DNA from: Tubulanus polymorphus
Lineage: Eukaryota > Animalia > Nemertea
Reading direction: 5' to 3'
Length of the DNA: 64,000 nt
NCBI RefSeq assembly: GCF_964204645.1
Contig: NC_134025.1
Span: 15,624,001-15,688,000 of the forward strand
Part shown: one piece after another, positions 1 through 64,000 of the stretch
Numbering within the stretch: the first letter of the stretch is position 1
How the letters are laid out: every line of letters starts with the position of its first letter
Made by a program: the position numbers and the translations under genes
The notes under the pieces: model-generated
What the model saw: only the letters and a program-made list of their open reading frames with translations
The model's database searches: none
What the model was told of the DNA's origin: nothing

Positions 1-2
1 AC

Positions 3-332
3 ACTCCAACTGACACTCAAATTTCGGCAGACGATAACAAAGATAGACCGGTTATTACTGAGACTTTCAATGAATCAGATATTAAGAAAATTCTACAGTA
101 CAAACTAGAAAACGGTTTATGTAAATATGGCGTAAAATGGAAGTCAGATTTAAATCGTGAAAATTCTTGGGAATTAGGAAAATGGATCCCAAATAAACTC
201 ATTCGACACTTTCACGAAAACTATGCGGCATCAGGCAAAAAACGTAAAAAACCATGCAAAAGTAAGTTTTTTGATCGCATTACAGACAATGGTGATAATT
301 ACCAGGGAAATCAAAAAGATCGAAATGATTAG
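3..332 (+). pseudogene. Integrase C-terminal chromodomain of Gypsy pol (partial)
   Basis: Frame 3 reads IKKILQYKLENGLCKYGVKWKSDLNRENSWELGKWIPNKLIRHFH...GKKRKK, a chromodomain pattern; not in the ORF track because it has no start codon. Confidence 0.7.
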
Positions 333-460
333 GAGAATGAGGCAGTAAATAATATAATCACAAATAGAGATAGACGTTGGGTTAGTGAAGTAGAGATACG
401 TGAAAAACCTAGGAGAAAATTAAATGGAACCGTAATACAGGGTGTATATGTAACTAGTAA

Positions 461-1075
461 TCGCTAGAGGAATTTGATAATCAGATATCTAATGAAGACT
501 CATCAAATAATAAGAATGTAAATAGTGTATATTGTTCAGCTCGATCGAAAATTCACCAAGATCATACAATTGAGGAACATGTTAAGACTAGTTCAGATTC
601 AAGTAGTATCGCTATCAAAGAGGCTATTCGGTCGGGTAATCATCAAGCATTATGTGCATGCGCTACGGGAAAAACGGTTGTTGCTACCAAATTTCAAAAT
701 AATGTGCTATTCGTCAAATATTACCATGACAGTCCATGGTACCGGGCATCAAAACGAGATTGGTTTGAAGTAAGTGATTACGGAGAAAGTCTTGAACATG
801 TATGGGGTATAGGCCTATAGGCCTATCATGTATGGGGTATGTATCATGTCATCTTGGAAAATGAAAGGCAGGCCTCCCACCGAAACCGAGCTCGAGCCGT
901 ATCAACACGTTTCAACGACCAGGGAGTCTTAGAATACTATGTTTTATTTGGGCGGTTTGTTCCCCCTGCATGGCTGCCTTGGTATGAAACACCTCCTGGC
1001 ACACAAAGTCACTACGCTTCTCGTTTAAAACCAATTTCTTCGAAACTCAGTAGTAGTTACAGTAGGTTTTCTTAA
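461..1075 (+). pseudogene. Degenerate pol extension / extra ORF with chromo-like repeats
   Basis: Open frame from 461 to 1075 except for a 30-bp insertion (811-840) carrying a stop; contains AVSTRFNDQGVLEYYVLF...AWLPW. Confidence 0.4.
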
Positions 1076-1958
1076 GCTTTCCGGATATCATATGGATATC
1101 AGCGATGAATTGATTAGCTTAGGCCCTATGACTCGTACGTATATTTTCAGTTTATTTACGCCCTGAACAGTTCGAAGATCAGAACACGTCAATAGTATAG
1201 TTCATTCATTCAATTAATATATAGGGCCTATTAGTCATTTAAAGTAGAGTGCATGAAATCTTTCGTAGAACGCACGCAAATAACCTAATTTTATATCTAA
1301 TCCGAGACAAATCTGAGAGGAGTGTACAGTACGGTATGAATTTATCCATGGTATAATATAACGTGGATTAATTGAGACTGTGATGATATGTGTTAATACA
1401 GTATGCTGATGGTGTTATCTTTACTCAATTACTATGGTTATTCTTTATTTACTTCTGACCACTTTTTGGATGATGATCAGTTTTTTTTTCTTTTGGTTGA
1501 CAAGGGTAACTGTATTTGTGTTGTGTTATTGTGTACACTGCTCTGATGTCAGATGTTGCACGTTACTATCATTGTATCACAAAATTCAGTCACAAAGCTA
1601 TTTCCAGTCAGTAATCGAAAGATCTTGGAAACAGAGAAATGCGTACTACTTGCTATCACCAACTGGACATCAGGACGCTATAACTACACAACACATCGCT
1701 AGTTTTGTTCGTCACAGAATCAACCAGAATTCGGGGATCCTCTGCGGATCATTCAAAATTACAGTTAACATATCGTCAACATGTGACTCTTTCGTGAATG
1801 ACTGAGAATCCAGCCATTACTGTCCAGCGTTTGCACATTTTCGCACGGTGAATCTCAGACTTTCATGTTTTCGCGGCGGAAGGAGTTTTGATGAGCTTTC
1901 AGCATCTATGTTTTCTGCAAAACGAGGAGGACACAATTTAATTGGACAAGGGGGCATC

Positions 1959-2471
1959 TGTCACCCTGTTATAAGTTGCATATTCTATAATCATATATAT
2001 CTACAATTTCATATCGAATGGTACATAATATTTCATATCTCTTACTTTATGAAATGCTTAATAATAATAATTATAGTATTAATAATGTAATATAACTCAT
2101 GAATATAGTATCAATGTGTGCTTTATCGTAATCAACATGTCAGACTACTCAATATGTATACAAAGTAATTAGCTCTAGTCAGTGCTCATCATTAATCAAT
2201 TTACGTCTCTCAAACATGTCACTAGGTGTTAGTTTGTGAGTCCTGATGTCTACAACTTGTCTGACACCTAGCTCTCGCATTATACTCATGATTCTGTAGC
2301 CTATATAAAGACTATGTAAAGTTATGATAATCTTTCTCATTCCGGGATGCAATAAAGATTGTACATATAAGGTTCAACTGCCTTGTTGTTCCTGATGGAT
2401 GGAATCCTGTACCGCTGGTGTAAATGCTAGTTCCCCAACCAGCCTACCGATACAACAACCAGCCGGTTACA
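1959..2471 (+). repeat. 3' LTR (513 bp)
   Basis: Starts TGTCACC just after the PPT and ends GGTTACA; TATATAAA at ~2302, AATAAA at 2351. Confidence 0.75.
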
Positions 2472-2984
2472 GATAGTTGGCGGACTGGCTGATGTCGAGA
2501 CAAAGGATAATGAAAACCATATCGTATAGATAAAATGACATTGAAATTCAAACAAAACACATCCAAATGAAAATGTCGAAAATAGCTAAATGAAATTGAC
2601 ATCAATCAGCCGAGAGGTGCGCTCATATCACTTAAAACACTAAATTGAATTGAATACATTTTGGCCTATACGGCTTCCCATAGTCACCCTACTAGGAGCG
2701 CCACTGCATATGTACTTTGAACTAAAATGGTTGGCAGCCGCTCGAAATAAACTCTCATTTCGTGAAACAATAGGATATTTCTCAGGCCTACGGCTAAGTC
2801 TAGGGCACCCTTAGAAAAATAATAACACACTGATTTTTATAATTTGCTTGATACTTACCTGAAATGATCTTTAAGTCATAGGTGAAGATTTAATCGTCTT
2901 TTATAAAGTGATTGTTAAGCGCCATCTAGTGGACATTGGCAACCCCGAGCAAAATGGAGATAGAGATAACAAAATTCTCTATTG

Positions 2985-3516
2985 GCTGATCAAAAATACC
3001 TGTCTCAGGTATAAAACATCCCTTTCCTTACAATACCCATCAGGAATTGCAATGAGGAATGGCAAACCAGTAGGAAGCAATAGGACTCAGAATTCGGGCC
3101 AAAATTGACATTGGGCACTAGAAAGGTCATAGGATGGCCATCTTGAATGCGATCGACCCATTTTTTCTTAAGCTGATGGGCCCTTGAGTTGAATGGTTCA
3201 AAGATATTTGAACGATCAAGGTAATCTATCAAAGCGGCTTCAAAATTTTCCTCGAAAACTTCAAAAATGTATAAAGTCATTTTGGCAAACAACAATGGCA
3301 GCCAGTCGGCCATCTTGAATCTGACCGGGCCAGTTTCTGGGCTGAAGATGTGTCCAGGGTAGATACATGTATAAACCAAACACCAAGACATTACCTTGAA
3401 ATGTCTTCAAAACATCCCAAAATAACTGGATTCCGTCTATGGACGGAAGGACGAACGGACGACGGAAGAAAAGTGAACGCAATAGCACGCTGGGACTTAA
3501 GTCCCAAGTGGGCTAA
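2985..3516 (-). mobile_element. Partial non-autonomous Helentron-type (HINE/DINE-like) element
   Basis: Highly similar to 10430-10945; GACG/GTCC microsatellite and terminal hairpin/sub-TIR ...CCCAAGTGGGCTAA. Confidence 0.65.
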
Positions 3517-3528
3517 CAAAAGCGGTAC

Positions 3529-3576
3529 TAAACGTTGTCCTAGACGTTGCCCTAGACGTTGCCCTAGACGTTGTTT
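3529..3576. repeat. 12-bp tandem repeat (CTAGACGTTGCC) x~4
   Basis: Directly visible. Confidence 0.8.
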
Positions 3577-4189
3577 CAGGAACAACGGCTAATGTCTATT
3601 TCAACCTGACTTGACAGCATTCCGGGTGGCCTAGCTCGCTCATATTTGGTAGTACATACCTGATAAGGCATATTTCATTTTAGTGTGTGCCACCCGTTAC
3701 CTATGAGATAAAAGTTTTCAATCTCTTTATTGCGTTAAATTTATTGGTGTATGCTAAAGATCTATTAATCCTCTTTTGATTAAAACATGATTCATGATAA
3801 GTTACGGCTGTTGTCACATAAAATTATTTATTTTAGTTTGACGGTAGTAGAGTCCAATTTTCTGGCGTATGATCTTTGACCGGGCTTCTCTCTGTAAATG
3901 TACCTCACACAATAAAATTTTTCACTGCATATGGAAAGAATAATCATATACTACGTGAAAATAATATTCGTTTTCGATGCGCCATTGCCTGAAAACGGCA
4001 GCAGATGACTAAAGTAACGAACCTCAGGTGACGGATTTTCAACCAAAAATAGTTGAAAAAAAATCATATTTACCAGTATAGCAGCGGGTTATCAGTTATT
4101 TCTAGAGAATTGGAGAGGGCTTTTCATTTTAAGAATATCCATGTGTAATTATCCTAATGATCACAGTCATAAGAGCCCAATCTTGAAAC

Positions 4190-7100
4190 GTGTTCCTACG
4201 CTACGTGTGACGGATTTGTAGCGTTTTCACATGAACGGTTGCAGTAGCGTACACGCAAACCTTCTCCTCCTATTTTACATGAATGGGCTTCTCTACGCAG
4301 CTATGTATAGATCAGGATTTTCCATTCTATTAATAGGACATAATTCAGCGTTCGTATATACACGTGTAGTCGACAGGTGTGCTGTCATTTAGCAGCAAAG
4401 CGTGGCTGGCTGTAGCGTAAGCACAGGCAGCAATCAGAAGTCAAGATTAATCTTAATCATATAACAATATTAACTTTTATTCGCATGAATTAACAATTAA
4501 CATTCTAACGGAACACAGGTATGTTTTAAGTATTGTTTGAATAATAAATCTTCCTCAATTTAAATTTGATTTGCGCATAATTCTCGTTTGGTTTCATTTT
4601 TAGAGATCAAGTTGTGCCTTTAATTCAATTTCGATGCCTTTACATTGTTTGTATTCGACACCTGCTTGTTTCAAATCTGCTTCGCTGAAAGTGAATGGGC
4701 CATGGCCCATTATGTCGAGAGGACCAAAAAACAGCCGCCGTCTGTCGACACTATCGACGTCTGGACGCTTAGGCCAGTCGAAGCTCGTAGCACCGGTTTT
4801 ATGAAGGAATTTCAGTTTCGCTTTGGTGTCTTGAACTTCTAATATCCTGCCGATGTAGAATGTTTTCTCGTAGAAAACAGCGTGGTATTCGCCATCATTG
4901 ATCGCAGGTAGCGGAATCAACTCGCTTTCAGGATCGCTTTCGGGATCGTCCACCTTATGTATTCTATGGTATATATTGAGACATTATAAATGAGAAATAA
5001 CTTATATCAGCTTGTAAATATCTTGTAAAAGTAAATAAAATAACTTGTATTAAATTGTAAATAAAATAACTTGTGTAAAATTGTAAATAATATAACATGT
5101 GTAAAATTGTTAATAAAGTAACTTGTAAATAAAATTGTAGGCCTAAATAAAATTAACAAACTACCGGTATTCATCCCAATGAACTATTTTGAAATAAAGA
5201 CCAACCTGAAATTCTGTTACTAAGGGTACGGTGGATCGAAGTTTACGCTTGTTGTATAATCCAGTGTATACTACATTTTGGCAAATAGACATAGGTTTCC
5301 GTGGATCAGATGGGGCACTAATGCAAACACGACAGAAACAACTAAACTTTTTGACTTCAATATTCGCACTTATACCGCATTTTCTAAAAGCATGAAGGTG
5401 CCTGCTGCCATTTACTGTTTGCACTGAGTTTACAAATGGCTCATCGCGGTTTATCTCGTTAATCGATGTATAAATGTAAGACCGTTTGGTCAAGGGTTCA
5501 TCCAGAAGCAGATTTTTGCTACAAAATTCGAACATATCTGAACCATTCTTGATAATGAACTTTCCGGATGCTATGGCCCGGTCGACTGCTCGATTTATAA
5601 TTCCAATTTCGCCATCCCCTTGACCTTTGCCGTCATCCGAGCCGTAGTAATGTCTTTCAATTGGGATATGTGTTTTAGCAAGGTAACCAAAACAGCCTTT
5701 GCCTTTGTACTGTGAGGAGCAACCGTCCGAAAAGATTATTACTTTTTCAAATTCATTTCCAGTATTTTCAAGAAGCGAGTCGTAAGCTTTCTGAAAATAG
5801 TGTTCTACTGCGTGGAAGTCGTGGTTTATGTCATCCGATATGATGATAAATGCATGTCGCACGGCGGTTTCGGAATTCGGTAATTTATAGTATGCAACAC
5901 ATGGGTGTAATGTAACTTGTCTTTTTCCGAAATACGCGCCTTTGATTTCGTTTTGATAACTAATTTCTCTATTCTTTGCGAAATCTACGATAAACAATGC
6001 CTAATTATCAGGTAAATTTTCGCGTAGGTTTCGATATTGATAAGATTGCCAGCGAGCAGTAAAGGCATGTCGTACAAATGTAACACCACCGCTATTCTGA
6101 AGATCAATTTCAAATTCAGACAAGATCTCGGCTAATATGCCACGCTTTGTAATTAGAGAATATTTTAATCTGCCATTAGAATCCTCGTGTTTTTCCCAGT
6201 GATTCCACGTTATTATCTCGTCAGTTGATATATTGCTATACAAGGCACGGATAGTGTCACCGTGGTCCTTGCATATGTCATATTCAGACAGGCTACACCA
6301 GCGGTTGTAAAAACGACTGGCATCTTATTTAGGACATAAAAGTATGTCGATTAATGAGCCGACGTTCGAAACTTTAATTGAGCTATGAAGCGATAATGAA
6401 CTGATTTTGAATTTAACATTTTCGCAATACACACAGGTACATACTTCTCTTGTAGATGAGAGAAGACAAACGTTTCTGGGCCGCAACAGAGTGAACTTTG
6501 TAAACCCGATTCGTATCTGAGGGTTTTCTTTCTGAAATATACCATATGCTGCTTTTAGAGAGCATGTCATAAGTTAGCCTGGCCCGTGTTTGTTGGCGAA
6601 CCTTTTCTCCGGACGTATAGAGGATATATCCTCCCCATGTATAAAGCACAAATTGTGTTTATTTGGGCCAAGTTAAGTTTAGAGCGCCGTGGTTTTCGAG
6701 TGAGGCCCACTTTTTGGGCTTTGGTAATAGTTTGACGATTGAGCCCAGTTTCTTTACTGAGACGTCTGATACTAACTCTCTTTCTATTCTCGATAAACTG
6801 CAATGCAACTGATTTAACTACGTGTTTATTGCAGTTTTTCACGTCATTGGGAAATTGATCGGATTTTGATGGAAGTGTGGATGAATTTGATTTTTCAAAC
6901 AATTTTTTCACAATAACAGCATATTTTCATATTTTCGGGGAGATTTGGGCATAGCTTTATTGGCTTTGTGTGTTGCATTGTAGAGTGATTGCTTTGAATT
7001 ATATGGGCCGATCTCGTCACCACCCGTGCTACATGCATTTTTTGTCTGGGAATTGCGCTCAGTGGCCGCTCTTTTTCTTCGCCGGTCATACTCTCTTACG

Positions 7101-8290
7101 CGTCGACGTTTTTGCCCTGACCAGTTGGCTCTTTCTTTACGCTTTCGTTCTCGCCATGCGGCACGTTCGTCAACCACCTGGCCTCTCGTCTTAGGCGTTA
7201 ACTTAATACGAAGTCCACCACCAGTTTCTTAAACTGAAGAGCTTAAGCTTTTTTCTTCCTCTTTCCATTTTGCCCGAAGACGATGATTGCTATTGCGTGT
7301 TTGTATTTTAATGTGTTCCCGTTTTTTAAGCGATTCTTCTTTACACTCTACCTTAAGCTTCAGCCTTCGTTCTCGTGCTGCAATTCGTTGGCGAATTTTA
7401 TACTCTTCGTATTTTTCGGGATCATTTCGTTTTAGATTTTGTCGGTACAATGCTGTCCTTGAAGTCATCTGGAAGAACCAGGAATATATTGCCAACTGAT
7501 GACAGATGACGTTAAAATCAGTTTAGGCCAAACTCTACTAATTATATAATTTGTGGTGAAAATATCAAATACGTCTGTCTGATCGAGTGATAAATTCGCT
7601 TTAGTTAGTTTTAAATTGAGTTTAGTGGGCTTATTAGATTGAAATCGTCTAGCCTAAATAGCGTAGTCACAAATTATCAGTCACAAAAATAGCGTCCGCA
7701 CAGAGACGGCTGTCACGCGTGTAGCGTTGTTTACAAATCAATCAATAATCCCCACCCTGTGGGCAACCGTAGTTGACCTTGGTGCTATCGCCATGTTTTT
7801 TATCAACTGGGGGGTAAAAGTTTGCAAAAGATCAAAGTTTATTTACGATTTGAAGTATTTTTGGCATAAGAAAAACAATTCAATGATTTCCTACGCTACT
7901 TGTTAACTACGCTATCATGCGTGGTGTAATATTGCAAATCTCATTATAACAAAAACGTGAACTTACTACTGCAGTTTCCAATTACTCTTGCGCGCCCATC
8001 GTATACAAGATTAAAAAAAGTGCGATATGACGTCATCAACTCCATATATGGACCTACGCAGGCTGGTTGCGTACGCTACCCATGCGTGATGGAAAAAAAT
8101 ATCGTAGCGTTCGCTCTCACTGATTTATTGATTTTTGTGTCTGACTAGCCACATCGGGTTCAATCTTTGACTCTAGTTACATATCACTGAACAATTTACT
8201 GATTTAACAGTATTTGCTTCGGCAATATTGTATATATTTGTGCTAAATGTGTACATTTAATGAAGATGATTCTGTGACGGTGTAGCGTGC
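4190..8290 (-). mobile_element. Decayed Sola-like DNA transposon (true termini not identified)
   Basis: Transposase pseudogene flanked on both sides by clustered GTAGCGT/ACGCTAC motifs (4196-4420 and 7658-8290), typical of subterminal transposase-binding repeats. Confidence 0.55.
4600..7495 (-). pseudogene. Sola-like (probably Sola2-group) DDD transposase, fragmented, with an intron and a C-terminal Tudor-like exon
   Basis: Motifs DFAKN, QVTLHP, SDDINHD, FSDGCSSQYK, DGKGQGDG; CxCxxC and CxCxxC-type zinc motifs; basic N-terminus; intron ~4954-5205; last exon YHAVFYEKTFYIGRILEV...FDWPKRPD; several stops and frameshifts. Confidence 0.7.
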
Positions 8291-8844
8291 GCACTTCTTG
8301 GTGAACTTCTGTTGTTATTTTTATGGGGAATATACCAGTTTTTAGTTGATGATACACCATAAATTGATCATGCACAATGTCAGCTATTATACCAGAGTTG
8401 AATGAGATAATGTGTGGACACATATTTCGATGAACTGTGATGATGACACCATTCGTTTTGAATAGGTAGAAAATTCCGTCACGATGTATCGTCCGCACAC
8501 AATTAAATAATCAAATTTATCAACAAAACGATCTCAAATCGGCCTCATATTATAATATTTGTTAGAATAACTCATTATAAAGCAAAACATGCGCAAACAC
8601 TGTGTTTGGATACATTATTGTTCTTGTATTATGCAAAAGGCTTCCGGGGACGGAATGGTACACACCAAAATGAAATCTGTCATAAAGGTCTTAGTAGGAC
8701 CAGAAAGTACTGGCAGTCGACCTAAATCATCATTTTTAATCCATTTGAAACTGTATTGAAGGATATCCAAAGTCTTTATTGCAAGGGGTTCATGAGAGAA
8801 AAGAGACTCCATGATTTGAAAGTTTAACAATATGTCTCCATGTC

Positions 8845-11187
8845 TAGGTACGTGGCTAAACAATGTACGCGCTGTGCGCTGATCTGGTGTGACGCGGTTT
8901 CAGGACTTCCGCGGGGCACCTGTTAGCAAAATCGCTCTGATTGGCCAGTTAAGGGATTCCCAGCGATGTCATCACGTCTATGACATCATAAACATCCGGG
9001 TCTTTCTTCTTGTCAAATTTTCAAGATCGGTGGAGTGGTTGTGATTTGGTGATATTCCGGATTTTCAATGCTTTTTCAATGCCGGAGTCTGTCCAAAGGT
9101 AGGTCTGTTCAGTTTTAAAACTTATAAATGTATTAAATATATTATGTTTGCTGAATAAATATGAAGTTTGAAGTGTGTAAGATCATCAGAACTGTGTCAA
9201 ATAATTTCCGGAAAATTTTGTGTTGCGACGATTGGGGATGCCATCTTGGATTTTTACAACAAATTTGTCGTCGGTTTTCTCACAAAGTTAACGGCTATTC
9301 ATCGTTCCTGCTTCGGTTTTATGGTGTCAAATTATTTAATACAATGCTTTCACATTATATGTCGTGTTGTTTAGGGTATTTTGGGTAGGGTGAGGGAGAA
9401 ATTTGGGTTTCTGTTTTGTTTACAGTTTCTATTAAGACGGTCACGTGACCTGCATCCAGTCTGCTCATTGGCCAACTGGGTTTGACTGGTAAACAAACGC
9501 ACATGTTTTTTTACAGAATGTAATGTACAATGTATTTAGACCCATTTTAAACTAATTTTTTGCACTTTTTTTTTCAGTATGATATGGCTGATGACAGCAC
9601 AAGCAAGGAGCTTACCAAAAAGGGTGTTGGAAGACATTTTTTGGACACGTCATATGGAGAAATAGGCCTACTACAGAGTACTGCATCAATAAACTAGGGG
9701 TCCAGGGACACCATGCCCACTTGGGAAGTGGTTTCAAATGCTCAACAATCTAACCATTTCAATATTCAACGCCCCCTGGTGACCATATACAAAACCAATG
9801 ACCTTGAAACTAACCACAATCATAGAACATGTACGCAGCTACGATTTTGTAATTTATTGTGATAAAAAAATATGCCTCGTTACCAATTTAATATGGAAAT
9901 ACTAAGTTATTCTACTATTCAACGCCCCCTAGTGACCATATCCAAACCCAATGTCCTTGAAACTCACCACAATCATTGAACATGTCATGAGCTAAAACTT
10001 TGCAATTGGTCATGGTAACAAAATATGCCTAGGTACCAATATAATAAGGAAATACTAAGTTATTCTATTATTCAACGCCCCCTAGTGGCCATATAGAATA
10101 ACTAATGTCCTTGAAACTCACCACAATCATAGACAATGTCATGAGCCACAACTTTGCAATTGATTGTGCTAACAAAATATGCATTGGTACAAATATAATA
10201 TAGAAATACTAAGATATTGTATTATTCAATGCCCCCTGGTGGCAATATACAAAAACCAATGACCTCGAAACTCACCACAATCATAATCACGTTAAAAGCT
10301 ACATCTTTCTAATTCATTGTTGTAACAAAATATGCTTAGATATCAATATAATGTCGAAAAACTTTTTCCCACCTACAAATGAGTACTGATGACACCAAGA
10401 TGGCCACCAATTGCGTCATAATTGGCGGATCAAAAATACATATCCCAGGTATAAAACATCCCTTTCCAAAGAATACCCATCAGCAATTGCAATCAGAAAT
10501 GGTAAACCAGTAGGAAGCTACAGGACTCAGAATTTGGGCCAAAATTAACATTTTTGGGCACTAAAAAGGTCACAGGACGGCCATCTTGAGTCCGATCGAC
10601 CCAATTTTTGTTATGCTGATGGGCCCTGGGGAATTCACATATATCCAAAAGATCAAGGTAATTGATCAAAGCGTCTTCAAAATTTCCCTCAAAAAGTTCA
10701 AAAATGTGTAAAAAGTGCTGATTTTGGCGAACAACAATGGCTGCCAGTCGGCCATCTTGAATCTGACAGGGCCAGTTTTTGGGCTGAAGATGTGTCTAGG
10801 GTAGATACATGTGTAACCTAAATATCAAGACATTACCTTGAAGCGTCTTCAAAACTTCCCAAAATAACTGGATTCTGTCTACGGACGGATGACGGACGAA
10901 AAGTGAACGCAAAAGCCCGCTGGGACTAAAGTCCTAAGTGGGCTAAAAAGTTGGAAAGATTTTTCTATAAATTTAACTTGCAGCGATCACGGCTTATCCT
11001 ATTGTTTTACCTTAATTATTCGTGCCAAAATTGTGCTAATTTTCCGATAGTCAAATAACCATAACTTTTTTATTATTTGAGGTACAGAGGCCATCCTGGT
11101 ATCATTTTGTAGCATTTTTAATGCTCGTTCTAACCATATAAGTGAAATTGTAATATGGGGATGTTGAAAATTTTAGCCACGTACCTA
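8845..11187 (+). mobile_element. Non-autonomous TIR DNA transposon (deletion derivative) with a nested HINE
   Basis: 16-bp TIR TAGGTACGTGGCTAAA / TTTAGCCACGTACCTA; 7-bp flanking direct repeat CCATGTC (8838-8844, 11188-11194); internal promoter-like motifs, splice sites and a short ORF start (MADDSTSK...). Confidence 0.65.
9692..10948 (-). mobile_element. HINE/Helentron-type non-autonomous element with four internal ~153-bp tandem repeats
   Basis: Sub-TIRs GCCCACTTGGG / CCTAAGTGGGC, GTCC microsatellite, 3' hairpin + CTAGT, insertion at a T-run; partial copy at ~29602-29970. Confidence 0.75.
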
Positions 11188-11304
11188 CCATGTCTACCAA
11201 CTGAAGTTTGGTGTGTAGGCATGGAAACATATTGTTAAACTTTCAAATCATGGAATCACTTCTCTTCATTTAACCCCTTTCAGTGAAGTCTTTTTGGATA
11301 TCCT

Positions 11305-12055
11305 GCAAAAACCGTAATGTTTCCAATGTCTCCGTTTTTAACGCATGCGCATTAGGCTTAGTAAGTGTTGGAAAAGTCTAAGTCGAGAAATCAGTACAGT
11401 GCGCAGGCGTCATGACAGTGTTTACATGTTTCAAAACTGGGTCATGTCAATACGGTATTCGCTTGAAATGAACCAGCGTGAACTTTAGCAGCGGGATCGT
11501 GATGTCTAAATAATCTCGTATCATATGCTTGCGTATTATATGTTAATACAATTAAATGAATTGTCCAAATAAATTAACAGTGACATTGGGATCACCATAG
11601 AAAGTGCACCAAAGTTCATAATGGTTACCATTTAGATATCAGCATTTTCGGGATTCGAACGTGATAGCGTCGTATAAAATAAATCAGCGACACTGGAGTC
11701 ATCAAAATTCAAATTGAATTGAAATAAGTTCAGTATTTTTCGGTGCTCGAATCTGGTAGCGCCGCAAAAATAAACGAGTGACACTCGGGTCATCAATGTT
11801 CAAATCGAATTGAAATAAGGTAATTATTTATTGTGGGATTCGAATCTAATTGAAACGGAAACATTGAAGTCATCAAAACACACATTCATTATGCGTACTG
11901 ACATGACCCAGTTTTGAAAGTTCTGACAATGACATGTATTGTAGTGTGCCTGCGCACTCAACCGATTTCTGGACTTAGATTAGAGAATTTCCCCAACACT
12001 CACTATAATGCGCATGCGTTAAAAACAGAGACATTGGAAACATTACGGTTTTTGC
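11305..12055. mobile_element. MITE with ~150-bp imperfect TIRs and internal ~70-bp repeats
   Basis: GCAAAAACCGTAATGTTTCCAATGTCTC... at the left end and its reverse complement at the right end. Confidence 0.8.
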
Positions 12056-12911
12056 TACCCTCAATACAGTTTCAAATGGATTTTAATATTTTTTTTTAAT
12101 ATATACAATGGTTGGATTAGGCATAACAGATTATCGTTTTTACACACAACTCTGATACGAGCCCCTGTGATCCTGGACAGTTGAAGACAACAAAAAACTT
12201 AATGTATGCCAAATCACGAGAATAACAAGTTCCTACTGAACGGAACAGCTAAAAATAGGCCTTAAAGTTAAATTCATACCTAATAGACTCATTAAAACTG
12301 AGAATTGCAGCTATCTTCTACATGCGTTGCTAGTGTAATAATCCTGTGGTGCCTACGCTGCGCTATCTGCAGAATTTGCGCGGCGTAAGTTGACTGGCTG
12401 CCGGTCACTATGTATCTTAGACTGGTTGCCGGTCCCTTACCTTCAGAGACCGGTCATCCTCGCTTGCCAGGGGTCCGGTATCACTCCCGAACTCGCTTCC
12501 ACCAGCCCCCTGGCCTCACGAAGCGTGATTTCATTACTGGCGCTGTTGCGCATGACGTCATATATCGATTTGCGAAATACTTCCTTGTTCGGTAAAACGT
12601 TCGCTGATTGGTCCATTTAACGGGAAAACCAACAGAAGTCTACTGACGGTTTGTTACAAGCGCTGTGATTGGTACGACCGGATTCTGGTCGGCCAGTAAC
12701 GACTCCAACGACTCGTGAGGTCAAGGGGTTCGGCGAACAGCTTTAGCGTAGTAGGTTCGAATCCCTTGACGGGTGAAGATGGAGACTGGTTGATCCTTCT
12801 TCTTCTTCTTCTTCTTCCGATATCTGTCAACATCAACTGGTTGATGAAACACAGTGTATAGGTGTGCGCAAATAAATATATACAGACATTATTAATAAAT
12901 TTAGTATTAAT

Positions 12912-12980
12912 ATGATAATGATAATAATAATAATAATAATAATGATGATGATGATGATAATGATAATGATAATGATAATG

Positions 12981-13039
<59 letters not shown>

Positions 13040-13136
13040 GATAATGATAATGATAATGATAATGATAATGATAATGATAATGATAATGATAATGATAATG
13101 ATAATGATAATGATAATGATAATGATAATGATAATG

Positions 13137-13177
<41 letters not shown>
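12912..13177. repeat. (TGATAA)n/(TAA)n microsatellite, left flank of the Penelope-like element
   Basis: Directly visible. Confidence 0.95.
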
Positions 13178-13977
13178 GTTAAGGTGTTTGGGTCCGCTGG
13201 ACCGTTAGAGGCTGGGCAACACAGCCAAGTTCCACGAGGGTGTAGCAATATGTACACATTAGTATGTAGTTTAAATATCCACAGTAGAAAAAGTTGTATT
13301 TAGGTCCGTAAGACCGTTAGAGGCTGGGTGACGCAGCCAGTTCACGAGGGTGTAGCAATGTAACAATTATATCATTCACAGTAGAAATAAAAACGAGTAA
13401 TTCATATTGAGAATGTGAGGTACACATTGTGTTGTTTCTTTTATATATAGTAAACAGGCGTCGGTGTATGACTGTATTATATTGCAAGTCATTGCAAATA
13501 GTACTGATAGCCTAATCAGATAGATGGCGTGTGTATCAGCAACACATTCGAGGCCTTACGGTGGCGGGTAGTGGTGAGAATCGATATGGATGTTAGATTT
13601 GTGCAAAGGTGGGACGGGCTTTCCTCGTCTCGTGTGGAGAGTACTTTCCGTCCTGTCAAAACAGGGTCCGTTGGTGTTGCGAGGGTAATCGCACCGATCA
13701 TCTGTCGGCGTATGTATCAACTACGTCTATATTTCAATCTGTTTGGATTAAGGAGGTTCTTAAAATCATCGATCTGATGTGATCTGCAGCGATTTTTTGT
13801 GTGACCGCCGGGTGGTATCGATTCGACCAGGTATTCCTTGGTTGTCGAATATTGATATAGCGTTATGTTGATAAAACGACACGTCGGGAGTAAATTGACT
13901 GCCCTTAGCATCAGTCCGAGCGGCTGTATATCGAGTCCTGAGAGTGTCTATACATGAGCGGAACGGAAACTGATTTA
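13178..13977 (-). repeat. pLTR, inverted copy
   Basis: Reverse complement of 18910-19708. Confidence 0.9.
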
Positions 13978-14080
13978 AACGCTTTTCACCTTATTTTGCA
14001 TAAATCTTGATTGAAGGATTCGTATGAAGCACATAAAACCGACTATTATTACGGTAATGAGGTTGAGATGGTGGTGTGCC

Positions 14081-15849
14081 TTACACACATCTCGCGCGGA
14101 CTAGAATGTCTCTAAGATTTTTGCCGCGTGTAAATAGTATTCTGGGAGGTTCCTTGAATATTATTCTCAGAGTCGCGTTCGATTGGATTATCTTCCAGTG
14201 TTTTGTAAGCGACTGACGGATATTATCCGTGTTCGGATGGTATTTGGTGATCAGTGAGATTGAATCAAATGAGCGCTTTTTTGTGCGCGTGTGTAAGAGA
14301 TCCGTACGATATCGTTGGTCCGCTTTGTAGATTTGAGCGCGGATTTCGCGAGCACTATAGCCTCGGGCCCGGAGGTAACCCTGTAGTTTTTTACATTGTG
14401 AGCGGTATTCGCTTTCGTCCGAGCAGATTTTCTTAAATCTGAGAGCCTGTGCGTATGCAATGTTGTTGCTGCAGTGAGGCGGGTGACACGATTCTTTGTG
14501 TAGGAGCGAGTGTGCGTCCGTGGGTTTTGTGTACACCCTTGTTGAGAGTTTACCTGAGTTCTCAAAATCTTTCCCTTTGTAGACTTCAACGTCTAGGAAG
14601 GGTACCTTCTCCCTTGATTGTGTCAGTTCGTATTGGATGGTACGGTGTGATTGGTTCATATGTTCGAAAAATTCGAGTAGTTTATCTTCACCGTGGGTCC
14701 AGATTGAGAATATATCATCTATATATCTCCAATATAACATGGGTATAGTATTGTTCGGTGCCGAGCGGAGACATTTAGTCTGGAGATAATGCATGAATAT
14801 GATCGCTAGACTCGGGCTGACTGTTGAACCCATGGCGCAACCCTCTATTTGAAGGCGGTGTTCGTTTTTCCCGAAAGAGAATTCATTTCTCTTCAGTATT
14901 AGATTCAGGAATTGAACGAAGCGTCTTTTGTCTGGACGGCGAACTGCGTATTGTAGCGGGAAGTCATCTAGACTTCTTAGGATGCTACTGATGGCTTCTC
15001 CGTGAGGGATGTTGGTGTATAGACTTTTGACATCCATTGTCACCAATATCGCATCTTTCCGGAGGGGAGGGAGGGAATTGATTTTGTTGAGAAAGTCATT
15101 GGTATCTTGGATGTATGTTGATACTCGACTCGCGATTGGTCTCAGAAAATAGTCCAGATATTTGGATATCTTTTCCGTGGGGCCATTGTTTCCGCTTAGG
15201 ATCGGTCTCCCCGGGTTGTTGACCTTGTGAATTTTCGGTAGAAGGTAGAACTCGGGGATTTGGATATCAGATCCCGGTGTTAGATATAGCCACGTAACAT
15301 GGTCTATTTCTTGGTTGTTTCTCATATCGTCTATGATTCTTTTTCTTTCACTTGTGACTAAAGTAGTGTCGGGTGGAGCGATTGACCGGTAGCTGTTGGT
15401 GTCATTTAGCTGTCTCAGAGCTTCTTTTTTGTAAGAGTCTTTGCTCATGATAGCTATGGCTCCCCCTTTGTCACAGGGTTTTACAATGAGATCTTTATTC
15501 CGATTTAGTTCGTTGATCGCTTTCATCTCGTTTCTCGATAAATTGGATTTGAATTTTTGTGTGAGATTGAGTTTTTTGAGCTCTGTACGCGTTAGTTCAA
15601 TATAACGTTCGAGCCGGCGAACGCCTGATGTAAGCGGATTGAATTGGCTTTTCCCTTTGAAGGGGTGCAGTGAGTTTTTCTCACGGTTAAAAAATATATA
15701 TTTCAACCTAAGGCGGCGGAAGAAAGCTTCGGCGGCCGTGAGAAGTTCGTCCTTCTGTGTCGGTGCATTATTGGGTACGAATTTCAGACCCTTGCTTAAT
15801 GCATTAATGGTGGTTTTGCTAACCACGTGGTCTGATAGGTTGACCACAA
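14081..15849 (-). pseudogene. Inverted 5'-truncated copy of the PLE reverse transcriptase ORF
   Basis: Matches the + strand ORF from VVNLS onward apart from one E/K difference; junction with CAA microhomology at 15847-15849. Confidence 0.9.
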
Positions 15850-16341
15850 CGGACCCTGTTTTGACAGGACGGAAAGTACTCTCCACACGAGACGAGGAAA
15901 GCCCGTCCCACCTTTGCACAAATCTAACATCCATATCGGTTCTCACCACTACCCCCCACCGTAAGGCCTCGAATGTGTTGCTGATACACACGCCATCTAT
16001 CTGATTAGGCTATCAGTACTATTTGCAATGACTTGCAATATAATACAGTCATACACCGACGCCTGTTTACTATATATAAAAGAAACAACACAATGTGTAC
16101 CTCACATTCTCAATATGAATTACTCGTTTTTATTTCTACTGTGAATGATATAATTGTTACATTGCTACACCCTCGTGAACTGGCTGCGTCACCCAGCCTC
16201 TAACGGTCTTACGGACCTAAATACAACTTTTTCTACTGTGGATATTTAAACTACATACTAATGTGTACATATTGCTACACCCTCGTGGAACTGGCTGTGT
16301 TGCCCAGCCTCTAACGGTCCAGCGGACCCAAACACCTTAAC
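15847..16341 (+). repeat. Partial (5'-truncated) pLTR upstream of the ORF
   Basis: Matches the 3' ~495 bp of the pLTR. Confidence 0.9.
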
Positions 16342-16740
16342 ATGTCTTCTTTTTCCTACCCCCGGGTAGAAGCCGTTGTTTCAACGTGAAAATGGCCAAC
16401 ATAGACGGTGTGTCCAGCCACCCACATCGGTAGCAGAATAGCAATATCGGTTCTATTTACAACCAACCATACGGTTCACTGGTCCCTGCTACGGCACGGA
16501 ATTACTTGAGGAATACCAGTAGATCGCTAACTCGAACGATCCCGTGTGGGTAACAGAACTTGCCGTGAACATCACGGTCCACACAATTTATACACAGAAT
16601 CACCCCCCTCATACACTGAAGGAGTGAAAAACCTGATAAATACACAGAAGAACGATCACGCAATTAGCAAATCACAATATATACACACAACACACCACCG
16701 GATGTGTACTACACGACGTCAAGTGACTCAATGATTTTCT

Positions 16741-16831
16741 AGCCAATCAGCGCGTAACAGTGATAATTAGCCTGTAAAACAACAAACTCTCCGATTGGTG
16801 CCCTGCGGGAGCACCCAGAGAGTATAAATAG
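16741..16831 (+). promoter_or_regulatory. Internal Pol II promoter of the PLE (CCAAT, inverted CCAAT, TATA)
   Basis: AGCCAATCAG at 16741, CCGATTGG at 16791, TATAAATA at 16824, ~110 bp upstream of the first ATG (16937). Confidence 0.65.
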
Positions 16832-16936
16832 TTAGCTATTCACTAACTGATCAATCTAGCAGTGTATCTAACCAGACGACACACGCGGAACTCTGCTCAC
16901 AGTATCACGCACTCACATTCCAGTCTTACTCCCCTC

Positions 16937-18805
16937 ATGGGTAGGAGGAAAAACAACCAGTGGAAAAACCACTCAACTGGGTCACGCATCAGCCGAGGTA
17001 AACCCTCCGCTACAACTGCCTCCCAGCACAACAGATTTGTGGTCAACCTATCAGACCACGTGGTTAGCAAAACCACCATTAATGCATTAAGCAAGGGTCT
17101 GAAATTCGTACCCAATAATGCACCGACACAGAAGGACGAACTTCTCACGGCCGCCGAAGCTTTCTTCCGCCGCCTTAGGTTGAAATATATATTTTTTAAC
17201 CGTGAGAAAAACTCACTGCACCCCTTCAAAGGGAAAAGCCAATTCAATCCGCTTACATCAGGCGTTCGCCGGCTCGAACGTTATATTGAACTAACGCGTA
17301 CAGAGCTCAAAAAACTCAATCTCACACAAAAATTCAAATCCAATTTATCGAGAAACGAGATGAAAGCGATCAACGAACTAAATCGGAATAAAGATCTCAT
17401 TGTAAAACCCTGTGACAAAGGGGGAGCCATAGCTATCATGAGCAAAGACTCTTACAAAAAAGAAGCTCTGAGACAGCTAAATGACACCAACAGCTACCGG
17501 TCAATCGCTCCACCCGACACTACTTTAGTCACAAGTGAAAGAAAAAGAATCATAGACGATATGAGAAACAACCAAGAAATAGACCATGTTACGTGGCTAT
17601 ATCTAACACCGGGATCTGATATCCAAATCCCCGAGTTCTACCTTCTACCGAAAATTCACAAGGTCAACAACCCGGGGAGACCGATCCTAAGCGGAAACAA
17701 TGGCCCCACGGAAAAGATATCCAAATATCTGGACTATTTTCTGAGACCAATCGCGAGTCGAGTATCAACATACATCCAAGATACCAATGACTTTCTCAAC
17801 AAAATCAATTCCCTCCCTCCCCTCCGGAAAGATGCGATATTGGTGACAATGGATGTCAAAAGTCTATACACCAACATCCCTCACGGAGAAGCCATCAGTA
17901 GCATCCTAAGAAGTCTAGATGACTTCCCGCTACAATACGCAGTTCGCCGTCCAGACAAAAGACGCTTCGTTCAATTCCTGAATCTAATACTGAAGAGAAA
18001 TGAATTCTCTTTCGGGAAAAACGAACACCGCCTTCAAATAGAGGGTTGCGCCATGGGTTCAACAGTCAGCCCGAGTCTAGCGATCATATTCATGCATTAT
18101 CTCCAGACTAAATGTCTCCGCTCGGCACCGAACAATACTATACCCATGTTATATTGGAGATATATAGATGATATATTCTCAATCTGGACCCACGGTGAAG
18201 ATAAACTACTCGAATTTTTCGAACATATGAACCAATCACACCGTACCATCCAATACGAACTGACACAATCAAGGGAGAAGGTACCCTTCCTAGACGTTGA
18301 AGTCTACAAAGGGAAAGATTTTGAGAACTCAGGTAAACTCTCAACAAGGGTGTACACAAAACCCACGGACGCACACTCGCTCCTACACAAAGAATCGTGT
18401 CACCCGCCTCACTGCAGCAACAACATTGCATACGCACAGGCTCTCAGATTTAAGAAAATCTGCTCGGACGAAAGCGAATACCGCTCACAATGTAAAAAAC
18501 TACAGGGTTACCTCCGGGCCCGAGGCTATAGTGCTCGCAAAATCCGCGCTCAAATCTACAAAGCGGACCAACGATATCGTACGGATCTCTTACACACGCG
18601 CACAAAAAAGCGCTCATTTGATTCAATCTCACTGATCACCAAATACCATCCGAACACGGATAATATCCGTCAGTCGCTTACAAAACACTGGAAGATAATC
18701 CAATCGAACGCGACTCTGAGAATAATATTCAAGGAACCTCCCAGAATACTATTTACACGCGGCAAAAATCTTAGAGACATTCTAGTCCGCGCGAGATGTG
18801 TGTAA
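16937..18805 (+). CDS. Penelope-like reverse transcriptase (622 aa from the first ATG), no GIY-YIG domain
   Basis: VVNLS...LSKGLKF.P, KPCDKG, YLLPKIHK, GRPI, MDVKSLYTNIP, GCAMGS, RYIDDIF, FLDV, YTKPTD; ends NLRDILVRARCV*. Confidence 0.92.
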   Translation: MGRRKNNQWKNHSTGSRISRGKPSATTASQHNRFVVNLSDHVVSKTTINALSKGLKFVPNNAPTQKDELLTAAEAFFRRLRLKYIFFNREKNSLHPFKGKSQFNPLTSGVRRLERYIELTRTELKKLNLTQKFKSNLSRNEMKAINELNRNKDLIVKPCDKGGAIAIMSKDSYKKEALRQLNDTNSYRSIAPPDTTLVTSERKRIIDDMRNNQEIDHVTWLYLTPGSDIQIPEFYLLPKIHKVNNPGRPILSGNNGPTEKISKYLDYFLRPIASRVSTYIQDTNDFLNKINSLPPLRKDAILVTMDVKSLYTNIPHGEAISSILRSLDDFPLQYAVRRPDKRRFVQFLNLILKRNEFSFGKNEHRLQIEGCAMGSTVSPSLAIIFMHYLQTKCLRSAPNNTIPMLYWRYIDDIFSIWTHGEDKLLEFFEHMNQSHRTIQYELTQSREKVPFLDVEVYKGKDFENSGKLSTRVYTKPTDAHSLLHKESCHPPHCSNNIAYAQALRFKKICSDESEYRSQCKKLQGYLRARGYSARKIRAQIYKADQRYRTDLLHTRTKKRSFDSISLITKYHPNTDNIRQSLTKHWKIIQSNATLRIIFKEPPRILFTRGKNLRDILVRARCV

Positions 18806-18909
18806 GGCACACCACCATCTCAACCTCAATACCGTAATAATAGTCGGTTTTATGTGCTTCATACGAATCCTTCAATCAAGATTTATGCAAAATAAGGTGA
18901 AAAGCGTTT

Positions 18910-21316
18910 AAATCAGTTTCCGTTCCGCTCATGTATAGACACTCTCAGGACTCGATATACAGCCGCTCGGACTGATGCTAAGGGCAGTCAATTTACTCCC
19001 GACGTGTCGTTTTATCAACATAACGCTATATCAATATTCGACAACCAAGGAATACCTGGTCGAATCGATACCGCCCGGCGGTCACACAAAAAATCGCTTC
19101 AGATCACATCAGATCGATGATTTTAAGAACCTCCTCAATCCCAAACAGATTGAAATATAGACGTAGTTGATACATACGCCGACAGATGATCGGTGCGATT
19201 ACCCTCGCAACACCAACGGACCCTGTTTTGACAGGACGGAAAGTACTCTCCACACGAGACGAGGAAAGCCCGTCCCACCTTTGCACAAATCTAACATCCA
19301 TATCGGTTCTCACCACTACCCGCCACCGTAAGGCCTCGAATGTGTTGCTGATACACACGCCATCTATCTGATTAGGCTATCAGTACTATTTACAATGACT
19401 TGCAATATAATACAGTCATACACCGACGCCGGTTTACTATATATAAAAGAAACAACACAATGTGTACCTCACATTCTCAATATGAATTACTCGTTTTTAT
19501 TTCTACTGTGAATGATATAATTGTTACATTGCTACACCCTCGTGAACTGGCTGCATCACCCAGCCTCTAACGGTCTTACGGACCTAAATACAACTTTTTC
19601 TACTGTGGATATTTAAACTACATACTAATGTGTACATATTGCTACACCCTCGTGGAACTGGCTGTGTTGCCCAGCCTCTAACGGTCCAGCGGACCCAAAC
19701 ACCTTAACAATAAGAAATCAGTTTCCGTTCCGCTCATGTATAGACACTCTCAGGACTCGATATACAGCCGCTCGGACTGATGCTAAGGGCAGTCAATTTA
19801 CTCCCGACGTGTCGTTTTATCAACATAACGCTATATCAATATTCGACAACCAAGGAATACCTGGTCGAATCGATACCGCCCGGCGGTCACACAAAAAATC
19901 GCTTCAGATCACATCAGATCGATGATTTTAAGAACCTCCTCAATCCAAACAGATTGAAATATAGACGTAGTTGATACATACGCCGACAGATGATCGGTGC
20001 GATTACCCTCGCAACACCAACGGACCCTGTTTTGACAGGACGGAAAGTACTCTCCACACGAGACGAGGAAAGCCCGTCCCACCTTTGCACAAATCTAACA
20101 TCCATATCGGTTCTCACCACTACCCGCCACCGTAAGGCCTCGAATGTGTTGCTGATACACACGCCATCTATCTGATTAGGCTATCAGTACTATTTACAAT
20201 GACTTGCAATATAATACAGTCATACACCGACGCCGGTTTACTATATATAAAAGAAACAACACAATGTGTACCTCACATTCTCAATATGAATTACTCGTTT
20301 TTATTTCTACTGTGAATGATATAATTGTTACATTGCTACACCCTCGTGAACTGGCTGCATCACCCAGCCTCTAACGGTCTTACGCACCTAAATACAACTT
20401 TTTCTACTGTGGATATTTAAACTACATACTAATGTGTACATATTGCTACACCCTCGTGGAACTGGCTGTGTTGCCCAGCCTCTAACGGTCCAGCGGACCC
20501 AAACACCTTAACAATAAGAAATCAGTTTCCGTTCCGCTCATGTATAGACACTCTCAGGACTCGATATACAGCCGCTCGGACTGATGCTAAGGGCAGTCAA
20601 TTTACTCCCGACGTGTCGTTTTATCAACATAACGCTATATCAATATTCGACAACCAAGGAATACCTGGTCGAATCGATACCGCCCGGCGGTCACACAAAA
20701 AATCGCTTCAGATCACATCAGATCGATGATTTTAAGAACCTCCTCAATCCAAACAGATTGAAATATAGACGTAGTTGATACATACGCCGACAGATGATCG
20801 GTGCGATTACCCTCGCAACACCAACGGACCCTGTTTTGACAGGACGGAAAGTACTCTCCACACGAGACGAGGAAAGCCCGTCCCACCTTTGCACAAATCT
20901 AACATCCATATCGGTTCTCACCACTACCCCCCACCGTAAGGCCTCGAATGTGTTGCTGATACACACGCCATCTATCTGATTAGGCTATCAGTACTATTTG
21001 CAATGACTTGCAATATAATACAGTCATACACCGACGCCTGTTTACTATATATAAAAGAAACAACACAATGTGTACCTCACATTCTCAATATGAATTACTC
21101 GTTTTTATTTCTACTGTGAATGATATAATTGTTACATTGCTACACCCTCGTGAACTGGCTGCGTCACCCAGCCTCTAACGGTCTTACGCACCTAAATACA
21201 ACTTTTTCTACTGTGGATATTTAAACTACATACTAATGTGTACATATTGCTACACCCTCGTGGAACTGGCTGTGTTGCCCAGCCTCTAACGGTCCAGCGG
21301 ACCCAAACACCTTAAC
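18910..21316 (+). repeat. Three tandem pLTRs (18910-19708, 19715-20512, 20519-21316) joined by AATAAG
   Basis: ~804-bp period, near-identical units. Confidence 0.95.
19498..19708 (+). ncRNA. Tandem pair of conserved structured RNA motifs at the pLTR 3' end (candidate ribozyme or processing signal)
   Basis: Two diverged copies keep the stems GGCTG/CAGCC and GGTC/GACC and the joiner sequences while the loops differ. Confidence 0.5.

Positions 21317-21381
<65 letters not shown>
21317..21381. repeat. (TAA)n microsatellite: LINE tail and right flank of the PLE
   Basis: Directly visible. Confidence 0.95.
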
Positions 21382-22060
21382 GAGTTTTTAAGCTAAGCGG
21401 TGTGGGAGAGAAGAGTCTTAAAGGCTTCGATACTCTCCGCTGACACAGTATCTGCAGGTAGAGCGTTCCAATCCCTGACTGTTCTGGTATAGAAGGATTG
21501 TCGTTTGATTTCAGTACGGGAGAACTTGACTTGGAAAGCTTTCGAGTGCGATTCTCTAGTTTTACGGACAGATGGAACCAGGCGTGTGCTCGTATCAACC
21601 AAAGTTTGTTCGTTGGCGAGTTTATACAATAGTGTGAGTCTGGCCTGTCTTCTTCTTTCCTGTAGTGACTGCCATTGTAGGTGGGACAACATATCTGTTA
21701 CACTGGATCTATTGTGGTGACGATTTGTGACATATCTTGCAGCTCGATGTTGGATCATCTCCAATCAGTGTATGTCAGTCTGGAGATATGGGTCACAGAC
21801 ACTACTCGCATATTCTACTATGGGTCTGACCAGTGATCTGTAAGCTGTGTCCTTCACATGTATCGAGTTTATGTTAACATTCCTTTTCAGAAATCCAATC
21901 GTTCGATTTGCCTTTTTGCAAAGTTCTTCTATATGAGGTGTCCATGTTAAATTGTTGGTGATGGTTACACCTAGGTACTTTGCTGTCTGTACATGTGATA
22001 GGATATGACCTCGGAGCTTATAGGTGTATTGGTAGGGACGTCCTCTTGTGATACTGAGGA
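21382..22060 (-). mobile_element. 5'-truncated LINE (CR1/L2-group) 3' fragment
   Basis: KYLGVTI...WTPHI...KANRTIGFLKRN...LVRPIVEYAS...LEMIQHRAARYV...SFYTRTVRDWNALP. Confidence 0.85.
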
Positions 22061-22145
22061 AGTAATTGGAAGATGTGGGTTTCAGATCAGAGTACTAGAT
22101 TACTAGACACCACTCATCACCACAAGTAATTTTTTTTCCTTATAA

Positions 22146-25100
22146 ATGGGAGAGAGTGAGTACCAGACAGAAAACAATAATGTTAATAAAAATCAATATT
22201 ATTGTCCATATTGTAAAAAATACATCGATAAATCTAATAAATCTAAACATGAAAAATCTTCAAATCATATAAAAAATGTAATAGATTTTGAAACTCCAGA
22301 AAATTCCAATGAAAGAAAAGAACGATTAGAAAATATGAATGTGGATGAAATAAAATGTGAAGTTTGTAATGAATTTATAGTAAAAAGGAATTATAATAGA
22401 CATCTCGAATCACAAAAACACCATCAAAATTTGAGTAATAATGTTTTAGGAAAAGATTATTTTGATGATAAACCTCAAAAAGTAAAAAAACCAACTTCAA
22501 AAACTAAATCCATTTCAAATAAACCTTACGTGGAAAATGTTAGAAATTATATTGATTCACTAGAAATAAAAGATACAATTGAAATATTAGAAACATTACA
22601 TAGTAAAATTGGTCCTGCAGCTATTATATTTAGATTCTTTAAAGGAACAACAATAGAAGATTATAGTAAATTTAATGAAATAATAGAAAAAATACTAGAT
22701 TTGATAACAGATGTTGAATATCCAAAAATTAGAATCTCTGGGAAAGTAAGTTTTATAAAGTCAGAAGAAAAAATGAATTATAATATTCAAACACACTCTG
22801 AAGAAATAATTTCAAAAACACAAATATTAGAGAAGTTAGAAAAAATATTTAATAAATTTAAACGTCATATTGAAGAAAGATATTTTGAGGGTTCTGGCTT
22901 AACATTGAACGAAATTATATATTTAGATTTAAATGTTTATAATACAAAAAGGAATAAAACATCAAAAACTAATAAAATGTTTAAAAATGATTCAAACTTT
23001 ACAACAGAAAAGGATATTAAAGCATCATCTTATATTAAATTACTATTTACAACAAAAGCAGTAATAAATGTTCAAAATGAAGATAATAAATGTTTTCTAT
23101 GGTCAATTATTAGTTGCTTACATCCAACACAGGAAAATGTTTGTAGAATAACAGATTATCGGAAATATGAAACATTATATAAAATTGATCAATATCCAGT
23201 AACTATAAAAATGATACCCAAAATAGAAAAAATTAATAATTTAAAAATAAATGTATTCGAATTAATGCAATTACCAAAGACAAAAGGTGAAAATATTAAA
23301 GATTATACATTGGAAGCTTTATATTTAACAGAATATTATGATGATGAAAATGCTATAGATTTGTTATATTATAAAAAAGATGAAAATGAACATTATATGT
23401 GGTTAAAACAAATTGATTTATTCTTTAGAACAGAAAGTGATCATCATCGTAAAATTTATCTATGTAGAAAATGTTTATCTAAATTTATGACTGAGAATAC
23501 ATTATTAAAACATAAAGAATTATGTGATAATAAAGATTTTTGTAAATTAATAATGCCAACAGAAAAAGATTATAAATTGAAATTTACTAATCATAAATTT
23601 AAGAATATTGATCCATTTGTAATTTATGGGGATTTTGAATCGTTGAATAAAGAATTAACTGATCAAGATAGGAAAGAAATATATAACAAAAAGCAATTAT
23701 TAAAATCAATGGATAAAGGAAATGAATTAAATGAAGACACAATACAAGACCCACCAATTATAAATACAATTAAAAAAGTTCATCAAAGAGCTGCTGCTTA
23801 TGGAATTTATATAAAATCAAATTATCCCGAATTATATGAAAGTCAATATATTTCTTTTAGAGGTGAAGATGTAGATGATTTTTGTGACAAAATGATTGAA
23901 TTAGAAAGTGATTTTGCAAAATTATTAAACAAAAATAAAAGAATAGTCATGACAAAAGAAGATGAAATCGATTTTAATTATGCAACTCATTGTTGTTATT
24001 GTGAAAAACGTTTTTATTCATTTGATAAAAAAGTTAGAGATCATAATCATTTAAATTCTAAATATCGTGGAGCTGCTCATGAAGATTGCAATTTACAAGC
24101 TAAGAAAGTTAATTTCGTACCAATATTATTTCATAATTTATCAGGCTATGATACCCATCTATTTATAAAACAATTATCGGGAAAATTGGGCGCAATTAAT
24201 CAAGAAATAGAAGAATATAATGCTATGAATGGTGTAAATGTAAGAAAATATGATTTTAAACTATTAGCTAAAACATCTGAAAATTATATTTCATTTCAAT
24301 TTGGTTGCATTAGATTTTTAGATTCTTATAGATTTCTAGCAAGTTCATTAGATAATCTATCAAAAAGTTTAGTTGATAATGATTTTGTTATAACTCGATA
24401 TTATTATCCAAATGAACAAGATTTTAAATTATTGAGATATAAAGGCGCAATTCCTTATTCATTTTATAAAACGCACAATGATTTTAATGTAACAGAATTA
24501 TTAAAAGATCAATTTTATGATCAATTAAAAGAGGAGTATGTGAAAGACGAAGTGTTTAATAGAACATTAAATATTTGGAACCATTTTAAGATGAAAAATC
24601 ATGGCGAATTAGTTGATTTGTATTTAAAATCAGATGTTATGATATTGGCTGACATATTTGAAAAATTTAGAGAAGTTAATTTGAATCATTTTAATGTTGA
24701 TCCTTGTTATTGCTACTCTAGTCCTGGTTTAACCTGGCAATGTGGTTTAAAATATACAAATGTAGAATTAGATTTATTAAAAGAACCAGATATGGTTTTA
24801 TTATTTGAAAAATCAATTAGAGGTGGAATTAGTGGTGTTATGGGAGATAGATATTTTAAAGCAAATGATGAATGTAAATTATTATATATTGACGCCAATA
24901 ATTTATATGGTTGGGCAATGATGCAACCTCAACCATATAAAAATTTTATATTAACAGAAGTTGAAAATGATGATAAAACTAATTGGGAAAGCGCAATTAT
25001 GAGTTTAGAAGATGAAGCACCAATTGGTTATTTCTTTGTAGTTGATTTAGAATATCCTGAAAATATAAAGTTTAAAACAAGAAACTTACCTTATTGCCCA

Positions 25101-27217
25101 GAACATTTAACTGTAGATGATAGTTATTTAAGTGAATACCAGAAGAAAATAAAACCGAAAGATCATGTTTTTACAGAAAAATTAATACCTAATCAAAATA
25201 ATAAATACAATTATATTGTTCATTATAGAATGTTAACATTTTATCTAAAACAAGGAATGAAATTAAAGAAAGTACATAGATATATTGAATTTAATCAATC
25301 GAAGTGGTTAGAAAAATATATAGATTTCAATACTCAGCAGAGAACCATATCAAAAACAGATTTTGAAAAAGATTTCTTCAAATTAATGAATAATAGTTTT
25401 TATGGTAAAACATGTGAAAATATTAGAAATAGAAATGATATTGAATTAGTAAATAATTCTGAAAGATTAAGACATTTACAATCAAGTCCTAGATATTTAG
25501 GAAATAAAAGATTTGAAGATTATTTAACAGCAGTTTAATTAAAAAGAACGTCAATGAAATTTAATAAACCTATATTCATTGGTTCAACTGTTTTAGAAGT
25601 ATCAAAATTATTAATGTATGATTTTTATTATAATGTTTTACAACCACTTTTTGGGGAAAAGCATATTGAAATATTATATTTTGATTCTGTAACAGCTGAC
25701 ACCCCAATATTATTAAAATGTAATGATAAAATATTGATAAGAAGAATTTCAGAAATAATTCCAAAACAAAATGAATGTTATATTTCATATGGAGAAAAAG
25801 AATTAATACAAATAAATGGTTTAATGGACAAGAAATGGATGGAAAAAATTAAAGAATATTATTAGGCATAAAACAAATAAGAAAATCTATAGAGTTAGAA
25901 CTAAATTAGGATTTGTAGATGTTACAGAAGATCATAGTTTAATTAAACGAAATGGTGATGAAATAAAACCAACTGATATAAAAATTGGAGATGAATTATT
26001 ACATAAAAGATTTTTCCAAAGAATGAATCATATGTCATTTGATGAAATAATTGATAATATTTATAATATAGAACCCGAAACATTAGAAGAAAAAGAATAT
26101 TTTATCAAAGGATTTTTCATGGGTGATGGTTCAGCAGGTGTGTATAATTATGTTTGGGGTAATAAATATTGTTGGTATTATTGAATAAAGTTGGTTGTTT
26201 ATGCAATCAAGACTTGAAATTATTAGAAAGAATTAAGAAATTCTGTGAAGAAGTTTATTCACATAAAACATTCAAAATCATAGATGTTATGAAATCATCG
26301 CAATGTTATAGAATGCATGTGAATAATCCTAAAGATTTTGCTATAAAATATAATGACAAATTCTATATTCATGCAATAGTGTAAGTAATACTTCAACTAA
26401 AGAAAAGATAGTTCCAGATTATGTATTAAAAGCAAAAAATAATTTAAGAAAATGGTTCTTCATTGGATTCTACGCAGCCGATGGTACTAAAAGTTTCAAA
26501 AACCGCAAAACAATATCTTTAGCTCAAAAAGGAAAAGTTGCTATATCAGGATTAAATATATTATGCAATTCATTAGGCTTTAATATGAATATTGGATTGA
26601 TTAAATCTAAACCAAATTGCTTTAATTTAAGCCATGTAGAAAATGAGTTAACTGAAGAAGTTAAAGATTTATTTGAAATATATAACCCAACAGATTATGT
26701 TTATGATTTATCAACTGAAGATGGTACATTTAACTGTGGATTTCCATTAATAGCAGTCAATACTGACGCCTACATACTAAAAATCAAGACAAATGACATA
26801 ACAAAAGACTTAAAAACATTAAAACATCATTTTGATTTTAGCAATTATCCCAAAGATCATGAACTATTTAGCAATGATAATAAAAAGATTCCTGGTAAGT
26901 TTAAAGATGAATTAGGGGGTGATGAAATGATTGAATTTGTTGGGATAAGAAGTAAAATGTATAGTTACAGAACAAAAGATCATGAAGCTAAAAAGTTAAA
27001 AGGAATAACAAAACATGTGGTTGATAAACATATAGAATTTCAAGATTATATAAAGTGTTTATATAAATCAATTGTAATGAAACACAAAATGAATTGTTTA
27101 AGATCAGAAGATCATGAGATGTACATTAATGAAGTTGAAAAAACTAGTTTAAATCCATTTGATGATAAAAGGCATATTTTAGATGATGGTATAAAAACAT
27201 TACCTTATGGTCATTAA
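22146..27217 (+). pseudogene. polB: Protein-primed family B DNA polymerase (ZnF, putative TP, vOTU-like, exonuclease with EndoVII-like insert, polymerase) interrupted by an intein
   Basis: DNKCFLWSI/HYMW (OTU-like), [48 protein letters not shown]-[intein]-TD, PGKFKDE; nonsense codon at 25536. Confidence 0.92.
25686..26761 (+). mobile_element. Intein with a LAGLIDADG homing endonuclease (PolB motif-C site), frameshifted
   Basis: Block A SVTADTP; block B VDVTEDHSL (~25915-25941); blocks C/E FIKGFFMGDGS (26101) and FFIGFYAADGT (~26456); block F YVYDLSTEDGTF; C-terminal IAVN with +1 Thr; absent from the homologous site at 46498/46499. Confidence 0.93.
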
Positions 27218-27272
27218 AACATAAAATCAATATCATCATAATCGAAATCACTATTGGCTTCTTCATTTTCAT

Positions 27273-28060
27273 TTAATTGTTCAGGTTCTTCTTCCATTCC
27301 ATTTTCTCATTTAAATAAAGTTCTATCTTGTTCCACATTTCATCTCGCTCTCTTTGTTTCTTTTTGTTTGTTAATTCATCAAATGGAATTATAATATCTA
27401 TGTTTAAATAATTTACAATCTTATTTAAAAAGAATTCATAATTAATTGAATCTGTTATTCTATTTTCCAAATGATACATTAATATTTGTGTAAATATTTT
27501 TTTTATATTTTCCATATCTTCTTCTGTTAATTTAGGTTTTTCATGATAATCGTTAAATAATAAATATAAATACCTTTTCTTTTGTTTTGTGTTAAATTTT
27601 GACGGAATAATTGTTTTTATAATATCTTTTTTAGTTATTTCACCATTTTTATTTTCTATTATTTTCATTTTTTCAAGCCATTGCTTATATTCTGGTGTAT
27701 GATCTTCTATAGAAAATATTTTAAAAATTTCATCAAGATAATTTAATTTTGGTTCTATGAGAAAATCTCTAGTTTTTTCTTCACCCAATACATTCTTTTG
27801 CCATCCACATTCATTACAAAATAACACAGTACCTTCTTGTCTAAAAGGTCGCATAACTAAATTGTGGACATTTTCGTTTATAATTTATTGGTAATAGATC
27901 TTCATTTAGCTCCTGGTATTTTCTTACGTTTTCTTTATGTTTTATTGTTCTATTATGTAGATTTGAATTACATGTTGTAATAATCAATTTACAATATTTA
28001 CAATAATATGTTTTTCTTGTTAATTCGTTATATTGTTTTTCTAACTTTTCAACTGTTTCA
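27273..28060 (-). pseudogene. Poxvirus/NCLDV late transcription factor VLTF3 (A2)-like protein with N-terminal zinc finger and zinc ribbon
   Basis: CPQ(F)...CNECG zinc ribbon across a frameshift at ~27850; C-terminal PKLTEEDMENIKKIFTQI...INYEFFLNKI...KKKQRERDEMWNKI resembles the VLTF3 pattern. Confidence 0.6.
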
Positions 28061-28161
28061 AATCATTGTTTTCTCGCGTTATTTTGGTTTTGTCGTTTTG
28101 TCGTAATGTCGCCCTCATTTGCATATTCGTGTTTTTTTTATCTTATCAGCCACCATACTAA

Positions 28162-29108
28162 AGCCTTAAGGTCGCGTAAAACTCGATAAACACTTCAAGC
28201 GACACAGCGAACGATCTCCTTTCCTCCACAGCGAAAGCTTACTCCGAATGTCAAGTGTGAGTCCAGCATACGGATAGGAGTGTGGTTTGTATACATGTAT
28301 TTAGTAAATACCTTGTGGATTTGACAATGATCGGTATGTACTGTAGGAAATATAGAGTATTGATGGTATTGATATAGACGTTGAAGCCCGCGGCCGAATA
28401 AAGTAATATATTTCTTTATTTTGATACCTCGTCGACATAACAGCTTTTCTCCGCTATATCTCTTCGGCGTGTTTAGTTTAGGCCTACGACTCCCCGGTAC
28501 ACTTATGATTTATCTTAGTAAATACACGGTTAATTTGGTAAAGAAAAATAGGTATTGCTAAACTAACTGCTTGACGCCCGCAGCCAAATCACTGGTAGTT
28601 ATAAATTAATTTGTACTCGATTTGATTCTCATGATGAGGAGAAACTCCCCGGAACGACGATGTAGTAACACACGTCGATTCGTCGTTGTTTACGGCTCGA
28701 CAGTGCTTTTAAAATCTAAAGTAGTAAATTTCCAGTGTATCGGTAATATGATTTGATGAGGAAAATGGGCTATTGTTAAAATCACTGTTTGAAGACCGCG
28801 ACTGAATGTGAAGTCTGCGGCAATAAATTAGTTCATTTATACTTGAATTGATAATCGAAGTGACAGTCGGCCTGCGGGTTGATTTCGGGATGACGACTCG
28901 AAAAACATGTCGCCCCATTGAATGGGGCTAAATTTTCGATGTTTACGGCCCGACAGCGCTTTTGTAACGATGATTCGTGAAAAAACACGCGGGCTAGTGC
29001 GATCTCAGTGAGCTGAACGATATTATATGGATTGTAGATGAAACAGCGGTAAGGTAACAAAGCCTATGTTCTTTTGGTAAAAATAGTGTGGAAGAAAATA
29101 ATAATAAT
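28162..29108. repeat. ~940-bp repeat body, copy 1
   Basis: Highly similar to 36255-37197. Confidence 0.85.
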
Positions 29109-31472
29109 AAATATAGCTGCAAAGCAGCGATAACGGGTTTTCTGCACAGTCTTAGAATCCTGTTCAACGGTGGATTTCAACAAAGCATTTGATGAGGCTC
29201 AACATCAGCCATTACTAAACAGGCTATTAGGAAACAGTATCAATGATAGGTCGCCCAAATGGCTCAGCAGTTATCTCTGAACGGAAACTTGTAACCGAAA
29301 TCAACGGAACGACTCATCTTTGAATGAGACGGTCTAACTAGTGGAGTCACGCAAGGTAGTATCCTAAGTCGTCTTCTGTTTAATGTCCTGACAAATGACA
29401 TACACAGTAATCCAAAATATACCAGACCGAGTAAATTTCCAAAACGACCTTAACACACTGTTCGACCAAAAAACTTAATGTTCCGACAAAACCACGGGTG
29501 ACAAAACCAAAATTATGAATTGTCGCGAGTGACAAAAACAAAATATTGAATTGTTGCGTGCGACAAAACCGAAATAATGAATTTTCGCGGGCGACAAAAC
29601 CAAACTAGGGGTCCAGGTACACCATGCTCACTTGGGAAGTGGTTTCAAATGCTCAACAATCTAACAATTTCAATACATAACGCCCTCTAGTGACCATATA
29701 CAAAAACCAATGACCTTGAAACCCACCACAATCATAGAACATGTGAGCAGCTATGATTTTGTATGATTGTGATAACAAAATATGCCTCATTACCAATTTA
29801 ATATGGAAATACTAAGTTATTCTACTATTCAACGCCCCTGGTGACCATATGCAAAACCCAATGACCTTAAAACTCACCACAATCGTAGTACATGTCATGA
29901 AATACAACTTCGCAATTGATCATAGTAACAAAATATGCCTAGGTACCAATCTAATAAGGAAATACTATAGGTTTTGTGATATCTATAATAAAATGGCAGA
30001 ATTACACGTGAAAAACGGATGCTAGAATGAATTTTTAAGATTTACGCCCCCTAGGAATTAGAAGAGGAAATAATATGTGAGGGGAAGGCAGCAGAAACCC
30101 TTATAATAAATATAGCTGCAAGCAGCGATAACGGGTTTCTGCCTTTCTGGATAGAATGTCGTACAAGGGTGCGTGCAAATGTCGTTCAGGGATGCGAGCA
30201 AAGATTTCACCCTGAATCAGTTCGCTACATTCCGTTTTTTAAAGAGTGCCACCTAGGGGTCAACTCACAACATGGATATGTTGACCCACATGTGCTACAG
30301 CGCGCATGTGCTACTACGCGCAAAGTACTAATGCTCCAGGTTTTGGGGGAAATAACATCGAGAAGAACGAAGCTACGGTGTTTTTACCATTCCCTAGTGA
30401 TAGTTTAAGCGCATATTCGGTTATAGCTCCGACAAAAAGTCGACTAGATAAGAAAACCGAATTTGGCCCAAAGCACAAATCTGGCCTATAGGGTAAACTA
30501 TGCAGAAGGGAAGGCCTTCTTAGTGTTACTATTAGTAGAGGAGTGACAAGTCAGTCTAACAAGTCAAGCGATCAGATGGGGACTACAATTCACATATAAA
30601 AATGACGTCCTATAAACAGTATAAAAACATAATCACGAACGGTACCATCACTCCCCATTACTGACTGTCACTGGTCTCTGGCTAGCAATCATTCTTTATC
30701 GGTGCAGTGGGTAGGTATTTTCAACTGACTTTGTTATTCTATGACATTACCATCGCCGCTGCATCACGATGTGATGTACATGTACAAGGGACCTCCAATT
30801 TGTGATGTATAAACTGACTTTAGACCGTTTAATATTGACGATAAGGAGGTATCACCGACGCTGACATTTTCTTACGCTAACTAGTATGACCCGCCTTTTG
30901 GACCGGACCAATTCAATTCAATTAAGAAAACGCGAACCGGTACAATAAATAAACAAACCGCTGTTGATTATTCGAAGTATTGATATCCACGAACAAAACT
31001 ATCATAGAATGTTTAAAAGGAACTGTTTTTAATAACAGTATGAATAAACTTACTTCACAAACAAGGAAGTACATTTTTAATTTGTGAATGATCGAACCCC
31101 AGTTATTCACAGTAACCTGTGATTTGGATATTCTCGGAGCCTTCCTTCTTTTTTTATTTATGAAATGACGTCACAAACTTTCAAATTCGCGCCAGTACGC
31201 CAGTATGCGCGCCATGATTGATGATTGCTATTTCCACCGGTGTTATCTTTAAGTAACTTCAAGTTTAAAATAGGAAGCACAGTACATCCATAGAAACTAC
31301 GCGCAGCAAGAGACTGTTATATTATTATCAGAGTTTAACATTTCGTTTCAAAGTTGTTAGTAGTCAAATCTAATAGAAGATGATTTTTTTGTGACGAAAC
31401 TCAGTGGAAAATATGTTAAAATAATAATCAGGAGGAATCCAATAGGGTTTTTGCCGAGGCAGCAGAAACCCT

Positions 31473-34400
31473 AAATATAGCTGCAAAGCAGCGATAACGG
31501 GTTTCTGCCTTGCTGGATACAATGTCGTACAAGGGTGCGTGCATACATTTCACCGAAAGCAGTTCATAACGTTCCCCTTTTTAAAGGAGCGCCACCTAGG
31601 GGTCAACTTATGACATGGATATGTTGACCCACAAGGGCTACTACGCGCACATTGCAACCTCGATTCTATCGCAAACGGTTAAGGACCTAGGAGCAAAAAT
31701 CGTTGTTTTCACAGTCCCTGGTGGCAGTTGTATGAACTAATCATGCAGGATGGCATATTACACATGTCTTTGTACTTGTACCAAGTTTTGTGATTTTCAT
31801 AATAAACAGACCGCATTAAATGCGAAAAATGGATTCTGAAATCGATTTTTCAAAATTTACCCCCTTGTAGTTACAATGGGAACTAATCATATAAGGGGTT
31901 CGTTTCGTTTAATAACCAGGTACATGTGTATCAATTAAAAAAAAAATCCATTAGTACCCTAAGTCGATATAGATGAAAATGCGTATTCCAACGTCTTATA
32001 GGTGGCGCTTCTGGAGAACCATATGAGTTACATAGTTATACCATACATCAATACAAGTGTCTTCGCAAGGGCTACTGATCACTCGTTGCAACCACGATTC
32101 TATCTCCAACGGTTAAGGAGCTAGGAGCAAAAATCTCATTAAAACAATTTGGGGGCCCATTTAAGAGCCCCTAGAGCCCAAACGGTTAATCGCAGGTAGG
32201 GCGTGCCACTGACTTTTTTAACCTCCGGGCTGATATGAACAACTTTCGTGCTCGCCCGAAGCTGAAAATTCAAAGACAAAAAATTTTCTCACACAGTAAC
32301 TTTTCGATGTCAGAATTTTCAAATGTAAAACACCCCCGGTGGGTGAACGGGGTCCCAAATCAAAGATCCCTTTGACTTACCTCAAGGTACCTGTGTTCCG
32401 TACATCTCACGAAAGTTTCGAGTAAATCCGTCCAGGAATATTGTAATGTTAGCAGAAGAATATAGTCAGTCAGGCTCTCGCGTATAGATAGCTGCATTCA
32501 TTAGCTCTATCCAGGGAAGTTACTGCAAGGATGCTATTGCTTGTACGTACGTATATGCGGCACAAACAAAGCTATAAAAATTCCTCAGTTGCGTTCACTC
32601 GAGAATGTCCTATTTCAACGGCAAAACAATCGACTCGTAGAGTGATAAAACGACTTTTTACTACTGATCTAGAACAGGGCTCTCTATCACTGCATACAAT
32701 GTATACGGATACGCACACAAATACACGTACTGCCGCACTGTGGGAATAAGACACGTAGGCAATAAATACACATACGTAGATGGATACTGTTTGAATCGGG
32801 CTTAAATTTCGATGTTTAGAGGCTCACAGTGAGTAAACAGTGGCATTCTGATTAATATTATATACAGTATTTGTCAATGCAGCATAGTACTTGTGATACA
32901 GAATGGTTTCGCCGACACTGAAAGTAAGTCGCAGTTGTTTATATCCTTTCAGTAAGATCCAGTGTGAAAAGAATATTATAATGATAATAATAATAATGAT
33001 AATAATAATGATAATAATAATAATAATACAAATAAATATAGCTGCAAAGCAGCGATAACGGGTTTCTGCCTTGCTGGATACAACGTCGTACAAGGGTGCG
33101 TGCATACATTTCACCGAAAGCAGTTCATAACGTTCCCCTTTTTAAAGGAGCGCCACCTAGGGGTCAACTTATGACATGGATATGTTGACCCACAAGGGCT
33201 ACTACGCGCACATTGCAACCTCGATTCTATCGCCAACGGTTAAGGACCTAGGAGCAAAAACCATTGTTTTCAAGGTCCCCTGGTGGCAGTTGTATGAACT
33301 AATTATGCAGGATGGCATATTACACATGTCTTTGTACTTATACCAAGTTTTGTGATTTTCATAATAAACAGACCGCATTAAATGCGAAAAATGGATTCTG
33401 AAATCGATTTTTCAAAATTGACGCCCCCTAGTGGTTAAAATGGGAACTAATCATATAAGGGGTTCGATTCGTTTAGTAACCAGGTACATGTGTATCAATT
33501 TTTAAACAAATCCATTAGTACCCTTAGTCGATATAGATGAAAATGCGTATTCCAGCGTCTTATAGGTGGCGCTACTGGAGAACCATATGAGTTACATAGT
33601 TATACCATACATCAATAAAAGCGTCTTCGCAAGGGCTACTGATCACTCGTTGCAACCACGATTCTATCTCCAACGTTTAAGAAGCTAGGAGCAAAAATCT
33701 CATTAAAAAATTTGGGGGCCCATTTTCGAGCCCGTAGAGCCCAAACGGTTAATCGTAGATAGGGCGTGCCATTGACTTTTTTAACCTCCGGGCTGTTATG
33801 AACAACTTTCGTGCTCGCCCGAAGCTGAAAAGTCAAAGACAAAAAATTTTCTCACACAGTAACTTTTCGATGTCATAATTTTCAAATGTAAAACACGCCC
33901 TGGTGGGTGAACGGGGTCCCAAATCAAAGATCCCTTCGACTTACCTCAAGGTACCTGTGTTCCGTACATCTCAAGAAAGTTTCAAGTAAATCCGTCAAGG
34001 CATATTGTAATGCTAGCAGAAGAATATAGTCACCCAGGCTCTCGCTTATCGATAGCTGCATTTATTAGCTCTATCCAGGGAAGTTACTGCAAGGATGCTA
34101 TTGCTTGTACGTACGTATATGCGGCACAAACAAGGCTATAAAAATTCCTCAGTTGCGTTCACTCGAGAATGTCCTATTTCAACGGCAAAACAATCGACTC
34201 GTAGAGTGATAAAAATACTTTTTACTACTGATCTAGAACAGGGCTCTCTATCACTGCATATACGGATACGCACTCAAATACACGTACTGCGGCACTGTGG
34301 GAATAAGACACGTAGGCAATACACAAACGTAGATGGATACTGTTTGAATCGGGCTTAAATTTCGATGTTTAGAGGCTCACAGTGAGTAAACAGTGGCATT

Positions 34401-34526
34401 CTGATTAACATTATATACAGCATTTGTCAATGCAGCATAGTACTTGTGATACAGAATGGTTTCGCCGACAGTGAAAGTAAGTTGCAGTTGTTTTTATCCT
34501 TTCAGTAAGATCCAGTGTGAAAAAGA

Positions 34527-34599
<73 letters not shown>

Positions 34600-34600
34600 C
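31473..34600. repeat. Two tandem ~1.56-kb copies of one HINE family (31473-33030, 33033-34600)
   Basis: Colinear high identity; each copy ends in (TAA)n. Confidence 0.9.
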
Positions 34601-35503
34601 AGCAGGAATATAATAGGGTTTCTGCACAGTCTTGAATCCTGTTCAACGATGGATTTCGACAAAGCATTTGATAAGGTTCAACATCAGCCATTACTAAGCA
34701 GGCTATTAGAAAACGGTATCAATGATAGGTCGCTCAAATGGCTCAGCAGTTATCTCTGGACGAAAACTTGTAGCCGAAATCAACGGAATCTTGGAATAAG
34801 TCGGTCTAACTAGTGGAGTCACGCAAAGTAGTATCCTAAGTCGTCTTCTGTTTAATGTCCTGACAAATGACATACACAGTAATCCAAAATATACCAGACC
34901 GAGTAAATTTCCAAAACGACCTTAACACGCCGTTCGACCAAAAAACTTAATGTTCCGACAAGAAAATCTTGTTCGAATGAAAACAATTCTGTTTGATCGA
35001 ACAATACGCTTTTTGTTTGAACCAAAACTTTTCTTCATTCTGACAAAAATGTTTTCGAATAAAAAGCTATGTTATTGTTGAAATGAAGAACTTTTTTCGC
35101 GGCAAAGAAATTTGGTAGAGCGAAAACAACTTTTTTGGAACGAATGTTTGAATGAAAACAATTCTCTTCGATTTGACGAAATACTTAATACTTTTGGTTC
35201 GGAGAAAAAACTGTTACAAAACAATATACTTGTTCGAACGAAAAACTTTATGTTTTTGACAAGAAAATTATGTTCAAATTAAAATGATTCTGTTCGATCG
35301 AATGATTGTTCGAACGAAAAACCTTACGTTTGGACAAAAAAAAGTTTGTTCAACTTTGTTCTAACGATTTTTTCAAGTTGGTTCAATCGAACAGAATATT
35401 ATTGATTCGAACGAAATAAATTTTGTTCCGACGAAAGGATTTTCAAGCGAAAGGTCTTATGAACGAAAAAAAAATATATTTCTGGGGCTCCGCAGTACCT
35501 TAA

Positions 35504-35826
35504 AGCCGGACGTAGGTCGGCCTTGCGACGCGATGCGATCCTCGCGTTGCATCACAAGTTTCGATGCAAGTCGGTTGCGATACGATTGTCAGCGACTGTG
35601 TGCGACTAGTATCTGCCAGTCGCAAGAGCGCGCAGGTCGGTTGTGACTGTCGCGTCGCAGAAAGTAGAACACGCGCGACTCCTTGTGACTGGCGTTGCTG
35701 AGAGTCGCAACCCGTCGCAAGGGAGCGTATGTCGATGAGTCGTTGCGACACAGTCGTCGCTGGCGGTCGTAGTGAATGACGTCGCAGTGAGTCACAAGCC
35801 GTCGCAAAGCCGACCTACGTCCGGCT
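35504..35826. mobile_element. PIF/Harbinger-like MITE
   Basis: TIR AGCCGGACGTAGGTCGGC, TAA target duplication (35501-35503, 35827-35829), GTCGC-rich interior. Confidence 0.8.
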
Positions 35827-36254
35827 TAAGTCATTAGCAATTAATGAAATACCCGTTTCATTTATGATGAAAAAACTCAAATGAAAAGTCTGGCTTATAA
35901 AGTTGTCTGCTCAGACGAAATTTCCAAAAAAAAATCTTCATTTTTGCCAATAAAATTGATAATTGTGATTGATCGTTGCAAGTCAGAACCAGTTAATCAC
36001 TAATTAACATGAATATTAATAAATCCTCCTTTACAGTGAACTTAGCTTTAACCTAGTAGAAGCTACTAGCCTATGTAGGCCTATGTATATGCGTAGGCCT
36101 AACATCCGGACAGATTGGTCGTAGGCCTATTGAATAACAACCCTCCTAAATATCGTAAATTTTGTTTTGAAGTTCAATCCAATGAGTCCGTTAATAAACG
36201 CAACAATTATACTGTGTTTGTTTGAGACAGTAAAGGTCAGTTCCGGTAGGCCTA

Positions 36255-37197
36255 AGCCTTAAGGTCGCGTAAAACTCGATAAAATCTTCAAGTGACACAG
36301 CGAACGACCTCCTTTCCTCTACAGCCAACGCTTACTCCGAATGTCAAGTGTGAGTCCAGCATACGGATATGAGTGTGTTATATACTTGTATTTATAAATA
36401 CCTTGTGCATTTGACAATGATCCGTATGTACTGTAGGAAATATAGAGTATTGATGGTATTGATATAGAGGTTGAAGCCCGTGGCCGAATATAGTAATATA
36501 TTCTTTTATTTTGATACCTCGTCGACATAACAGCTTTTCTCCGCTATATCTCTTTGGCGTGTTTAGTTTAGGCCTACGATTCCCCGGTGCACTAAAGATT
36601 TATCTTAGTAAATTCGGTAAAGAAAAATAGGTATTGTTAAAATTACTCCTTGAAACCCGCAGCAAAATCACTGGTAGTAATAAATTAATTTGTACTTGAT
36701 TTGATTCTCATGATGAGGAGAAACTCGCAGCTGATCCCCGGAACGACGATGTAGTAACACACGTCGATTCGTCGATGTTTACGGCTCGACAGTGCTTTTA
36801 AAATCTAAAGTAGTAAATTTCCAGTGTATCGGTAATATGATTTGACGAGGAAAATGGGCTATTGTTAAAATCACTGTTTGAAGACCGCGACTGAATGTGA
36901 AGTCTGCGGCAATAAATTAGTTCATTTATACTTGAATTGATAATCGAAGTGACAATCGGCCTGCGGGTTGATTTCGGGATGACGACTCGAAAAACATGTC
37001 GCCCCATTGAATGGGGCTAAATTTTCGATGTTTACGGCCCGACAGTGCTTTTGTAACGATGATTCGTGAAAAAACACGCGGAGTATTTGTAGATCTCAGT
37101 GAGCTGAACGATATCATACGGATTGTATCGACAACAGCGGCAAGGTAACAAAGCCTATGTTCTTTTGGTAAAAATAGTGTGGAAGAAAATAATAATA
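36255..37197. repeat. ~940-bp repeat body, copy 2
   Basis: Similar to 28162-29108. Confidence 0.85.
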
Positions 37198-40100
37198 AAT
37201 ATAGTGGCAAAGCAGCGATAACGGGTTTTCTGGATGCATGTGATCGAAAGGAAAAATTAATTACCGGGTATTCGATGGAAAAAATAAAATGAGATGATTT
37301 GGATATTATCGGAGCAATCCTCTTTTTGGTTGAATGGCCTAACCCCAGTATAGTCCCGTGATTTGGAAATTCTCGGAGCCCTCCTTCATTTACTTACTAA
37401 ATGACGTCACAATCTGTTATTTCACCGGTGCTTGTTGTCTAACAATTCAATTCAATTCTTTATTTACAGTAACCTGATAAGTAATTTTAAGTTTCAAATA
37501 GGGTGGAAAGTACATTCAGACAATCTGTTGGTTCAGAGAGACCGTTATTACAGTATCAATTTATACATTTCGTTTCGAAGCTGTCAGTTGCCGAATCTGA
37601 ATGAAGATGAATTTTATTTGACGAAATCGGCGGAAAATATATAATAATAAATATAGCTGCAAAGCAGCGATGACGGGTTTTCTGTAAAGCCATTCAGAAT
37701 GATGGTAATTGTAGTAAATTGAAATATCGATACATAGAATAAAATGCATTGACAGATTCGAACCTAATATGCTACCACTGTGTAAACGTCAAATATGATT
37801 CAGCTTTGAAACTGAACATACGCGGACGTACAATCACAAATATTAATATAGCTGCAAAGCAGCGATAACGGGTTTTCTGGATGCATGTGATCGAAAGGAA
37901 AAATTAATTACCGGGTATTCGATGGAAAAAATAAAATGAGATGATTTGGATATTATCGGAGCAATGCTCTTTTTGGTTGAATGGTCTAACCTCAGTATAG
38001 TCCCCCGTGATTTGGAAATTCTCGGAGCCCTCCTTTATTTACTTACTAAATGACGTCACAAACTGTTATTTCGCCGGTGCTTGTTGTCTAACAATTCAAT
38101 TCAATTCTTTATTTACAGTAACCTAATAAGTAATTTTAAGTTTCAAATAGGATGGAAAGTACATTCAGACAATCTGTCGGTTCAAGGAGACGGTTATTAC
38201 AGTATCAATTTATACATTTCGTTTCGAAGCTGTCAGTTGCCGAATCTGAATGAAGATGAATTTTATTTGACGAAATCGGCGAAAAATATATAATAAATAT
38301 AGCTGCAAAGCAGCGATAACGGGTTTTCTGAGCAGGCGTGCTATTCATAATTTGAAAAGTGGATAATAGAAATATATCAATACGGGATACGCATTTGATG
38401 TCATTTGGTGTCAAGTCACACCAATGCGGTTTAACATAACATAATTCATAGTTATAGTCAAATTGGGGGTTACTCGGGTCGTTTAGTTGTCTGTGGAGTC
38501 GAGTAGATTGGTTACCCGTCTGTATCATTGGTTACGGAGACTCGTCAGCTCGATGAGTTGTATGTATTATGATTGTGCACCACCTGCATTTTCCGAAATA
38601 ATGTTCATATAATTATTTGAAGGGACGATTGAAATCAATTATCAACGTACATCTGAATATGTAATAGTCCTTAGTAACTTTCTGTTGCAGAGGGCATAGA
38701 AAAGATTTTGAAATTATTTAATTAAAATATAAATTTTATTTACGAAAAATAAACTATTATGGTCAGTACAAATTGAAAATTCATAGTATATTTTAAAGAA
38801 CAAGCTTACATAGCTTACAGAATACATCACGTACATTTGAATTTTATAAGTGATGGGTAAAAATCAACATGTGGCAGAAAGAAATGTAGTTAATTATTTA
38901 ACAATATCGAAATATGTGCTCTCTTTTTAGACTAATGGAGTGATACGCAATTAATCACATGGCCTGTATTAAAAGATAGAACATACAAGTTGGATATTTA
39001 TAAGTCGAAACATGTGAACAGAAACTAAAACTTTGATGTCAGTGACCAGTATGGAATTACACAACGACAATTGGCTTTAAACTCAACAAACATTATTAAA
39101 GAATGTTTCAAACAAAATGCTTTATATAACGACATGAATAAACTTGTTTTACAAAACAAGAAAGTACATTTTGAACTTTTGAATAATCGAATCCCATTTA
39201 TTCACAGTAACCTGTGATGTGGCGATTCTCGGATTCATCCTTCTTTATGACGTCACTAACAAGTGGTCATGGCCGTACGCGTGCACTCATTTCTTTGAAA
39301 ATCTAGCTTCCTCGCGGAGCGGGACCTGCTGAGAAATATCTTATTCCCAGTCAGCAGAGACAGGTTCTAAAGATCATAGAGTGCATCGCTGGAGGGTTGT
39401 CGATCCATATAATTGAATTTGAATTGGTGCGGTGGCGCTCTCAATGCGGAAGTTTTTGTCACTAAATGACGGCACAAACTGTTATTTTGCCGGTGCTTGT
39501 TGTCTAACAATTCAATTCAATTCTTTATTTACAGTGACCTAATAAGTAATTTTAAGTTTCAAATAGGATGGAAAGTACATTCAAACAATCTGTTGGTTCG
39601 GAGAGACCGTTATTACAGTATCAATTTATACATTTCGTTTCGAAGCTGTCAGTTGCCGAATCTGAATGAAGATATATTTTATTTGACGAAATCGGCGGAA
39701 AATATATAATAATAATAATCAACAGAATTTCAAGAGGGTTTTTGACGAAAGTTAAAAAACCCTAATAAAAATCACGTGGATATCAATAGGGTTTTCTGTG
39801 AAATAACAGAAAACCCTAATAAATATAGCTGCAAAGCAGCGATAACGGGTTTTCTGCTGTCTTAGAATCCTGTTCATCGGTGGATTTCGACAAAGCATTT
39901 GATAAGGCACAACATCAGCCATTACTAACTAAACAGGCTATTAGGAAACAGTATCAATGATAGTTCGCCCAAATGGCTCAGCAGTTATCTCTGAACGAAA
40001 ACTTATAGCCAAAATCAACGGAACGCCTCATCTTGGAATAAGTCGGTCTAACTAGTGGAGTCACGCTAGGTAGTATCCTAAGTCGTCTACTGTTTAATGT

Positions 40101-40574
40101 CCTGACAAATGACATACACATTAATCCAAAATATACCGCAAATCAATTGTGACAAAGTATTGATGCGAATGACCTATTTAATTCATCGACCATGTACCGA
40201 ACACTTTTATTGTGCCCCAGCATTTGGGGTCATTCTACTTGAACCCCAACATGCAATATGTCCACCAGATTCTGGTGATGATAAAGTCATTTTAATTTTT
40301 CTGCCGATATCTCAATATATCGATGTAACTAGGAAGACCTTATTTAAAATGTCGTGATTTTTATGTCGACTATTTGCGATATTGTCTCAATAAATTGCCA
40401 TACGTATCACGACATTTTAGCTAAAGGAGTGATAATTATGTCGACGGTACGTGGTTATGTTGAGATACAGACGTCGACATTGGTGAAAGGCGTGATCCGT
40501 ATAATGATTTATCGTGATATTAACACGATATATCGACTTAATTATGTCGATAAATCGCGATATATCACGTTTGT

Positions 40575-41590
40575 ACGGAAGCGATAAAGGGCCTCGAGTT
40601 GTCGCGTTCCAACTCGACAAGTCGCCATATTTATGTCGATATATCGCGATATATCGCGTCAAGTCGACATAAATATGTCGACATATCGTGACGTTTTCAC
40701 GACAAATTTCGCTTTTTCGCCCATTTTCCACGGGACAAGCCGTCATTTGAAGACATGTCTAAATGTAAGATGAGGACGCCAGTGATATGACGACTGAGTT
40801 TCAAGTCGTCATGAATATGTCGACTTGTCGCGAGGAAAATGGTCGAGAAAGCGAAATATGTCGTCAAAACGTCACGATATAGCGACATATTCATGTCGAC
40901 TTGACGCGATATATCGCGGTACGTCGACATAAATATGGCGACTTGTCGAGTTGGAACGCGACAACTCGAGGCCCTTTATCGCTTCCGTACGTTTGTTCGA
41001 CATAATTTCGTCGTGATAAAAGGTCGCGACGGTTTTGTACGGGTCCCATATATACGGAAGTACGTAAGCGATAAAGGGCCTCGAGTTGTCGCGTTCCAAC
41101 TCGACAAAGTCGCCATATTTATGTCGACATATCGCGTTATTGGCTTCAAGTCGACATGAATATATCGACATATTGTGACGTTTTGACGACATATTTCGTT
41201 TTCGCAACAATTCGACATATTCATGACGACTTGAAACTCAGTCGCCATATTACTGGCACTCCTCATCTTACATTTCGACGTGCCTTCAAATGACGGCTTG
41301 TCCCGTGGAAAATGGGCGAAAAAGCAAAATTTTTCGTGAAAACGTCACGATATGTCGACATATTCATGTCGACTTGACGCGATATATCGCGATATGTCGA
41401 CATAAATATAGCGACTTGTCGAGTTGGAACGCGACAACTCGAGGCCCTTTATCGCTTTTGACATATAAGCTTCCGTACATCTTTAGAAAAAGAAATAATA
41501 TGTGATCTTTCATACGGAAGCGATAAGGGGCCTCGAGATGTCGCGTCGACAAGTCGATGCAGATACGTCGACTTGTTTTGACGTCGCGAA
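40575..41590. mobile_element. Cluster of CpG/GTCGAC-rich palindromic MITEs
   Basis: Units bounded by TACGGAAGCGATAA...TTATCGCTTCCGTA (40575-40989, ~41053-41477, partial at 41512). Confidence 0.75.
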
Positions 41591-41984
41591 AAGTGTCCTA
41601 ATTTCTTAAACGCGCTCAACCGCTGGCGCCGCATCATTCAGGACTTTCAAAGCCGGTGTCGGGTAAAGCTTCACGTGTATGCTGAGGTAAGCAAAGGCAT
41701 GCATTGGATCTTTTTAAGCTCACCCGCCCAATGGGGGCCAGGCCTCTAGTCCCCGGTTCGTGGCACTGGCCGTACTTCCACTGAGACTTATGACCAAAAC
41801 TGCGCGACGGCCCCACGCGCACGAAGGCCGGGTTCATTTGCTATACTGTTGATAAAAATATCTTTTGTCGGCAAGCATGAGGCATAAGCCTAGGCCTCTG
41901 TGATAAACTAATATTTTTTCAACCTAACCTAGCCTAGTATTCACGTGAATATTTTGGCAGGTTTTGGAATTGTGGGGTTCGAAC

Positions 41985-41990
41985 CACACA

Positions 41991-42069
<79 letters not shown>
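41985..42069. repeat. (CACG)n(CA)n microsatellite
   Basis: Directly visible. Confidence 0.95.
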
Positions 42070-42071
<2 letters not shown>

Positions 42072-42127
42072 GCGGCGGGTTTTTGCGATCTACGTTTTGT
42101 GCCACCTTTCATTTTAGATCCAACAAA

Positions 42128-42236
42128 ATGACAACGTCAACTACGAACAAGAAGAAGGCGATACAAGTTTGGGCGCGTGACGGAAACGTGCGGAAAGGTT
42201 TTTTTGTCGAAAAATATTCACAATTGAGGGAGTTAT
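42128..42236 (+). CDS. Possible first coding exon with a CIDE-N-like start
   Basis: AAAATG start, MTTSTTNKKKAIQVWARDGNVRKGFFVEKYSQLREL, then a GTGAGT donor; no downstream exon recognised. Confidence 0.3.
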
Positions 42237-42369
42237 GTGAGTATCCATGCCCACCACCTTCCCGTACACAGTAGGCTACGCCTATACTAAGTCTTGTATT
42301 GTGCTCGTCAGAAAAAAAAAGATTCCGGCTACTACAATCACAGGGGCTCGTATCATAAGTTTGGGGGTG

Positions 42370-42778
42370 AGTAATAGGGGTAATGGGCTTTCAAATCAAA
42401 GGTCGAACGGTCGAGCTTATTAAAAACAAAACATTAAAAGTAATTTAAAACTATAATATATTTTCATAACCGTGTGCATTTTATATTATAACTAAATATT
42501 TATTCTAAGATATTAATAATTCAAATTTTAAAAGCATATTGTATTAAATCAATTGGTCGCTCCGCTTCGCTACCGCTCCACTCCGCGACCGATTGATTTA
42601 TTTACAATACACAAATTCATATAATCAAATATATTTTAATAATAATAATTATTCTATTATTCAACTGAAATGCACACGGTTTTGAAAATATATTATAGTT
42701 TTAAATTACTTTTAATATTTGTTTTTAATGAACTCGACCATTCAACCTTTAACCTGAAAGCCCATTACCCCTATTACT
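42370..42778. repeat. Left terminal imperfect palindrome (409-nt hairpin)
   Basis: AGTAATAGGGGTAATGGGCTTTCA...TGAAAGCCCATTACCCCTATTACT; apex AATTGGTCGC-loop-GCGACCGATT at ~42551-42594. Confidence 0.92.
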
Positions 42779-43010
42779 CTTAAAATAATCATATACATGA
42801 ATAACATTTAAATTGACAGATTATTCAATATAAAAGTGTAAGCTCTTATAGAATAGATATATAGATATATTTACAACATTATTTCAATATTCATATTTGT
42901 ATGAGTTAGATTTTTAAACATTAAAAGTGTCAGTAAAGTGTGATTGAAATAATTCATATATAAATCATTGAACTTCTAAAATCAATTAAAAAAAAAAAAT
43001 TAGTATTAAA
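42779..43010. repeat. Left subterminal inverted repeat (pairs with 60275-60495)
   Basis: For example, TAAATCATTGAACTTCTAAAATCAATT and its reverse complement at ~60299-60325; the repeat runs almost to the ATG of both terminal genes. Confidence 0.88.
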
Positions 43011-46000
43011 ATGGAAGCAAATAAGTACTACTGTCCAACATGTAATATCAATATACATAAATCCCAAAAATCAAGACACAATAAAACTAAAATACATTTA
43101 GAGAATAAATTGAAATTAGAATATAAGGATGATATATTAGAAACTAAATTAGAAGAATTAAAGAATGAAAAAGAAACATATAAATGTGATACATGTAATC
43201 AATCATTCAGTGATAAAAGATATTATAAAGAACATTTAAAATCTAAAAGTCATATTGGAAATATGAACAATGATATTTTAGGTGAGGATTATTTTGATAA
43301 AGATAATGATAAGAAACAGAAGACAATTAAAAGCATAAAAAATAAATTAAACAATAGAAGACCATACATGGAAGATGTAAGAAAATATATTAATTTATTG
43401 GATAATAAAAAAGATATAGAGACAACCGAAGCATTTAAAAGTGATATTGGTCCAGCAGCTATTGAGTTTAAATTTCATAAAGGAAAAACATTAGAAGAAA
43501 ATAAAAAACATTTAGAAAATATGAAAGAAATAATAAAAATAATAACTGATGTTGAATATCCTAAAATAAGTATTTCATCAAAAGTTAAATTCATAAAATC
43601 TGAAGATAAACCAATATATAATATAAATTCTCATTCACAACATATTATTTCAAAACAATATATAGATGATAACTTAGATAAATGTTATAATGAAGTAAAA
43701 ACTAAAATAGAAGAGAAATATTTTGATGGATCTGGTTTAATATTTGATGAAATAATATTTATGACTTTACATGTTTATAACACAAAATATAATAAGTTAA
43801 CTAAATCAAAACCAATTGATGAAAATAATGTATCATATTATAAAGAACCAGATATTGAAGCATCAAGTAATATTAAACTACCATTTAAAACTAATGCTGT
43901 AATAAATGGTCAAAATTTTGATGATAAATGTTTTCTATGGGCTATAATAAGTTGTTTACATCCTGCAATTTATAATATTTGTAGATTAACTCATTATAAA
44001 CCATTTGAAAATAATTATAAGATAGATAAGTATCCTGTTAGAATTAAAAACGTCCCAAAGATAGAAAGAGATAATAATTTAAGAATAAATGATTGATTTA
44101 ATCAAATTACCAAATACAAAAGGTAACAACATAAAACATTATACATTAGAACCTTTATACCTATCAAAAGATTATGATTCAAATGATGTTATAGATATAC
44201 TATATTATGCGAATCATTATATGTGGATTAAACAAATCGATTTATTTTTTAAATCAGAAAATGATCACCATAAAATATATCTTTGTAGAAAATGTTTACA
44301 TAGATTCAGTAATGAAAGTACATTATTAAATCATAAACAATTATGTGAAAATCATGATTATTGTAAATTAGTTTTACCAAATGAAAAGGATAAAATATTA
44401 GAATTCAAAAAATATGATTACAAAAATAAAGTACCATTTGTAATATATGGAGATTTTGAATCATTAAATAAAGAATTAACTGATCAAGATAGAAAAGAAA
44501 TATATTATAAAAGAAAAAAATTAAATTCTAATGAAAATGATTTTTCAGATGAACCACCAATAACAAATACAATTAAAAAGATCAGCTGCTGCTTTCGGGT
44601 TATATATTAAATCTGATTATCCAGAACTAATTGAAAGTGAATATTATAATTACAGAAATGAAAATGTTATCAATCATTTTTGTGACTTATTAATTGAATA
44701 TGAAATAGGATTTAGTAAATTATTGAATACAAATATAGAAATTATAATGACAGAAGAAGATAAAGAAGAATTTGCGTTTGCAGATAAATGTTATTATTGT
44801 GAAAAGATATTTAATTATAAAGATAAAAAAGTAAGAGACCATGATCATTTGAATGGAAAGTTTAGAGGCGCTGCACATGAGAATTGTAACTTACAAGCTA
44901 AGAAAATCAATTTTGTACCAGTTATATTTCATAATCTATCAGGATATGATGCACATTTATTTATCAAACAGTTATGTCATAAAATAGAAGAAATTAATAA
45001 TGAAATAGAAAGATTAAATTCAAATAGATCAAAAGATAAAATACCAACTCATAAATTTAGACTGTTAGCTAAAACATCTGAGAATTATATATCATTCCAA
45101 TTTGAGTGTTTAAGATTTATAGATTCATATAGATTTTTAAATAGTTCATTAGATAACTTATCAAAATCATTAGTTGATGATGAATTAAAAATATTAAAAC
45201 AACACTACCCAAATAATGATGATTTTCAATTAATGAGATATAAAGGAGCAATTCCATATTCTTTCTATAAAAATCATAATGATTTTAACATAACTGAATT
45301 ATTGAAAGAACAATTCTATGATGAATTAAAAAATGAATATGTTAAAGATGAAGTATATAATAGAACATTGAATATTTGGAATCATTTCAAAATAGAAAAT
45401 CATGGGCAATTAGTAGATTTATATTTAAAATCAGATGTATTATTATTAACCGATATATTCGAAAGGTTTAGAGATGTAAACCTAAAATATTTCAATATTG
45501 ATCCTTGTCATTGTTATTCTAGCCCAGGTTTAACATGGGATTGTGGATTAAAATTAACAGATATAAAAATGGATTTGTTAACAAATATAGATCAATTATT
45601 ATTATTTGAAAAATCTATAAGAGGAGGAGTTTCAGGTGTATTAGGTGATAGATATTTCAATGTAAATGATAACCCTGGATATAAGTTATTATATATAGAT
45701 GCAAATAATTTGTATGGTTGGGCAATGATGGAACCACAACCTTATGGAGTATTTGAATTAACTGAAGTTTTACAGAATGAAAATAATGATACATTTGATT
45801 GGAAGAAAAGAATCCTAGATATTGCAGATGATTCAGATACTGGTTACTTCTTTCTTGTAGATTTAGAATATCCTGAACATATTAAATTTAAATCTAGAAA
45901 TCTAGCATACTGTCCAGAACATAAAACTGTTACTCATGAAGAATTATCAAATTATCAAAAAAGAATTAAACCCGAAAATCTTATTCATACAGAAAAGTTA

Positions 46001-47104
46001 ATGGTAACTCAAGAAGATAAATATACTTATGTAGTACATTATAGAATGTTAAAGTTTTATCTAAAACAAGGAATGGTTCTAAAAAAAGTACATAGATATA
46101 TTTCATTTAGTCAATCTAAGTGGTTAGAAAAATATATAGATTTTAACACCAAACAGAGAACTGAAGCTAAAACTGATTTCGAGAAAGATTTCTTCAAGTT
46201 AATGAATAATGCATTCTATGGTAAGACTTGTGAAAATATTAGTTATAATGATATTGAGTTAGTTAGTAATGGTAAAAGAATTAGACATTTACAAGTATAT
46301 CCTAAGTTCATTGGTAACAGAATATTTGATGAAAATTTAGCCGCAGTTAAAATGAGAAGAACATCCATGAAATTTAATAAACCAATCTATGTTGGCGCTT
46401 CAGTTTTAGAATTATCAAAATTACTAATGTATGAATTCTATTATAATGTATTACAACCACTTTTTGGAGAAATACATATAGAAATATTATATTTTGATAC
46501 AGATGCTTACATATTAAAGATAAAAACTAATAACATAACTGATGATTTAAAAACATTAAAACATCATTTTGATTTCAGTAACTATCCTAGAAATCATGAA
46601 TTGTTTAGCAATGATAATAAAAAAGTTCCCGGTAAATTCAAAGATGAATTAGGTGGTGAAGAAATGATTGAATTCATCGGTATTAGATCTAAAATGTATT
46701 CATATAAAACTTAAGAACATGAAGCTAAAAAGTTAAAAGGAATAACCAAAAGTGTAGTAGAAAAGAATATTAATTTCAAAGATTACATCAATTGTATATT
46801 CAATGAAGAAGTTAGAAAACATAAGATGAAATGTTTAAGATCTGAAGATCATGAAATGTTTATTGAAGAAATTGAAAAGATAAGTCTAAACCCATTTGAT
46901 GGTAAAAGATATATTTTAGATGATGGAATTCATACAGTTGCTTATGGTTGCAATTTAGATGAATACTTAAAATTTAAAAGAGAAGAAACAAAAGAGAACG
47001 AGATAATGAAAAGAATTCTAACGTGTTCATCAAATTTTAATAAAAATATGTATTATAAATGGAGAGTAAACAAACACACAGTGAGAACAATAAATCATTT
47101 CTAG
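43011..47104 (+). pseudogene. polB: Protein-primed family B DNA polymerase, intein-free allele (frameshifts at ~44090 and ~44580, stop at 46712)
   Basis: ZnF; DDKCFLWAI; IYGDFES; [19 protein letters not shown]; YIDANNLYG; [10 protein letters not shown]; uninterrupted YFDTD. Confidence 0.93.
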
Positions 47105-47412
47105 ATAGAATAAAAGATACTTCAAATGTCAAATCAGTAGATTATAAATTTAAGAAGTTAAAAGAATTAATAATCCATAAGAAATATCTAATTACAAATA
47201 TTGATACAGTAACTAACAAATATGGAGATAAATTAGTTATACACGTAGAATATGAAGGATTAAAAGGAAATACATATAAATTCAGAACATATTTACCGGA
47301 TAGATTTCATAGATTATCAAGTGAAGACTTAGAAGAATTATGTTCTGGTTGTTTCTATTTCGTATACAAAGGTAAGAATGAAAAAGGGCACCATGAAATA
47401 GATTTCGAATAA
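47059..47412 (+). CDS. Small Polinton protein, possible OB-fold ssDNA-binding protein
   Basis: FKKLKEL...Y.I...VTNKYG...TYLPDRF pattern directly downstream of polB. Confidence 0.5.
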   Translation: MESKQTHSENNKSFLDRIKDTSNVKSVDYKFKKLKELIIHKKYLITNIDTVTNKYGDKLVIHVEYEGLKGNTYKFRTYLPDRFHRLSSEDLEELCSGCFYFVYKGKNEKGHHEIDFE

Positions 47413-47429
47413 GAAAATATGTAAAATAA

Positions 47430-48188
47430 ATGGTAGAATTAAAAGAATACAGAATATTTGTAGATTCTAGAAAACTTACAAATTATAAATCTCATAATTT
47501 ACTAGTTCAATTAGATAGAGAATTCAAGAATTGTGTAGATTTAAAATTAGTTAATATAAGTTTATGTAATTCTTTTTACAATGTATTGGATAAAACTGTT
47601 GAACATAGAGTCTTTTTAATTCATGATAGAAATAAAAGTAAATGGTTTCATCTTTATCTTAAACCAGGATTATATAATTTAGATACATTAGCGCAGGAAA
47701 TTAATAGAAGAGCTCGGTTGAAAATGGGTGCATCTGCTGGATTTGGATTAAGACTGATTAAAAGTGATAGCTCCGATAAAATAAGAATGAAATTAGGTAA
47801 TGAAGATCAACATCAATTTCTAGTTAGAAAACCTTTAGCTAAAATTTTAGGAATAACCCCAGATGTAAGGATACGCAATGCTGATGCTCCACCAAATATA
47901 ATGCCTTTTACACACTTTTATATTTATTGCAAATTAATCGATCCTACAAAAACATTCGAAGCAACTAAAGATATAACTTGTAATTCTGGTTTAATTAACA
48001 TTTTACCATTGAAGAATGTTAAAGAATTTGGAACGCAAATAAATTATAATTTAACAGAATGTGATTTCAAACCATGCATTCCTCGTTTTAATAATTTTAA
48101 ATTAGAAATTAGAAATCACAATGGATACTTAATTGATTTAAATAATTTCCCTGTAATTTATGAATTAGTTATAAGATGTAGAGAGTAA
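47430..48188 (+). CDS. Minor capsid protein (penton, single jelly-roll)
   Basis: IFVDSR...VQLDRE...LVNISLCNSFYNV, LKPGLY, FYIYCKLI, LEIRNHNGYLIDLN...YELVI. Confidence 0.75.
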   Translation: MVELKEYRIFVDSRKLTNYKSHNLLVQLDREFKNCVDLKLVNISLCNSFYNVLDKTVEHRVFLIHDRNKSKWFHLYLKPGLYNLDTLAQEINRRARLKMGASAGFGLRLIKSDSSDKIRMKLGNEDQHQFLVRKPLAKILGITPDVRIRNADAPPNIMPFTHFYIYCKLIDPTKTFEATKDITCNSGLINILPLKNVKEFGTQINYNLTECDFKPCIPRFNNFKLEIRNHNGYLIDLNNFPVIYELVIRCRE

Positions 48189-48205
48189 TTTTTTTCACTA
48201 TATAA

Positions 48206-48550
48206 ATGAATATAACTGTTGGACCGAGTATATGTTTTGGTTTTGATTTTAAACATGGCAAAGAAATGAGAATTAAACTAAATGATGTAATTACTGATAT
48301 AAAAAGTAAATCATTTAACAATTCATCAATGATTAATAAAGAAAATTATAATAAAGAAAAAGTAATTGATTTAATTAAATCACCTTTAGAATATTATGAT
48401 TTAAATGAAGATGGAATTATCGATGATATTAAAAACATATTATCCAAAATATATGATAATCATAAAAGTAGTAATGAAATAAATGTTGAATTAATCATCA
48501 CTAAGATAACTAAATATTTTGATGATAGTAATTTTTTGATAAATAAATGA
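48206..48550 (+). CDS. Hypothetical Polinton protein
   Basis: Intact ORF preceded by the T-run/TAAATG motif. Confidence 0.6.
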   Translation: MNITVGPSICFGFDFKHGKEMRIKLNDVITDIKSKSFNNSSMINKENYNKEKVIDLIKSPLEYYDLNEDGIIDDIKNILSKIYDNHKSSNEINVELIITKITKYFDDSNFLINK

Positions 48551-48768
48551 GTGATAATAAGTGGATAATAACTGGATTATATAATGGCGCATTACTATCA
48601 GTTGGAACTGTTGGTTATTCAATGGTTTTAAAAAAAGTATTCAAAATGGGAAGTGTTAATGTTGATAGATTTGATATAAATGATATTTTAAAATCAACAT
48701 TAGCAGTTACTTTATCTAATTTAACTATTGATTATTTAGAAAAACAAAAATATATTCCTCCCATATAA
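48547..48768 (+). CDS. Small hydrophobic virion-type protein
   Basis: 73 aa, two hydrophobic helices, TAAATG start. Confidence 0.6.
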   Translation: MSDNKWIITGLYNGALLSVGTVGYSMVLKKVFKMGSVNVDRFDINDILKSTLAVTLSNLTIDYLEKQKYIPPI

Positions 48769-48792
48769 ATGTGTAATTTTTTTACTAAATAA

Positions 48793-49215
48793 ATGGCTTC
48801 TGCAATTATAACTATTATAGGATCGGCAATTGTTAACGCTTTAACATTTACTGGTGGCGGTTATTTATTTAAGCATATTGATAAAAATGGTTCATTAACA
48901 GAACAAAAAAGACATAACTTAGCATTAGAGAAATATAATAAAGCAGCAGAAGAATATAGAGGAAAGAGGCAAAACTATATGGATTACATTAATAAAGAAT
49001 TATATGATCTGAAGATTTCACATAGAGATTTTCAATCAGTTGATGATGCAATGAGTTTATATAACGCAGAAACAAATAAAGAAAAATTACATCTACATAA
49101 ACCTACAATATCAGATTATTATACCCCAAGTAATGAACAGAAGAAGTATGAAATAATTTGGATTTTAGGCGGAACTGTTATTGTTATATTTGTAGCGTAT
49201 AAGTTTACTAATTAG
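48793..49215 (+). CDS. Polinton membrane-associated protein
   Basis: MASAIITIIGSAIVNALTFTGGGYLF...EQKRHNLALE; C-terminal transmembrane segment. Confidence 0.65.
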   Translation: MASAIITIIGSAIVNALTFTGGGYLFKHIDKNGSLTEQKRHNLALEKYNKAAEEYRGKRQNYMDYINKELYDLKISHRDFQSVDDAMSLYNAETNKEKLHLHKPTISDYYTPSNEQKKYEIIWILGGTVIVIFVAYKFTN

Positions 49216-49236
49216 TAATTTTTTTTTGCTAAATAA

Positions 49237-49662
49237 ATGGATGATAATATTGATATTATTCCTCATGATATAAATAAAACTGAATTAAAAACATATTTAG
49301 AAAAACAAATATTAGAATTTGAAAGTGACTTAAAAGTTAAAAAGAAAAAATATTTAAAAAGTAAAATTATATATTATTTTATTATTCGTGATTCAGTTAC
49401 AATTAGTTCTGTAATAACATTTCTAGCAATATTCAGTCCAATAACACCATTAGCTATATCAATTGGTGTATTAGGATTAAGTTCAAGTGTTTTAACCGGT
49501 ATAAGTTCAAAATTAAATATAAAAAGTAATAAAGAAAAAATTAAAACTAATATAAAAGAAATTAATAAATTAAAGAATACACTAGATTATATAATAAGTT
49601 TAAATGGTCATATAACAGTTGAAGAACAAGATATATTATTAAAAGAATTAGTTAATTATTAA
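49237..49662 (+). CDS. Two-TM coiled-coil protein
   Basis: Central hydrophobic hairpin flanked by Lys-rich coils. Confidence 0.6.
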   Translation: MDDNIDIIPHDINKTELKTYLEKQILEFESDLKVKKKKYLKSKIIYYFIIRDSVTISSVITFLAIFSPITPLAISIGVLGLSSSVLTGISSKLNIKSNKEKIKTNIKEINKLKNTLDYIISLNGHITVEEQDILLKELVNY

Positions 49663-49678
49663 TTTTTTAATTATATAA

Positions 49679-50960
49679 ATGGGGTTTCCAAAAGCTTTCC
49701 AATATAATAAATCAATTAAATATAATATTCCTGCAATAGATTTTAAGAAAAATATTACATATAGAAATGAAGTTTTAAATTCATTAATTGATTTATATAT
49801 TTATGTTACTGAAAGTAATAATTTTCACGTAAAGATGGAAAATATATTTCATGTGTATACAATTTATTTCAAAAATTTAAAATCTAATATAAAGTATTGG
49901 CAGAACCAATTAAATTTTGCTGTTTATTGCGCAACAACAGGATGTGGAATAAGTTGGAATGATCATTTAAACAAACCAAGTTTACCATTGATGGTATTAC
50001 TTTTTAGATTTCATATATATTTTCAAATAAAATTAATATTAGATGAATTAGAATGTCCTTTACCAAGTTCAAAATATTTTAAAGAATTGAATAATAATAT
50101 TAATTTTCCTAAGTTTTATAAAATATGTAATGAATTTAATATTAATTCAAATAAAGATTTTAGAGCAAAAATTGGAACAATGGGTGGATTAGGAATATTA
50201 TATACTAAAGAATTTGGAAAAATAATGACAAATTCAGATATAAGAACACTAAACTGGAATGAATTACCAAAATATTATAATAATGTACAACAACAAAATA
50301 ATAATGGTTAGGTTAATTTCATTTTAGAAAATAGTGAAGGTGTTACTGTAGCTGGTATACAAAGAATAAATCAATCTATTAGAACTTATTTGATATGTAT
50401 TTTAGGTGCGCAAGTTGAAACAAGATCCCCAATAATTGGAAATGATAACACTTCATTCGATGCGCAGAAACAATTCAAAGTATTATTTGAAGATTCAATT
50501 CATAATGATAAAAATAGATCTATTCCAGAAAACATTGTAAGATATCAAAATTATTTAGATAAATCACATATTAGATTAAATTATTGTATAGGCCCTAATC
50601 TATTAATTATTTCTAATGTATTAAAGATGGGAAATATAATTGGTTACAATAATCTAATTAAAACTGCAACAATAAATAATTCATTTGGATTAAATGATAT
50701 AAATAAAAAGATTATTACTGCTCCAAAATTAATTGAAGGTGAAAAAAATTAAAAACATATTCAATCAACAGAAACTAAAACTAATAATATTAAATTGAAT
50801 AATGATTCTAAAATAAAAGATTACAATACATCAGAAAATATTAGAACTGATAATATTCAACATGATATAATTAAACTAAATGATGATAATAAATCCCATG
50901 AAAATGCTAAATTAGCTTTAACTTGTATAGGAATTGTAATCGGAGGAATATTATATTTTA
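49679..50960 (+). pseudogene. Conserved Polinton protein (WQNQLNFAVYCATTGCG motif) interrupted by stops
   Basis: ORFs 49679-50311 and 50390-50752 are in the same frame, separated by a TAG; C-terminal transmembrane segment near 50910-50960. Confidence 0.65.
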
Positions 50961-50984
50961 AATTTTAATTTTTTTATTATTTTA

Positions 50985-52437
50985 ATGGCAGAAGGTGGAG
51001 GAGATTATGAAATGGAAAACAGGGGAAATAATGATGATGCCAATACTAACAATGATGATTATATGACTGCTGATACTAATATTGATAATGATAATGATAC
51101 AACATATAATTCTAATTTAGCAGAGAGTGGTTCTAAAGCCCCATCAACAGATGAACATGATAGAAGAACTAGATCGAGAATACCTATTGAAAATTTAGAC
51201 CAAGGTTTAGAAAGAGAAAATATAGAAAATTATGAATTTATGTATGATTTTCAACGTGTATTTAAAGATTCTGGATATAATATAAATGATAGAGGCGCCA
51301 GACGTTTAGTAAAAGAATTAAAGTTTTTAGATGGTGAATATTATTATAAATTGAAAGATGATTATTATATTAACATCTCTTAAAATTCAAGACAAAATAT
51401 TAGCAAAATCAACTTTGCTTAGGTTAGACCTATCTAAAATTAAAAGAATAAGAAATAGTAATGAACCAGAAGATGTAACACAAGAATTAATTGATAAAAA
51501 TGAAAATGTATTTAAACAAAGAATTAAAAAATTATTTGAAACAATCAAAGATAATCCAGAAGCAGAAACAACTTCCGAACAGAATAAAATTTTCAAAACT
51601 AGTAAACTTAAATCAAACACTGAAGTTCAAACTGAAAAACTTTTACCGAAGGGATTACTTGATTCAACAGATCAAGAAATAGAAGCTTTAAGTATGTTTT
51701 CTAAAAAAAACAATTAGAGAAATAATAAGTATACGAGATGAAGCTGATAAAATTGCACGCGAAGAACATATTAGATATAATAAAATTAAACCTTTAGAAA
51801 ATAAATTATTTGACACCAGAAAAGAATTAGAACAATTAAAATTAGATAGAGAATTTAAAGTTATTGAAGAAATTGAATTTAAAAAAAGAAATGCATATTT
51901 AGAAAAAGAAATTGATGATTTAGAATATAACATAGAATTTCAGAAAGAAAAAATGAAATTATTATTAAATCATATGATTATTGTATTAATAGATTAAAAG
52001 TTGTTGTTAAAGAGTTAATACTGAAACCAAATTCTGAAATATCACTAAAAGATAGAATAAAATTATTATTTAAGTTTGAAGGAATCACAATTCTTTCAAT
52101 TCTAACAGCTGTAACTATGTTATTTACAACAATTGGTTTAGCAATATCAAATTCTTTGAAATCTACTCCTACTCCCAATAAACCAGATAAACCTCCAAGC
52201 AATAATTCTATACAAGATAAAGTTAAGGATGGTTTAAAGAAATTAGCAAAATATTTATGGGAACTATCAAAGAAATCTGCTGCAGCATTACCAGGAGTTA
52301 TTGCATCAATTGTTGGTTTTATATTGAAATCTGCAGGAAACATTATTAACTTTGCTGCTGAACATATTATTTTATTTTTAATTACAGTTGTAAGTGCTAT
52401 TATTTTTGGATTAGTAAACATGATAAAAAATAAATGA
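50985..52437 (+). pseudogene. Coiled-coil protein with C-terminal amphipathic/TM helices (putative membrane-active virion protein), frameshifted
   Basis: Fragments 50985-51383, 51358-51717, ...DRIKLLFKFEGITILSILTA...LAKYLWELSKKSAAALPGVIASIVGFI. Confidence 0.6.
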
Positions 52438-52457
52438 TTAATTTTTTTGTTAAATAA

Positions 52458-53705
52458 AAGAGTGGGAGTTATATCAATCCTTCTAAGAATCATAGAATAT
52501 CTAATGCTATTAAAGCAGAAAGATCACATCATATAATTACACATAATCCTTCTAATATTAATCCTGATGAAACTTTATATGTTAGAATTCCTCGATTAAC
52601 ACAAAATACTTTTTATGTTCCAAATAGTAATTATTTATCAGCCGATATAAAAGTAATCGGTAATAATAATAATTATGTTGTTGATAATGTTGGAAGGTAT
52701 TTGATTAAAAAGTTAACAATAAAGATTGGTCCAGAAACCGTTTTCTCATTAGATGATTATAATTTATTTATGCATTATAAAGATTTATGGTTAACTAAAG
52801 AAAATAGAAATAATATGATATTTCAAGGCATCCAATCAGAAAACCAAAATAAATTAAGATCAGGAGCTAATGACGCAATAGCAACTCGCACCGCAGATAA
52901 TTTCATAAAAAAGATTTATGGAAGCAAATATAAAATTCCATTAGACTTTGAATTGATAAATAACAATGCACCTTTATATAAATATGCAATTCAAGAAGAT
53001 GTTATATTCGAAATAACATTTGTTCCTGTAAATGGAATTGTATTATCTAGCGTTGTTAAAGATATGGGTTATAAATTATCGAATATATGTTTAGAATATG
53101 ATACAGTAACTGATGAAAATATTTCAAGTATAATTCAAACTAAATACAATCAAGGATTTTCATTATTATATGATTATATTGATAAATTTAAAACTGTAAC
53201 TATTAATGCAAATGATGAAATTATTAATGAGAGTATTAACTTCCCAAGAAGATCTATTAAAGGTATATTAATATTTTTTACCATTGCAACATATACTAAT
53301 GGCGCAATAAATGTTGATAATTATTATAATCCTGAAATAACAAAAGTAGAAATAACTATCGAAGGAATAGCAAATAAAATATTTTGTCAAGGAATGAGAA
53401 TGATAGATCAGTGGCCAGAAATTAGAAAACATTTTATGAATGAAAAAGTAAAATCATCTGAAAATTGTAATATTAATCAAATTGATTATTATACCGGTAA
53501 TAAATATGCATTATGGTTAGATTTTAGAACAACAGAGGATAATTCATTACATGGTTCTGGAAAAAAATTACAAAATACAAAAGATGGAATACAATTATTC
53601 ATGACAAAGAATAAAGGAATCAAACATTTTAAAATGCATATTTATATTATATCTGACGCGCAATTAAATATTGTAAATTCTCAATTGAATAGTGTTATGT
53701 ATTAG
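52458..53705 (+). CDS. Major capsid protein (double jelly-roll); start codon apparently mutated ATG to AAG
   Basis: Open frame from 52458: SYINPSKNHR...THNPSNINPDETLYVRIPRL...VDNVGRYLIKK...YKIPLDF...YKLSNICLEYD...LWLDFRT...LHGSG. Confidence 0.8.
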   Translation, partial: KSGSYINPSKNHRISNAIKAERSHHIITHNPSNINPDETLYVRIPRLTQNTFYVPNSNYLSADIKVIGNNNNYVVDNVGRYLIKKLTIKIGPETVFSLDDYNLFMHYKDLWLTKENRNNMIFQGIQSENQNKLRSGANDAIATRTADNFIKKIYGSKYKIPLDFELINNNAPLYKYAIQEDVIFEITFVPVNGIVLSSVVKDMGYKLSNICLEYDTVTDENISSIIQTKYNQGFSLLYDYIDKFKTVTINANDEIINESINFPRRSIKGILIFFTIATYTNGAINVDNYYNPEITKVEITIEGIANKIFCQGMRMIDQWPEIRKHFMNEKVKSSENCNINQIDYYTGNKYALWLDFRTTEDNSLHGSGKKLQNTKDGIQLFMTKNKGIKHFKMHIYIISDAQLNIVNSQLNSVMY

Positions 53706-53737
53706 AATTTCAACTTTAATAAAAATTTATATAATAA

Positions 53738-54259
53738 ATGGAAGGAGGTAAAGTATATAAACATATTCCATACATCGATACACATGCAAATAATGATGGT
53801 TTATATTATGTGATACCTTGTAATATAGCTTTGATATTTGATCCTATTTTCAAAATTTATGAAACTAAACTAATAGAAATAGATAATAATAAAAGTGAAG
53901 TTGTTGATGATTTAAGTAATGTAATACCTTCTACATCTAATAATGTAATACCTACTACATCTAATAATGTAACACCTACTACATCTAATAATGTAATACC
54001 TTCTACATCTAATAATGTAATACCTTCTACATCTAATAATGAAATAATATTAAATTATGGTGAAAATAAAAATTATTGTGGATATTGTAATGGTGAATTT
54101 TCAAACGCTCCATCTAATTGGAATAAACATATGAATACAAAGGTACACATTACTAATGCGGTAGAAAGGATGAAAAAGTATAAAAATAAAACAACTATTG
54201 ACGATGATACGGTAGAGAATTTGAATAAATTGTTAGGGTCTGATAGTGAAAGTGATTAA
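53738..54259 (+). CDS. Zinc-finger protein with five 9-aa (SNNVIPSTS-type) repeats
   Basis: 27-bp tandem repeats at ~53913-54040; CGYC...HMNTKVH. Confidence 0.7.
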   Translation: MEGGKVYKHIPYIDTHANNDGLYYVIPCNIALIFDPIFKIYETKLIEIDNNKSEVVDDLSNVIPSTSNNVIPTTSNNVTPTTSNNVIPSTSNNVIPSTSNNEIILNYGENKNYCGYCNGEFSNAPSNWNKHMNTKVHITNAVERMKKYKNKTTIDDDTVENLNKLLGSDSESD

Positions 54260-54672
54260 AATATTAATTATATTTAACACAAATAATAATATTGGTGGAA
54301 AATTGTATAAAATAATAGTAAATAAAAAGGGGGTTTTAAGTATTTAAGGTATTTAAGGTATCTAATACATATCTAATACATATCTAATACAATCTAATAC
54401 ATAAAATATCTTATTTTATAAACTGATATTCATATGGAAATTGAAACCTCAGTAATAATAAATAACCTTTATTATTTTCAAACTTATTCATATATTAGTT
54501 GAAAAAATAAAAATAAATTGGTTGAAAATTGTATAAAAAATATTTATTTTAAAAAAGGGGGTTTTAAGTATTTAAGGTATCTAATAGGATATCAGGTATT
54601 AGGGTATCTAATAGGGTATCAGGTATTAGGGTATCATGTATTAGGGTATCTAATACATAGGTATATAACTAG

Positions 54673-55284
54673 TTATTTTATATATTTATATTCATATGGA
54701 AATTGTAGTCTCAGTAATAATTTTGAACCTTTATTATTCTTTAATTTATTCATATATTCATCATGTTATTCAGTAGGTATAATTTGATTTTCTTCCAATG
54801 ATTGTTGCATAGATTTTCTATCTTTGTTATAAAATAAAACTAGAAATCTAATGTTTTCTCTAAAGTCTTTAACAATTGAATTATATTTTTGATTTAAAAC
54901 CCATGTTGTAATCCCAAAATGTCTCCCAGAGAAAGCTAGATAACATAACTCACTTTCTCTAACTTTTGAATCATGTAAATTTGCGCAATCATCTATGATA
55001 AATAATGTAGTTGATCCTTTATAAGTATCAATTGCTATTTTTATACAATTATCTAAATTTTCTTTTACTGTTTTAGGATTTAATATAATAAACTTTTTTA
55101 TCTTAACTATATCTCTATTATATGTTTTATTCATTTCATAAGTAGGACAAAATAATATTATATTATTAAAATGATTCTTATAAATAGTTTCTAACAAGTC
55201 TAATATGAAATGTGTTTTACCACAATTGGTTACTCCAGTAACTTACATATTATGCGGTTCAAATATAAATAAATCTTTATTCAT
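54673..55284 (-). pseudogene. A32/FtsK-like DNA packaging ATPase
   Basis: Walker A GVTNCGKT, Walker B FIIDD, GRH, NQKY; in-frame stops just before Walker A and at 54766. Confidence 0.88.
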
Positions 55285-56376
55285 TTATTCTTTTAATTTT
55301 ACTAGATAAAATCCATTCATTAAATTTATCATCATATCCCTATATTTCACCAAAGAATACTTTTTTACTTTAAGAGTTTTTGTTTTCAATACTTTTTCTA
55401 TTTTGTATTCTATTTCATCTGGATTTGGTACAAGTGATAATTCTTGTTCATAGAAATATCCTAATATTTCTTCATCTTTTAGATCTTCTAGTTTATAAAC
55501 AAATGGTTTAGTTAATATTATCTTTTTAATCTTGAATATTTCTTCTGTAAAATTTGGGGTATAACCTTTATAAAATGTTTTTCTATATTTAGATATTCTA
55601 ACGTGTTGTCCAATTTTAAATTTAGGTTCTCCGAAATCATGTGTAACAAATGCTCCATATAAATTATTCCAAACTATTTCTGAATTATCTTCTTTTCTAG
55701 CTTGTATAGGTTTCATACCAATACTTGAATGTTTAGAATTATTATAACCTTTCACTAAATCATCTAACACATCGATATATTTATATGTTTCATTAGCAGT
55801 AAAATATTTCCACATTCTAGTTTTCAATGTTTTATTAAATCTTTCTATAATAGATGCTTTTTTATCTGAATGTGTTGAAAAATAATCTACATCGTTATCA
55901 GATAATAGTTTTTTAAAATGTTTGTTATAAAATTCCTTACCTTCATCAAATTGTATCTTATCTGGAATAGCTTCTTTAAATATATTCTTAAAAGCGTTTG
56001 TAACTTCTATTCCGGTTTTATTTTTGATTGGAATTGACCATGCGTATCGACTGAATATATCTATAACATTTAATATCCAGAAATATCCTTTGTTGTATTC
56101 CTCTAAGTTCTTCATGTCAATTAAATCTGCTTGCCATTGTTAATCGATATATGAAACCATAACTTTTCTTATTAAATAAGTTTTATCCATTTTCTTGTGG
56201 ATTTGATATGTTGGTTGATTTGGTAACCATGATTTCAACTCACTATATTTTATATTTTCATTATCAGATTTAATTTTACTCCATAATTCTGAAACGTTAG
56301 AATATGATACTTCACTTTCTGGGTTATAATATAACTCTCTTAAATATTGTTCTTTTTTCGTCTTATTTTAATCCAT
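55285..56376 (-). pseudogene. Retroviral-like (rve) integrase with C-terminal chromodomain
   Basis: YYNP..., WQADLIDM, IDIFSRYAW, QFDEGKEF, IERFNKTLK, HSSIGMKP, chromo YKIEKVL; two nonsense codons in the N-terminal part. Confidence 0.9.
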
Positions 56377-56735
56377 TAATAATAGTTTAGATTTAGTTTC
56401 AATGGCTTTATGATTTGACTTATTTTCTGGTATAATAGGTTTATTGTCATTGGAATCATATTTATCATCAGATTTGAATTTTGATTTATATATTACACCG
56501 GATAATATGATAATTGTTACTAATCCAATTGTAATATATAATTTATAATTACTTCCAGCATTAGAAGAATCAGATGGATTATTACTTGAATCAATATCAG
56601 CTAAAGTCTGTGATTCATTTATATCAGTTAATTTCTTTGTCTTAGCTTTTTTAATTCTGAAGATCTTTTACCTAATTCTCTTGCCCATTTAATTTGTTTC
56701 TCGGATCTAGCCTTTTTCTTAACTCCATCACTCAT
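56377..56735 (-). pseudogene. Small basic protein with a transmembrane segment, frameshifted
   Basis: MSDGVKKKARSEKQIKWARELGKRS... then YITIGLVTIIILSGVI. Confidence 0.5.
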
Positions 56736-57330
56736 TTATTTTAGTTAATTTTTGTTCTGATTCATTTTCTGTTTCACTGTTTGGTTGTAGTACATCTGTT
56801 TCGTTCTTACCTGATTTATATTCCATAGGCTTGATATTCGAAAATGTAATGACGCCAGTAGAAATTAATGTCATAACCGATCCTAATTGAAATGAAGCAT
56901 AACCAACCCATTTTTGTAATTCAGTCATAACTAAATAGTCATTTTTCAAATCACTATATAATTTATTTTCATCATTAATTGGTATTAACTGGTTACATAA
57001 CTTAGAATAACATTTGACAATACCATCTGAAATAGAATCATTTATTCTAGCTGATCTTGCTTCTTCATAAATCTTAAAATATTTTATTACTTTATCGGGT
57101 TTCATAGAGTCTAATTCTTGAAAAGTAATAATTCTATTTAAAAACTCTTTAGTTTTTCCACCGGCAATCAATAGTTCTAGATGATGCTTACAATATAAAT
57201 AGTATTCATAATCTATATTACAATTAACTTGAGCACAATTAGTTACAACTGTATCTTTATTATCACATATACCCAAATCATCTAATGTTTTTTCAATATC
57301 AATACTATTCTTATTAGTTTTCTTTGACAT
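56728..57330 (-). CDS. Conserved hypothetical Polinton protein
   Basis: Intact 200-aa ORF (LELLIAGGKTKEFL...DLKNDYLV) with the T-run/TAAATG motif. Confidence 0.65.
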   Translation of the reverse strand: MSKKTNKNSIDIEKTLDDLGICDNKDTVVTNCAQVNCNIDYEYYLYCKHHLELLIAGGKTKEFLNRIITFQELDSMKPDKVIKYFKIYEEARSARINDSISDGIVKCYSKLCNQLIPINDENKLYSDLKNDYLVMTELQKWVGYASFQLGSVMTLISTGVITFSNIKPMEYKSGKNETDVLQPNSETENESEQKLTKINE

Positions 57331-57631
57331 TTATATTAGAAAAAAAAGCAAAGAAGATATTATAAGTATTCTTCAAATGATACTAGCTAGTTAAAGCTAA
57401 AGAATTCTAGTATTGACTACTGATACTAGCTATTTGAATTTAAAGAATTTCTATTTGAATCTATTCAAAATATAAAGTATTCTCTTTTTGAAAAGAAAAT
57501 ATTAAAAATATAATAGAATTCACTAGCAGTTGAAGTTATTGTTTTTTTAATATATTTTATTTGAATTCTATTTGATATCTCACTACTTTTGTTTATCTAT
57601 TAGGAGCAGTAATTATAACTGTCCAGATAAG

Positions 57632-57847
57632 TCATTTCGGATCCTTGATATCAAATTCCTCAACGTATTGTTCATTATTTGGATCATTGTTCCATTGATC
57701 AATAAATTTCTTTGCATTTGTTAACTGTTCTAAATATAACTGTAAATCTAGTTTATTAGATTTGATTTGATTTTCTTTCTTTTCAAGAGGTCTTAAATTT
57801 TTCAAATTCCAAACAAGTTTTTTATTGTATTCATCATTCCTTTCCAT
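57632..57847 (-). pseudogene. Truncated duplicate of the HNH protein C-terminus
   Basis: YNKKLVWNLKNLRPLEKKENQIKSNKLDLQLYL is nearly identical to the end of 59621-60274. Confidence 0.8.
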
Positions 57848-58052
57848 TTATAAATCAAATTTTTATTAAAATTGATTAACATTTTAGAATCCTCTTCCAT
57901 TTCTTCGACTAACGTCATCCTTTTTCATTCCTCGCTGCTTTTTATGTCATTTCGGATCCTCGATAATAAATCCTCAACTGAAAATCAATTCAACGAAACG
58001 ACTGGTGGAAATATTATTTCATAAACACATATATTTATTATGTAAATTTTAG

Positions 58053-58385
58053 CGATCGATAATAGAACAATGGAGAACAATAGAAAAGCGGTCCAATCGG
58101 ACCGGTTATTGCGCAATACACAGTTATATTTTTATTCTGTAAACTACAGCATTCAAACATAGAAATGTAACCAATCAATATTGAGCAGCTGTTTCCGTCA
58201 ACAACGATCAATAATAGAACAATGGAGAACAATAGAAATGCGGCTAATCGGACCGGTTATTGCGCAATACTTAGTTAACAGTAAACAATCAATACAGAAC
58301 AACCGCCGCCATTAACAACGATCAATAATAGAACAATGGAGAACAATAGAAAAGCGGTTCAATCGGACCGGTTATTGCGCAATAC
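58053..58385. promoter_or_regulatory. Three ~66-bp direct repeats with Sox-like (AACAAT) and C/EBP-like (ATTGCGCAAT) motifs
   Basis: Units at 58053, 58205, 58319. Confidence 0.55.
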
Positions 58386-58480
58386 TTAGTCAACAGTAAA
58401 CAATACAATATTAAAACAGATATATACAATCGGGATTACATTTTTGATATCTATATTACAAAGACCTTCAGTGTTATAAT

Positions 58481-59209
58481 TTATAATTTTGTCCAGAATT
58501 CTTTAATCACTGGATTGTTTCCAATAATTTCTTCAATTTCTGGTAAATATCTGACTACTTCACTAAATGCTAATCCTAATATTTTGAATTTTTCATATTT
58601 TATTAATCTACCTACTCTTCTCAGTTTTCTTTCAAAGCCGGCACTGATATCTATGTTCTTTTTAACCCACAGCCCCCAAGAAATCCCCTCATTTTCTTTA
58701 TCAAACATTGAAAACCCTATATTTAGATAACCCCCGAAAATGATGTGGTCCCATAGGTGATTTGCTTTTCTATTTAATATGGTTTTATAACTTTTTTTTA
58801 AGATATCAGTAATTTCAGCAAATGAAATAACTTCTACACTTTGTATTTCCAGAAAGTTTAAATGATCTGTGTCAATGATTAATTTAGATTTTAAAAACTC
58901 GTTCAACTCTTCTCCACTCATTTTCTTAGTTTTCGATTCTTTGAGTCCCAACAGCAATTTAAGTCGCATTGCTGGTAATTTTGGTAATTGTAGTTCGCGC
59001 GGTAATTGTTTATTATGTATTACATCACTCAAAATTTTCACCATTTCTTGATGATAGTCCAAATGTTCTTGTAATTTTTGTGAAGTTTGTTCGTCAATTA
59101 CGAGAGTTTTATCCTCCATTTCTATTGATTCCTGTGTTTCACTATCCATCGTTTCTGGTTCCTCTTCCGATGGTTGACTTGGAATTTCTGGTTGTTCTCT
59201 GTATTCCAT
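58481..59209 (-). CDS. Hypothetical protein (242 aa, acidic N-terminus)
   Basis: Intact ORF inside the Polinton. Confidence 0.65.
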   Translation of the reverse strand: MEYREQPEIPSQPSEEEPETMDSETQESIEMEDKTLVIDEQTSQKLQEHLDYHQEMVKILSDVIHNKQLPRELQLPKLPAMRLKLLLGLKESKTKKMSGEELNEFLKSKLIIDTDHLNFLEIQSVEVISFAEITDILKKSYKTILNRKANHLWDHIIFGGYLNIGFSMFDKENEGISWGLWVKKNIDISAGFERKLRRVGRLIKYEKFKILGLAFSEVVRYLPEIEEIIGNNPVIKEFWTKL

Positions 59210-59620
59210 TTTAATCTAAAAGATGTCGTGAAAATGAATTACTGTACTTAAATATGTTTAAAGGTTTCCCTACTTCATAATATATGTACTTACATTTAGA
59301 TTTAGAACTGTAAACTGTGTTTTGAGAGAGAATATCCAATACGTAGTATGTATGTGAAAGTTGATTTCTAACTGCCGACGTGGCGCACGTTCAACCAAAC
59401 TAATTACTTCTGCATGTTTGCCTGGATTGTAACAGATGTTCCTTTGTGATGTAATTGATTAATCCTTTTCAACTGAAATAGCACATTCGATCAATATTCA
59501 AATGAGGTGCGCCCCATTCAAGTGAATATGAAATACGGCACAGATGTTTTTGTAAACAACCTAATACAATTACATATAGGCGGTTTGACATAGATCGAGA
59601 GTAACCGGTTTTCTAAGCGC

Positions 59621-60274
59621 TTAAGCTCCAACGTATTTTTCATTATGTGTTGAATTCCATAATTCAACAAATGTCTTTGCTTTATCCAGTTGATCTAAAT
59701 ATAACTGTAAATCTAGTTTATTAGATTTAATTATATTTTCTTTCTTTTCTAAAGGCCTTAAATTTTTCCAGTTCCATATTAGCTTCTTATTATAATCATC
59801 ACTCATGTCAAATTTAGAAATCGGCAACACATGATCAATATGAAAGTATTCACCATAATTATCTATATTCATTTTATCATCGAATTGATATATTATCCAT
59901 GATATGAAAAATTCATCTGAACAACCCAATAAATTAGATAGTGTTTCTGAATGCGTTTCTTTGTTGAATAATTGTGTTAATCTAGATCTTAAACATTGTT
60001 TTAATCTAAAATTAAGATCTGTTTGATATCTTTCTCTCATATATTCTGTCATATAATCATTATAAGCTTCTCTATTATCATCTCGATATTGTTTGGTATA
60101 TAGTTTAGTACAAGTTTTACAGCAATATTGAAAACCATCTTTGCTAATCTTACGCTTATTAAATTCTGTTATAGCTAATTTATCTATTTCACATTTAGAA
60201 CACTTCTTGTAGTATATGTTTATGACACCAGTGTTATTTGTAATATTGATAGTTTGTAGTTGTTCTGATTCCAT
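59621..60274 (-). CDS. HNH endonuclease of the type common in large DNA viruses
   Basis: N-terminal CSKC...CKTC; LLGCS...NYGEYFHIDHVLPISKFD...NWKNLRPL...EN..KSNK. Confidence 0.8.
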   Translation of the reverse strand: MESEQLQTINITNNTGVINIYYKKCSKCEIDKLAITEFNKRKISKDGFQYCCKTCTKLYTKQYRDDNREAYNDYMTEYMRERYQTDLNFRLKQCLRSRLTQLFNKETHSETLSNLLGCSDEFFISWIIYQFDDKMNIDNYGEYFHIDHVLPISKFDMSDDYNKKLIWNWKNLRPLEKKENIIKSNKLDLQLYLDQLDKAKTFVELWNSTHNEKYVGA

Positions 60275-60495
60275 TTATTATACATATTTTTTTTACTAAA
60301 TTGATTTTAGAAGTTCAATGATTTATATCATGTATTATTTCAATCACACTTTACTTACACTTTTAATGTTTAAAATCTAACTCATACAAATATGAATATT
60401 GAAATAATGTTGTAGATATATACTTTTATATTGAATAATTTGTCAATTTAAATGTTATTCATTTATATTTTATTCATGTATATGAATGTTTTAAG
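60275..60495. repeat. Right subterminal inverted repeat
   Basis: Reverse complement of 42779-43010 with indels. Confidence 0.88.
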
Positions 60496-60683
60496 AGTAA
60501 TAGGGGTAATACGCATTCAGGCTAAAGGTTGAAGGGGCGAGTGAGTAAAAAATGAAAATAACAATAATTTCCAGTTGAATTAGGAGTGTGCGCGACTAAT
60601 TCAACTGGAAATTATTGTTATTTTCATTTTTTACAAGCTCGACCCTTCGACCTTTGGCCTGAAAGCCTATTACCCCTATTACT
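60496..60683. repeat. Right terminal imperfect palindrome (188-nt hairpin)
   Basis: AGTAATAGGGGTAAT...ATTACCCCTATTACT; long perfect inner stem AAAATAACAATAATTTCCAGTTGAATTAG / CTAATTCAACTGGAAATTATTGTTATTTT. Confidence 0.92.
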
Positions 60684-61039
60684 GGGGTGAACTGTAGCTT
60701 AGATCATCCAGTACTGGATGATCTAAGCTACAGTTCACCCCCAAACTTATGATACGAGCCCCTGTGACTACAATAGGCCATACAATACAATACAGTACAC
60801 ACTAGGCCTATCATGCCTATTGACATGTAAATTGTTTTGGCAATAGACTGATATCCAATGTCTATTTCTACTTGATTTAAGAGGATATCTATTTTCGTCT
60901 GACGAAAAGGTCTTAATTTTCTCATGTTGAATTGAGAAAATTTAGCCATTTTTAAAACGAAGTGGATATTTAACTGGCGTAGGCCTACGGCTAAGTGTTA
61001 ACTTCTACTATTTTACATTACATCATTACTTTTATAGTA

Positions 61040-61435
61040 CGCTGTGGCTTCTCGTACGGACCCGTACGGATTACTCTGGAAGCTATTCGTACGGAACTAG
61101 GATCTGTACGCTAATAACTGTCGCTGATTGGCCGATTAACGCCGCGCATGCGTACAGAGGTGCACGACTTAGAAAATTCAAGAAAAGTGTGGAGAATAGT
61201 TAGAAAAAATAGCGGATCGAGCGAGACTCGAACCCGGGCTAGTAAATTACTAGCGCAGCATCATTCCACTAGACCACCGATCTCGCTGACAGTCGGTCGA
61301 ATGTTTTAACTACATATTGCCTCACCTTACCCTAACCCTATACCTTCCCGTACACATAATTCCAGAGTTATCCGACGGTTGCGTACGAATAGCCTACGGA
61401 ATTATTCGTACGGGTCCGTACGAGTAGCCACTTCG
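61040..61435. mobile_element. MITE with 9-bp TSD (MULE-like) carrying a tRNA-like Pol III cassette
   Basis: TIR CGNNGTGGCTWCTCGTACGGACCCGTACG; TSD TTTATAGTA (61031-61039, 61436-61444); minus-strand A box TGGTCTAGTGG and B box GGTTCGAGTC at ~61212-61290. Confidence 0.75.
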
Positions 61436-61516
61436 TTTATAGTATCAACTAATCAAAGTAAGAATAAAATCATTTTATTGGGTTTAGGGTTCGGGTTCTA
61501 AAGGACCCAGGTCCAG

Positions 61517-61625
61517 GACCCAGTTCCACATTACTGTGTTAAGATTTGAACATGGAGTTAAAACATCGGAAATTAACTGACTTTAACTCAGAGTTAACTC
61601 TAACTCACAACTTTGGAACTGGGCC
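61517..61625. mobile_element. Small PIF/Harbinger-like MITE
   Basis: TIR GNCCCAGTTCCA, CAG duplication on both sides. Confidence 0.65.
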
Positions 61626-61860
61626 CAGAGGGTTAGGATTAGAGTTAGGGTTAGGGTCCGTTTACCCCTAGGAATAGGATTAGGGTAAGGTGAGAAACCA
61701 TAGATAGTTAGGCCCCTAAAACATTTGATTGGTTTTCAGCGAGCTCGGTGGTCTAGTGGTATGACGCAGCGCGGGTCCTTCTTATTACCGAGATGACGTT
61801 ATTTACCGAGATGAAGATGAACCGAGATGACATGAAATATAACATATTTGTTTATTCCTT

Positions 61861-62140
61861 ATCGATTTTAACACTTGAAATCATGTTATATCAGTAATAA
61901 ATACCTTCTAGAGTCATCATATTCTACTTATTTTTCAGGATATTTTTGATAAAAAAAATTTTGACTTCAAATACGTCATCTCGGTTAGCAATAAAATTTC
62001 ATTGAATTTGATTGATTGACGATCTCATCTCGGTAAAGTTAAAAGTTATTTTTCTACAAAATATCCTGAAAAATAGGTAGAATGTGACTCTAGAAGGTAT
62101 TTATTACTGATATGATATGATTTCAAGTGTAAAAATCGAT
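61861..62140. repeat. Fold-back repeat with ~95-bp arms
   Basis: ATCGATTTTAACACTTGAAATCAT...CAGTAATAAATACCTTCTAGAGTCA and its reverse complement. Confidence 0.75.
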
Positions 62141-62911
62141 ATATCGCGTCACGTCGACATGAATATGTCGATATATCGTGACGTTTTCACGACAAATTTC
62201 GCTTTTTCGCCCATTTTCCACGGGTAAAACCGTCATTTGAAGACATGTCTAAATGTAAGATGAGGACACCAGTAATATGACGACTGAGTTTCAAGTCGTC
62301 GTGAATATGTCGACTTGTCGCGAGGAAAGTGGTCGAAAAAGCGAAATTTGTCGTGAAAACGTCACGATATGACGACATATTCATGTCGACTTGACGCGAT
62401 ATATCGCGATATGTCGACATAAATATGGCGACTTGACGAGTTGGAACGCGACAACTCGAGGCCCCTTATCGCTTCCGTAGATATCAACTCCTTTTCAAAA
62501 TAGAGGTGATCGACCATCAAATACAGCCACTACGGTAGCCATCTTGAATTTGTCAGCACAATGTCGATATGTCGACATATCCCGTCAAGCCGACATAAAT
62601 GTCGACATATCGTGACATTTTTACGACAAATTTCGCTTTTTCGCCCATCTTCCACGGGACAAGCCGTCATTTGAAGACACGTCGAAATGTAAGATGAGGA
62701 CGCCAGTAATATGATGACTGAGTTTCAAGTCGTCATGAATATGTCGACTTGTCGCGAGGAAAATGGTCGAGAAAACGAAATATGTCGTCAAAACATCACG
62801 ATATGTCGACATATTCAGATCGACTTGATGCGATATATCCTGATATATTGATATAAGTATGACAATTTGACGAGTTGGAAAGCACGACAACTGGAGGTTA
62901 TCGCTTCCGTA
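62141..62911. mobile_element. Two further copies of the GTCGAC-rich MITE family
   Basis: Similar to 40650-40989; both end TTATCGCTTCCGTA (~62479, ~62911). Confidence 0.8.
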
Positions 62912-64000
62912 CAATAGCCTGGTTGGTATATTTGATTGATATCTATGAAACTTGATATGAGAGTAAAGACAATAATTCTGACAAACTCGATGAACAGTTA
63001 AATAAACTCAGCTGTTATGGAGTATGCAGTTTCAATTTCTTGCCCCTTTACTGTTCCCTTACCTCGAGGAGACGTGCCTAGTTCCAGATTTATTTTTCCT
63101 TGCTGGGGAACATCAGGGAATACTGACTTTTCTTTAAATCAGGGATTTTTCTATTTCCTTATCTGTAAGAACCCTGATAGATACACCATTCCACTATTTT
63201 GTTTTAGCCTGTTTAAATTTTAAGAGTTTTAAGATATGTATAAATACACATATATCATTAGCAGTGGCCAGTTTTAGGCTTGGACTTAAGGTAGTTAGTT
63301 TGCATAGTATCTAAACTCTAGACTCAAAATGTAAGGATTCTATGAAACATATGATTCTAAGTAATAGTGTAGAGAGTTGAAGGAAAACTATTCTTTTTAA
63401 ACTTCACGGAATAAACTTATTTTATAGCTCAAAGTTGTGTATTCAAATACTATATTCTCTGACTGAAAAATGAATGTGTATTTTGTATTTTTGAGTACAC
63501 TACGCCCTAGTAGGGTTTTAGACGCTTAGGAGAGAGAGTTGAAACAACTCTACCTTAAACACCTAGCTATGACCAGATAGATTTATAATCATCGAGCATG
63601 AGAAGAGCTTCGTTTTCTGACATATGCAAGAGAAATGTCTTTTTTTTTAAGCATGTAATTGTTTTAAACCCACTCGGTGCTTAGGTTAGTGGGGTACCAG
63701 TGTTAGTGTTCATTTTCTTTTTATAAGCAGAAAAAGATCTTTTACAATTAGCAGTAGCAAACTTGTTTCTAAGCTACGGGACCTGAACGTTTTTAACTTG
63801 CGTGTATGCAGATTTGGTAGTGAAATATATACAGAAAAAGTAGCGACTGATTAATAGTTGGACATGTAGTGTTACAGAAATGGTGTATATGTGCAATGGT
63901 GTTATTTGGTGTTATCCAATTTTCATGTATACCGTACGTGTCTGAATGAACTTCTTATACGTTTGAAATTGTTGTTTATTTTTTTTCCAGTCTGGTCCGT

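Follow-up and report, generated by a model that had tools for sequence, protein, structure and literature searches.

A compound insertion of a Penelope-like element without a detectable endonuclease in the nemertean Tubulanus polymorphus

Introduction

Penelope-like elements (PLEs) are by the standard account split in two: those that bear an endonuclease spread through chromosomes, whereas endonuclease-less ones stay telomeric. On Neptune PLEs, the work of Arkhipova from 2006 is reportedly a source beside that of Craig and colleagues from 2021. For endonuclease-less PLEs, priming from double-strand breaks is the route stated in PMC3846280, and how the few dispersed exceptions insert was left open by Craig et al. 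2021 (PMC8557442). PLE-X of Selaginella and Chara is endonuclease-less and dispersed or site-specific, not telomeric, by a mechanism likewise left open; it differs from the element described here in belonging to the Naiad/Chlamys clade and in its hammerheads, CxC motif, and special N-terminal extension (PMC8557442). Loss of the endonuclease inside Neptune has already been published for MjPLE01 of Marsupenaeus japonicus (Koyama et al. 2013), which, as cited in PMC8557442 and PMC13159263, resembles our element as an endonuclease-less invertebrate PLE with a Neptune-like reverse transcriptase (RT); one later paper places MjPLE01 under Coprina.

Here we analyze a 64-kb stretch of the T. polymorphus genome (NC_134025.1; "the window"), in which a preliminary description had recognized a young PLE lacking an endonuclease. 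We put at about one in two the probability that this is an intact PLE of an old endonuclease-less lineage beside Neptune, whose RT copies its own RNA from pre-existing breaks or nicks.

Results

The two copies form one compound insertion

The preliminary description had bounded the element at 16937..18910 and spoken of two copies. Both points need revision (Table 1): the open reading frame (ORF) has a 594-nt 5′ region ahead of it and three 804-nt pLTR units behind it, and the arms belong to a single insertion, in which the left arm (99.55% identical to 17037-19712 over 2677 nt by self-BLAST) is joined to the rest through a 3-nt overlap. The same opposite-strand joint, at 15847-15849, is also present in raw reads (run X5, two rows of 7 reads). 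Because both arms come from one insertion, their near-identity is no independent sign of youth, contrary to what had been argued; family-wide read identity, however, does indicate that the family is young.

Table 1. Features of the compound insertion and its flanks (positions in the window)
Feature	Position	Strand	Remarks
Compound insertion, whole	13178-21316		inverted-plus-tandem layout; self-comparison; lies between (AAT)n tracts
Left target tract, (AATGAT)n grading to (AAT)n	12912..13177		TRF, 44.5 units; adjoins 3′ end of left arm
Left arm, inverted copy, 5′-truncated	13178..15849	-	ORF from about codon 34
Left-arm single pLTR	13178-13976	-	
Left-arm stop, TAA	14081-14083	-	
3-nt overlap CAA, left arm to upstream partial pLTR	15847..15849		junction sequence
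Upstream partial pLTR, matching 19214-19709	15847..16342	+	self-BLAST, 99-99.8%
TATA-like box in upstream partial pLTR	16073	+	motif position; putative promoter role
5′ region, 594 nt, upstream of ORF	16343..16936	+	
Intact ORF, 622 aa	16937..18805	+	ATG 16937; TAA 18803-18805
Spacer, ORF stop to first pLTR unit	18806..18909	+	self-comparison
Three 804-nt pLTR units, head-to-tail	18910..21316	+	end in CACCTTAAC
pLTR units one by one	18910-19714, 19715-20518, 20519-21316	+	
Twin 65-nt motif	19528-19591, 19638-19702	+	85% repeat; two 5-bp hairpins each
Right target tract, (AAT)21.7	21317..21381		repeat finding

Both outer ends of the insertion are 3′ ends of the element, on opposite strands of the tract, and its junctions include neither a 5′ host junction nor a one-sided tail. 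The right-hand (AAT)n tract is the 3′ tail of a minus-strand LINE remnant. This is the one insertion site seen in full, and a target-site duplication is unreadable inside the microsatellite. Of the 7 sites at which the window differs from most reads, the arms share 6. Internal junctions between pLTR units read AATAAG, and 14 reads start at 18910 with other flanks. The start point of the 804-nt unit is fixed in several copies. The element has the layout that marks PLEs, partial tandem pLTRs that are often accompanied by an inverted, 5′-truncated copy.

Non-coding signals

The 5′ region contains what we take to be CRE-like (16715), AP-1-like (16724), CCAAT (16743), reverse CCAAT (16793), and TATA (16823) motifs; many copies of the family carry an extra segment at 16853, where 48+21 reads have loose ends. 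A block of this region, GATTGG..GGGAGCA..GTATAAATAG, is common to a related locus, L001, and a loose pattern of that promoter block is present in 6 other loci. Across the whole region, non-coding similarity to L001 and to L025 is no better than that of shuffled sequences, and only the short promoter block aligns.

Just ahead of the AC-rich 3′ end sits a twin 65-nt motif in which the stems are kept and the loops differ. Folding of its hairpins does not exceed that of shuffled sequences (z -0.5 to -1.6), and the motif is a possible RT-binding or start signal. We also considered the twin hairpins as stem II of a hammerhead, an idea dropped because the core letters differ. No hammerhead core was found on either strand of 13171-21330, in a search that unusual variants could escape and that detects hammerheads in 24 of 31 endonuclease-bearing control loci; Rfam returned three weak, unrelated matches, none of them to a ribozyme family. 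The 804-nt unit, in tandem arrays with a fixed start point, recalls the non-LTR retrozymes (bioRxiv 10.64898/2026.07.22.740005), from which the element differs in that its array has no hammerhead core and is attached to an intact ORF.

The ORF encodes an RT that ends at the thumb

The ORF carries GLKF and DKG, the RT motifs MDVKSLY, GCAMGS, YIDD, and FLD, and then the thumb. RVT_1 is its only Pfam match, its best-ranked homologues are PLE RTs, and the top fold matches of its predicted structure (AlphaFold2, mean pLDDT 88) are TERTs (E 5e-9), which together mark the protein as a PLE-type RT, a class sister to telomerase RT; no PDB sequence match was found. GLKF, DKG, and fingers without an insertion are of Neptune type, and the motif A-to-B′ spacing, compared by eye, is like that of Neptune in Fig. 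S1 of PMC8557442; the pLTRs, inverted 5′ arm, and microsatellite site are further likenesses (cf. PMC8557442). What sets the element apart from Neptune is that it has no linker, GIY-YIG (CCHH), or hammerhead core. It differs from Naiad/Chlamys, which are marked by an N-terminal GIY-YIG, CxC, DKA, and an insertion in the fingers, in having DKG and a mere 34 residues before VVNLS with no endonuclease match upstream, and from Hydra, marked by DKT, RWK, the lack of GxKF/Y, and a C-terminal endonuclease, in having GLKF and DKG and no endonuclease.

The short, basic N-terminus agrees with the approximately 35 residues first reported (VVNLS begins at residue 35). At the other end, the stop had been placed immediately after NLRDILVRA; it does come right after the thumb, but three residues intervene (...NLRDILVRARCV, then TAA). 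The inverted arm shares this stop, as originally stated, and no CX2-5CxxC linker is present in the ORF beyond the thumb.

No endonuclease is detectable

To search for the endonuclease, we built a GIY-YIG profile on 71 endonuclease-bearing homologues, using their C-terminal tails. This profile scores above 90 bits in 57 of 79 related metagenome loci and at most 0.4 bits in the six frames of the window, and no endonuclease match lies upstream of the RT in the ORF region, in agreement with the earlier statement that no GIY-YIG motif was seen in the downstream frames translated or among the listed ORFs. One candidate, a possible decayed endonuclease in the pLTR frame 18896-19120, did not hold up: it has no Pfam match and falls outside the profile's top ten places.

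The absence could still be recent or apparent, if the element had arisen through a stop or a deletion from a near-identical master that bears an endonuclease, or if splicing supplied an endonuclease exon; we consider this very improbable. A donor-like GTAAGG overlaps the stop, a good acceptor at 18938 is used by the gene model P0001, and seven reads part from the element at 18797. These reads, however, enter sequence matching window position 12455 (29/30 letters), where the frame closes after 24 codons, and all 124 donor-acceptor splice pairs yield no more than 83 aa and score no higher than 1.1 bits against the profile, so that neither splicing nor a frameshift reveals a GIY-YIG exon. Logan contigs from three runs continue unbroken across the stop codon, approximately 77 reads of another sample show it unchanged, and the stop of L001 lies at the same place, with no GT donor there. 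Nor do the relatives give any sign of a near-identical master: no longer, fused form exceeds 37% identity, and the nearest endonuclease-bearing proteins are at most 41% identical to the ORF.

The loss appears old and clade-wide

The closest relatives, 41-56% identical, fall in a clade supported at 100/99 in which 5 of 5 rows lack the endonuclease, and this clade is unchanged in a 207-row tree. In these trees, which are unrooted and drawn without reference sequences of named PLE families, it adjoins but lies outside the branch with Neptune1_Nv-like rows. Among the nearest endonuclease-bearing homologues, L058 has the stretch QPPGAFRCGKNCLTCP in common with Neptune1_Nv (Fig. S2, PMC8557442). The Neptune-type resemblance noted earlier is supported in that the element's neighbors are Neptune-like. 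Among the best 150 clusters at 50% identity, 31 stop at the thumb, and the endonuclease-less clusters are spread over several lineages next to core Neptune. A single origin of all endonuclease-less rows had support of 97 in the first tree and lost it with more rows; AU testing rejects that group weakly (p 0.038), and the group was one chosen with the first tree already in view. No relative was found in viral contigs.

The element is multi-copy, and we infer, without a single-copy control, approximately 10 copies per haploid genome. Copies in L107-L129 were ruled out as separate insertions, being parts of a duplicated block. Among minor ORF variants (from a table of the best-supported 40 of 305 rows plus ORF rows), 18 of 25 are synonymous, where 34% would be expected for transitions (p 1e-4), and selection therefore maintains the element's own RT. 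Because the closest relatives form an endonuclease-less clade, these variants are mostly synonymous, and so many clusters end at the thumb, the endonuclease loss is, judged by sequence comparison, old and clade-wide, and the lineage is one among several close to Neptune that lack the domain. It is not, as the preliminary description had it, special to a young element.

Priming from breaks and its alternatives

Under our preferred reading, the RT would prime on 3′-OH ends at existing breaks or nicks in AT-rich DNA and microsatellites. A transcript from the putative pLTR promoter would carry the whole unit, and the RT would start in its AC-rich end, at discrete 3′ ends (19692, 19698, 19703, 19709); PAc likewise starts internally in an AC-rich region (PMC11167929). 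At a break in the (AAT)n tract, both ends would be extended from one parent copy, and joining of the two cDNAs via the 3-nt overlap would create the inverted arm; the 804-nt tandem units may stem from template jumping or later unequal exchange. At this locus, the earlier proposal of priming in microsatellites is a good fit. The 3′ loose ends with the best read support, however, have mixed AT-rich flanks, not one microsatellite.

Anatomy does not tell host breaks from a borrowed nuclease, because an inverted-plus-tandem layout with a microsatellite bias is typical of endonuclease-bearing PLEs (PMC8557442). The same element might supply its own RT step only, at a nick made in trans by an endonuclease-bearing Neptune/Naiad (possibly as a heterodimer) or by a LINE endonuclease, which we regard as possible and clearly less probable than priming at existing ends. 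Besides the layout and target just mentioned, this would suit the site in a LINE tail, the properties of PAc, which cuts 5′-ATT-3′ on both strands and is predicted to dimerize, and the Cys linker (CX2-6CxxC) proposed to favor microsatellites, which occurs in 71 of 71 tails of the nearest endonuclease-bearing homologues. It sits less well with the tailless ends of the insertion, with the lack of any other PLE ORF in the window (tblastn, 7 homologues), and with Adineta vaga, in which no cross-mobilization was observed (PMC3846280).

The element is akin to Athena/Coprina in consisting of an RT only that would rely on an existing 3′-OH end, and one could suppose it to be mainly telomeric or subtelomeric, the copy here being a rare internal or subtelomeric stray. 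Two endonuclease-less loci do form head-to-tail chains with telomere-like repeats and look telomeric (L132, five units with (CTAGGG)20 blocks; L133, degenerate TTAGGG blocks). Our element, however, has an inverted layout, not a polarized chain, CCCTAA occurs 0 times in its unit and is absent from L001, and the listed 3′ loose ends in reads are not telomeric repeats, making a telomeric habit improbable. It also differs from Athena/Coprina in its single ORF, inverted-plus-tandem pLTRs, and microsatellite or AT-rich flanks, and in having no reverse-complement telomeric repeats beside a hammerhead, neither of which was found. The site was first called internal; the window holds no telomeric array, and the term means only this.

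Discussion

These sequence comparisons suggest that PLE classification now overlooks a sizeable endonuclease-less group. More tentatively, aquatic animals may hold a large, unnamed endonuclease-less PLE assemblage beside Neptune, within which this lineage would have left the telomeres, dropped nuclease and hammerhead, and come to spread inside chromosomes as an autonomous RT. That the element shows the inverted-plus-tandem layout without a nuclease or hammerhead of its own bears on the cause of that layout, and the endonuclease-less clusters that look telomeric are relevant to ideas on telomerase origins. The family is intact, young, and compact, and is therefore amenable to purification and to the assay used for PAc. 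If the more tentative reading is true, the element would make it possible to test directly whether an endonuclease is required for the inverted PLE signature at all, and it would represent a minimal, TERT-sized mobile RT of 622 aa, acting autonomously to patch AT-rich DNA breaks from both ends.

Structure of the compound insertion

Self-BLAST resolves the Penelope-like element (PLE) into a single compound insertion spanning 13178-21316, in which an inverted left arm faces a right, ORF-bearing part built around tandem 804-nt units (pLTRs). Both outer ends are 3' ends of the element (CACCTTAAC), on opposite strands, and abut microsatellite directly, with no tail at either; on the right, this microsatellite forms the 3' tail of a LINE remnant, presumably CR1/L2-like. 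The preliminary description had taken the near-identity of two copies as a sign of recent movement. The copies are arms of one insertion, and of the seven ORF positions where the window differs from the majority of reads, six are common to both, so that the arms derive from one parent copy or underwent conversion. Craig et al. 2021 (PMC8557442) draw this layout for endonuclease-bearing PLEs.

Features of the compound insertion and its right flank
Feature	Position	Strand	Remarks
Inverted, 5'-truncated left arm	13178-15849	-	99.55% over 2677 nt (self-BLAST)
Left arm/partial pLTR joint			CAA, 3-nt overlap
Partial pLTR	15847-16342	+	self-BLAST
5' region	between partial pLTR and ORF	+	594 nt
RT ORF	16937-18805	+	622 aa
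Spacer	between ORF and first pLTR unit	+	104 nt
Three pLTR units	3' of spacer, to 21316	+	804 nt each
Decayed LINE ORF2, 3' end	21382-22050	-	(ATT)n tail is right target tract

Elsewhere, the window contains two Polinton/Maverick-like regions (22146-27884 and 42990-60274) with Pfam matches to DNA polymerase B, integrase, an A32-type ATPase and, weakly, capsid; their polymerase regions are ~80% alike and split over several ORF pieces. One 153-nt tandem repeat family occupies two sites (9763-10352 and 29679-30013), and a 279-aa minus-strand frame at 5161-6000, with a weak RNase H-like match (E 0.22), is possibly a transposase remnant.

An intact reverse transcriptase that ends without an endonuclease

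The sole Pfam match of the 622-aa ORF is RVT_1 (E 3e-10), and the catalytic motifs MDVKSLY, GCAMGS, YIDD and FLD are all intact. Its AlphaFold2 model (mean pLDDT 88, 29-row alignment) finds telomerase reverse transcriptases (RTs) as top PDB fold matches, 3du5 first (E 5e-9). The short N-terminus and abrupt end reported from the sequence hold: VVNLS begins at residue 35, and the TAA lies three residues beyond NLRDILVRA.

A GIY-YIG profile built on the tails of 71 endonuclease-bearing homologues never scores above 0.4 bits in any of the six frames of the whole window, bearing out the earlier failure to see this domain downstream; the same profile exceeds 90 bits in 57 of 79 metagenome loci. In the stretch that starts with the last 100 nt of the ORF and closes with the first pLTR, none of the 124 GT-AG pairs supplies a spliced GIY-YIG exon: no product exceeds 83 aa or 1.1 bits. 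The gene model P0001 joins GT 18333 to AG 18938, which would remove the thumb and the stop.

The stop, reported as common to both copies in the window, also holds across reads: at a depth of ~77 raw reads (run X5, whose sample label differs from that of runs X1-X3) none of 19 variant rows falls within it, and contigs from X1, X2 and X3 run across it unbroken. A hidden endonuclease-bearing master copy fits worse and is very unlikely; the X5 reads were aligned at 80% likeness, and this test covers relatives of at least 80% identity. Among six of nine loose ends listed, one row alone lies by the stop (seven X5 reads, 18797). As a candidate endonuclease-bearing form it was rejected: it matches the window at 12455 (29 of 30 letters), and the frame shuts after 24 codons. 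Since these reads join 12455 to element position 18797, the left flank (12400-12911) may be another mobile repeat; it carries CRE-like and reverse CCAAT motifs, a tRNA box-B-like stretch and a terminal (AATGAT)n.

A multi-copy family and an old loss

In X5, reads cover the ORF at a depth of 60-75, the 5' region at ~40 and most of the pLTR at 103-164 (at least 108 save in one bin), and 1673 of 1932 aligned reads are at least 95% alike. Allele and junction counts, taken without a single-copy control, suggest ~10 ORF copies per haploid genome. The window's inverted joint recurs in X5, which makes it probable that more than one individual carries this insertion. Among 25 minor ORF variants in X5, drawn from the best-supported 40 of 305 rows plus the ORF rows of the stop-region table, 18 are synonymous versus 34% expected for transitions (p 1e-4), which places the RT under selection without a nuclease.

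The best homologue, P0001, is a gene model named from Tubulanus polymorphus (96% identical), followed by P0004 (56%, a fragment), P0002 (53%, 625 aa), P0003 (50%) and P0005 (41%, 636 aa); the complete relatives P0002, P0003 and P0005 end within 12 residues of the element's end point. An IQ-TREE analysis of 59 rows, hand-picked from 223, unites the element, P0002, the DNA locus L001, P0003 and P0005 in a 100/99 clade in which none has an endonuclease. A profile search added no members, a word-free search of 50% representatives returned the identical three near matches, and the best longer protein is only 37% identical. The loss is thus old in this lineage, rather than peculiar to this young element.

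Endonuclease-less relatives in the wider family

Among 118 homologues in a first tree (two of 120 were removed, their matches being too short), 33 stop at the thumb, 71 bear a tail and 14 are unclear; among the best 150 clusters at 50% identity the counts are 31, 93 with endonuclease and 26. In a 207-row fast tree, unrooted like all these RT trees and so readable as either gain or loss, a branch with support 96 sets apart 44 of 51 endonuclease-less rows, most so labelled from the predicted protein end, as four groups free of endonuclease-bearing rows amid 21 that bear one; the other seven are scattered on the Neptune1_Nv-like side. The label was checked on DNA for L001 (192 nt past the match only), L008, L018, L025, L030, L032 and L080. 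The AU test weakly rejects a single clade of all endonuclease-less rows (p 0.038), and none of 200 bootstrap trees contains one. Named hosts within the groups include Oculina patagonica (P0183) and Nematostella vectensis (P0094). P0173, P0184, P0196 and P0271 form an endonuclease-less group; these proteins of ~850-900 aa have a long N-terminal extension and come from clusters of up to 93 members, and one of them is named from the coral Oculina.

Two endonuclease-less loci look telomeric. L133 (G001:C588, 1-12090), which falls within the four groups, is a 6.15-kb tandem; it contains degenerate TTAGGG blocks and, upstream, a 363-aa ORF. L132 (G002:C2, 1-20000), a more distant relative in a bacterial genome bin, chains five head-to-tail units (period ~3.9 kb, second long ORF), and two of the junctions hold (CTAGGG)20 blocks. 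A telomeric home fits our element worse and is improbable: CCCTAA is absent from it and from L001, and the 64-kb window holds no telomeric array, only a lone TTAGGGTTAGGG at 61645 in degenerate context. Separately, L107-L129 carry a decayed PLE in a block that recurs at intervals of about 30 kb; these contigs, filed as bacterial chromosomes, are probably eukaryotic contamination.

RNA and promoter features

Scanning both strands of the compound insertion for a hammerhead core gave no match; the scan hits 24 of 31 endonuclease-bearing loci with sufficient flank. The pLTR 3' end carries a twin 65-nt motif (5-bp stems conserved, loops variable), folding no better than shuffles, then an AC-rich end. 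The 3' ends listed from reads and contigs lie at 19692, 19698, 19703 and 19709; their flanks are mixed and for the most part AT-rich. Among the loose ends listed, 14 X5 reads start at 18910. A reverse CCAAT and TATA block 5' of the ATG is common to the element and L001. At 16853, ~30 nt past the TATA box, the window copy lacks a segment that many members of the family have, measuring at least 226 nt in one contig; at 18827, loose ends on both sides look as if a small DNA element with inverted termini had inserted into one family copy.

Integration of an endonuclease-less PLE

The element is a real feature and a PLE, yet the endonuclease, linker and hammerhead that define Neptune are all missing, as are the telomeric repeats and hammerhead of Athena/Coprina. 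Titles and abstracts searched hold no description of its lineage or the wider assemblage, members of which Repbase or Dfam may contain. Endonuclease losses are described as not unusual in PMC8557442, which names Neptune-like MjPLE01 and dispersed PLE-X families.

The analysis shows a multi-copy family that is under selection and has an intact RT but neither a nuclease nor a hammerhead core, and an insertion whose two 3' ends face outward within microsatellite. The main rival, a nick supplied by another element's nuclease, agrees with the layout and ATT-rich target, which match endonuclease-bearing PLEs; Adineta data (PMC3846280) speak against cross-mobilisation, and we regard this source of the nick as possible but doubtful. 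We favor, with a probability of about 0.5, priming on a pre-existing 3'-OH: reverse transcription would begin inside the AC-rich end, as PMC11167929 reports for PAc, and both ends of one break would be extended and then joined at CAA.

Follow-up and report, generated by a model that had tools for sequence, protein, structure and literature searches.

The reverse transcriptases (RTs) of Penelope-type elements (PLEs) are the sister group of telomerase RT, and most PLEs carry a hammerhead ribozyme. How PLE RTs recognize their own RNA and why most PLEs keep a hammerhead are open questions. The only PLE described as studied in vitro, PAc of Anolis, is reported to start reverse transcription in an AC-rich stem-loop that marks the genomic ends of the element, without a need for hammerhead cleavage (PMC11167929). 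According to published accounts, pLTR sequences suffice in cis for mobilization (PMC3846280), Naiad and Chlamys PLEs have spread without canonical hammerheads (PMC8557442), and retrozymes derive from pLTRs (10.64898/2026.07.22.740005). PLE hammerheads are reported to work as dimers, with circles proposed as the source of head-to-tail arrays (PMC4209133). Loss of the endonuclease within Neptune is described for MjPLE01 of the kuruma shrimp (Koyama 2013, cited in PMC8557442). When non-hammerhead RNA motifs from sites where a ribozyme was expected were assayed, all 10 of those tested were reported not to cleave (PMC10085705).

We analyzed a 64,000-nucleotide stretch of Tubulanus polymorphus DNA (the window), in which a PLE bounded by (TAA)n-type repeats occupies 13178–21316 (Table 1). 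Its parts follow in the order of an inverted 5′-truncated copy, a partial pLTR, a leader of ∼600 nt, the RT ORF, and three pLTRs arranged head-to-tail, and the hallmarks of Penelope-type elements (direct pLTRs, an inverted 5′-truncated copy, and a microsatellite target) are present. At the boundaries 21316 and 13178, the element meets (TAA)n and (TTA)n/(TCATTA)n. The other pLTRs differ from the first at 2, 7, and 13 positions, end effects included, and the insertion is therefore young. The element was also found in four DNA runs from one study, which is possibly the window's own source, and the pLTR-to-pLTR joint is present in one run, X3.

Table 1. Positions of the element's features in the window
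Feature	Position	Strand	Remarks
Inverted 5′-truncated element copy	13178..15849	−	Full pLTR with both motif copies
Upstream partial pLTR	15847..16341	+	Both motif copies; starts at the inversion junction, 20 nt before the bulged-G module
Candidate internal promoter	16794..16830	+	ATTGG and TATAAATA, both common to the window and relative L038
RT ORF	16937..18805	+	Intact, 622 aa; ends after the thumb, without linker Zn-finger or GIY-YIG
Three pLTRs, head-to-tail	18910..21316	+	804–805 nt each; starts at 18910, 19715, and 20519
Third shared word	18977..18985	+	GCUAAGGGC, in all three endonuclease-less elements
Second conserved module	19234..19275	+	6×6 internal loop AAAGUA/GAAAGC, predicted bulged-G (sarcin-ricin type), between covarying helices
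Motif copy 1	19501..19591	+	Helix A (19501–19506 with 19542–19546, one bulge, weakly formed), CU, helix B (19549–19565), UCUAAC, helix C (19572–19584), UAAAUAC
Motif copy 2	19598..19702	+	Helix A (19598–19603 with 19652–19657) around a variable hairpin, CU, helix B (19660–19676), UCUAAC (19677–19682), helix C (19683–19695), CAAACAC
AC-rich 3′ end of the pLTR	19696..19708	+	Insertion boundary falls at the equivalent base (21316 and 13178)

Transcription is suggested to start at 16853, outside the pLTR, and the ATTGG and TATA words at 16794–16853 are candidate promoter boxes. Directly behind the upstream pLTR, at 16336–16368, lie a branch-like CTTAAC, a pyrimidine tract, and TAG, which by consensus form a possible 3′ splice site. 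The surrounding DNA contains two AT-rich Polinton-like regions (∼22100–28000 and 42990–60300) with ORFs for type B DNA polymerase (22146–25538 and 44564–46714) and an integrase core (55285–56139). A decayed LINE-like RT C terminus, its family judged by eye, lies on the minus strand at 21380–22120, adjacent to the (TAA)n flank of the element. Tandem repeats of a 153-bp family occur at 9767–10363 and 29679–30013, and a dispersed repeat family with a common GCTGCAAAGCAGC end is found over 29084–40137.

RVT_1 was the only domain found in the ORF (E 3.5e-10); the best full-length relatives consist of RT, a Cys linker, and GIY-YIG. The CX2-5CxxC linker and the C-terminal GIY-YIG are absent from the ORF, and no GIY-YIG was seen downstream in six frames. 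We regard the element as Neptune-like, "Neptune" resting on the linker of its relatives and not on a labelled reference set. The closest named protein is from T. polymorphus (96% identity over 54% of the query). P0003, P0004, and P0006 terminate at the same place as the window ORF, without GIY-YIG, as does L042, the locus of the frameshifted P0005. In a tree of 65 rows, which included the best 59 matches after P0002 and five loci, the window ORF and its endonuclease-less relatives formed a clade with support of 98 (full-length columns) and 96 (RT-only columns); tail-length labels in this tree were an alignment artefact and were disregarded. No closer clade member emerged from a profile search against 1.84 billion representatives, and no RT relative was found in the viral collection or in prokaryotic genomes.

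Eight loci were obtained from a metagenome scan with a clade-biased RT pattern. Five of them (L035, L036, and L039–L041) bear an endonuclease and are 34% identical to the window RT, and three (L037, L038, and L042) are endonuclease-less and 43–59% identical to it. L037, almost a duplicate of L038 and too short to reach the UTR modules, was excluded as an independent element. Both the L038 and the L042 contig carry terminal repeats, of 141 and 127 nt, which would be expected of assembly-collapsed tandem arrays or circles.

A minimal hammerhead is present in 5/5 endonuclease-bearing UTRs, 378–438 nt after the stop codon. No hammerhead was matched in the five non-coding stretches of the window element, L038, and L042 on either strand with up to one core mismatch, and CUGANGA is absent from both strands of the window element's non-coding parts, in agreement with the preliminary description of this DNA, which had seen no CUGANGA/GAAA core in the pLTR. 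That description had also placed the doubled motif where PLEs normally carry their hammerheads; the pLTR indeed lacks one, but the equivalent position is ∼19240 and not 19500–19700. Words of the U3-A8 variant hammerhead occur only outside the doubled motif. A degenerate type III hammerhead, a hammerhead relic at 19222–19250, and a helix A/helix C pseudoknot were considered and dropped, as none is conserved across copies or relatives.

Each pLTR had been described as closing with two diverged copies of a structured motif, and both were recovered in 5/5 pLTRs, giving 10 copies. A covariance model built from them scored the 10 copies at 105–132 bits, with no other match in the window above 13.3 bits or below E 0.27. 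Helix A, in which 5′ TTCTAC pairs with GTG(G)AA, had been overlooked; its pair probability is 0.73 in copy 2, and it is not formed in the ensemble of copy 1. Of the 66 columns of the shared core, 12 are loop positions, 7 of which differ between copies 1 and 2; among the 28 stem columns the only difference is a gap, and 3 of the 26 joiner columns differ, the CU and UCUAAC joiners being invariant. The earlier observation that the loops diverge and the stems and joiners are kept was thus confirmed (7/12 versus 4/54 positions, Fisher p = 2.4e-4), and this loop-biased divergence points to constraint on the motif. The GACC-to-CACC stem variant reported at the same time is real, being a G-to-C change in pLTR2 and pLTR3.

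A neutral tandem duplication or a DNA-level signal, with hairpins formed by chance and similarity kept by conversion, would accord with several of the results. None of the 19 pairs changes between the two copies, a stem-breaking change occurs in 2/5 pLTRs, and a similar descriptor has one match in 55.7 kb of other window DNA. Folding energies show no excess over shuffles (z −0.47 and −0.71 for the sense strand, −0.89 and −1.38 for the antisense strand), and the preference for the sense strand that had been proposed is not borne out by energy. We nevertheless consider such an origin improbable, because the differences avoid stems and joiners, the core is common to contigs with other flanks, and a homolog is likely in L042, an element with a protein identity of 56%. 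The doubled motif is a real, unclassified, conserved, predicted RNA module in a new PLE variant. No report of the motif or of a hammerhead-less, endonuclease-less Neptune-like clade was found in open-licence papers or bioRxiv; the supplements of PMC8557442 may list the clade.

We compared the motif with known ribozyme classes. An Rfam scan gave no match to a known family up to E 10, a weak blank, as Rfam missed the minimal hammerheads of L035, L036, L039, L040, and L041 (5/5). Descriptors of HDV-like, twister, pistol, and hairpin ribozymes, run without a positive control, had 0 matches in the window's non-coding parts, and core words of twister, pistol, twister-sister(-like), and hairpin are absent from the motif's sense strand; hatchet was covered by Rfam only. 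A hatchet likeness in the 5′ hairpin of one variant was dropped, with no Rfam match and no 3′ part.

The order helix, helix, CUAA resembles P1, P4, and J4/2 of HDV; if the module were a variant HDV-like ribozyme, helix A would correspond to P1, helix B to P4, and CUAA to J4/2. HDV-like ribozymes are described in other retrotransposons (PMC6765202). This identity is highly improbable for the motif, since a relaxed descriptor without a positive control found no such fold on either strand, Rfam gave no match, and attempts to build a P1 with G1, a 3-bp P3 around CCCUCGU, or a P2 failed. Both copies have CUAA unchanged, but a hairpin comes next rather than a P2 strand, and the L3 reading is weakened because the CCCUC tract varies (e.g. 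CCUUUU) in same-organism variants. The HDV likeness suggested in the preliminary description is not supported; what stands of its interpretation is a constrained motif of no known RNA family in a hammerhead-less PLE pLTR, with RT recognition as one reading.

The second conserved module (Table 1) is also present in the other four pLTRs. Its AAAGUA/GAAAGC loop is invariant in the window element, L038, and L042, and both flanking helices differ in sequence yet pair in 3/3. The module with both helices arose in 0/5000 shuffles of each element, and both helices were absent around the same loop words in all comparison loci (0/155, comprising at least 120 viral and 35 prokaryotic word matches). Scans of the viral collection with motif words gave 34 and 11 loci, none of which had the neighboring helices by eye, and these were read as chance. 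AGUA/GAA is listed as a sarcin-ricin (bulged-G) motif sequence (PMC1865062), and at the level of sequence and pairing the loop has the AGUA opposite GAA between two helices that defines the bulged-G/loop E motif. The module, predicted to function as RNA on the sense strand only, lies 435 nt after the stop codon in the window, 622 nt in L038, and 486 nt in L042, near the hammerhead position of the relatives; the doubled motif lies from 696 nt onward. The bulged-G module has firmer support than the doubled motif and is the best handle for finding further clade members, and it is itself a candidate ribozyme or RT-binding RNA. Neither this module nor the loss of the endonuclease is mentioned in the preliminary description.

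At 266–340 of L042, GTGGAACT is followed by a hairpin, TCTAAAC, and a second hairpin with a GGCC/GGCC stem, and TTTCAC provides helix A. Relative to copy 2, two changes in helix A are one-sided and keep the pairs, and one in helix C is two-sided (U-A to C-G). A descriptor that allowed one edit in either joiner matched L042 and 12/3000 shuffles, with no match in L038, none in the control UTRs (0/5), and one in the 55.7 kb of other window DNA. This explicit-edit version was preferred to a first descriptor that had been fitted after viewing L042 (0/5000 shuffles). L042 was missed by a fuzzy-match descriptor, which we attribute to its handling of an insertion, and was not in register in a MAFFT alignment; a covariance model from the two copies found no homolog in the eight metagenome loci, the best hit (E 1.0) being in an unrelated place. 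The L042 motif is likely homologous to that of the window, with modest support from these sequence comparisons, and it lies ∼300 nt after the stop codon, upstream of the bulged-G module.

The three-helix form is lacking in L038, which shares with the window a GACC/GGUC helix flanked by AAAYAC and AAC that is closed on the opposite side. L038 (oriented 3573–3919) has a doubled 178-nt multibranch structure of its own, whose helices differ between copies and are still paired and which has no Rfam match. Two to three tandem diverged copies of a 75–105-nt unit occur in L042 at 695–906. A structured motif of 90–100 nt upstream of the ORF was seen in L038 (∼290–390 and 600–690) and L042 (∼1024–1110) and was not found in the window.

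In the same-organism run X1, 25 contigs matched copy 2, 16 of them only partly. The core 19652–19703 is common to X1 contigs with different flanks, and summed depth, which is no copy number, rises from 481 to 4264 over 19657–19701. Loose contig ends lead into at least five other 5′ flanks and at least six other 3′ flanks, and several enter AT-rich 3′ tails. A single contig has A in place of the G at 19655 and TTTAC in the upstream arm, which from depth sums would represent a C-G to U-A change in helix A of that contig. At 16853, the element is joined by contigs that belong to other subfamilies, and a TATA-like word immediately precedes this point.

In the window, helix C of copy 2 sits 13 nt from both genomic junctions, and the AC-rich tract behind it continues into target-like repeats. 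This spacing, together with the position of the same-organism core just before AT-rich tails, would be left unexplained if the module were a non-catalytic RNA structure with a job other than RT start, such as 3′ end protection, export, RNP packaging, or translation control. The loop-biased divergence shows constraint and names no partner, the homolog takes another position in L042, and the clade's UTRs contain several unlike structured modules, all of which would suit such a job; on balance, we judge it unlikely.

Since both copies have the same stems, copy 1 could contribute its GACC and copy 2 its GGUC to a joint helix, at a cost of 0.7 kcal/mol. The word pair GACC(Y)AAAHAC followed by AACGGYC runs from copy 1 to copy 2 in the window; L038 has it twice and L042 once, there with a single helix mismatch. 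It is absent from the endonuclease-bearing UTRs (0/5) and arose in 3 and 0 of 4000 shuffles, the words having been picked post hoc with the data already inspected. The three-way junction that such pairing would close may be the true working unit and may explain why the motif is doubled. Another reading is that a new class of self-cleaving ribozyme has taken the place of the hammerhead in this endonuclease-less Penelope lineage and cuts long tandem transcripts, perhaps circularizing them; it would consist of the module by itself, of a cross-copy dimer, or of the module together with the bulged-G module. Such a replacement would account for a minimal hammerhead in 5/5 endonuclease-bearing relatives and 0/3 endonuclease-less elements, and the invariant joiners, the nearly isoenergetic cross-copy pairing, and the head-to-tail pLTRs of the window and run X3 would fit the dimers and circles proposed for PLE hammerheads (PMC4209133). 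It is doubtful all the same: no known class fits, L038 does not keep the three-helix form, a pseudoknot from the helix C loop has no common register in the two copies, the hammerhead-equivalent position is held by the bulged-G module and not by the motif, and the base rate for such candidates is reported to be low (PMC10085705).

To the remaining reading, that the doubled motif, a predicted three-helix RNA module, is a non-catalytic signal for RT recognition and start, we give about an even chance. Transcription would run from the internal promoter through the pLTR, and the RT would bind the doubled module, probably jointly with the upstream bulged-G module. The ...CUUAACA end would anneal to a free 3′-OH in a (TAA)n tract, supplied by a break or by another element's endonuclease, and cDNA synthesis would start at this annealed end. 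Several lines of evidence argue for an RT start signal: both junctions lie 13 nt behind helix C, where the AC-rich tract meets (TAA)n-type repeats; different flanks surround the core in other contigs, several of which run into AT-rich 3′ tails; and the cross-copy fold is cheap, with its word order, chosen post hoc, in all three endonuclease-less elements. The published precedents point the same way, namely the RT start of PAc without hammerhead cleavage, the sufficiency of pLTR sequences in cis, the multiplication of Naiad and Chlamys without hammerheads, and the 10 inactive motifs. Binding modules are favored over one catalytic core because the clade's 3′ regions hold several unlike duplicated structures.

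Other observations count against an RT start signal. Both junctions may stem from one insertion event, the bulged-G module lies downstream of the candidate homolog in L042, the three-helix form is missing from L038, and the covariance model misses both relatives. The copies show neither covariation nor a folding excess, and the invariant joiners, tandem doubling, and head-to-tail arrays suit a ribozyme equally. The in vitro precedent, moreover, is a Poseidon element with an endonuclease. A young, intact, RT-only element that lacks a hammerhead and carries conserved 3′ UTR modules and a natural stem variant makes both questions posed at the outset directly testable, and the answer could be either the RNA that the RT of a minimal PLE binds or an animal ribozyme of a new class.

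Compared with the HDV-like ribozymes described for R2, L1Tc, and RTE (PMC6765202; PMC10879173), the window motif shares the retroelement setting and CUAA after a hairpin, but it lies in the 3′ and not the 5′ UTR, and no nested double pseudoknot could be built from it. Naiad and Chlamys PLEs, as described in PMC8557442, likewise spread without canonical hammerheads; they have an N-terminal endonuclease and a CxC motif, whereas the window ORF has ∼30 residues before the conserved RT N terminus. MjPLE01, compared by description and not by sequence, shares the loss of the endonuclease inside a Neptune-like lineage, but PMC4209133 lists hammerheads for shrimp PLEs, citing Koyama 2013, and the window element has none.

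With Neptune-type PLEs as described (PMC4209133; PMC8557442), the window element shares a PLE RT (34–41% identity to endonuclease-bearing relatives), direct and inverted pLTRs, a microsatellite target, and structured RNA near the pLTR 3′ end. It differs from them in lacking the linker Zn-finger, GIY-YIG, and the hammerhead, in the other conserved modules that its pLTR carries, and in promoter-like boxes ∼450 nt downstream of the pLTR end. Anolis Poseidon PAc, according to PMC11167929, has an endonuclease and a hammerhead, and its RT start site lies in the ORF start, in contrast to the doubled three-helix module 700–900 nt after the stop codon in the window; in both, judged by description, the element's genomic boundary has an AC-rich sequence next to a stem-loop.

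Follow-up and report, generated by a model that had tools for sequence, protein, structure and literature searches.

Decayed copies of two Polinton subfamilies with poxvirus-like start contexts, a probable homing intein and a possible large-virus helper

The window analyzed here, a stretch of 64 kb, contains two related mobile elements, A and B (Table 1), in which the initial annotation had seen the converging marks of a satellite of a giant virus. The host genome is probably that of an animal. The locus raises the question of whether such Polintons are transcribed with the help of a large DNA virus, and which of their features bear on such a link.

Two sister Polinton subfamilies

A and B are decayed copies of two sister Polinton subfamilies, and their protein-primed PolBs (pPolBs) are 67% identical. 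Both copies are broken. The elements have a GC content of 24–25%, compared with 40% in the flanks. Polintons are characterized by a length of 15–20 kb, TIRs, AG..CT ends and a 6-bp target duplication. The sequence of B has AGT..ACT ends, and its GGGGTG insertion point lies inside a palindromic host repeat that resumes at 60684–60767. Its TIRs show ~81% mutual identity, and the left inverted repeat extends to ~43013. The B family occupies many insertion sites, with mixed loose ends in 1001 reads at the left edge (42370) and in 817 reads at the right edge (60683). Most of the reads matching the family (72,762 of 74,559) are just 90–99% alike.

Table 1. Features of elements A and B, with positions in the window
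Feature	Position	Strand	Remarks
Element A	22061–~28060		fragment of subfamily sister to that of B
A left terminus (AGTAAT...)	22061–22145	+	85 bp ahead of polymerase start; without hairpin
A pPolB	22146–27217	+	PF03175, E 2e-17; N-terminal zinc fingers
Predicted intein	25686–26761	+	Hint and two LAGLIDADG motifs; at catalytic YxD/TD motif of A pPolB (slash, junction)
VLTF3-like gene	27273–27884	-	in element A; ESM Atlas 0.96
Zinc-finger piece upstream of VLTF3-like gene	27841–28062	-	truncated at end of A
Left target-site duplication	42364–42369	+	GGGGTG
Element B	42370–60683		full-length but decayed Polinton, 18.3 kb
B left terminal fold-back	42370–42778	.	fold z -21.4; AGTAAT...TCGAG terminal motif recurs inverted inside
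B pPolB	43011–47104	+	four pieces; PF03175, E 3e-15
Small conserved gene accompanying pPolB	47059–47412	+	63–64% to L004 and L007
Candidate minor capsid protein	47430–48188	+	22% to L010 ORF, E 9e-12
Block of conserved unknown genes	48206–52437	+	each after a T-run; several with hydrophobic stretches; two broken
Double-jelly-roll (DJR) MCP	52458–53705	+	low-confidence model (pLDDT 53), with DJR capsids as best Foldseek matches, E 1e-8 (PDB), 1e-11 (BFVD)
Zinc-finger ORF with 24-bp repeat	53738–54259	+	
A32-like packaging ATPase	54766–55284	-	broken near start; Pox_A32, E 1e-10
RVE integrase	55285–56367	-	broken; rve, E 8e-9; 87% to L005
Two conserved unknown genes	56368–56735, 56728–57330	-	second 67% identical to L005
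Short copy of HNH gene 3' end	57632–57847	-	own TAAATG
HNH/endonuclease VII-type gene	59621–60274	-	phrog_1035, E 2e-16
B right terminal fold-back	60496–60683	.	ends ...ATTACT; fold z -21.1
Right target-site duplication	60684–60689	+	GGGGTG

Element A is truncated before any integrase region, and shares its terminal motif with B and the related loci L007 and L008. Its pPolB has a stop near 25537 and further breaks within the intein, and is 80–84% identical to the intein-less polymerase P0288 of L008. Pattern matching found zinc fingers at its N-terminus, and motifs of terminal-protein/vOTU-like type.

Element B encodes a pPolB, an integrase, a capsid protein and a packaging ATPase. No recognizable RNA polymerase gene was found in B, and no helper-virus gene was recognized within the window. 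The DJR MCP (34–38% identical to L041, L048 and L061) and the A32-like ATPase bear out much of the full capsid and packaging module described in the initial annotation; the 47430 ORF is a candidate minor capsid protein, judging from its position and weak similarity, and structure prediction for this ORF gave no usable fold (pLDDT 32). A viral-contig scan with the MCP returned no loci. Most genes of the 48206–52437 block have homologs in L010 and L048, and the 49679 ORF had no match in the ESM Atlas.

B shares its pPolB, RVE integrase, A32 ATPase and DJR capsid, as well as its TIRs, 6-bp duplication and size (~18 kb), with Maverick/Polinton elements (Polintoviricetes; adintoviruses) as described in the available text of PMC8502044 and 10.64898/2026.06.19.733378. 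Compared with that text, the present elements differ in lacking adenain, and in combining strict TAAATG starts with termini that fold back and a pPolB that contains a true Hint intein. The absence of a recognizable adenain was correctly noted in the initial annotation: neither a Pfam search at E 0.1 nor a motif scan found one, with several ORFs still lacking an assignment. An adenain-type cysteine protease belongs to the strict Group 1 Maverick-Polinton/adintovirus definition. Adenain is also absent from L048, which shares the virion module. Since L048 lacks it without having strict TAAATG starts, and L003 and L046 combine TAAATG with adenain-like motifs, its loss is not specific to a giant-virus association.

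The HNH gene is 46–60% identical to its counterparts in L004 and L007, and 25–44% identical to proteins of phage and giant-virus contigs. The gene had been described as being of large-virus type; it is present, and equally close to phage and giant-virus proteins. It was rejected as a giant-virus-specific signal, since just three of the 48 loci carry a giant-virus MAG label, and 56 phage records match.

An intein in the polymerase of A and a VLTF3-like gene

The strongest result of the analysis is the intein in the pPolB of A. Its junctions read YFD/SVTADTP ... LIAVN/TDA: it starts with Ser, contains a block-B TxxH, ends with Asn before Thr, and occupies a conserved site in motif C, which we take to be pol-c. 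Its frame is not open in A, where it falls into four reading-frame pieces, but is open in the pPolBs P0165 and P0172; the penultimate residue is Val in A, Ser in P0165 and His in P0172. By piece, the A intein is 52–72% identical to the unbroken intein of P0165, and the polymerases, at 53–59%, lie below this.

Of 120 related protein-primed polymerases, four contain an unbroken intein and 90 have an empty site. Element B also has an empty site (YFDTDA). For every intein carrier, the nearest relative or a near one was intein-less. The P0172 cluster has 136 members; among the 15 listed, seven carry the intein and five lack it, and the divergence between members is centred on the intein site. Closely related polymerases with and without the intein are the pattern predicted by homing, and the pPolB gene is likely being colonized by a homing intein. 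Cleavage of empty pPolB alleles by the LAGLIDADG domain would allow the intein to be copied into them; both splicing and cutting are predicted activities. For polinton pPolBs, a previous study goes no further than suggesting that inteins have invaded, based on homing-endonuclease inserts (PMC11071308).

The intein had been described as NCLDV-type. Its nearest relatives outside Polintons are indeed those of viral RNA-primed PolBs, both giant-virus-type and phage. Motif-C inteins found in B polymerases of giant-virus type and of large phages share with it the catalytic site, the Ser start, the Asn/Thr end and LAGLIDADG, at 33–53% identity, but here the host gene is a protein-primed Polinton polymerase. 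Among the best 150 representatives of 1715 intein matches, the viral YxD/S..N/TD junction occurs in 110 of the 123 of at least 500 aa, and none of the 150 corresponds to the pPolB of B. All 16 of the intein-match polymerases scanned contain PF00136. Related inteins are also present in T4-like phage polymerases.

The closest kin overall, however, are inteins of other Polintons, and the intein therefore need not record a meeting between this element and a giant virus. In trees from the best 150 of the 1715 matches, with the exteins grouped by BLAST, nesting among giant-virus inteins was not supported by the AU test (p 0.43). The sister group changed between trees: one placed the intein next to ASFV-like sequences (0.79), another next to delta-like ones. 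An ASFV-like donor, seen in one of two trees only, was rejected. No animal-virus donor was identified among the relatives found; a word-based search with the C-terminal half of the intein and a metagenome scan with P0165 gave no match. The intein may have entered Polintons once, from the intein pool of large DNA viruses, and later passed from one Polinton to another. Provided that the hosts are animals, a homing intein spreading among chromosomal Polinton copies would be an exception, and would mark Polintons that meet large DNA viruses.

The VLTF3-like gene noted initially was confirmed: the ORF has 218 of 256 features common to Pox_VLTF3 clusters, with recognition under the ESM Atlas threshold, and both of its pieces match a 697-aa ORF at the same location in L008, at 47% identity. 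A Pfam search gave no match, a word-based search was empty, and viral-contig scans with the VLTF3 sequence and its alignment returned no loci. As a predicted homolog, this gene links subfamily A to large DNA viruses, and the link holds. Its product would tune the polymerase of a helper. Stony-coral polintoviruses likewise carry a VLTF3-like gene, ascribed to exchange with giant viruses; the words intein, hairpin and HNH do not occur in the available text of that paper (PMC11131425), and all three features were found here. VLTF3 in coral Polintons and Polinton-like hyperparasites of insects are already published.

Neither the intein nor VLTF3 is present in B. The signals do not converge in both elements as first proposed, but are divided between them: the intein and the VLTF3-like gene belong to A, the hairpins, capsid and HNH gene to B.

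Start contexts and a possible helper

The sequence TAAATG occurs at 10 of the 20 automatically called ORF starts of B, compared with 7.4% of all ATGs (p 4.5e-7), and at 13 of 16 hand-listed starts, two of which were chosen for the motif. In six kin loci it occurs at 17 of 19 ORF starts (background 8%), and in five equally AT-rich pPolB control loci at 4 of 51. At most starts TAAATG comes after a run of A or T, with intergenic gaps of 16–32 nt; in seven of the B starts this is a T-run that places a T at -10. The first genes behind a terminus also begin at TAAATG, and in L009 and L010 the two starts of a divergent gene pair, both of this kind, lie 26–28 bp apart. The AATAAA of an upstream gene cannot account for the motif at these positions, because there is no upstream stop.

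Poxvirus late promoters contain TAAATG with T at -10, and intermediate promoters contain TAAA with an A/T-rich core (PMC11980589); TAAA is read directly by the poxvirus polymerase (PMC12917281). The TAAATG starts match this post-replicative consensus, a link by resemblance. With such a poxvirus-like TAAATG at the start of most genes, the lineage may borrow the transcription machinery of a large virus, whose polymerase would read TAAA(T) as an initiator, as in poxviruses. Our preferred reading, held tentatively and at somewhat below an even chance, is of two Polinton subfamilies whose genes are likely transcribed by a large cytoplasmic DNA virus infecting the same cell, through its RNA polymerase, and whose pPolB is likely being colonized by a homing intein. 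Helper dependence of the lineage, taken by itself, is put forward just as cautiously.

Alternatively, these may be autonomous nuclear Polintons read by host Pol II, in which TAAATG is a sharpened general context, arising from a compact core promoter, a translation context or the AATAAA of the upstream gene, and the intein and VLTF3 are old acquisitions passed among Polintons. We consider this a serious possibility, though less likely than not. All groups show enrichment of a loose TAAA (≤10 nt from the start), including 87 other loci (214 of 593 starts, against 9.5%) and four loci sharing the virion module (12 of 22), so that TAAATG may simply reflect how Polinton genes start in general; the strict form also occurs in the unrelated L003 and L045. 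AATAAA lies 6–22 nt past 8 of 17 B stops. The Polinton kin of the intein, the earlier report of VLTF3 in coral polintoviruses (available text of PMC11131425) and the many insertion sites of the family also fit transcription by Pol II. The terminus-proximal and divergent TAAATG starts and the AT-rich control loci without the strict motif argue against it, and the late transcription factor and shared intein site point to some history in cells with large viruses.

Of the transcription signals described initially, the enrichment of TAAATG stands, but the depletion of T-runs on coding strands is not family-specific, being equally strong in 12 loci without TAAATG; AATAAA depletion was found in no group. 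T5NT/T-run depletion with AATAAA retention was therefore rejected as a giant-virus signal. Division into early and late promoter classes was also rejected, since the A-run/T-run split does not follow gene class (Fisher p 0.13). The link to large DNA viruses is thus partly supported: it holds for the intein (site and kin) and the VLTF3-like gene, and for the promoters by resemblance, whereas the HNH gene, the depletion of T-runs and the missing adenain are uninformative on this point. The broader proposal is that a widespread lineage of animal Polintons has a virophage lifestyle, exploiting a poxvirus- or asfarvirus-like virus that has escaped notice: it would use the polymerase of that virus at TAAATG promoters, replicate from fold-back ends, and have carried into animal chromosomes a giant-virus intein now homing between copies. 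This seems unlikely to us.

Entomopoxvirus-associated Polinton-like viruses, also animal-associated, are proposed to be hyperparasites of a cytoplasmic large virus with which they share genes. They were discovered in occlusion bodies, and a cysteine protease is among their genes, whereas no helper was seen here; the available text does not discuss their promoters (PMC11296320). The 25-nt TAAATG promoters make transcription and helper need testable for animal Polintons, and predict the kind of virus to seek in the host.

Terminal fold-backs and copy number

Terminal hairpins had been attributed to both elements; they were found at both ends of B, and the left terminus of A has none (fold z -0.10). 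In B and L007, the 3' end can fold onto an internal copy, as in pox- and parvoviruses; A and L008 show no such fold. The hairpin is retained in the diverged L007 (z -13.4). Replication would be protein-primed, and the fold-back could allow a strand, once displaced, to restore a double-stranded origin or to prime its own synthesis. In a short-read run there was no site where many molecules start or stop, and closed or flip-flop ends may escape such libraries.

That the hairpins are functionless by-products of template switching at the ends appears improbable. The absence of hairpins from A and L008 would agree with such an origin, as would the loop length, which differs between the two ends (409 nt overall on the left, 188 nt on the right) and varies among reads (joint 60558–60621). 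However, the arms stay complementary although the sequences of B-left, B-right and L007 differ, and L004 begins within the matching inner arm. Halocafeteria virophages and PLVs also have palindromes in TIRs adjoining the target duplication, for which a hairpin-priming model was proposed; according to the available text (10.64898/2026.07.28.741278), these are 52-nt palindromes in mostly non-pPolB elements of a protist host, compared with 188–409 nt and a pPolB here.

The suggestion that the host keeps the elements as an inducible antiviral defence against an animal-infecting giant virus is unsupported and very improbable: the protist precedent of mavirus-like elements and Tetraselmis PLVs, the high copy number and the promoter resemblance to poxviruses speak for it, but both copies are broken, the reads are mostly diverged, selfish spread explains the copy number equally well, and the mechanism favoured above does not imply host benefit. 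Mavirus/EMALE provirophages and Tetraselmis PLVs are likewise integrated and AT-rich, with promoters that possibly match those of the helper; in the available text of 10.1101/2025.10.09.676808, a helper, induction and protection are shown for them. The reads also revealed that other copies of the B family are rearranged around the short copy of the HNH gene.

Two Polinton subfamilies in the window

Comparison of the protein-primed PolB (pPolB) of the two decayed Polinton copies, elements A and B, shows that they are 67% identical. Element A contains an intein and a VLTF3-like gene, but lacks a terminal hairpin, as does its closest relative, the Polinton locus L008. Element B contains hairpins, capsid and HNH genes, has an empty intein site, and lacks VLTF3. 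The initial annotation cited several signals in two related elements; the signals do occur, but they were pooled from two subfamilies, which have only TAAATG starts in common, and none of the elements seen carries the full set. The two islands in the window have a GC content of 24-25%, versus 40%, and the DNA around both is repeat-rich.

Positions of the elements and other features (window coordinates)
Feature	Position	Description
Element A	22061 to ~28060	left-end fragment: pPolB and VLTF3-like gene
Intein	25686-26761	in A pPolB; junctions YFD|S...N|TDA; broken into four pieces
Element B	42370 (AGTAAT) to 60683 (ATTACT)	sequence ends
Target of B	42337-42369 and 60684-60767	near-perfect palindromic host repeat, ~110 bp, MITE-like
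Repeated unit in B	58050-58430	in the longest non-coding stretch of B; three GC-richer unit copies with GGACCGGTTATTGCGC at 58099, 58250 and 58365
Reverse-transcriptase ORFs	13228-21267	two ORFs, arranged as a perfect inverted pair (2.1 kb) with tandem repeats of 804 bp

Element B is enclosed by a palindromic host repeat, with GGGGTG on either side. Its genes include pPolB, an A32 ATPase, an RVE integrase, an HNH-type nuclease and a double-jelly-roll capsid protein, the last predicted from a low-confidence model whose leading structural matches are such capsids. Of the proposed full capsid and packaging module, B shows the capsid protein and the ATPase. About 10 further genes have no assignment, most with homologs in the Polinton loci L005, L010 or L048, and many genes are broken. 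Adenain was not found in B by Pfam or motif scan, in agreement with the initial annotation; L048, whose virion module is the same and in which 1/11 starts are strict, lacks it too. B is a Polinton on every core feature except the protease, its minor capsid protein being a candidate. The HNH nuclease, previously called large-virus-type, loses that label: it is closest to Polinton kin, and beyond those, phage proteins are as near as giant-virus ones.

Depth across bins of B ranged from 48 to 1,044 in X5, a raw read set from another study, of which 1,934 Mb were read. Reads left the element for mixed flanks exactly at 42370 (1001 reads, flank agreement 0.34) and 60683 (817 reads, 0.35), and B is therefore a member of a family present at many sites. 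Other copies are rearranged at 57626-60293 (joints 60293 back to 57869, and 57942 to 57626), and an additional joint connects 43122 with the opposite strand at 57747. The right arm, behind the TIR promoter, resembles a variable cassette site, and the GGACCGGTTATTGCGC units are possibly a regulatory array. Elsewhere in the window, the paired reverse-transcriptase ORFs are presumably Penelope-like; RVT_1 matches occur among the window retroelements, and we take the further remnants to be LINE-like. Judging by these retroelements, the host is probably an animal.

The VLTF3-like ORF of A had no Pfam match. The ESM Atlas gave 0.96 with Pox_VLTF3 clusters of 200-215 aa, one of them mostly Preplasmiviricota, and L008 has a 47%-identical domain within a 697-aa ORF that occupies the same position in the element. 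These matches favor the proposed assignment, but recognition was below threshold and, of A and B, only A has the gene. VLTF3 has already been published in animal polintoviruses (PMC11131425).

The intein in the polymerase of element A

A HMMER search with a 119-aa piece of the intein gave 1715 matches, of which the best 150 were examined. Among these 150, none matched the B pPolB, 110 of 123 long matches had an RNA-primed B-polymerase junction at the same motif, and PF00136 was present in 16/16 scanned. The best solved-structure matches of the intein-bearing polymerases included delta-like (which we take to be the type usual for giant viruses), ASFV-like (8YWG; 9/74 group with it) and T4-like phage polymerases.

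A search with the A polymerase found same-site inteins, unbroken or partial, in 4/120 pPolBs (90 sites empty, 26 not scored), and the nearest relative (80-84%) has an empty site. In the cluster of P0172, a pPolB with an unbroken intein (136 members, on contigs as long as 1 Mb), the intein is present in 7 of the 15 listed members and absent from 5, the other 3 being fragments. Polymerase sequence upstream of the site is 94-99% identical, while the site residues and downstream part diverge, as co-conversion would give. Five carriers are scattered within one pPolB clade. Six P0172 members that are nearly identical were excluded from the two trees, as were short inteins and 11 inteins whose site is unclear. 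Both trees recover the pPolB inteins as a single clade (support 1.0; 99) inside viral inteins, with different sister groups, and an alternative keeping viral motif-C inteins together was not rejected (p-AU 0.43).

Homing among Polintons is therefore well supported by these sequence comparisons. They also support a pool shared with large DNA viruses, for which the trees name no single donor or direction. Of the proposed NCLDV-type PolB intein, the site shared with viral RNA-primed PolB inteins stands; the AU test does not support nesting among viral inteins, and T4-like phage polymerases carry related inteins too.

For polinton pPolBs, PMC11071308 goes as far as suggesting intein invasions. The literature covered, main texts outside subscription journals, contained no account of a Hint intein within the pPolB of a Polinton, and a homing pPolB intein in a Polinton is new as far as this literature goes. 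Decayed fragments of the pPolB-type intein are present in P0001, P0017, P0041, P0048 and P0049, on 34-624 kb ENA contigs; intein decay extends to another multi-copy family. The large-virus-type polymerases P0002, P0003, P0019 and P0028 each contain at least 2 inteins, at different catalytic motifs.

Terminal fold-backs and start motifs

At either end of B, the fold-back extends to the terminal base (z ~ -21). The sequences of these ends are ~81% alike, yet each keeps its own complementarity, as does the diverged L007, a further locus (z -13). A GGTCGA-like double motif is conserved 32-47 nt from the end. This geometry would allow self-priming or a local duplex origin. The pPolB retains motifs that we take to be terminal-protein-like and vOTU-like, suggesting that protein priming is likely kept. 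No free element ends were seen in the X5 reads. The proposed pox/parvo-like hairpins hold for B as fold-backs, but not for A and L008. Terminal palindromes are described for protist elements (10.64898/2026.07.28.741278).

Of the 20 ORFs called in B, 10 begin at TAAATG; many of the others are internal starts of broken genes. In six kin loci it was present at 17/19 ORF starts, versus 4/51 in five AT-rich controls. Intergenic spacers are 16-32 nt long. The layout, in which an A- or T-run and a gap of a few bases precede WATAAATG, resembles in sequence the poxvirus late and intermediate promoter consensus (PMC11980589, PMC12917281), and this fit favors helper-dependent transcription, our tentative best reading. 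Against it, the loose motif is enriched in all pPolB loci, strict TAAATG recurs in the unrelated L003 and L045, and A-run and T-run classes do not track gene function (p 0.13). Codon-shuffle tests on T-runs and AATAAA did not separate the family from other loci. The initially proposed transcription signals therefore survive as TAAATG starts, but not as family-specific T-runs. An autonomous Polinton is a serious contender, and helper dependence is placed narrowly above it; an antiviral role has no support and is very improbable.

Our search turned up no publication that describes TAAATG promoters for animal Polintons. As far as the literature was searched, it is also new that strict pox-like starts and long fold-back ends occur together in what is likely an animal lineage. 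In L003, a Polinton with 7/7 TAAATG starts, an adenain-like domain is fused to an RVE-chromodomain integrase at 2740-4251.

What the first reader, a model, noticed from the sequence alone, without database searches (positions are those of the whole stretch)
25686..26761. Giant-virus-type homing intein inside the DNA polymerase of an endogenous animal Polinton
Seen: a 1076-bp insert splits catalytic motif C exactly as YFD|SVTADTP...IAVN|TDAY. It has Hint blocks A, B (VDVTEDHSL), F and G, terminal Asn, +1 Thr, and two LAGLIDADG motifs (GFFMGDGS, GFYAADGT), now broken by a few indels. Established: this is the PolB-c site used by archaeal and Mimivirus PolB inteins. As I recall it, the Mimivirus intein also starts SVTxDTP, shares the RHKTxKKIYRV...VTEDHSL stretch and lacks the penultimate His (Val here). 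Inteins are essentially unknown from animal nuclear DNA. Inference: the intein moved from an NCLDV PolB into the distantly related protein-primed PolB during co-infection and was then endogenized.
Basis: partly seen in the sequence, partly recalled or inferred. Interest (0 to 1): 0.92.

Follow-up and report, generated by a model that had tools for sequence, protein, structure and literature searches.

The report
Homing intein family in Polinton polymerases
A broken copy of a self-excising protein insert (an intein) with a DNA-cutting domain sits in the polymerase active-site motif of a virus-like transposon in what is likely an animal genome, and its intact relatives suggest that it likely spreads between such transposons by cut-and-copy homing, although inteins are said to be absent from animals.

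Summary
A 1076-bp Hint + LAGLIDADG intein splits motif C of a Polinton protein-primed PolB (YFD|S…N|T), and a second Polinton in the window has the empty site. This copy is dead: three frame breaks plus an upstream stop.

It belongs to a family. Six protein clusters hold complete inteins at the same site (41-62% identical to this copy), and with this copy they form one clade (100/99). Intein divergence tracks polymerase divergence (rho 0.91), so the family is old; one member sits in a distant polymerase type. In one 136-member cluster, carriers and empty alleles differ mainly around the site (11 of 15 positions), and empty alleles vary at motif C but not at A or B. That is what homing and escape would leave.

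The closest outside relatives are giant-virus PolB inteins (Mimivirus 37%), but the direction of transfer is unresolved (AU p 0.65), and an Asgard archaeal PolB carries the same type. An animal host is inferred from the repeat landscape only. Eight literature searches and seven look-ups of this scan's notes found no earlier report.

The parts
22146..25685 (+). N-extein of Polinton protein-primed PolB (element 1); premature stop at 25536-25538
   Evidence: PF03175 E 2e-17; ORFs; last 600 aa of extein 84% identical to intein-free P0420
25686..26761 (+). Decayed class-1-type intein with LAGLIDADG endonuclease; three frame breaks near 25.82, 26.18, 26.38 kb
   Evidence: 62% identical to intact P0002 intein
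25686..25712 (+). Block A, starting with Ser1 (SVTADTPIL)
25915..25941 (+). Block B with T-x-x-H (VDVTEDHSL)
   Evidence: invariant in alignment A1
26110..26133 (+). First LAGLIDADG motif (GFFMGDGS)
26465..26488 (+). Second LAGLIDADG motif (GFYAADGT)
   Evidence: PF14528 E 9e-4, below cut-off
26696..26761 (+). Blocks F and G (YVYDLST...FNCGFPLIAVN); short FNxGF-type ending, terminal Asn
26762..27217 (+). C-extein, starting with +1 Thr (TDAY)
27273..27884 (-). AT-rich ORF of unknown function at the right end of element 1
   Evidence: no family hit above cut-off
42370..60683 (.). Element 2: full-length 18.3-kb Polinton with AGT...ACT termini, terminal inverted repeats and 6-bp target-site duplication GGGGTG (42364-42369, 60684-60689)
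   Evidence: integrase PF00665 and A32 ATPase PF04665
42990..47104 (+). Intein-free pPolB of element 2, itself in four pieces; 73% identical to element 1 extein
46487..46510 (+). Empty intein site LYFD|TDAY (junction 46498|46499)

Best explanation
This is a dead genomic copy of an intein with a LAGLIDADG endonuclease in catalytic motif C of a Polinton polymerase, one member of an old Polinton intein clade that likely came from giant-virus PolB inteins and likely persists by homing between Polinton copies. Shown: anatomy, exact junctions, empty allele, intact relatives, one clade, broad co-divergence with the polymerase. Inferred from intein chemistry: in intact members Ser1, the block-B His, the block-F Asp, the terminal Asn and +1 Thr excise the intein and restore the YxDTD motif, so the polymerase would work only after splicing. 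Inferred from allele patterns: the endonuclease cuts the empty site in a related Polinton in the same nucleus, and repair from a carrier copies the intein plus a short flank (about -6 to +44 codons in one family). Empty alleles with altered motif C (DCDS, DTDA) may be escape variants. This copy could not splice or cut: a stop precedes the intein and the first break lies inside the Hint domain.
For: Six clusters hold complete inteins at the same site in pPolBs: P0002, P0018, P0022, P0024, P0025, P0139. The model of intact P0018 has pLDDT 90, and all ten top Foldseek rows are endonuclease-bearing inteins (best E 4e-18). Seven of seven Polinton inteins form one clade (100/99; 99; 0.999). In the extein tree carriers fall at nine separate places, seven beside empty alleles. 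Of the 120 best polymerase relatives, 4 carry the intein, 90 are empty and 26 could not be parsed. P0139 cluster: of 15 listed members 7 are carriers, 6 empty and 2 do not reach the site; 11 of 15 carrier/empty diagnostic residues lie in 61 of 1191 positions around the site. The 6 empties show three motif-C haplotypes, diversity 0.30 against 0 at motifs A and B. Cys at -4 occurs in 15 of 19 carriers and 1 of 77 empties. P0022 has an extein only 22-23% but an intein 46-47% identical to the window and P0002. The short 11-residue ending occurs in 7 of 7 Polinton inteins and 32 of 158 PolB inteins, against 12 residues in the other 126 and in all 14 topoisomerase inteins; 9 of the 10 IMG/VR loci with the FNxGF ending are GVMAG contigs.
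Against: The direction of origin is unresolved: Polinton-outside-all (p 0.65, likelihood 7.5 higher than the free tree) and sister-to-FNxGF (p 0.56) both stand, and the mixture tree supports the latter at only 80 in an unfinished search. An Asgard archaeal PolB carries the same type of intein (L178). Intein and extein trees are largely congruent (rho 0.91 over 105 non-independent pairs), which inheritance plus loss also gives. Forcing P0022 outside the other six is not rejected (p 0.43). The homing evidence is protein-level, from 15 of 136 members, with no DNA. With 8 instead of 6 empties another window is more variable than motif C (0.41 vs 0.31). Three empties of the P0139 cluster also have Cys at -4. 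Between the two window elements a protein hint of conversion (3 shared residues) is not borne out by synonymous sites (p 0.07-0.66). Splicing and cutting are untested, and the host taxon is not shown.
Confidence: 0.66

Rival explanations
1. Same homing intein, other origin: the Polinton clade is sister to, or the source of, the giant-virus motif-C inteins, or both drew it from an archaeal (Asgard-type) PolB.
For: The constrained tree with Polinton inteins beside the archaeal outgroup has a higher likelihood and is not rejected. The backbone is an open polytomy. Promethearchaeota L178 and archaeon L181 have inteins on the giant-virus side of the tree. Carrier exteins are as little as 39% identical, so the clade is old.
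Against: The derived-looking 11-residue FNxGF ending is shared with only a subset of giant-virus inteins. FastTree (0.984 for the enclosing 55-tip clade, 0.48 for the direct sister link) and the mixture tree (80) place the clade next to that subset. Giant-virus-type inteins are far more numerous and diverse in the hits (158 vs 7 after dereplication).
Confidence: 0.17
2. No homing among Polintons: one ancient gain, then vertical descent with repeated loss; carriers and empties are just subfamilies.
For: Intein and extein identities correlate at 0.91 and the trees are mostly congruent. No DNA-level conversion signal between the window elements.
Against: Differences concentrate at the site in otherwise ~98% identical polymerases. 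Both LAGLIDADG motifs with their Asp are kept in all 6 intact inteins. The intein also sits in the very distant P0022 polymerase. The Cys(-4) flank goes with the intein across extein lineages.
Confidence: 0.08
3. The window is not animal nuclear DNA (a protist or other eukaryote), or the stretch is a contaminant or chimeric join, so the 'intein in an animal' claim fails though the intein is real.
For: No host gene identified among 88 ORFs; no genome held; no reads examined. Inteins in endogenous giant-virus polymerases are known from algae and a labyrinthulid (PMC10710043). Element 1 is a 6-kb fragment, and none of the 25 longest inverted repeats lies at its ends.
Against: The flanks are gene-poor 36-45% GC DNA with an inverted pair of Penelope-like RTs, a LINE fragment, microsatellites and a Polinton integrated with a target-site duplication, a landscape I recall as typical of marine invertebrates. 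The junctions are codon-exact and independent records carry the intein at the same site, so the insert itself is no assembly artefact.
Confidence: 0.07
4. One reading: a recent, single transfer from a co-infecting giant virus into this Polinton, then endogenization.
For: 37% identity to the Mimivirus intein and about 40% to other giant-virus inteins.
Against: The six closest inteins are all Polinton ones (62-41%). GC is the same as the gene's. The clade co-diverged with the polymerase.
Confidence: 0.02

Closest known systems
Mimivirus PolB intein (R322, residues 1053-1403; PMC549080; P0218)
   Same: Same motif-C site (YxD|S...N|TD), Ser1/Asn/+1 Thr, block B, both LAGLIDADG motifs, about 350 aa; 37% identical to the window copy.
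   Different: The host is an RNA-primed, Pol-delta-like PolB of a giant virus; here it is a protein-primed PolB with no meaningful similarity to it in an integrated Polinton. The block-G ending differs (FHAGVG vs FNCGF).
FNxGF-ending PolB inteins of uncultured giant viruses (GVMAG loci such as L110; P0151, P0152, P0155)
   Same: About 40-44% identity and the same short ending; best candidate sister group.
   Different: RNA-primed PolB hosts; sisterhood weakly supported.
Archaeal PolB motif-C inteins (L190, L204, L208) and solved endonuclease-bearing inteins (TliVMA 7qsu, PI-PkoII 2cw7, PI-PfuI 1dq3)
   Same: Same insertion motif and same two-domain fold.
   Different: Longer (386-391 aa) and on a long separate branch; 12-19% identity in the structural alignments.
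Inteins in endogenous giant-virus polymerases of Klebsormidium, Tetrabaena and Hondaea, and Anaeramoeba inteins (PMC10710043)
   Same: Virus-borne inteins lying in eukaryotic nuclear DNA (passages).
   Different: Not Polintons and not animals; 'Polinton', 'Maverick', 'metazoa' and 'protein-primed' are absent from its two held supplements.
HNH and VSR nuclease insertions in Polinton pPolBs (PMC10748475; PMC11071308)
   Same: Nuclease domains inside pPolB; one passage speculates that they stem from intein invasions.
   Different: No Hint domain, splice junction or LAGLIDADG is described in the passages seen, and the word intein does not occur in the nematode study.

Membership tests
Class-1 intein | In-frame insert absent from an orthologous empty allele, with exact junctions | tested here: met
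   Empty allele in the window and in 90 of 120 relatives; in frame in 6 intact clusters. The window copy itself is out of frame.
Class-1 intein | Ser/Cys1, block-B TxxH, block-F Asp, terminal Asn, +1 Ser/Thr/Cys | tested here: met
   (block F pattern matched in 6 of 7; P0025 not matched by the pattern)
Class-1 intein | Penultimate His (common, not required) | tested here: not met
   Val in the window copy; His in 4 of 7 Polinton inteins; Lys is commonest in the PolB relatives
Class-1 intein | Hint domain by profile and fold | tested here: met
   TIGR01445 above cut-off for P0018 and P0139, just below for P0002 and P0022, none for P0024; PF14890 below cut-off in all; model of P0018 matches solved inteins
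Class-1 intein | Protein splicing activity | not testable with these tools
   The window copy is predicted dead; intact members are untested
LAGLIDADG homing endonuclease (intein-borne) | Two LAGLIDADG motifs with catalytic Asp and I-DmoI-like fold | tested here: met
   PF14528 above cut-off in P0002, P0018, P0022, P0024, P0025; I-DmoI match rmsd about 3 A
LAGLIDADG homing endonuclease (intein-borne) | Cuts the empty allele and drives conversion | tested here: inconclusive
   Conversion-like tract in the P0139 family; not significant between the window elements; no assay
PolB motif-C intein allele (the label 'PolB-c' is recalled, from no call) | Insertion between YxD and TD of the catalytic motif | tested here: met
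   Same junction in Mimivirus, three archaeal PolBs and the window
Giant-virus-derived intein | Nested inside Nucleocytoviricota PolB inteins with the root outside | tested here: inconclusive
Polinton/Maverick | Protein-primed PolB | tested here: met
   PF03175 for both elements
Polinton/Maverick | Integrase, packaging ATPase, TIRs, 6-bp TSD | tested here: inconclusive
   All present in element 2. Not found in the intein-bearing element 1, a fragment assigned by 73% polymerase identity.
Animal nuclear DNA | Linked metazoan genes or assembly origin | tested here: inconclusive
   No host gene in 88 ORFs; repeat landscape only

The most novel reading that the evidence does not exclude
Animal chromosomes carry intact, splicing-competent inteins inside Polinton polymerases. 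These act as a gene drive among the many Polinton copies of one genome, jump between distant Polinton polymerase types, and push the polymerase's own catalytic motif to diversify (DTDS to DCDS or DTDA) to escape cutting: the first protein splicing and intein homing in metazoan nuclear DNA.
Probability: 0.4. Interest if true: 0.92.

Novelty: new variant of a known kind. Interest (0 to 1): 0.78.

Why it matters
A review states flatly that inteins are absent from metazoan genomes (PMC8529194, passages), and surveys list eukaryotic-virus inteins from giant-virus families (PMC5784728). A Polinton intein clade adds a new host protein class (protein-primed PolB) and a route into eukaryotic, likely animal, chromosomes. 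It would record gene exchange between Polintons and giant viruses in a shared cell. Because carriers and empty alleles coexist in one multi-copy family, the homing cycle (invasion, co-conversion, resistance, decay) could be read copy by copy inside a genome. It also offers an explanation for unusual variation at a catalytic motif.

Tried and rejected
No whole genome is held, so other copies in this genome were not counted. No read or run data were examined, so junction support and expression stay open. The ESM Atlas gave no answer, so no taxa came from it. Annotated phages gave one 27% hit. The host-gene search gave nothing above cut-off. The fold of the partial P0001 was too poor to use (pLDDT 52). 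Conversion between the two window elements: protein hint, no DNA support. The clustering of all four lesions within 1226 of 5072 bp (p 0.003, window chosen after the fact) could mean a dead intein copied into a younger gene; but element 2's polymerase has three lesions in 4.1 kb, so chance is not excluded. Rejected: a Hedgehog-type Hint domain (it has an internal endonuclease and both junction residues); sequencing error as the cause of the breaks (not in homopolymers, though reads were not seen); the missing His as a Mimivirus link. The careful mixture tree did not finish; the quick tree is reported, with two long rows left out. The 47-row tree used 47 of 121 candidate rows, thinned from 181 dereplicated inteins.

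Full report
1. Observation. Window 25686-26761 is a 1076-bp insert between YFD and TDAY of a protein-primed PolB (PF03175, E 2e-17). It begins SVTADTP, ends FNCGFPLIAVN, and holds block B and two LAGLIDADG motifs. Four colinear pieces in changing frames match the intact intein of P0002 (E 9e-103), so there are three frame breaks, near 25.82, 26.18 and 26.38 kb. A premature stop lies 150 bp upstream. The Mimivirus intein scores 105 bits on the insert against at most 23.1 on 200 triplet shuffles. GC is 25.3% inside, 24.4% upstream and 25.9% downstream.

2. Surroundings. The gene lies in a 6-kb AT-rich fragment (element 1, about 22.1-28.2 kb) whose only match to the second element is the polymerase. 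Element 2 (42370-60683) is a full-length Polinton with AGT...ACT ends, inverted repeats, a 6-bp target duplication, integrase and A32 ATPase. Its polymerase is 73% identical and has the empty site YFD|TDAY. The rest of the window is gene-poor, with Penelope-like RTs, a LINE fragment and microsatellites. Of 125 flanking ORFs of at least 62 aa listed, 88 were scanned; none passed a Pfam cut-off. Eukaryotic nuclear DNA is well supported; 'animal' rests on my recall of such repeat landscapes.

3. A family. One piece of the insert found 145 proteins among 227 candidates; 24 of the first 25 have Polinton-type flanks or group with the Polinton inteins, and P0016 is a topoisomerase. The P0002 intein found 926 of 3112, mostly RNA-primed PolBs, including Mimivirus at 39%. 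Complete inteins at the same site occur in six pPolB clusters: P0002, P0018 (55 members; flanks only), P0022, P0024, P0025 and P0139 (136 members, contigs up to 1 Mb). They are 41-62% identical to the window copy; Mimivirus is 37%. All six keep Ser1, TxxH, both endonuclease Asp and the terminal Asn. The model of P0018 (pLDDT 90) matches endonuclease-bearing inteins best. The labels pPolB1 and pPolB2 in my scripts are my own and are not the published classes.

4. History. The seven Polinton inteins form one clade in all three trees. Among 15 carriers of the window's polymerase type, intein and extein identity correlate at 0.91 and the trees are mostly congruent; carrier exteins go down to 39% identity. 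The intein is therefore old in this lineage. It is also patchy: 4 carriers, 90 empties and 26 unparsed among the 120 closest polymerases, with carriers at nine places in a 93-row extein tree, seven next to empty alleles. P0022 is a different polymerase type (22-23% extein identity) with a 46-47% identical intein, which points to a jump between Polinton types, although its exact place inside the clade is not fixed (AU p 0.43).

5. Signs of homing. Fifteen of the 136 P0139-cluster members were listed: 7 carriers, 6 empties and 2 too short. Eleven of 15 residues that separate carriers from empties lie within -10 to +50 of the site, 61 of 1191 positions (binomial p 7e-12, treating linked sites as independent, which overstates it). 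The mean carrier/empty difference is 13.9 inside this tract and 18.1 over the other ~1130 residues. The six empties show three motif-C haplotypes (YTD-CDS, YFD-TDA, YGD-TDA), with diversity 0.30 against 0 at motifs A and B; adding two more empties makes another window the most variable. Among 90 empties the commonest form makes up 80 at motif A, 69 at motif B and only 36 at motif C. Cys at -4 occurs in 15 of 19 carriers (29 matched, 10 near-copies dropped) and 1 of 77 empties; these rows are related, and three P0139 empties outside the 77 also have it. This is the pattern expected from cut-and-copy homing with a short co-converted flank and from selection for uncuttable targets (established homing biology, recalled), but it is protein-level only. 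Between the window's two elements three shared residues near the site hint at conversion; synonymous sites do not confirm it.

6. Origin. Outside Polintons the best matches are PolB inteins at about 40-44%. Polinton inteins share a one-residue-shorter ending with 32 of 158 PolB inteins, 26 of them FNxGF. Nine of ten IMG/VR loci with that ending are GVMAG contigs, and L110 has a giant-virus-like neighbourhood. FastTree and the mixture model put the clade beside this group with weak support; the careful tree leaves the backbone open. AU tests reject neither a position outside all giant-virus-type inteins (p 0.65) nor sisterhood with the FNxGF group (p 0.56). An Asgard PolB has the same type of intein. 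A giant-virus donor is the best guess, not a result.

7. Mechanism. Shown: structure, junctions, alleles, clade. Inferred: intact members splice by the class-1 route and restore YxDTD, so the polymerase depends on splicing; the endonuclease cuts empty sites of related Polintons in the same nucleus, and repair copies the intein. Insertion in a catalytic motif hinders loss and keeps the target conserved. The window copy is a fossil.

8. Literature. Eight full-text searches found no description of a Hint/LAGLIDADG intein in a Polinton. In the listing the word intein has zero occurrences in PMC8502044, the preprint of PMC10748475, PMC8097293, PMC11131425 and PMC10120064 (the last three seen as listings only). 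Seven look-ups of this scan's notes found no intein-Polinton note; two unchecked notes describe group I introns in flatworm Polintons, a parallel case that I did not test.

9. Verdict. Real, and apparently unreported: a known kind of intein in a new class of host protein and mobile element, with population signs of homing. Open: host taxon, direction of transfer, activity. Interest 0.78.

Noticed in passing
L178:1715-5707 (also L181): A Promethearchaeota (Asgard) MAG PolB carries a 336-aa motif-C intein that groups with giant-virus-type inteins rather than with other archaeal ones. The polymerase looks archaeal, not misbinned viral.
   Followed up: partly
P0016 and 13 other topoisomerase II inteins: Giant-virus-like topoisomerase II proteins carry inteins of the same family at other sites (TEGD|S, TDQD|T), P0016 having three inteins: non-allelic spread of this lineage.
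   Followed up: partly
proteins: The commonest motif C among 90 intein-free relatives is YMDCDS (36), not YMDTDS (21); Cys at this place in the catalytic motif is unusual from recall.
   Followed up: partly
window 42370-60683: Full-length Polinton with TIRs and a 6-bp TSD; several genes are broken. It encodes an endonuclease VII/HNH-like protein at 59621-60274 (phrog_1035 E 2e-16) and a likely major capsid protein at 52458-53705 (recalled resemblance, no profile hit).
   Followed up: partly
window 14081-18805: Two near-identical Penelope-like reverse transcriptase ORFs in inverted, head-to-head orientation, followed by ~800-bp tandem units to about 21.2 kb (RVT_1).
   Followed up: no
window 4600-7522 (-): Decayed DNA transposase; the motif pattern recalls Sola2 (recalled; no profile hit).
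   Followed up: no
window 25536-26761: All four lesions of element 1's polymerase gene lie in the intein or within 150 bp upstream, while about 3.8 kb of extein is open; unexplained.
   Followed up: partly
P0428: A close intein-free Polinton polymerase is labelled Sulfurimonas sp. in UniRef, probably eukaryotic DNA in a bacterial record.
   Followed up: no
window 40573-41457 and 62137-62883: A family of ~200-bp inverted repeats flanks element 2 on both sides, probably MITE-like and unrelated to the Polinton ends.
   Followed up: no

Follow-up and report, generated by a model that had tools for sequence, protein, structure and literature searches.

In poxviruses, A2 (VLTF-3) is one of three late transcription factors and works with the viral RNA polymerase. 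VLTF3 had been called an NCLDV core gene in an earlier sequence-only reading of the DNA studied here, which is right, although the accessible parts of the literature also place it in polintoviruses (PMC11131425, PMC8502044, bioRxiv 10.64898/2026.06.19.733378), MELD viruses, some PLVs, and mriyaviruses (PMC11253617). In stony-coral polintoviruses, as at our locus, VLTF3 is a patchy accessory gene of integrated elements with pPolB and integrase (PMC11131425). The available portion of that source cites Krupovic and Koonin 2016 for a VLTF3-bearing polintovirus subgroup and already proposes exchange from giant viruses for polintovirus VLTF3. Domain layout, promoter motifs and inteins are not covered in that portion, and orthology of the coral gene to ours is putative. 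MELD viruses, Zephyr-group PLVs, and mriyaviruses are likewise small dsDNA viruses carrying VLTF3, but from the text available they are mostly free or protist-associated. Mriyaviruses are described there as also having VLTF2, and none was recognised here by scans that were not dedicated to it. Together with virophages, entomopoxvirus-associated PLVs (PMC11296320) provide a precedent for animal Polinton relatives riding on a poxvirus, although VLTF, promoters and TAAAT are not mentioned in the accessible part of that paper. The comparison, made on partial texts, also took in PMC8715426, PMC12945077, PMC11071296, and bioRxiv 10.64898/2026.10.13.758929. In the literature searched, which mostly excluded subscription papers and supplements, we found no description of the finger fusion, the TAAATG starts of animal Polintons, or the pPolB intein reported below; the gene is apparently a known kind of cargo in a zinc-finger fusion undescribed so far.

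The window, that is, the whole stretch of 64,000 nucleotides analysed, contains at 27273-28062 what is, as judged from its sequence, a divergent VLTF3 homologue inside a dead Polinton fragment. Its retrotransposons and Polinton gene set mark the window as eukaryotic DNA, likely animal. The features are as follows.

About 22120 to 28060: element A, an A+T-rich Polinton fragment of ~6 kb.
22123..22148, plus strand: T-run and TAAATG start of the pPolB gene, in a poxvirus-late-like layout.
22146..27217, plus strand: pPolB of element A, a protein-primed family B polymerase (PF03175, E 2e-17).
25686..26761, plus strand: broken LAGLIDADG intein of about 359 codons, at polymerase motif C.
27273..27884, minus strand: downstream frame of the VLTF3/A2-like gene, 203 codons, with the second half of the zinc ribbon and the helical VLTF3 core.
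27841..28062, minus strand: upstream frame of the VLTF3/A2-like gene, 73 codons, with a U1-type C2H2 finger and the start of the ribbon.
About 27916-28011, minus strand: the U1-type finger, CKYC..H..H (Pfam zf-U1, PF06220, E 7e-7).
28060..28700, extending beyond 28700, no strand: high-copy host repeat, with a GC step and a 92% match to 36254-37232.
42369..60683, no strand: element B, also A+T-rich, a related Polinton encoding pPolB, an rve integrase and an A32-like ATPase.

The VLTF3-like gene is convergent with the element A polymerase, whose stop lies at 27217, and both motifs by which it had first been recognised, INYEFFLNKI and KKQRERDEMWNKI, lie inside the 203-codon frame. The sequence-only reading had described a single ORF with a C2H2 finger and a CxxC...CxxC ribbon. 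The convergent arrangement, the motifs and the finger were real, but the coding region consists of two overlapping frames, the break falls within the zinc ribbon, and three ribbon cysteines are readable in the window (one ahead of the break, and the CNEC pair beyond it). Aligned to a 697-aa orthologue, P0032, the pieces correspond to residues 278-324 and 340-518, and they are collinear in both this protein and a second intact orthologue, P0040; the two frames therefore represent one gene. The upstream frame has neither a start codon nor a promoter, and the 5' part of the gene is cut by the host repeat at about 28060, where GC rises. The neighbouring pPolB is likewise interrupted: it has an in-frame stop, and its intein contains frameshifts. 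Element A, a 6-kb fragment, contains the protein-primed PolB but no integrase or A32-like ATPase, and no terminal inverted repeats were found for it, whereas element B has them.

Raw DNA reads of the same species showed a depth of 244-295 over the VLTF3-like gene, compared with about 62 on the left flank, a reference that may itself be repeated, and about 3000-4000 on the host repeat, compared with about 270 on the gene. Beyond 28059, 115 reads continued into different A+T-rich DNA. At the ribbon break, two rows of 50 and 55 of the 128 reads differed from the window in length, and the in-frame stop of pPolB was absent from 223 of 243 reads. Together with the missing start codon and the cut by the host repeat, these reads indicate that the window copy is a decayed, truncated member of a multi-copy family. 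Being frameshifted and without its 5' part, this copy cannot act.

To assess the identity of the gene, we relied mainly on a profile of 23 VLTF3 proteins, all Pfam-positive, from which the window protein and its orthologues were left out. Most of the 23 had been gathered with a profile holding the window piece as one of 11 rows, and PF04947 was found in all 23 independently. The window piece scored 62.6 bits, the best of 1060 window frames, over profile positions 20-202 of 225. None of 1000 shuffles exceeded 5.7 bits, none of 1000 motif-keeping shuffles exceeded 20.5 bits, and the piece still scored 30.2 bits when the motif was masked. In a profile-profile comparison (hhalign) with a 15-row alignment of poxvirus A2 proteins, which had been retrieved by motif scan, the match was 94.8% (E 4.8e-8, 167 columns). 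The ESM Atlas assigned the piece 0.96 at a low recognition value, and Pox_VLTF3 clusters (about 200-215 aa) accounted for 28 of its 30 hits. Full HMMER searching yielded 38 proteins. The ribbon Cys and the core Phe, Tyr and Trp residues were conserved in at least 90% of the 50 alignment rows.

The likeness to poxvirus A2/VLTF-3 (PF04947 and PF08792) comprises a ribbon followed by a helical core, collinear over the 167 columns, the INY.FFL.KI motif, and a terminal Trp. Unlike A2, the window piece falls below the Pfam model; it is only 22-28% identical to the sampled VLTF3s, and the intact orthologues are 446-707 aa long (224 aa in A2) with four extra Cys/His fingers. Pfam Pox_VLTF3 (PF04947, curated cut-off 25 bits), a check that had been proposed for the homology, gave no match for the window piece, nor for P0032, P0040, P0066 or P0067. 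A profile of 72 long giant-virus VLTF3s failed to detect the piece (E 1.4), and a narrow profile of 22 poxvirus sequences gave 19.8 bits, which fell to -0.9 with the motif masked and was equalled by one of 1000 motif-keeping shuffles. A word-indexed protein search with the piece yielded none of 217 candidates, a locus search counted two relatives but no loci in viral contigs and none in metagenome contigs, and a sequence search of the PDB returned weak unrelated matches only (best E 0.028).

The predicted fold pointed towards VLTF3. Folded with a 50-row alignment, the piece reached a pLDDT of 88; a single-sequence prediction without alignment reached 42 and was not used. Of the eight BFVD matches at E<=0.001, five were named VLTF3 or late transcription factor, two were unnamed, and one was an exonuclease. 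Cowpox and entomopoxvirus VLTF3 models ranked first and second (E 6e-6 and 8e-6; best TM 0.66), a match that is partly circular, since the model rests on an alignment containing VLTF3s. Profile, language-model and fold searches thus supported the homology to VLTF3/A2 that had been recognised from the motifs. Against solved structures, a Foldseek search of the PDB returned nothing at E<=0.001, and TFIIB, Brf, cyclins and the Rb pocket were matched at Z 5.4-6.1, with 85-103 residues aligned at an rmsd of 3.1-4.8. Nuclear-receptor domains, which are unrelated helical folds, scored equally well (Z 6.2), and none of these matches reached Z 8.

P0032 (697 aa) was 49% identical to the downstream piece over 180 aa and 47% to the upstream piece over 47 aa, while P0040 (446 aa) was 37% and 38% identical, respectively; the orthologue E values were 3e-48 and 4e-25. 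A further protein search with the orthologue alignment returned P0032 and P0040 alone. Both have all four ribbon cysteines, and four Cys/His fingers precede the ribbon in each of P0032, P0066 and P0067 (P0032 cluster), and P0040. At locus L247, the P0032 gene and a pPolB gene are arranged tail-to-tail; this pPolB is open over 1336 aa and shares 72% identity with that of element A. At locus L248, the 5' end of a gene 96% identical to that of P0032 follows a block of genes matching element B, and the locus also carries an integrase, split by a stop, and an ATPase. A deoxynucleoside kinase gene (PF01712, E 2e-31) adjoins the VLTF3-like gene there, at 9287-9928. Because its position beside pPolB is conserved, the gene is best regarded as an accessory gene that a Polinton subfamily has long inherited, not a fresh capture. 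The sequence-only reading had spoken of a captured factor; a capture is at most ancient, and a recent one is excluded by the conserved context in a relative whose pPolB is 72% identical. Searches of viral and prokaryote collections with P0032, the pPolB piece, and the presumed-capsid alignment gave no matches.

Two other origins were considered for the gene: a fortuitous resemblance in an A+T-rich frame of low complexity, or a recent, isolated capture by this one copy. The missing Pfam match, the E value of 1.4 with the 72-protein profile, and the dependence of the narrow profile on the motif would fit such an origin. Both are refuted by the broad profile with its controls, the orthologues, and the conserved position beside pPolB, and we regard them as highly improbable. 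Identity as a VLTF3/A2 homologue, together with inheritance as a Polinton accessory gene, is very likely.

The phylogenetic tree was built from 54 rows (LG+G4, unrooted), including six named chordopoxvirus proteins, 14 of the 72 long giant-virus proteins, and 33 of the 36 proteins P0030-P0065; the fragments P0051, P0061 and P0064 were left out, and the sampling did not extend to asfarviruses, mriyaviruses or the polinton VLTF3s already in print. One clade (100/98) united the window piece with P0032 and P0040, and its long branch lay outside both the poxvirus clade (98/89) and the group of long giant-virus proteins (100/99). Judged from these sequences, this clade is nested in no sampled virus family. 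The proposed comparison with NCLDV families thus gave the gene a clade of its own, in a tree where long branches meet and where a grouping with poxviruses was not rejected (AU p 0.085). Within the same tree, P0053, P0056, P0060 and P0062 formed a clade (100/96) of VLTF3-like proteins of 276-305 aa that had no PF04947 match, and about 22 short A2-type proteins (among P0030, P0031, P0033-P0057) lay near the poxvirus clade, suggesting, from their placement, undescribed pox-like viruses.

Element B was said to have no such gene at this position, which was borne out: there is no VLTF3-like gene anywhere in it. Two of its ORFs were tried as candidates and rejected, one (53738-54259) with a weak profile score through its zinc finger only and one (58481-59209) without a clear family; the latter encodes 242 aa, and its Atlas hits were uninformative. 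Positions 52458-53705 of element B, where there is no Pfam match, presumably encode the major capsid protein.

TAA directly precedes the first ATG in 12 of the 24 ORFs of element B, compared with 55 of 743 ATGs (binomial p 3e-8). The comparison of promoters and gene presence covered L247, L248 and element B; in L247 and L248, TAA precedes the ATG at 14 of 17 listed starts, that of the P0032 gene included, compared with 24 of 300 and 30 of 352 ATGs, and the three exceptions are antisense frames in two cases and an internal ATG in the third. Seven window starts (six in element B and that of the element A pPolB) have a T-run a few bases ahead of TAAATG. A second layout, with a TTTTAATAAAAA-like A-run before TAAATG, occurs for example at 47059, 53738, 57847 and the P0032 gene. 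Since T at position -3 is a poor context for a eukaryotic start, translation does not explain TAAATG. A T-run followed by TAAATG is the layout of vaccinia late promoters (PMC5294985, accessible part), and in poxviruses and yeast VLEs, transcripts from TAAAT-type initiators carry 5' poly(A) leaders (PMC6211774, accessible part). The T-run and A-run layouts recall the late and intermediate classes of poxvirus promoters. The gene had been described as consistent with TAAATG promoters. The starts are real, but element B, which has no VLTF3-like gene, shares them, and this weakens the link to the gene; the promoters are thus independent of the gene, which is not needed in cis.

The intein matches giant-virus PolB inteins in length, motif position and sequence; among nine loci, the best four showed 46-52% identity across about 119 aa and 36-39% across about 125 aa. 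In element B and L247 this site carries no intein. Intein invasions are the subject of a general remark in the available text of PMC11071308. From sequence likeness, the intein and the starts suggest contact with large DNA viruses, and neither depends on the VLTF3-like gene. These clues name no single helper, since the relatives of the intein are giant-virus PolBs and the starts are poxvirus-like. An insert resembling Endonuclease VII was also seen in pPolBs, at 44564-46714 of the window and at 2138-6148 of L247 (PF02945, E 3e-5 and 4e-3).

For the intact gene, our best explanation, which we put at somewhat below an even chance, is that it tethers the late machinery of a co-infecting large virus to the TAAATG promoters of the element. 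The TAAATG starts would be promoters read by a viral RNA polymerase, and the scans recognised no RNA polymerase encoded by the element. The zinc fingers, which resemble those that open the element's own pPolB at its N-terminus, would bind element DNA, and the VLTF3 domain would dock into the initiation complex of the helper and so bias it towards the element. Such an optional boost fits the absence of the gene from element B. Contact with a helper would also agree with the deoxynucleoside kinase gene at L248 and with the occurrence of PLVs alongside entomopoxviruses. Redirection of a helper's late transcription, one option of the sequence-only reading, is thus plausible. Against tethering, the domain is so far from the sampled VLTF3s that the fit to the helper's complex may be lost, and VLTF3 need not work with a viral polymerase, because it is also found in viruses without RNA polymerase (PMC12085832, accessible part).

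This last point bears on another reading, possible but somewhat unlikely, in which the protein is an autonomous late activator that would use the nuclear RNA polymerase II of the host to turn on genes of the element itself. Families without the gene, such as element B, would then be supplied in trans or transcribed more weakly, and supply in trans is possible with a gene that is multi-copy in the species. From the portions available, a phycodnavirus without RNA polymerase encodes VLTF3 (PMC12085832) and mriyaviruses of 35-45 kb retain it (PMC11253617). The order of zinc ribbon and helical domain is a TFIIB-like layout, and TFIIB, Brf and cyclin chains were found at Z 5.4-6.3, but the cyclin-fold matches were tied with unrelated helical folds. 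Moreover, starts that overlap the ATG and lack a 5' leader are the layout of poxviral and yeast-VLE polymerases, and contact with giant-virus DNA is suggested by the intein.

dN was 0.36-0.40 for the VLTF3-like gene compared with 0.10-0.16 for pPolB; dS was saturated in this A+T-rich DNA, and dN/dS was not used for selection. Faster evolution and a patchy presence among related elements would suit a diverged VLTF3 acting as a decoy that sabotages late transcription by the helper and shields the host. However, faster change is usual for accessory genes, the window copy is decayed, and the core VLTF3 residues are conserved. The element's own genes, with their late-type starts, would also suffer from a block of late transcription. 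The suggestion that the factor could antagonise a helper virus thus conflicts with these starts and found no support of its own, and we consider it unlikely.

A repurposed DNA-binding protein with no role in initiation, for example one that binds termini in replication or packaging, is less probable still. The resemblance of its fingers to those of pPolB and the large added regions of P0032 would be in keeping with such a function, but the entire unit of ribbon and core is conserved in order, and we know of no replication- or packaging-type role for any VLTF3.

Returning to tethering, a broader possibility, which we regard as less likely than not, is that this Polinton subfamily, likely of animals, consists of satellites of a pox-like or giant virus, as its late-type starts, intein and four-finger VLTF3 fusion would suggest. 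Every gene would be placed on a start of the poxvirus late type, the intein would have come from a giant-virus PolB, homing from one polymerase family into another, and the four-finger fusion would draw the helper's late RNA polymerase onto satellite DNA. If this is true, a transcription-hijacking factor would be known from a Polinton for the first time, and the presence of a large DNA virus still to be found in the host would be revealed. The question bears on whether animal Polintons replicate alone or need a helper virus, and an intact orthologue, poxvirus-late-like starts and a giant-virus-type intein make it concretely testable. The locus also reveals a VLTF3 lineage that Pfam misses, and it shows that a VLTF3 match in animal genome data is not necessarily the sign of a giant virus.

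Two further structures were observed in the window. The hairpin ends of element B, at 42369-42779 and 60496-60683, are long fold-backs, each opening with AGTAATAG. At 13228-21267, reverse-transcriptase ORFs belong to an inverted duplication that is perfect over 2108 nt and includes tandem copies of 804 nt; this is either a very recent duplication or an assembly artefact.

Follow-up and report, generated by a model that had tools for sequence, protein, structure and literature searches.

The element and its insertion site

The window analysed here is a 64,000-nucleotide stretch of the genome of the nemertean Tubulanus polymorphus (contig NC_134025.1, positions 15,624,001 to 15,688,000). It contains an 18,314-bp Polinton/Maverick copy at 42370-60683, 5'-AGT...ACT-3', in which several genes are broken. 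By composition the element is an AT-rich stretch with a hairpin at its left tip. A 6-bp target-site duplication, GGGGTG, is found on the + strand at 42364-42369 and again at 60684-60689. The element interrupts a host palindromic repeat, the left piece of which lies at 42339-42369 and the right piece at 60690-60766. When the flanks are rejoined they form a perfect palindrome of ~108 bp with CA...TG ends and an 8-bp duplication of its own. This host palindrome, which we take to be a P-element-like MITE, is carried uninterrupted in contigs of runs X2 and X3. The boundaries of the Polinton are thus fixed both by the duplicated GGGGTG and by the flanks rejoining into a perfect host palindrome.

The terminal inverted repeats with AG...CT ends and the 6-bp duplication are those of a Polinton. 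A simple (AGT)2 or (AG)3 end repeat, described in the available excerpts of PMC8097293 as a common Polinton trait and not a strict criterion, is absent. All four arm tips read AGTAAT, with no variant there among the best 40 of 46 rows of variants listed from the X5 reads. Repeats, duplication and gene content bear out the first-pass annotation, which had taken 42370-42778 for the left end of a Polinton, and the whole of 42370-60683 is a Polinton with a variant end structure.

A family of short fold-back host repeats with arms of 100-200 nt flanks the element on both sides (40573-41457 and 62137-62908). At 22100-28150 there is part of another Polinton, truncated and belonging to a related family; it has a 1,130-aa frame and 71-81% DNA identity in the polymerase region, and no ends of it are seen in the window. 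At 13228-21267, a perfect inverted duplication of 2,108 nt contains two reverse-transcriptase frames in head-to-head order, and tandem copies of 804 nt come after it; this arrangement is possibly a fold-back rearrangement or an assembly feature.

Genes of the element

The gene for a protein-primed family B polymerase (pPolB), a Polinton hallmark recognized here by PF03175 (E 3e-15), occupies 43011-47104 on the + strand; PF02945 (E 3e-5) also matches within it. In the window copy it is split into four frames (43011-44096, 44089-44610, 44564-46714 and 46715-47104), which together encode two zinc fingers, a terminal-protein-like domain, a vOTU-like Cys/His domain, an endonuclease-VII-like insert (about 44750-44896) and the polymerase. 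Over the first frame, identity to the unbroken homologues P0121-P0123 is 57-66%. [quoted passage not shown]

The first frame is modelled with the topology of a terminal protein, and Ser241 lies beside glycines in the priming loop, which connects helix 2 to the last strand. Its best matches in a fold search are Y-family little-finger domains (Z 8.2, rmsd 2.7, 104 aligned), a Z score barely above the level that the tool calls common. This topology is described in excerpts of a preprint (bioRxiv 10.1101/2024.03.18.585575), and a Y-family little-finger fold is what has been proposed for Polinton terminal proteins. Protein priming therefore looks retained, as judged from the predicted topology with its Ser241 and from the little-finger folds. 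Nuclease inserts are known in Polinton polymerases, according to excerpts of 10.1101/2023.08.22.554363. A link between the endonuclease insert and the hairpin ends was considered, and is weakened by a relative, L144, that has the insert but no hairpin end. Directly after the polymerase gene, a small ORF at 47059-47412 looks β-rich and matches no Pfam or PHROGs family; a single-strand binding role for it is a guess.

At the other end, directly inside the right repeat, lies an open gene of 217 aa on the - strand (59621-60274) that encodes an HNH or endonuclease-VII-like protein of the His-Me finger type (PHROG 1035, E 2e-16; "endonuclease VII" is the annotation label of that family, and HNH genes are common passengers). 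Residues D147, H148, N171 and N180 are invariant in 33 sequences. The protein is modelled with a pLDDT of 92, and its best folds are Cas9 HNH domains, a weak match at E 0.012; Foldseek returned nothing for the model at E 0.001 or better. The protein is a candidate end-processing nuclease. A second, partial copy of the C-terminal part of the gene, 67% identical, is present at 57662-57862.

Between these two genes the element carries, as Polintons do, a packaging ATPase, a probable jelly-roll capsid gene and a retroviral-type integrase. The A32-type packaging ATPase (54766-55242, - strand; PF04665, E 1e-10) is interrupted by a stop in the window copy, and a stop has likewise split off the upstream part of the integrase core (rve; 55285-56139, - strand; PF00665, E 8e-9). 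The probable jelly-roll capsid gene lies at 52458-53705 on the + strand. It has 924 homologues. Its capsid identity comes from Atlas neighbours (0.97), on 10-29% of whose members Capsid_N or DJR families occur, with no sequence match in the PDB; capsid searches of viral contigs found nothing. An adenain-type maturation protease was sought in the window copy and gave no Pfam match in 21 frames and no motif or tblastn match. HUH proteins of the Rep/NS1 type had no match in Pfam (19 element frames among the 21) or in PHROGs (11 frames), and several small ORFs lie outside the assigned families.

Two terminal hairpins

The left end of the element is a 409-nt palindrome (42370-42778). Its first 24 nt recur inverted at 42755-42778 without a mismatch, as had been noticed from the letters alone. 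The outer stem joins 42370-42481 to 42668-42778 in 111 pairs with 9 mismatches and 2 gaps. An apical stem of ~20 bp (about 42540-42559 with 42586-42605) closes on a GC-rich loop of 26 nt (42560-42585), which contains the apex named in the first-pass annotation. That annotation had called the whole segment an imperfect palindrome with a GC-rich apex; as a description this is loose for the AT-rich middle, where ~60 nt on each side are poorly paired. The folding energy of the single strand of 409 nt is -111.2 kcal/mol, compared with -29.0 +/- 4.0 in shuffled sequences (z -20.4), and none of 100 shuffles folds as well, so the fold-back passes the folding check that had been proposed for it. The first and last bases pair with a probability of 0.875, and the 3' end of the bottom strand is thus able to fold back flush and facing the genome, as had also been claimed.

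The right end, overlooked at first reading, is a flush hairpin as well. It is a 188-nt palindrome (60496-60683, z -18.8), the arms of which (60496-60583 and 60596-60683) are 91% complementary, and right-type arms appear as loose ends in the reads. The outer ~55 nt are common to the two hairpins, including arm-specific mismatches at positions 28, 35 and 47; the right centre is different and shorter. A terminal 19-mer occurs four times in the window, once per arm, where 0.01 occurrences are expected. At each end the 3'-terminal strand folds ~6 kcal/mol better than the other strand. A search of Rfam gave no match at E 0.1.

The two loops (42560-42585 and 60582-60595) are G-rich on the 3'-terminal strand and have short motifs in common with the same polarity. 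Repeats of 5 nt make up the left loop, which carries GCGAAGC on the 3'-terminal strand. GCGAAGC forms a very stable mini-hairpin, but 64% of reads depart from it at one letter.

Beyond both hairpins the inverted repeat continues for ~230 nt, with 200 of 259 columns matching between the sides. The left inner part (42779-43013, + strand) runs up to the ATG of the polymerase gene and the right inner part (60272-60495, - strand) up to the ATG of the HNH-like gene. As it reaches the start codon of the adjoining gene on either side, the inner repeat may be the promoter of the polymerase on the left and of the HNH-like gene on the right.

The hairpins across the family

Reads from an independent source were examined at the element ends. 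Run X5 consists of raw Illumina reads of 150 nt with the same species label, from another study and individual, ~12% of which was read; run X1, which gave only scraps, was left out. In X5 the left hairpin, apex included, has a depth of about 1,300-1,580 and the start of the polymerase gene one of 930-1,640, compared with 20-25 for the flank. The hairpin is thus covered evenly at ~60x the flank, which is a minimum for the number of copies if the flank, too, is repeated. As many as 1,847 reads leave the element exactly at 42370 into unlike flanks (agreement 0.33). Four other rows of loose ends lie where the left and right arms diverge and resemble the right-end arms of the window. The element is therefore a multi-copy family with dozens of copies in the genome. 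Even depth and tip joins to unlike flanks show that the left hairpin, inner arm included, is family-wide and very unlikely to be an artefact.

Neither of the two refutations offered with the original claim applies: the family has the inner arm, and an origin of the hairpin in assembly or sequencing is now hardly credible. Palindromes do arise as artefacts and the evidence here is from short reads, but the imperfections of the arms follow a pattern, the target duplication is exact and so is the split in the host MITE, and the whole hairpin, with its arms, apex and junctions, is spanned by independent raw reads. A reading of the hairpin as a solo MITE was rejected as well, because its depth equals that of the polymerase gene and joins of the inner arm to flanks are not prominent.

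Orientation of the hairpins can be read from the same data. Hairpin transfer of the AAV type inverts the palindrome at each round, leaving half of the ends flip and half flop. No such 50:50 mixture is seen in X5, where the copies are integrated ones. Joins of the inner arm to flanks are absent from the best 6 rows of joins listed (the smallest with 287 reads; 154 more rows), which places them at ~13% or less provided that the rows are ranked by reads. Nor is there a change at the arm-specific positions 42404, 42416, 42744 and 42732 among the best 40 of 46 variant rows listed, where the lowest listed share is 19%. A single orientation is dominant among integrated copies. The lack of a 50:50 mixture argues against AAV-type hairpin transfer; an integrase that selects one orientation could also explain it. 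The first-pass annotation had suggested rolling-hairpin-like replication or a special integrase substrate. A plain rolling hairpin of the parvovirus/AAV type is not supported for an element with no 50:50 flip/flop in its reads, no Rep/HUH protein found and a terminal-protein fold that keeps its Ser. No free, hairpin-closed or head-to-head form is among the 15 joints listed in either read alignment (with 11 and 66 more).

Relatives of the element

Among 83 related loci (L101-L183) screened for fold-backs, most end before the element termini. Only L129 and L144 show a terminus, and neither has a fold-back there; the hairpin end is therefore not general. L129 has a strong 59-nt hairpin (L129:134-192) ~130 nt inside an ordinary Polinton terminus, and AT-rich internal hairpins occur in L104, L105, L107 and L108. 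A hairpin in L174 was discarded because it holds a telomere-like host repeat. A 15-mer scan of viral contigs gave 100 stretches, of which the 80 listed were each a single match, and none matched the ends over more than 17 nt. A degenerate arm motif gave 5 matches, none with inverted repeats. Three matches in prokaryote genome bins lie on short contigs and were set aside.

A distant relative, L103, with a polymerase 34-36% identical, carries one 184-nt palindrome (L103:4657-4840, z -13.5). On one side of it lies a zinc-binding gene of the right-end type, on the other an intact pPolB gene. The Polinton-type motif AGTAGT is present at both inner edges of this palindrome, the centre of which is a direct duplication of a unit of two small hairpins. 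The L103 palindrome may be a circle or an end-to-end junction. It bears on the idea that the palindromes act as duplex DNA, as a cruciform or recombination site, the element leaving as a circle with one palindrome or being cut from concatemers. Such a circle is possible because the palindromes make the arms at 42370 and 60496 direct repeats, and L103 looks as the junction would look; two nucleases of junction or nick type are candidates for the cutting. Against this, L103 is a single contig and maybe just another gene order, and the X5 reads have no dominant junction sequence before 42370. The left and right centres also stay different across the family, which would not be so had they passed through a circle with one palindrome.

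Mirrored variation in the two arms

Variation in the reads is mirrored between the arms. The outer stem has 102 Watson-Crick pairs, in which variants occur at 6 outer and 8 inner positions (best 40 of 46 variant rows listed). Five of the 6 varying outer positions coincide with inner ones as compensating pairs (hypergeometric P 4e-6; unphased, as the reads are of 150 nt). The pairs, with outer and inner variant shares, are 42380/42768 (23/32%), 42385/42763 (38/36%), 42446/42703 (22/29%), 42473/42676 (20/23%) and 42477/42672 (44/73%), the first two of which include right-end reads. Reads that fit two places number 202 of 8,536. At 42418, 42591 and 42682, where the window copy mispairs, 98-99.6% of reads have the pairing letter. 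From this joint change of the arms between copies it is likely that the hairpins form, and also likely that part of the element's copying is primed by them; templated copying from arm to arm would give the same mirrored changes without selection.

The mismatches that remain are biased by strand. Among the 17 arm mismatches in the two stems of the window copy, 10 read as G·T on the 3'-terminal strand and a single one as G·T on the other, while 6 are of other kinds (P 0.012). Three of the 10 are the same positions (28, 35 and 47) at both ends, and if each shared position is entered only once, the bias becomes 7 to 1 (P about 0.07, calculated by hand). The contrary G·T is private to the window copy, as is another one, located in the apical stem beyond the columns that were counted. 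Selection for tolerated pairs and strand-biased C deamination both fit this bias, and each points to a 3'-terminal strand that is single and folded at some stage. A duplex cruciform folds both strands and predicts no strand bias; with this added to the evidence from the reads, a duplex site is unlikely.

The palindromes could also be passive relics of an accidental ancestral fold-back duplication of an end, tolerated since then, with the arms kept similar by occasional arm-to-arm copying. Fold-back accidents are given as an alternative in excerpts of a preprint on Halocafeteria elements (bioRxiv 10.64898/2026.07.28.741278), the middle of the left hairpin pairs poorly and has indels in the reads, and L129 and L144, relatives with visible ends, lack the hairpin. 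A relic would hardly be kept at both ends, flush to the base and with different centres. Nor does it account for two loops that are G-rich with the same polarity, or for three mismatches that keep one polarity at the two ends although the pairs next to them change jointly. A relic is accordingly rated as improbable, more so than a duplex site.

A model for copying of the ends

The palindromes are the family-wide tips of the element's terminal repeats, at which the 3'-terminal strand likely folds and its 3' end likely primes synthesis, while the terminal protein likely still primes the 5' ends. We infer this self-priming by the folded 3' end, and likewise every enzymatic step of a cycle that combines it with protein priming and is resolved with the orientation kept. 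The combined cycle is the preferred reading, held at a little below an even chance. The evidence for it consists of the flush fold-back at both ends, its presence across the family, the mirrored arm changes, the G·T bias on the 3' strand, the terminal-protein fold and the HNH-like gene inside the right end. An intact terminal-protein fold, as modelled, would on the other hand make hairpin priming unnecessary.

Strand displacement primed by the terminal protein would free a single strand. The freed 3' palindrome would then snap back, and its extension into the genome by the polymerase would produce either a hairpin-closed duplex or a head-to-head junction. A cut at the junction on the side of the new strand, by the HNH-like protein, the endonuclease insert of the polymerase or the integrase, would be followed by refilling of the 5' palindrome through protein priming, to yield an open end in the same orientation. 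The integrase would finally insert the element at the outer AGT tip. Fixed differences between outer and inner arm may tell the enzymes which arm is which, like the bubble at the left end of MVM. A more specific version, which would be new to science, has the HNH nuclease reading the fixed G·T mismatches and opening the closed end in one orientation, with the terminal protein priming one strand and the 3' hairpin the other; this is tentative and, taken in full, doubtful.

The folded 3' strand might instead be a structured template that is recognized, protected or packaged, all synthesis starting from the terminal protein as in Streptomyces. The retained terminal-protein fold and a G·T bias that points to the 3' strand suit such a template, and the single orientation follows from it directly. 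Streptomyces telomeres, as described in excerpts of PMC4513846, pair proteins at the 5' ends with 3' strands that fold over about 300 nt. But with its 3' end flush on a stem of 100 bp, the strand conceals the tip of the template and offers a ready primer, fold-back extension occurred in vitro in the same telomere paper, and neither an internal origin nor a Tap-like protein was identified in the element. Priming by protein alone on a folded template is therefore considered rather unlikely, if less so than a duplex site.

Comparison with known systems

In the standard model, Polintons replicate by pure protein priming on simple inverted repeats, from which hairpin priming is an unproven departure. 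Copying of the ends and exit from the chromosome have been modelled, and no demonstration was found in the literature consulted. The combination of a protein-primer fold with long, orientation-fixed hairpins whose arms change together offers defined DNA substrates and named candidate enzymes for these steps. The literature search, with Kapitonov and Jurka 2006 and Repbase (which may describe some) outside its scope, brought up a single account of terminal palindromes among such elements, in a 2026 preprint. The available portions of PMC11296320, 10.1101/2022.05.25.493380 and PMC10680173 contain nothing on Polinton DNA hairpins.

Animal Polintons/Mavericks of the adintovirus type, as portrayed in excerpts of PMC8097293 and PMC8502044, are alike in size, terminal inverted repeats, 6-bp duplication and AGT...ACT ends, and in having a pPolB with terminal-protein and vOTU domains, an integrase, an ATPase and a capsid gene. 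The present element differs from them in that both repeat tips are long flush palindromes and the tip is AGTAAT, not (AGT)2, and no maturation protease was found in the window copy. Neither of these vertebrate Maverick and adintovirus papers contains the stem "palindrom" or the word "hairpin".

The virophages and PLVs of Halocafeteria (bioRxiv 10.64898/2026.07.28.741278, in excerpt) have terminal palindromes, one example being 52 nt, together with mainly non-pPolB replication genes, and hairpin priming is put forward there as a proposal. As here, the palindromes lie within terminal repeats that adjoin the target duplication. Those of the nemertean element are by contrast 409 and 188 nt, imperfect and unlike at the two ends, and accompany a pPolB with a terminal-protein fold, with family-level evidence on orientation and mirrored change. 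Terminal palindromes are thereby extended from the short ones of mostly pPolB-less protist elements to a pPolB Polinton.

Streptomyces telomeres (PMC4513846, in part) similarly combine a 5' terminal protein with a 3' strand that is palindromic over a few hundred nt and folds. Theirs consists of several short palindromes with an internal origin, whereas here there is one long stem, a virus-type pPolB and integration. The hairpin telomeres of poxviruses and ASFV, from what excerpts of PMC8956199 describe, are also AT-rich and imperfect with kept mismatches, but they are covalently closed and occur as both flip and flop, in contrast to an open duplex with one dominant orientation among integrated copies.

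Parvoviruses are alike in the flush 3' fold-back that is able to prime, and in unequal left and right hairpins (the left end of MVM, PMC1185569, in excerpt; the AAV ITR). The flush 3' terminal hairpin of a rolling hairpin is present in the element, and flip/flop inversion is not seen in the joins listed for its integrated copies. The nemertean element is moreover a double-stranded, integrating one, with no Rep/NS1 HUH protein found and no 50:50 flip/flop. If the combined cycle holds, it bears on the origin of hairpin-ended DNA viruses from protein-primed ancestors, and Polintons that use it would be a living link between protein-primed and hairpin-ended viruses. At the left end of MVM a mismatch or small asymmetry distinguishes the arms and directs asymmetric resolution (PMC1185569, in excerpt), and by analogy this end would be the nearest model for a resolution that keeps orientation.

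What the first reader, a model, noticed from the sequence alone, without database searches (positions are those of the whole stretch)
60496..60683. Right end is a different, shorter hairpin (188 nt): heterotelomeric ends or mini-element caps
Seen: the right end also folds back, starting and ending with AGTAATAGGGGTAAT / ATTACCCCTATTACT. It shares only the outer ~60 nt with the left hairpin; the inner stem and loop are unrelated. The junctions to the core are symmetric (TATTACT|CTTAAAA and TTTTAAG|AGTAATA). The element therefore carries four copies of the terminal sequence. Inference: either two functionally distinct origins, as in heterotelomeric parvoviruses, or each cap is an independently mobilisable integrase substrate (a Polinton-derived MITE), making the element a composite transposon.
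Basis: partly seen in the sequence, partly recalled or inferred. Interest (0 to 1): 0.78.

Follow-up and report, generated by a model that had tools for sequence, protein, structure and literature searches.

The report
Polinton with two different hairpin ends
An 18-kb virus-like jumping element (a Polinton/Maverick) has many copies in its host, probably an animal, and carries two different long fold-back sequences, one at each end; these likely let each single-stranded end restart DNA copying on its own, an end design I did not find described for animal Polintons.

Summary
Confirmed. 60496-60683 is a 188-nt fold-back (z -21) ending an 18.3-kb Polinton (pPolB, rve integrase, A32 ATPase, double-jelly-roll capsid, 6-bp TSD); the left end is a 409-nt fold-back sharing the outer 62 nt. 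Raw reads of the same species show the asymmetry is family-wide, not decay. About 1,000 reads leave each end at exactly these bases into unrelated DNA. Left and right loops have near-equal depth (1,460 vs 1,320), and right-cap variants change stem letters or length. Polarity is fixed (flipped or snap-back junctions under about 5%), so parvovirus-type flip/flop is not seen. Solo caps are bounded below about 40%, not excluded. The polymerase keeps the predicted terminal-protein serine and OTU Cys/His. Best reading (0.55): caps are telomeres that fold on the 3' ends of displaced single strands of a protein-primed replicon; self-pairing ends would explain their divergence. Closest print: 52-nt terminal palindromes of Halocafeteria virophages/PLVs (2026 preprint), mostly without pPolB. 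This scan earlier noted subterminal Polinton hairpins in other genomes, not two unlike terminal caps. No free intermediate was seen; spread beyond this host is unknown.

The parts
42364..42369 (.). Left target-site duplication GGGGTG
42370..42778 (.). Left cap: 409-nt imperfect palindrome flush with the element end; folds best on the - strand (whose 3' end is terminal)
   Evidence: 1,097 reads leave at 42370 into unrelated DNA
42779..43010 (+). Left inner inverted repeat (~230 bp), ends at the ATG of the polymerase region
   Evidence: 200 of 214 aligned positions match the right inner repeat, 45 gap positions
43011..47104 (+). Protein-primed DNA polymerase B, broken into several frames in this copy: zinc fingers, predicted terminal-protein domain (G-S-G), OTU-like domain, endonuclease VII insert, polymerase
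   Evidence: Pfam PF03175 3e-15, PF02945 3e-5; motifs; fold of the window's paralog
52458..53705 (+). [quoted passage not shown]
   Evidence: model pLDDT 89.7; PBCV-1, iridovirus and mavirus capsid hits, best E 6e-17
54766..55242 (-). A32-type packaging ATPase (piece)
   Evidence: PF04665 1e-10
55285..56139 (-). rve retroviral-type integrase (piece)
   Evidence: PF00665 8e-9
57632..57847 (-). Relic of a second HNH-like gene
   Evidence: 78% over 199 nt to the gene at 59621-60274
59621..60274 (-). HNH / endonuclease VII-like ORF, 217 aa, starting at the end of the right inner repeat
   Evidence: phrog_1035 endonuclease VII 2e-16
60275..60495 (-). Right inner inverted repeat
   Evidence: deletion variants in other copies
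60496..60683 (.). Right cap (the finding): 188-nt imperfect palindrome; outer 62 nt shared with the left cap, own ~26-bp inner stem and 12-nt loop; folds best on the + strand
   Evidence: 946 reads and 1,827 reads (both end types laid here) leave at 60683 into unrelated DNA
60684..60689 (.). Right target-site duplication GGGGTG

Best explanation
The two caps are the fixed left and right ends of a high-copy Polinton family, and they likely work as fold-back telomeres on the 3' end of each displaced single strand. Shown: the integrase joins host DNA at the outer tip of each cap with a 6-bp duplication; left- and right-type caps occur in near-equal numbers, in one polarity. Inferred: the polymerase's own terminal-protein domain primes at the outer tip and strand displacement releases single strands. 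Each 3' end then pairs with the inner copy of the 62-nt terminal sequence, giving a local duplex origin without needing the other end. That duplex is either re-primed by the terminal protein or extended from its paired 3'-OH and later cut on one strand near ATTACT|CT (candidates: the integrase, the endonuclease VII insert of the polymerase, the HNH gene). Because each end pairs with itself, only the protein-bound 62 nt must stay alike between ends, so inner stems and loops are free to diverge, and no hairpin transfer means no flip/flop.
For: Ends are precise and family-wide: loose ends at 42370 (1,097 reads, agreement 0.34) and 60683 (946, 0.35). Left loop depth 1,460 (85% likeness), right loop 1,320 (82%); left-type letters make up 46-56% of outer-arm reads at three marker positions. 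The stem is kept in variants: three position pairs vary on both arms at 36-52% and keep Watson-Crick pairing, and 149 reads show shorter right caps whose replacement letters form their own stem-loop. Transition mismatches give G-T pairs on the strand whose 3' end is terminal in 16 of 18 stem cases, and that strand folds 5.6-5.8 kcal/mol better at each end. Self-pairing of the 62-nt arms on those strands (-55) beats left-right pairing (-51/-52 outer, -42/-44 inner). The serine of the G-S-G motif is present in 80 of 84 rows (4 gaps), Cys in 82 of 84, His in 67 of 84 (14 gaps), all kept in this copy. The fold resembles adintovirus polymerase N-termini (E 4e-18) and weakly Y-family polymerases and OTU domains (E 0.03-0.12), as PMC11071308 describes for terminal-protein and vOTU domains.
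Against: No free or replicating form was seen: no place where many molecules start or end, and no snap-back junction. The G-T bias has a weak control: other fold-backs in the window give 7:2, 5:12, 3:5, 2:3 and 11:10; three of the 18 columns are shared by descent between the ends, and part of the left stem aligns poorly. Paired changes come from pooled short reads on a palindrome, not phased copies, and one variable stem position (60562, 61%) has no listed partner (62 rows hidden). The fold was made on the window's paralog (52% identical), and its PDB hits are not significant. No relative outside this host showed caps. A recessed paired 3'-OH invites snap-back dimers, and how these would be avoided or resolved is not shown.
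Confidence: 0.55

Rival explanations
1. The free genome is a duplex with closed hairpin ends, or replicates by rolling hairpin. The integrase nicks one strand at ATTACT|CT at each end, joins the 3'-OH to the target, and host repair unfolds the hairpins; an encoded endonuclease VII/HNH resolves dimers.
For: It predicts exactly four terminal copies, symmetric junctions and G-T pairs on the 3'-terminal strands. Two HNH/EndoVII-type nucleases are encoded. The inner junction keeps an extra CT next to the tip sequence, as expected before 3' processing (retroviral 3' processing recalled). Hairpin priming is the model proposed for Halocafeteria elements.
Against: Symmetric resolution (poxvirus, AAV; recalled) would give both isomers, and fixed polarity is seen. 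The terminal-protein serine is retained. No hairpin-closed or head-to-head junction reads. Single-form termini do occur in parvoviruses (PMC8242256), so polarity alone does not exclude it.
Confidence: 0.2
2. The hairpins are real and inherited but not needed for replication: a packaging, end-protection or end-repair signal, or a relic of one ancestral snap-back accident carried along because only the outer tip matters to the integrase.
For: Distant relatives with the same capsid family have ordinary repeat tips (L129, L137). The Halocafeteria authors list accidental annealing as an alternative. Fold-back repair of truncated ends is shown for Streptomyces telomeres (PMC5449611).
Against: Stems stay paired after letter and length changes in several subfamilies, and both ends have kept a hairpin while diverging, which a neutral relic would not require.
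Confidence: 0.15
3. Each cap is an independently mobile miniature element, and two of them bracket the core as a composite transposon.
For: Each cap has the integrase tip sequence at both of its ends. Right-loop depth is 1.33 times the adjacent core. The read bound on solo caps is loose (under about 40%).
Against: No 6-bp direct repeat flanks either cap; the core sides of both junctions are the same inverted sequence. No solo cap in the window. Left:right is about 1.1:1. Host-flanked inner arms are not among the six best-supported loose ends (each under 372 reads). Core depth is under-counted for diverged copies.
Confidence: 0.1

Closest known systems
Polintons/Mavericks (adintoviruses) of animals; PMC8097293, PMC8502044, bioRxiv 10.1101/2023.08.22.554363
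   Same: Size, pPolB with OTU-like N-terminus, rve integrase, ATPase, double jelly-roll capsid, 6-bp TSD, AGT...ACT tips; HNH insert in the polymerase as in pPolB2.
   Different: Their ends are described as a matching pair of inverted repeats; the words hairpin and palindrome do not occur in the main text of these three papers. Here only 62 nt of the outer ends match, each end is its own long palindrome, and a second inverted repeat lies inside.
Endogenous virophages (subtypes 1, 2, 5, 6) and PLV subtype 4 of Halocafeteria seosinensis; bioRxiv 10.64898/2026.07.28.741278
   Same: Palindromes at the termini next to the TSD, rve integrase, hairpin priming proposed (section 7 read).
   Different: Protist host; 52 nt in the figured subtype; preferentially with non-pPolB replication genes; the section read does not describe unlike left and right palindromes. 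Supplements not seen.
Heterotelomeric parvoviruses (MVM, bocaparvoviruses); PMC8242256
   Same: Different left and right hairpins with mismatches; some termini in one form only.
   Different: Small single-stranded genomes with an HUH Rep, no integrase or TSD, no shared outer repeat; here 18 kb, pPolB, integrase.
Streptomyces linear replicon telomeres; PMC5449611
   Same: Terminal protein together with palindromic 3' ends that fold back.
   Different: Bacterial, several short palindromes, internal origin with end patching by Tap/Tpg; unrelated proteins.

Membership tests
Polinton/Maverick | Protein-primed family B polymerase | tested here: met
   PF03175 3e-15; broken in this copy
Polinton/Maverick | rve integrase and 6-bp target-site duplication | tested here: met
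   PF00665 8e-9; GGGGTG on both sides
Polinton/Maverick | Packaging ATPase and double jelly-roll major capsid | tested here: met
   PF04665; fold match
Polinton/Maverick | Terminal inverted repeats with AG/AGT...CT/ACT tips | tested here: met
   Outer 62 nt match at 53 positions, tips AGT...ACT; atypical: not a perfect (AGT)2, and the longer repeat is internal
Polinton/Maverick | Terminal-protein and vOTU domains at the polymerase N-terminus | tested here: inconclusive
   Motifs kept; viral-library hits significant; PDB hits only E 0.03-0.12; paralog folded
Polinton/Maverick | Maturation protease and minor capsid protein | tested here: inconclusive
   No protease hit among 21 of the element's frames scanned in Pfam, which are fragmented; no candidate was folded
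Heterotelomeric parvovirus | Unlike left and right terminal hairpins | tested here: met
Heterotelomeric parvovirus | HUH Rep/NS1 initiator, 4-6 kb genome | tested here: not met
   18.3 kb; no Rep hit in 21 frames
Heterotelomeric parvovirus | Flip/flop isomers from hairpin transfer (at one end at least) | tested here: not met
   Loose ends at 60683 carry no inner-repeat signal; simulation would show it from 5%; left end same by low agreement
MITE / composite transposon | Each module flanked by its own target-site duplication | tested here: not met
MITE / composite transposon | Solo copies elsewhere in the genome | tested here: inconclusive
   None in the window; under about 40% of caps by reads; no genome held
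Any hairpin- or protein-primed replicon | Free intermediate with the predicted end structure | not testable with these tools
   Short-read genomic library only; none seen

The most novel reading that the evidence does not exclude
A lineage of animal Polintoviruses has replaced the adenovirus-style panhandle with a hybrid of protein priming and hairpin self-priming: two specialised hairpin telomeres, cut on one strand by an element-encoded nuclease or the integrase, bridging adenovirus-like and parvovirus/poxvirus-like end replication in one integrating virus.
Probability: 0.3. Interest if true: 0.82.

Novelty: new variant of a known kind. Interest (0 to 1): 0.63.

Why it matters
Polinton replication rests on an untested panhandle and protein-priming model (background recalled; the model is restated). 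A family with probably hundreds of copies whose ends pair with themselves, differ from each other and keep one polarity gives sharp predictions about the free intermediate, and short substrates for testing the integrase and nucleases. It extends terminal palindromes from protist virophages, mostly without pPolB, to an element that keeps a terminal-protein polymerase. It also suggests that pipelines needing a long matching terminal repeat would place such ends at the inner repeat and miss the TSD.

Tried and rejected
No whole genome is held and the contig look-up for homologous proteins was closed, so ends of close relatives and solo caps could not be read directly. Viral-contig searches with the capsid found no relative. 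The 15-mer gave 100 single matches in viral contigs, none with cap likeness beyond chance; a 24-nt pattern gave 0; a 22-nt junction pattern gave 1 prokaryote-genome match of only 24-26 nt. Of 242 metagenome relatives 80 were kept; none shows a cap (best blast E 4e-4 over 46 nt). The closest five (69-76% capsid identity) do not show element ends. L159's 206-nt end palindrome is a GC-rich repeat with TTAGGG units, rejected. Rfam: 0 matches in 42000-61500. Phage collection: no capsid match. The 'solo share' arithmetic (11-34%) is rejected: it wrongly counted a solo cap's second end on the outer arm. The binomial values printed were for trial counts and are not used. The joint 60468-60683 on opposite strands (19 reads) is read as left-end junction reads, not flips. 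Post-insertion decay and assembly artefact are rejected. The protein atlas did not answer. Kapitonov and Jurka 2006 was not obtained and is recalled only. Runs X1-X3 (contigs, one study) gave only short pieces and were not used for counts.

Full report
Observation. 60496-60683 begins and ends with the same 15-mer in opposite orientation and folds as a single hairpin (-82.1 kcal/mol, z -21, 0 of 200 shuffles), with 82 of 94 arm positions paired. The left end, 42370-42778, is a 409-nt hairpin (-111.2, z -20, 0 of 100). The 15-mer occurs four times against 0.25 expected. The four arms share 45-54 of their first 62 nt. Beyond that the caps differ, though both loops, read outward, start GGAGTG and end GCGAC (29 of 1000 shuffles as good) and a 13-of-14-nt stem match exists (253 of 5000); these post hoc tests are only suggestive.

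Context. The caps bound an 18,314-bp, AT-rich island (21-32% GC in 1-kb windows against about 39% around it) with a GGGGTG duplication on both sides. It encodes a family B polymerase with an endonuclease VII insert, an A32 ATPase and an rve integrase, a double jelly-roll capsid protein and an HNH/endonuclease VII-like gene next to the right end. Several genes are broken by stops and frame changes in this copy. Inside the caps lies a second inverted repeat of about 230 bp (200 of 214 aligned positions match) that ends at the start codon of the first inward gene on each side. This is a Polinton/Maverick; no protease or minor capsid gene was identified. An animal host is inferred from the repeat landscape and the viral structure hits, not shown.

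Other copies. No genome is held, so I used raw reads of a run with the same species label (X4, one run, 1,934 million letters, about 12% of it). Laid on the whole element, 1,097 reads leave at 42370 and 946 at 60683 into sequence with agreement 0.34-0.35, i.e. many different insertion sites ending at exactly these bases. Depth at the left loop is 1,460 (position 42591, 85% likeness) and over the right-specific stem and loop about 1,320 (82%). With only the right end as reference, left-type letters make up 46, 49 and 56% of outer-arm reads at three marker positions. So the two cap types are about equally common and the asymmetry is a family trait. For a genome of 0.5-2 Gb (assumed) this is roughly 340-1,500 copies.

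Polarity. If 5% of the reads leaving 60683 continued into the inner repeat, as flipped caps, closed hairpins or head-to-head dimers would, their majority string would match that repeat at about 25 of 30 letters. It matches at 14, against 14.6 for host DNA alone. Flip/flop and snap-back forms are therefore rare in this library. No place where many molecules begin or end was listed. A genomic short-read library of inactive copies says little about free forms.

Solo caps. In one search the six best-supported loose ends of X4 go down to 372 reads (4,921 rows over all runs hidden), and neither inner junction is among them. Caps with host DNA on the inner side are thus under about 40% (372 of 946; 372 of 1,097). 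Neither cap has its own direct repeat and the window has no other copy. The composite model is unlikely, but a minority of solos is open.

Is the fold kept? In pooled reads three pairs of the right-specific stem (60571/60608, 60572/60607, 60574/60605) vary on both arms at 36-52% and keep Watson-Crick pairing; 60506/60673 does the same at 43 and 28%. Position 60562 varies at 61% with no partner listed (62 rows hidden). 149 reads show shorter right caps whose replacement letters form a small stem around a similar loop. Two mismatches of the outer stem are private to this copy. These reads are unphased and the reference is palindromic, so the pairs are supportive, not proof. In the window's copy 16 of 18 transition mismatches in the stems give G-T on the strand whose 3' end is terminal (left 13:2, right 3:0; by hand p about 0.001, or 0.007 for 13 of 15 after removing columns shared by both ends). 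That strand folds 5.6-5.8 kcal/mol better at each end, but five control fold-backs gave 7:2, 5:12, 3:5, 2:3 and 11:10.

Priming apparatus. In an alignment of 84 rows the G-S-G serine is in 80, the cysteine in 82 and the histidine in 67 (gaps 4, 2, 14), all present in this copy. A model of the matching region of a paralog in the window (52% identical; pLDDT 88.9) hits adintovirus and MELD-virus polymerases (E 4e-18, 6e-12) and weakly Y-family polymerases and OTU domains (E 0.03-0.12). PMC11071308 (passages and sections 7 and 9 read) identifies these as terminal-protein and protease domains. Protein priming is thus likely retained.

Mechanism. Best reading (0.55): protein-primed strand displacement releases single strands whose 3' ends fold on themselves. 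On those strands self-pairing of the 62-nt arms (-55 kcal/mol) beats pairing between ends (-51/-52 outer, -42/-44 inner). The fold gives a local duplex origin that is re-primed or extended and then cut on one strand. This accounts for four terminal copies, the strand bias, fixed polarity and free divergence of the inner stems. Rivals: hairpin-closed or rolling-hairpin genome opened at integration (0.2), a non-replicative signal or relic (0.15), composite of mobile caps (0.1). All mechanistic steps are inferred.

Relatives and literature. Among 80 metagenome loci kept of 242 none shows a cap. Only L129 and L137 (35-36% capsid identity) show a recognisable tip, and these look like ordinary repeats with 22- and 59-nt internal hairpins; short-read assemblies often lose such ends. 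Ten paper searches gave one close precedent: terminal palindromes next to TSDs in Halocafeteria virophages and one PLV subtype, 52 nt in the figured case and mostly without pPolB (bioRxiv 10.64898/2026.07.28.741278; passages and section 7 read; supplements not seen). Word searches for hairpin and palindrome gave 0 in PMC8097293 (section 7 read), PMC8502044, bioRxiv 10.1101/2023.08.22.554363 and PMC12220804; only passages of these were seen. PMC8242256, PMC5449611, PMC11296320, PMC12747079 and PMC6431247 were seen as passages. Subscription journals and Repbase entries were not searched. Earlier notes of this scan describe subterminal hairpins in Polintons of other genomes, unchecked here; look-ups by place, by sequence and by other words were empty.

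Verdict. A real, family-wide and unusual end structure of a known kind of element: new variant of a known kind, interest 0.63.

Noticed in passing
window 42329-42369 and 60684-60776: The element landed off-centre inside a host palindrome; the empty site folds as a perfect stem of about 55 bp, and reads show it is a repeated host sequence (depth 230-900).
   Followed up: partly
window 22128-28100: A second, related AT-rich Polinton piece with a 1,130-aa open polymerase frame (73-80% DNA identity to the capped element); no terminal repeats or caps found.
   Followed up: partly
window 13228-21267: Reverse-transcriptase ORFs (617 and 622 aa) in a 2.1-kb perfect inverted duplication with 804-bp tandem copies, between AAT/GAT microsatellites; recent rearrangement or assembly artefact.
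   Followed up: no
window 57600-60300: The accessory region is very variable among copies: reads show many joints linking the inner repeats to different HNH-like genes (e.g. 60293 to 57869, 43122 to 57747 on opposite strands), suggesting a cassette that swaps next to the ends.
   Followed up: no
window 60320-60461: A 140-nt deletion variant of the inner inverted repeat is common among copies (259 reads).
   Followed up: no
window 40573-41457, 61039-61436, 61860-62908: Host fold-back repeats (MITE-like), used as controls for the G-T count.
   Followed up: partly
L103:9082-9359: A close relative (74% capsid identity) has an AT-rich duplicated palindrome of 205-241 nt between ATPase and the next gene.
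   Followed up: no
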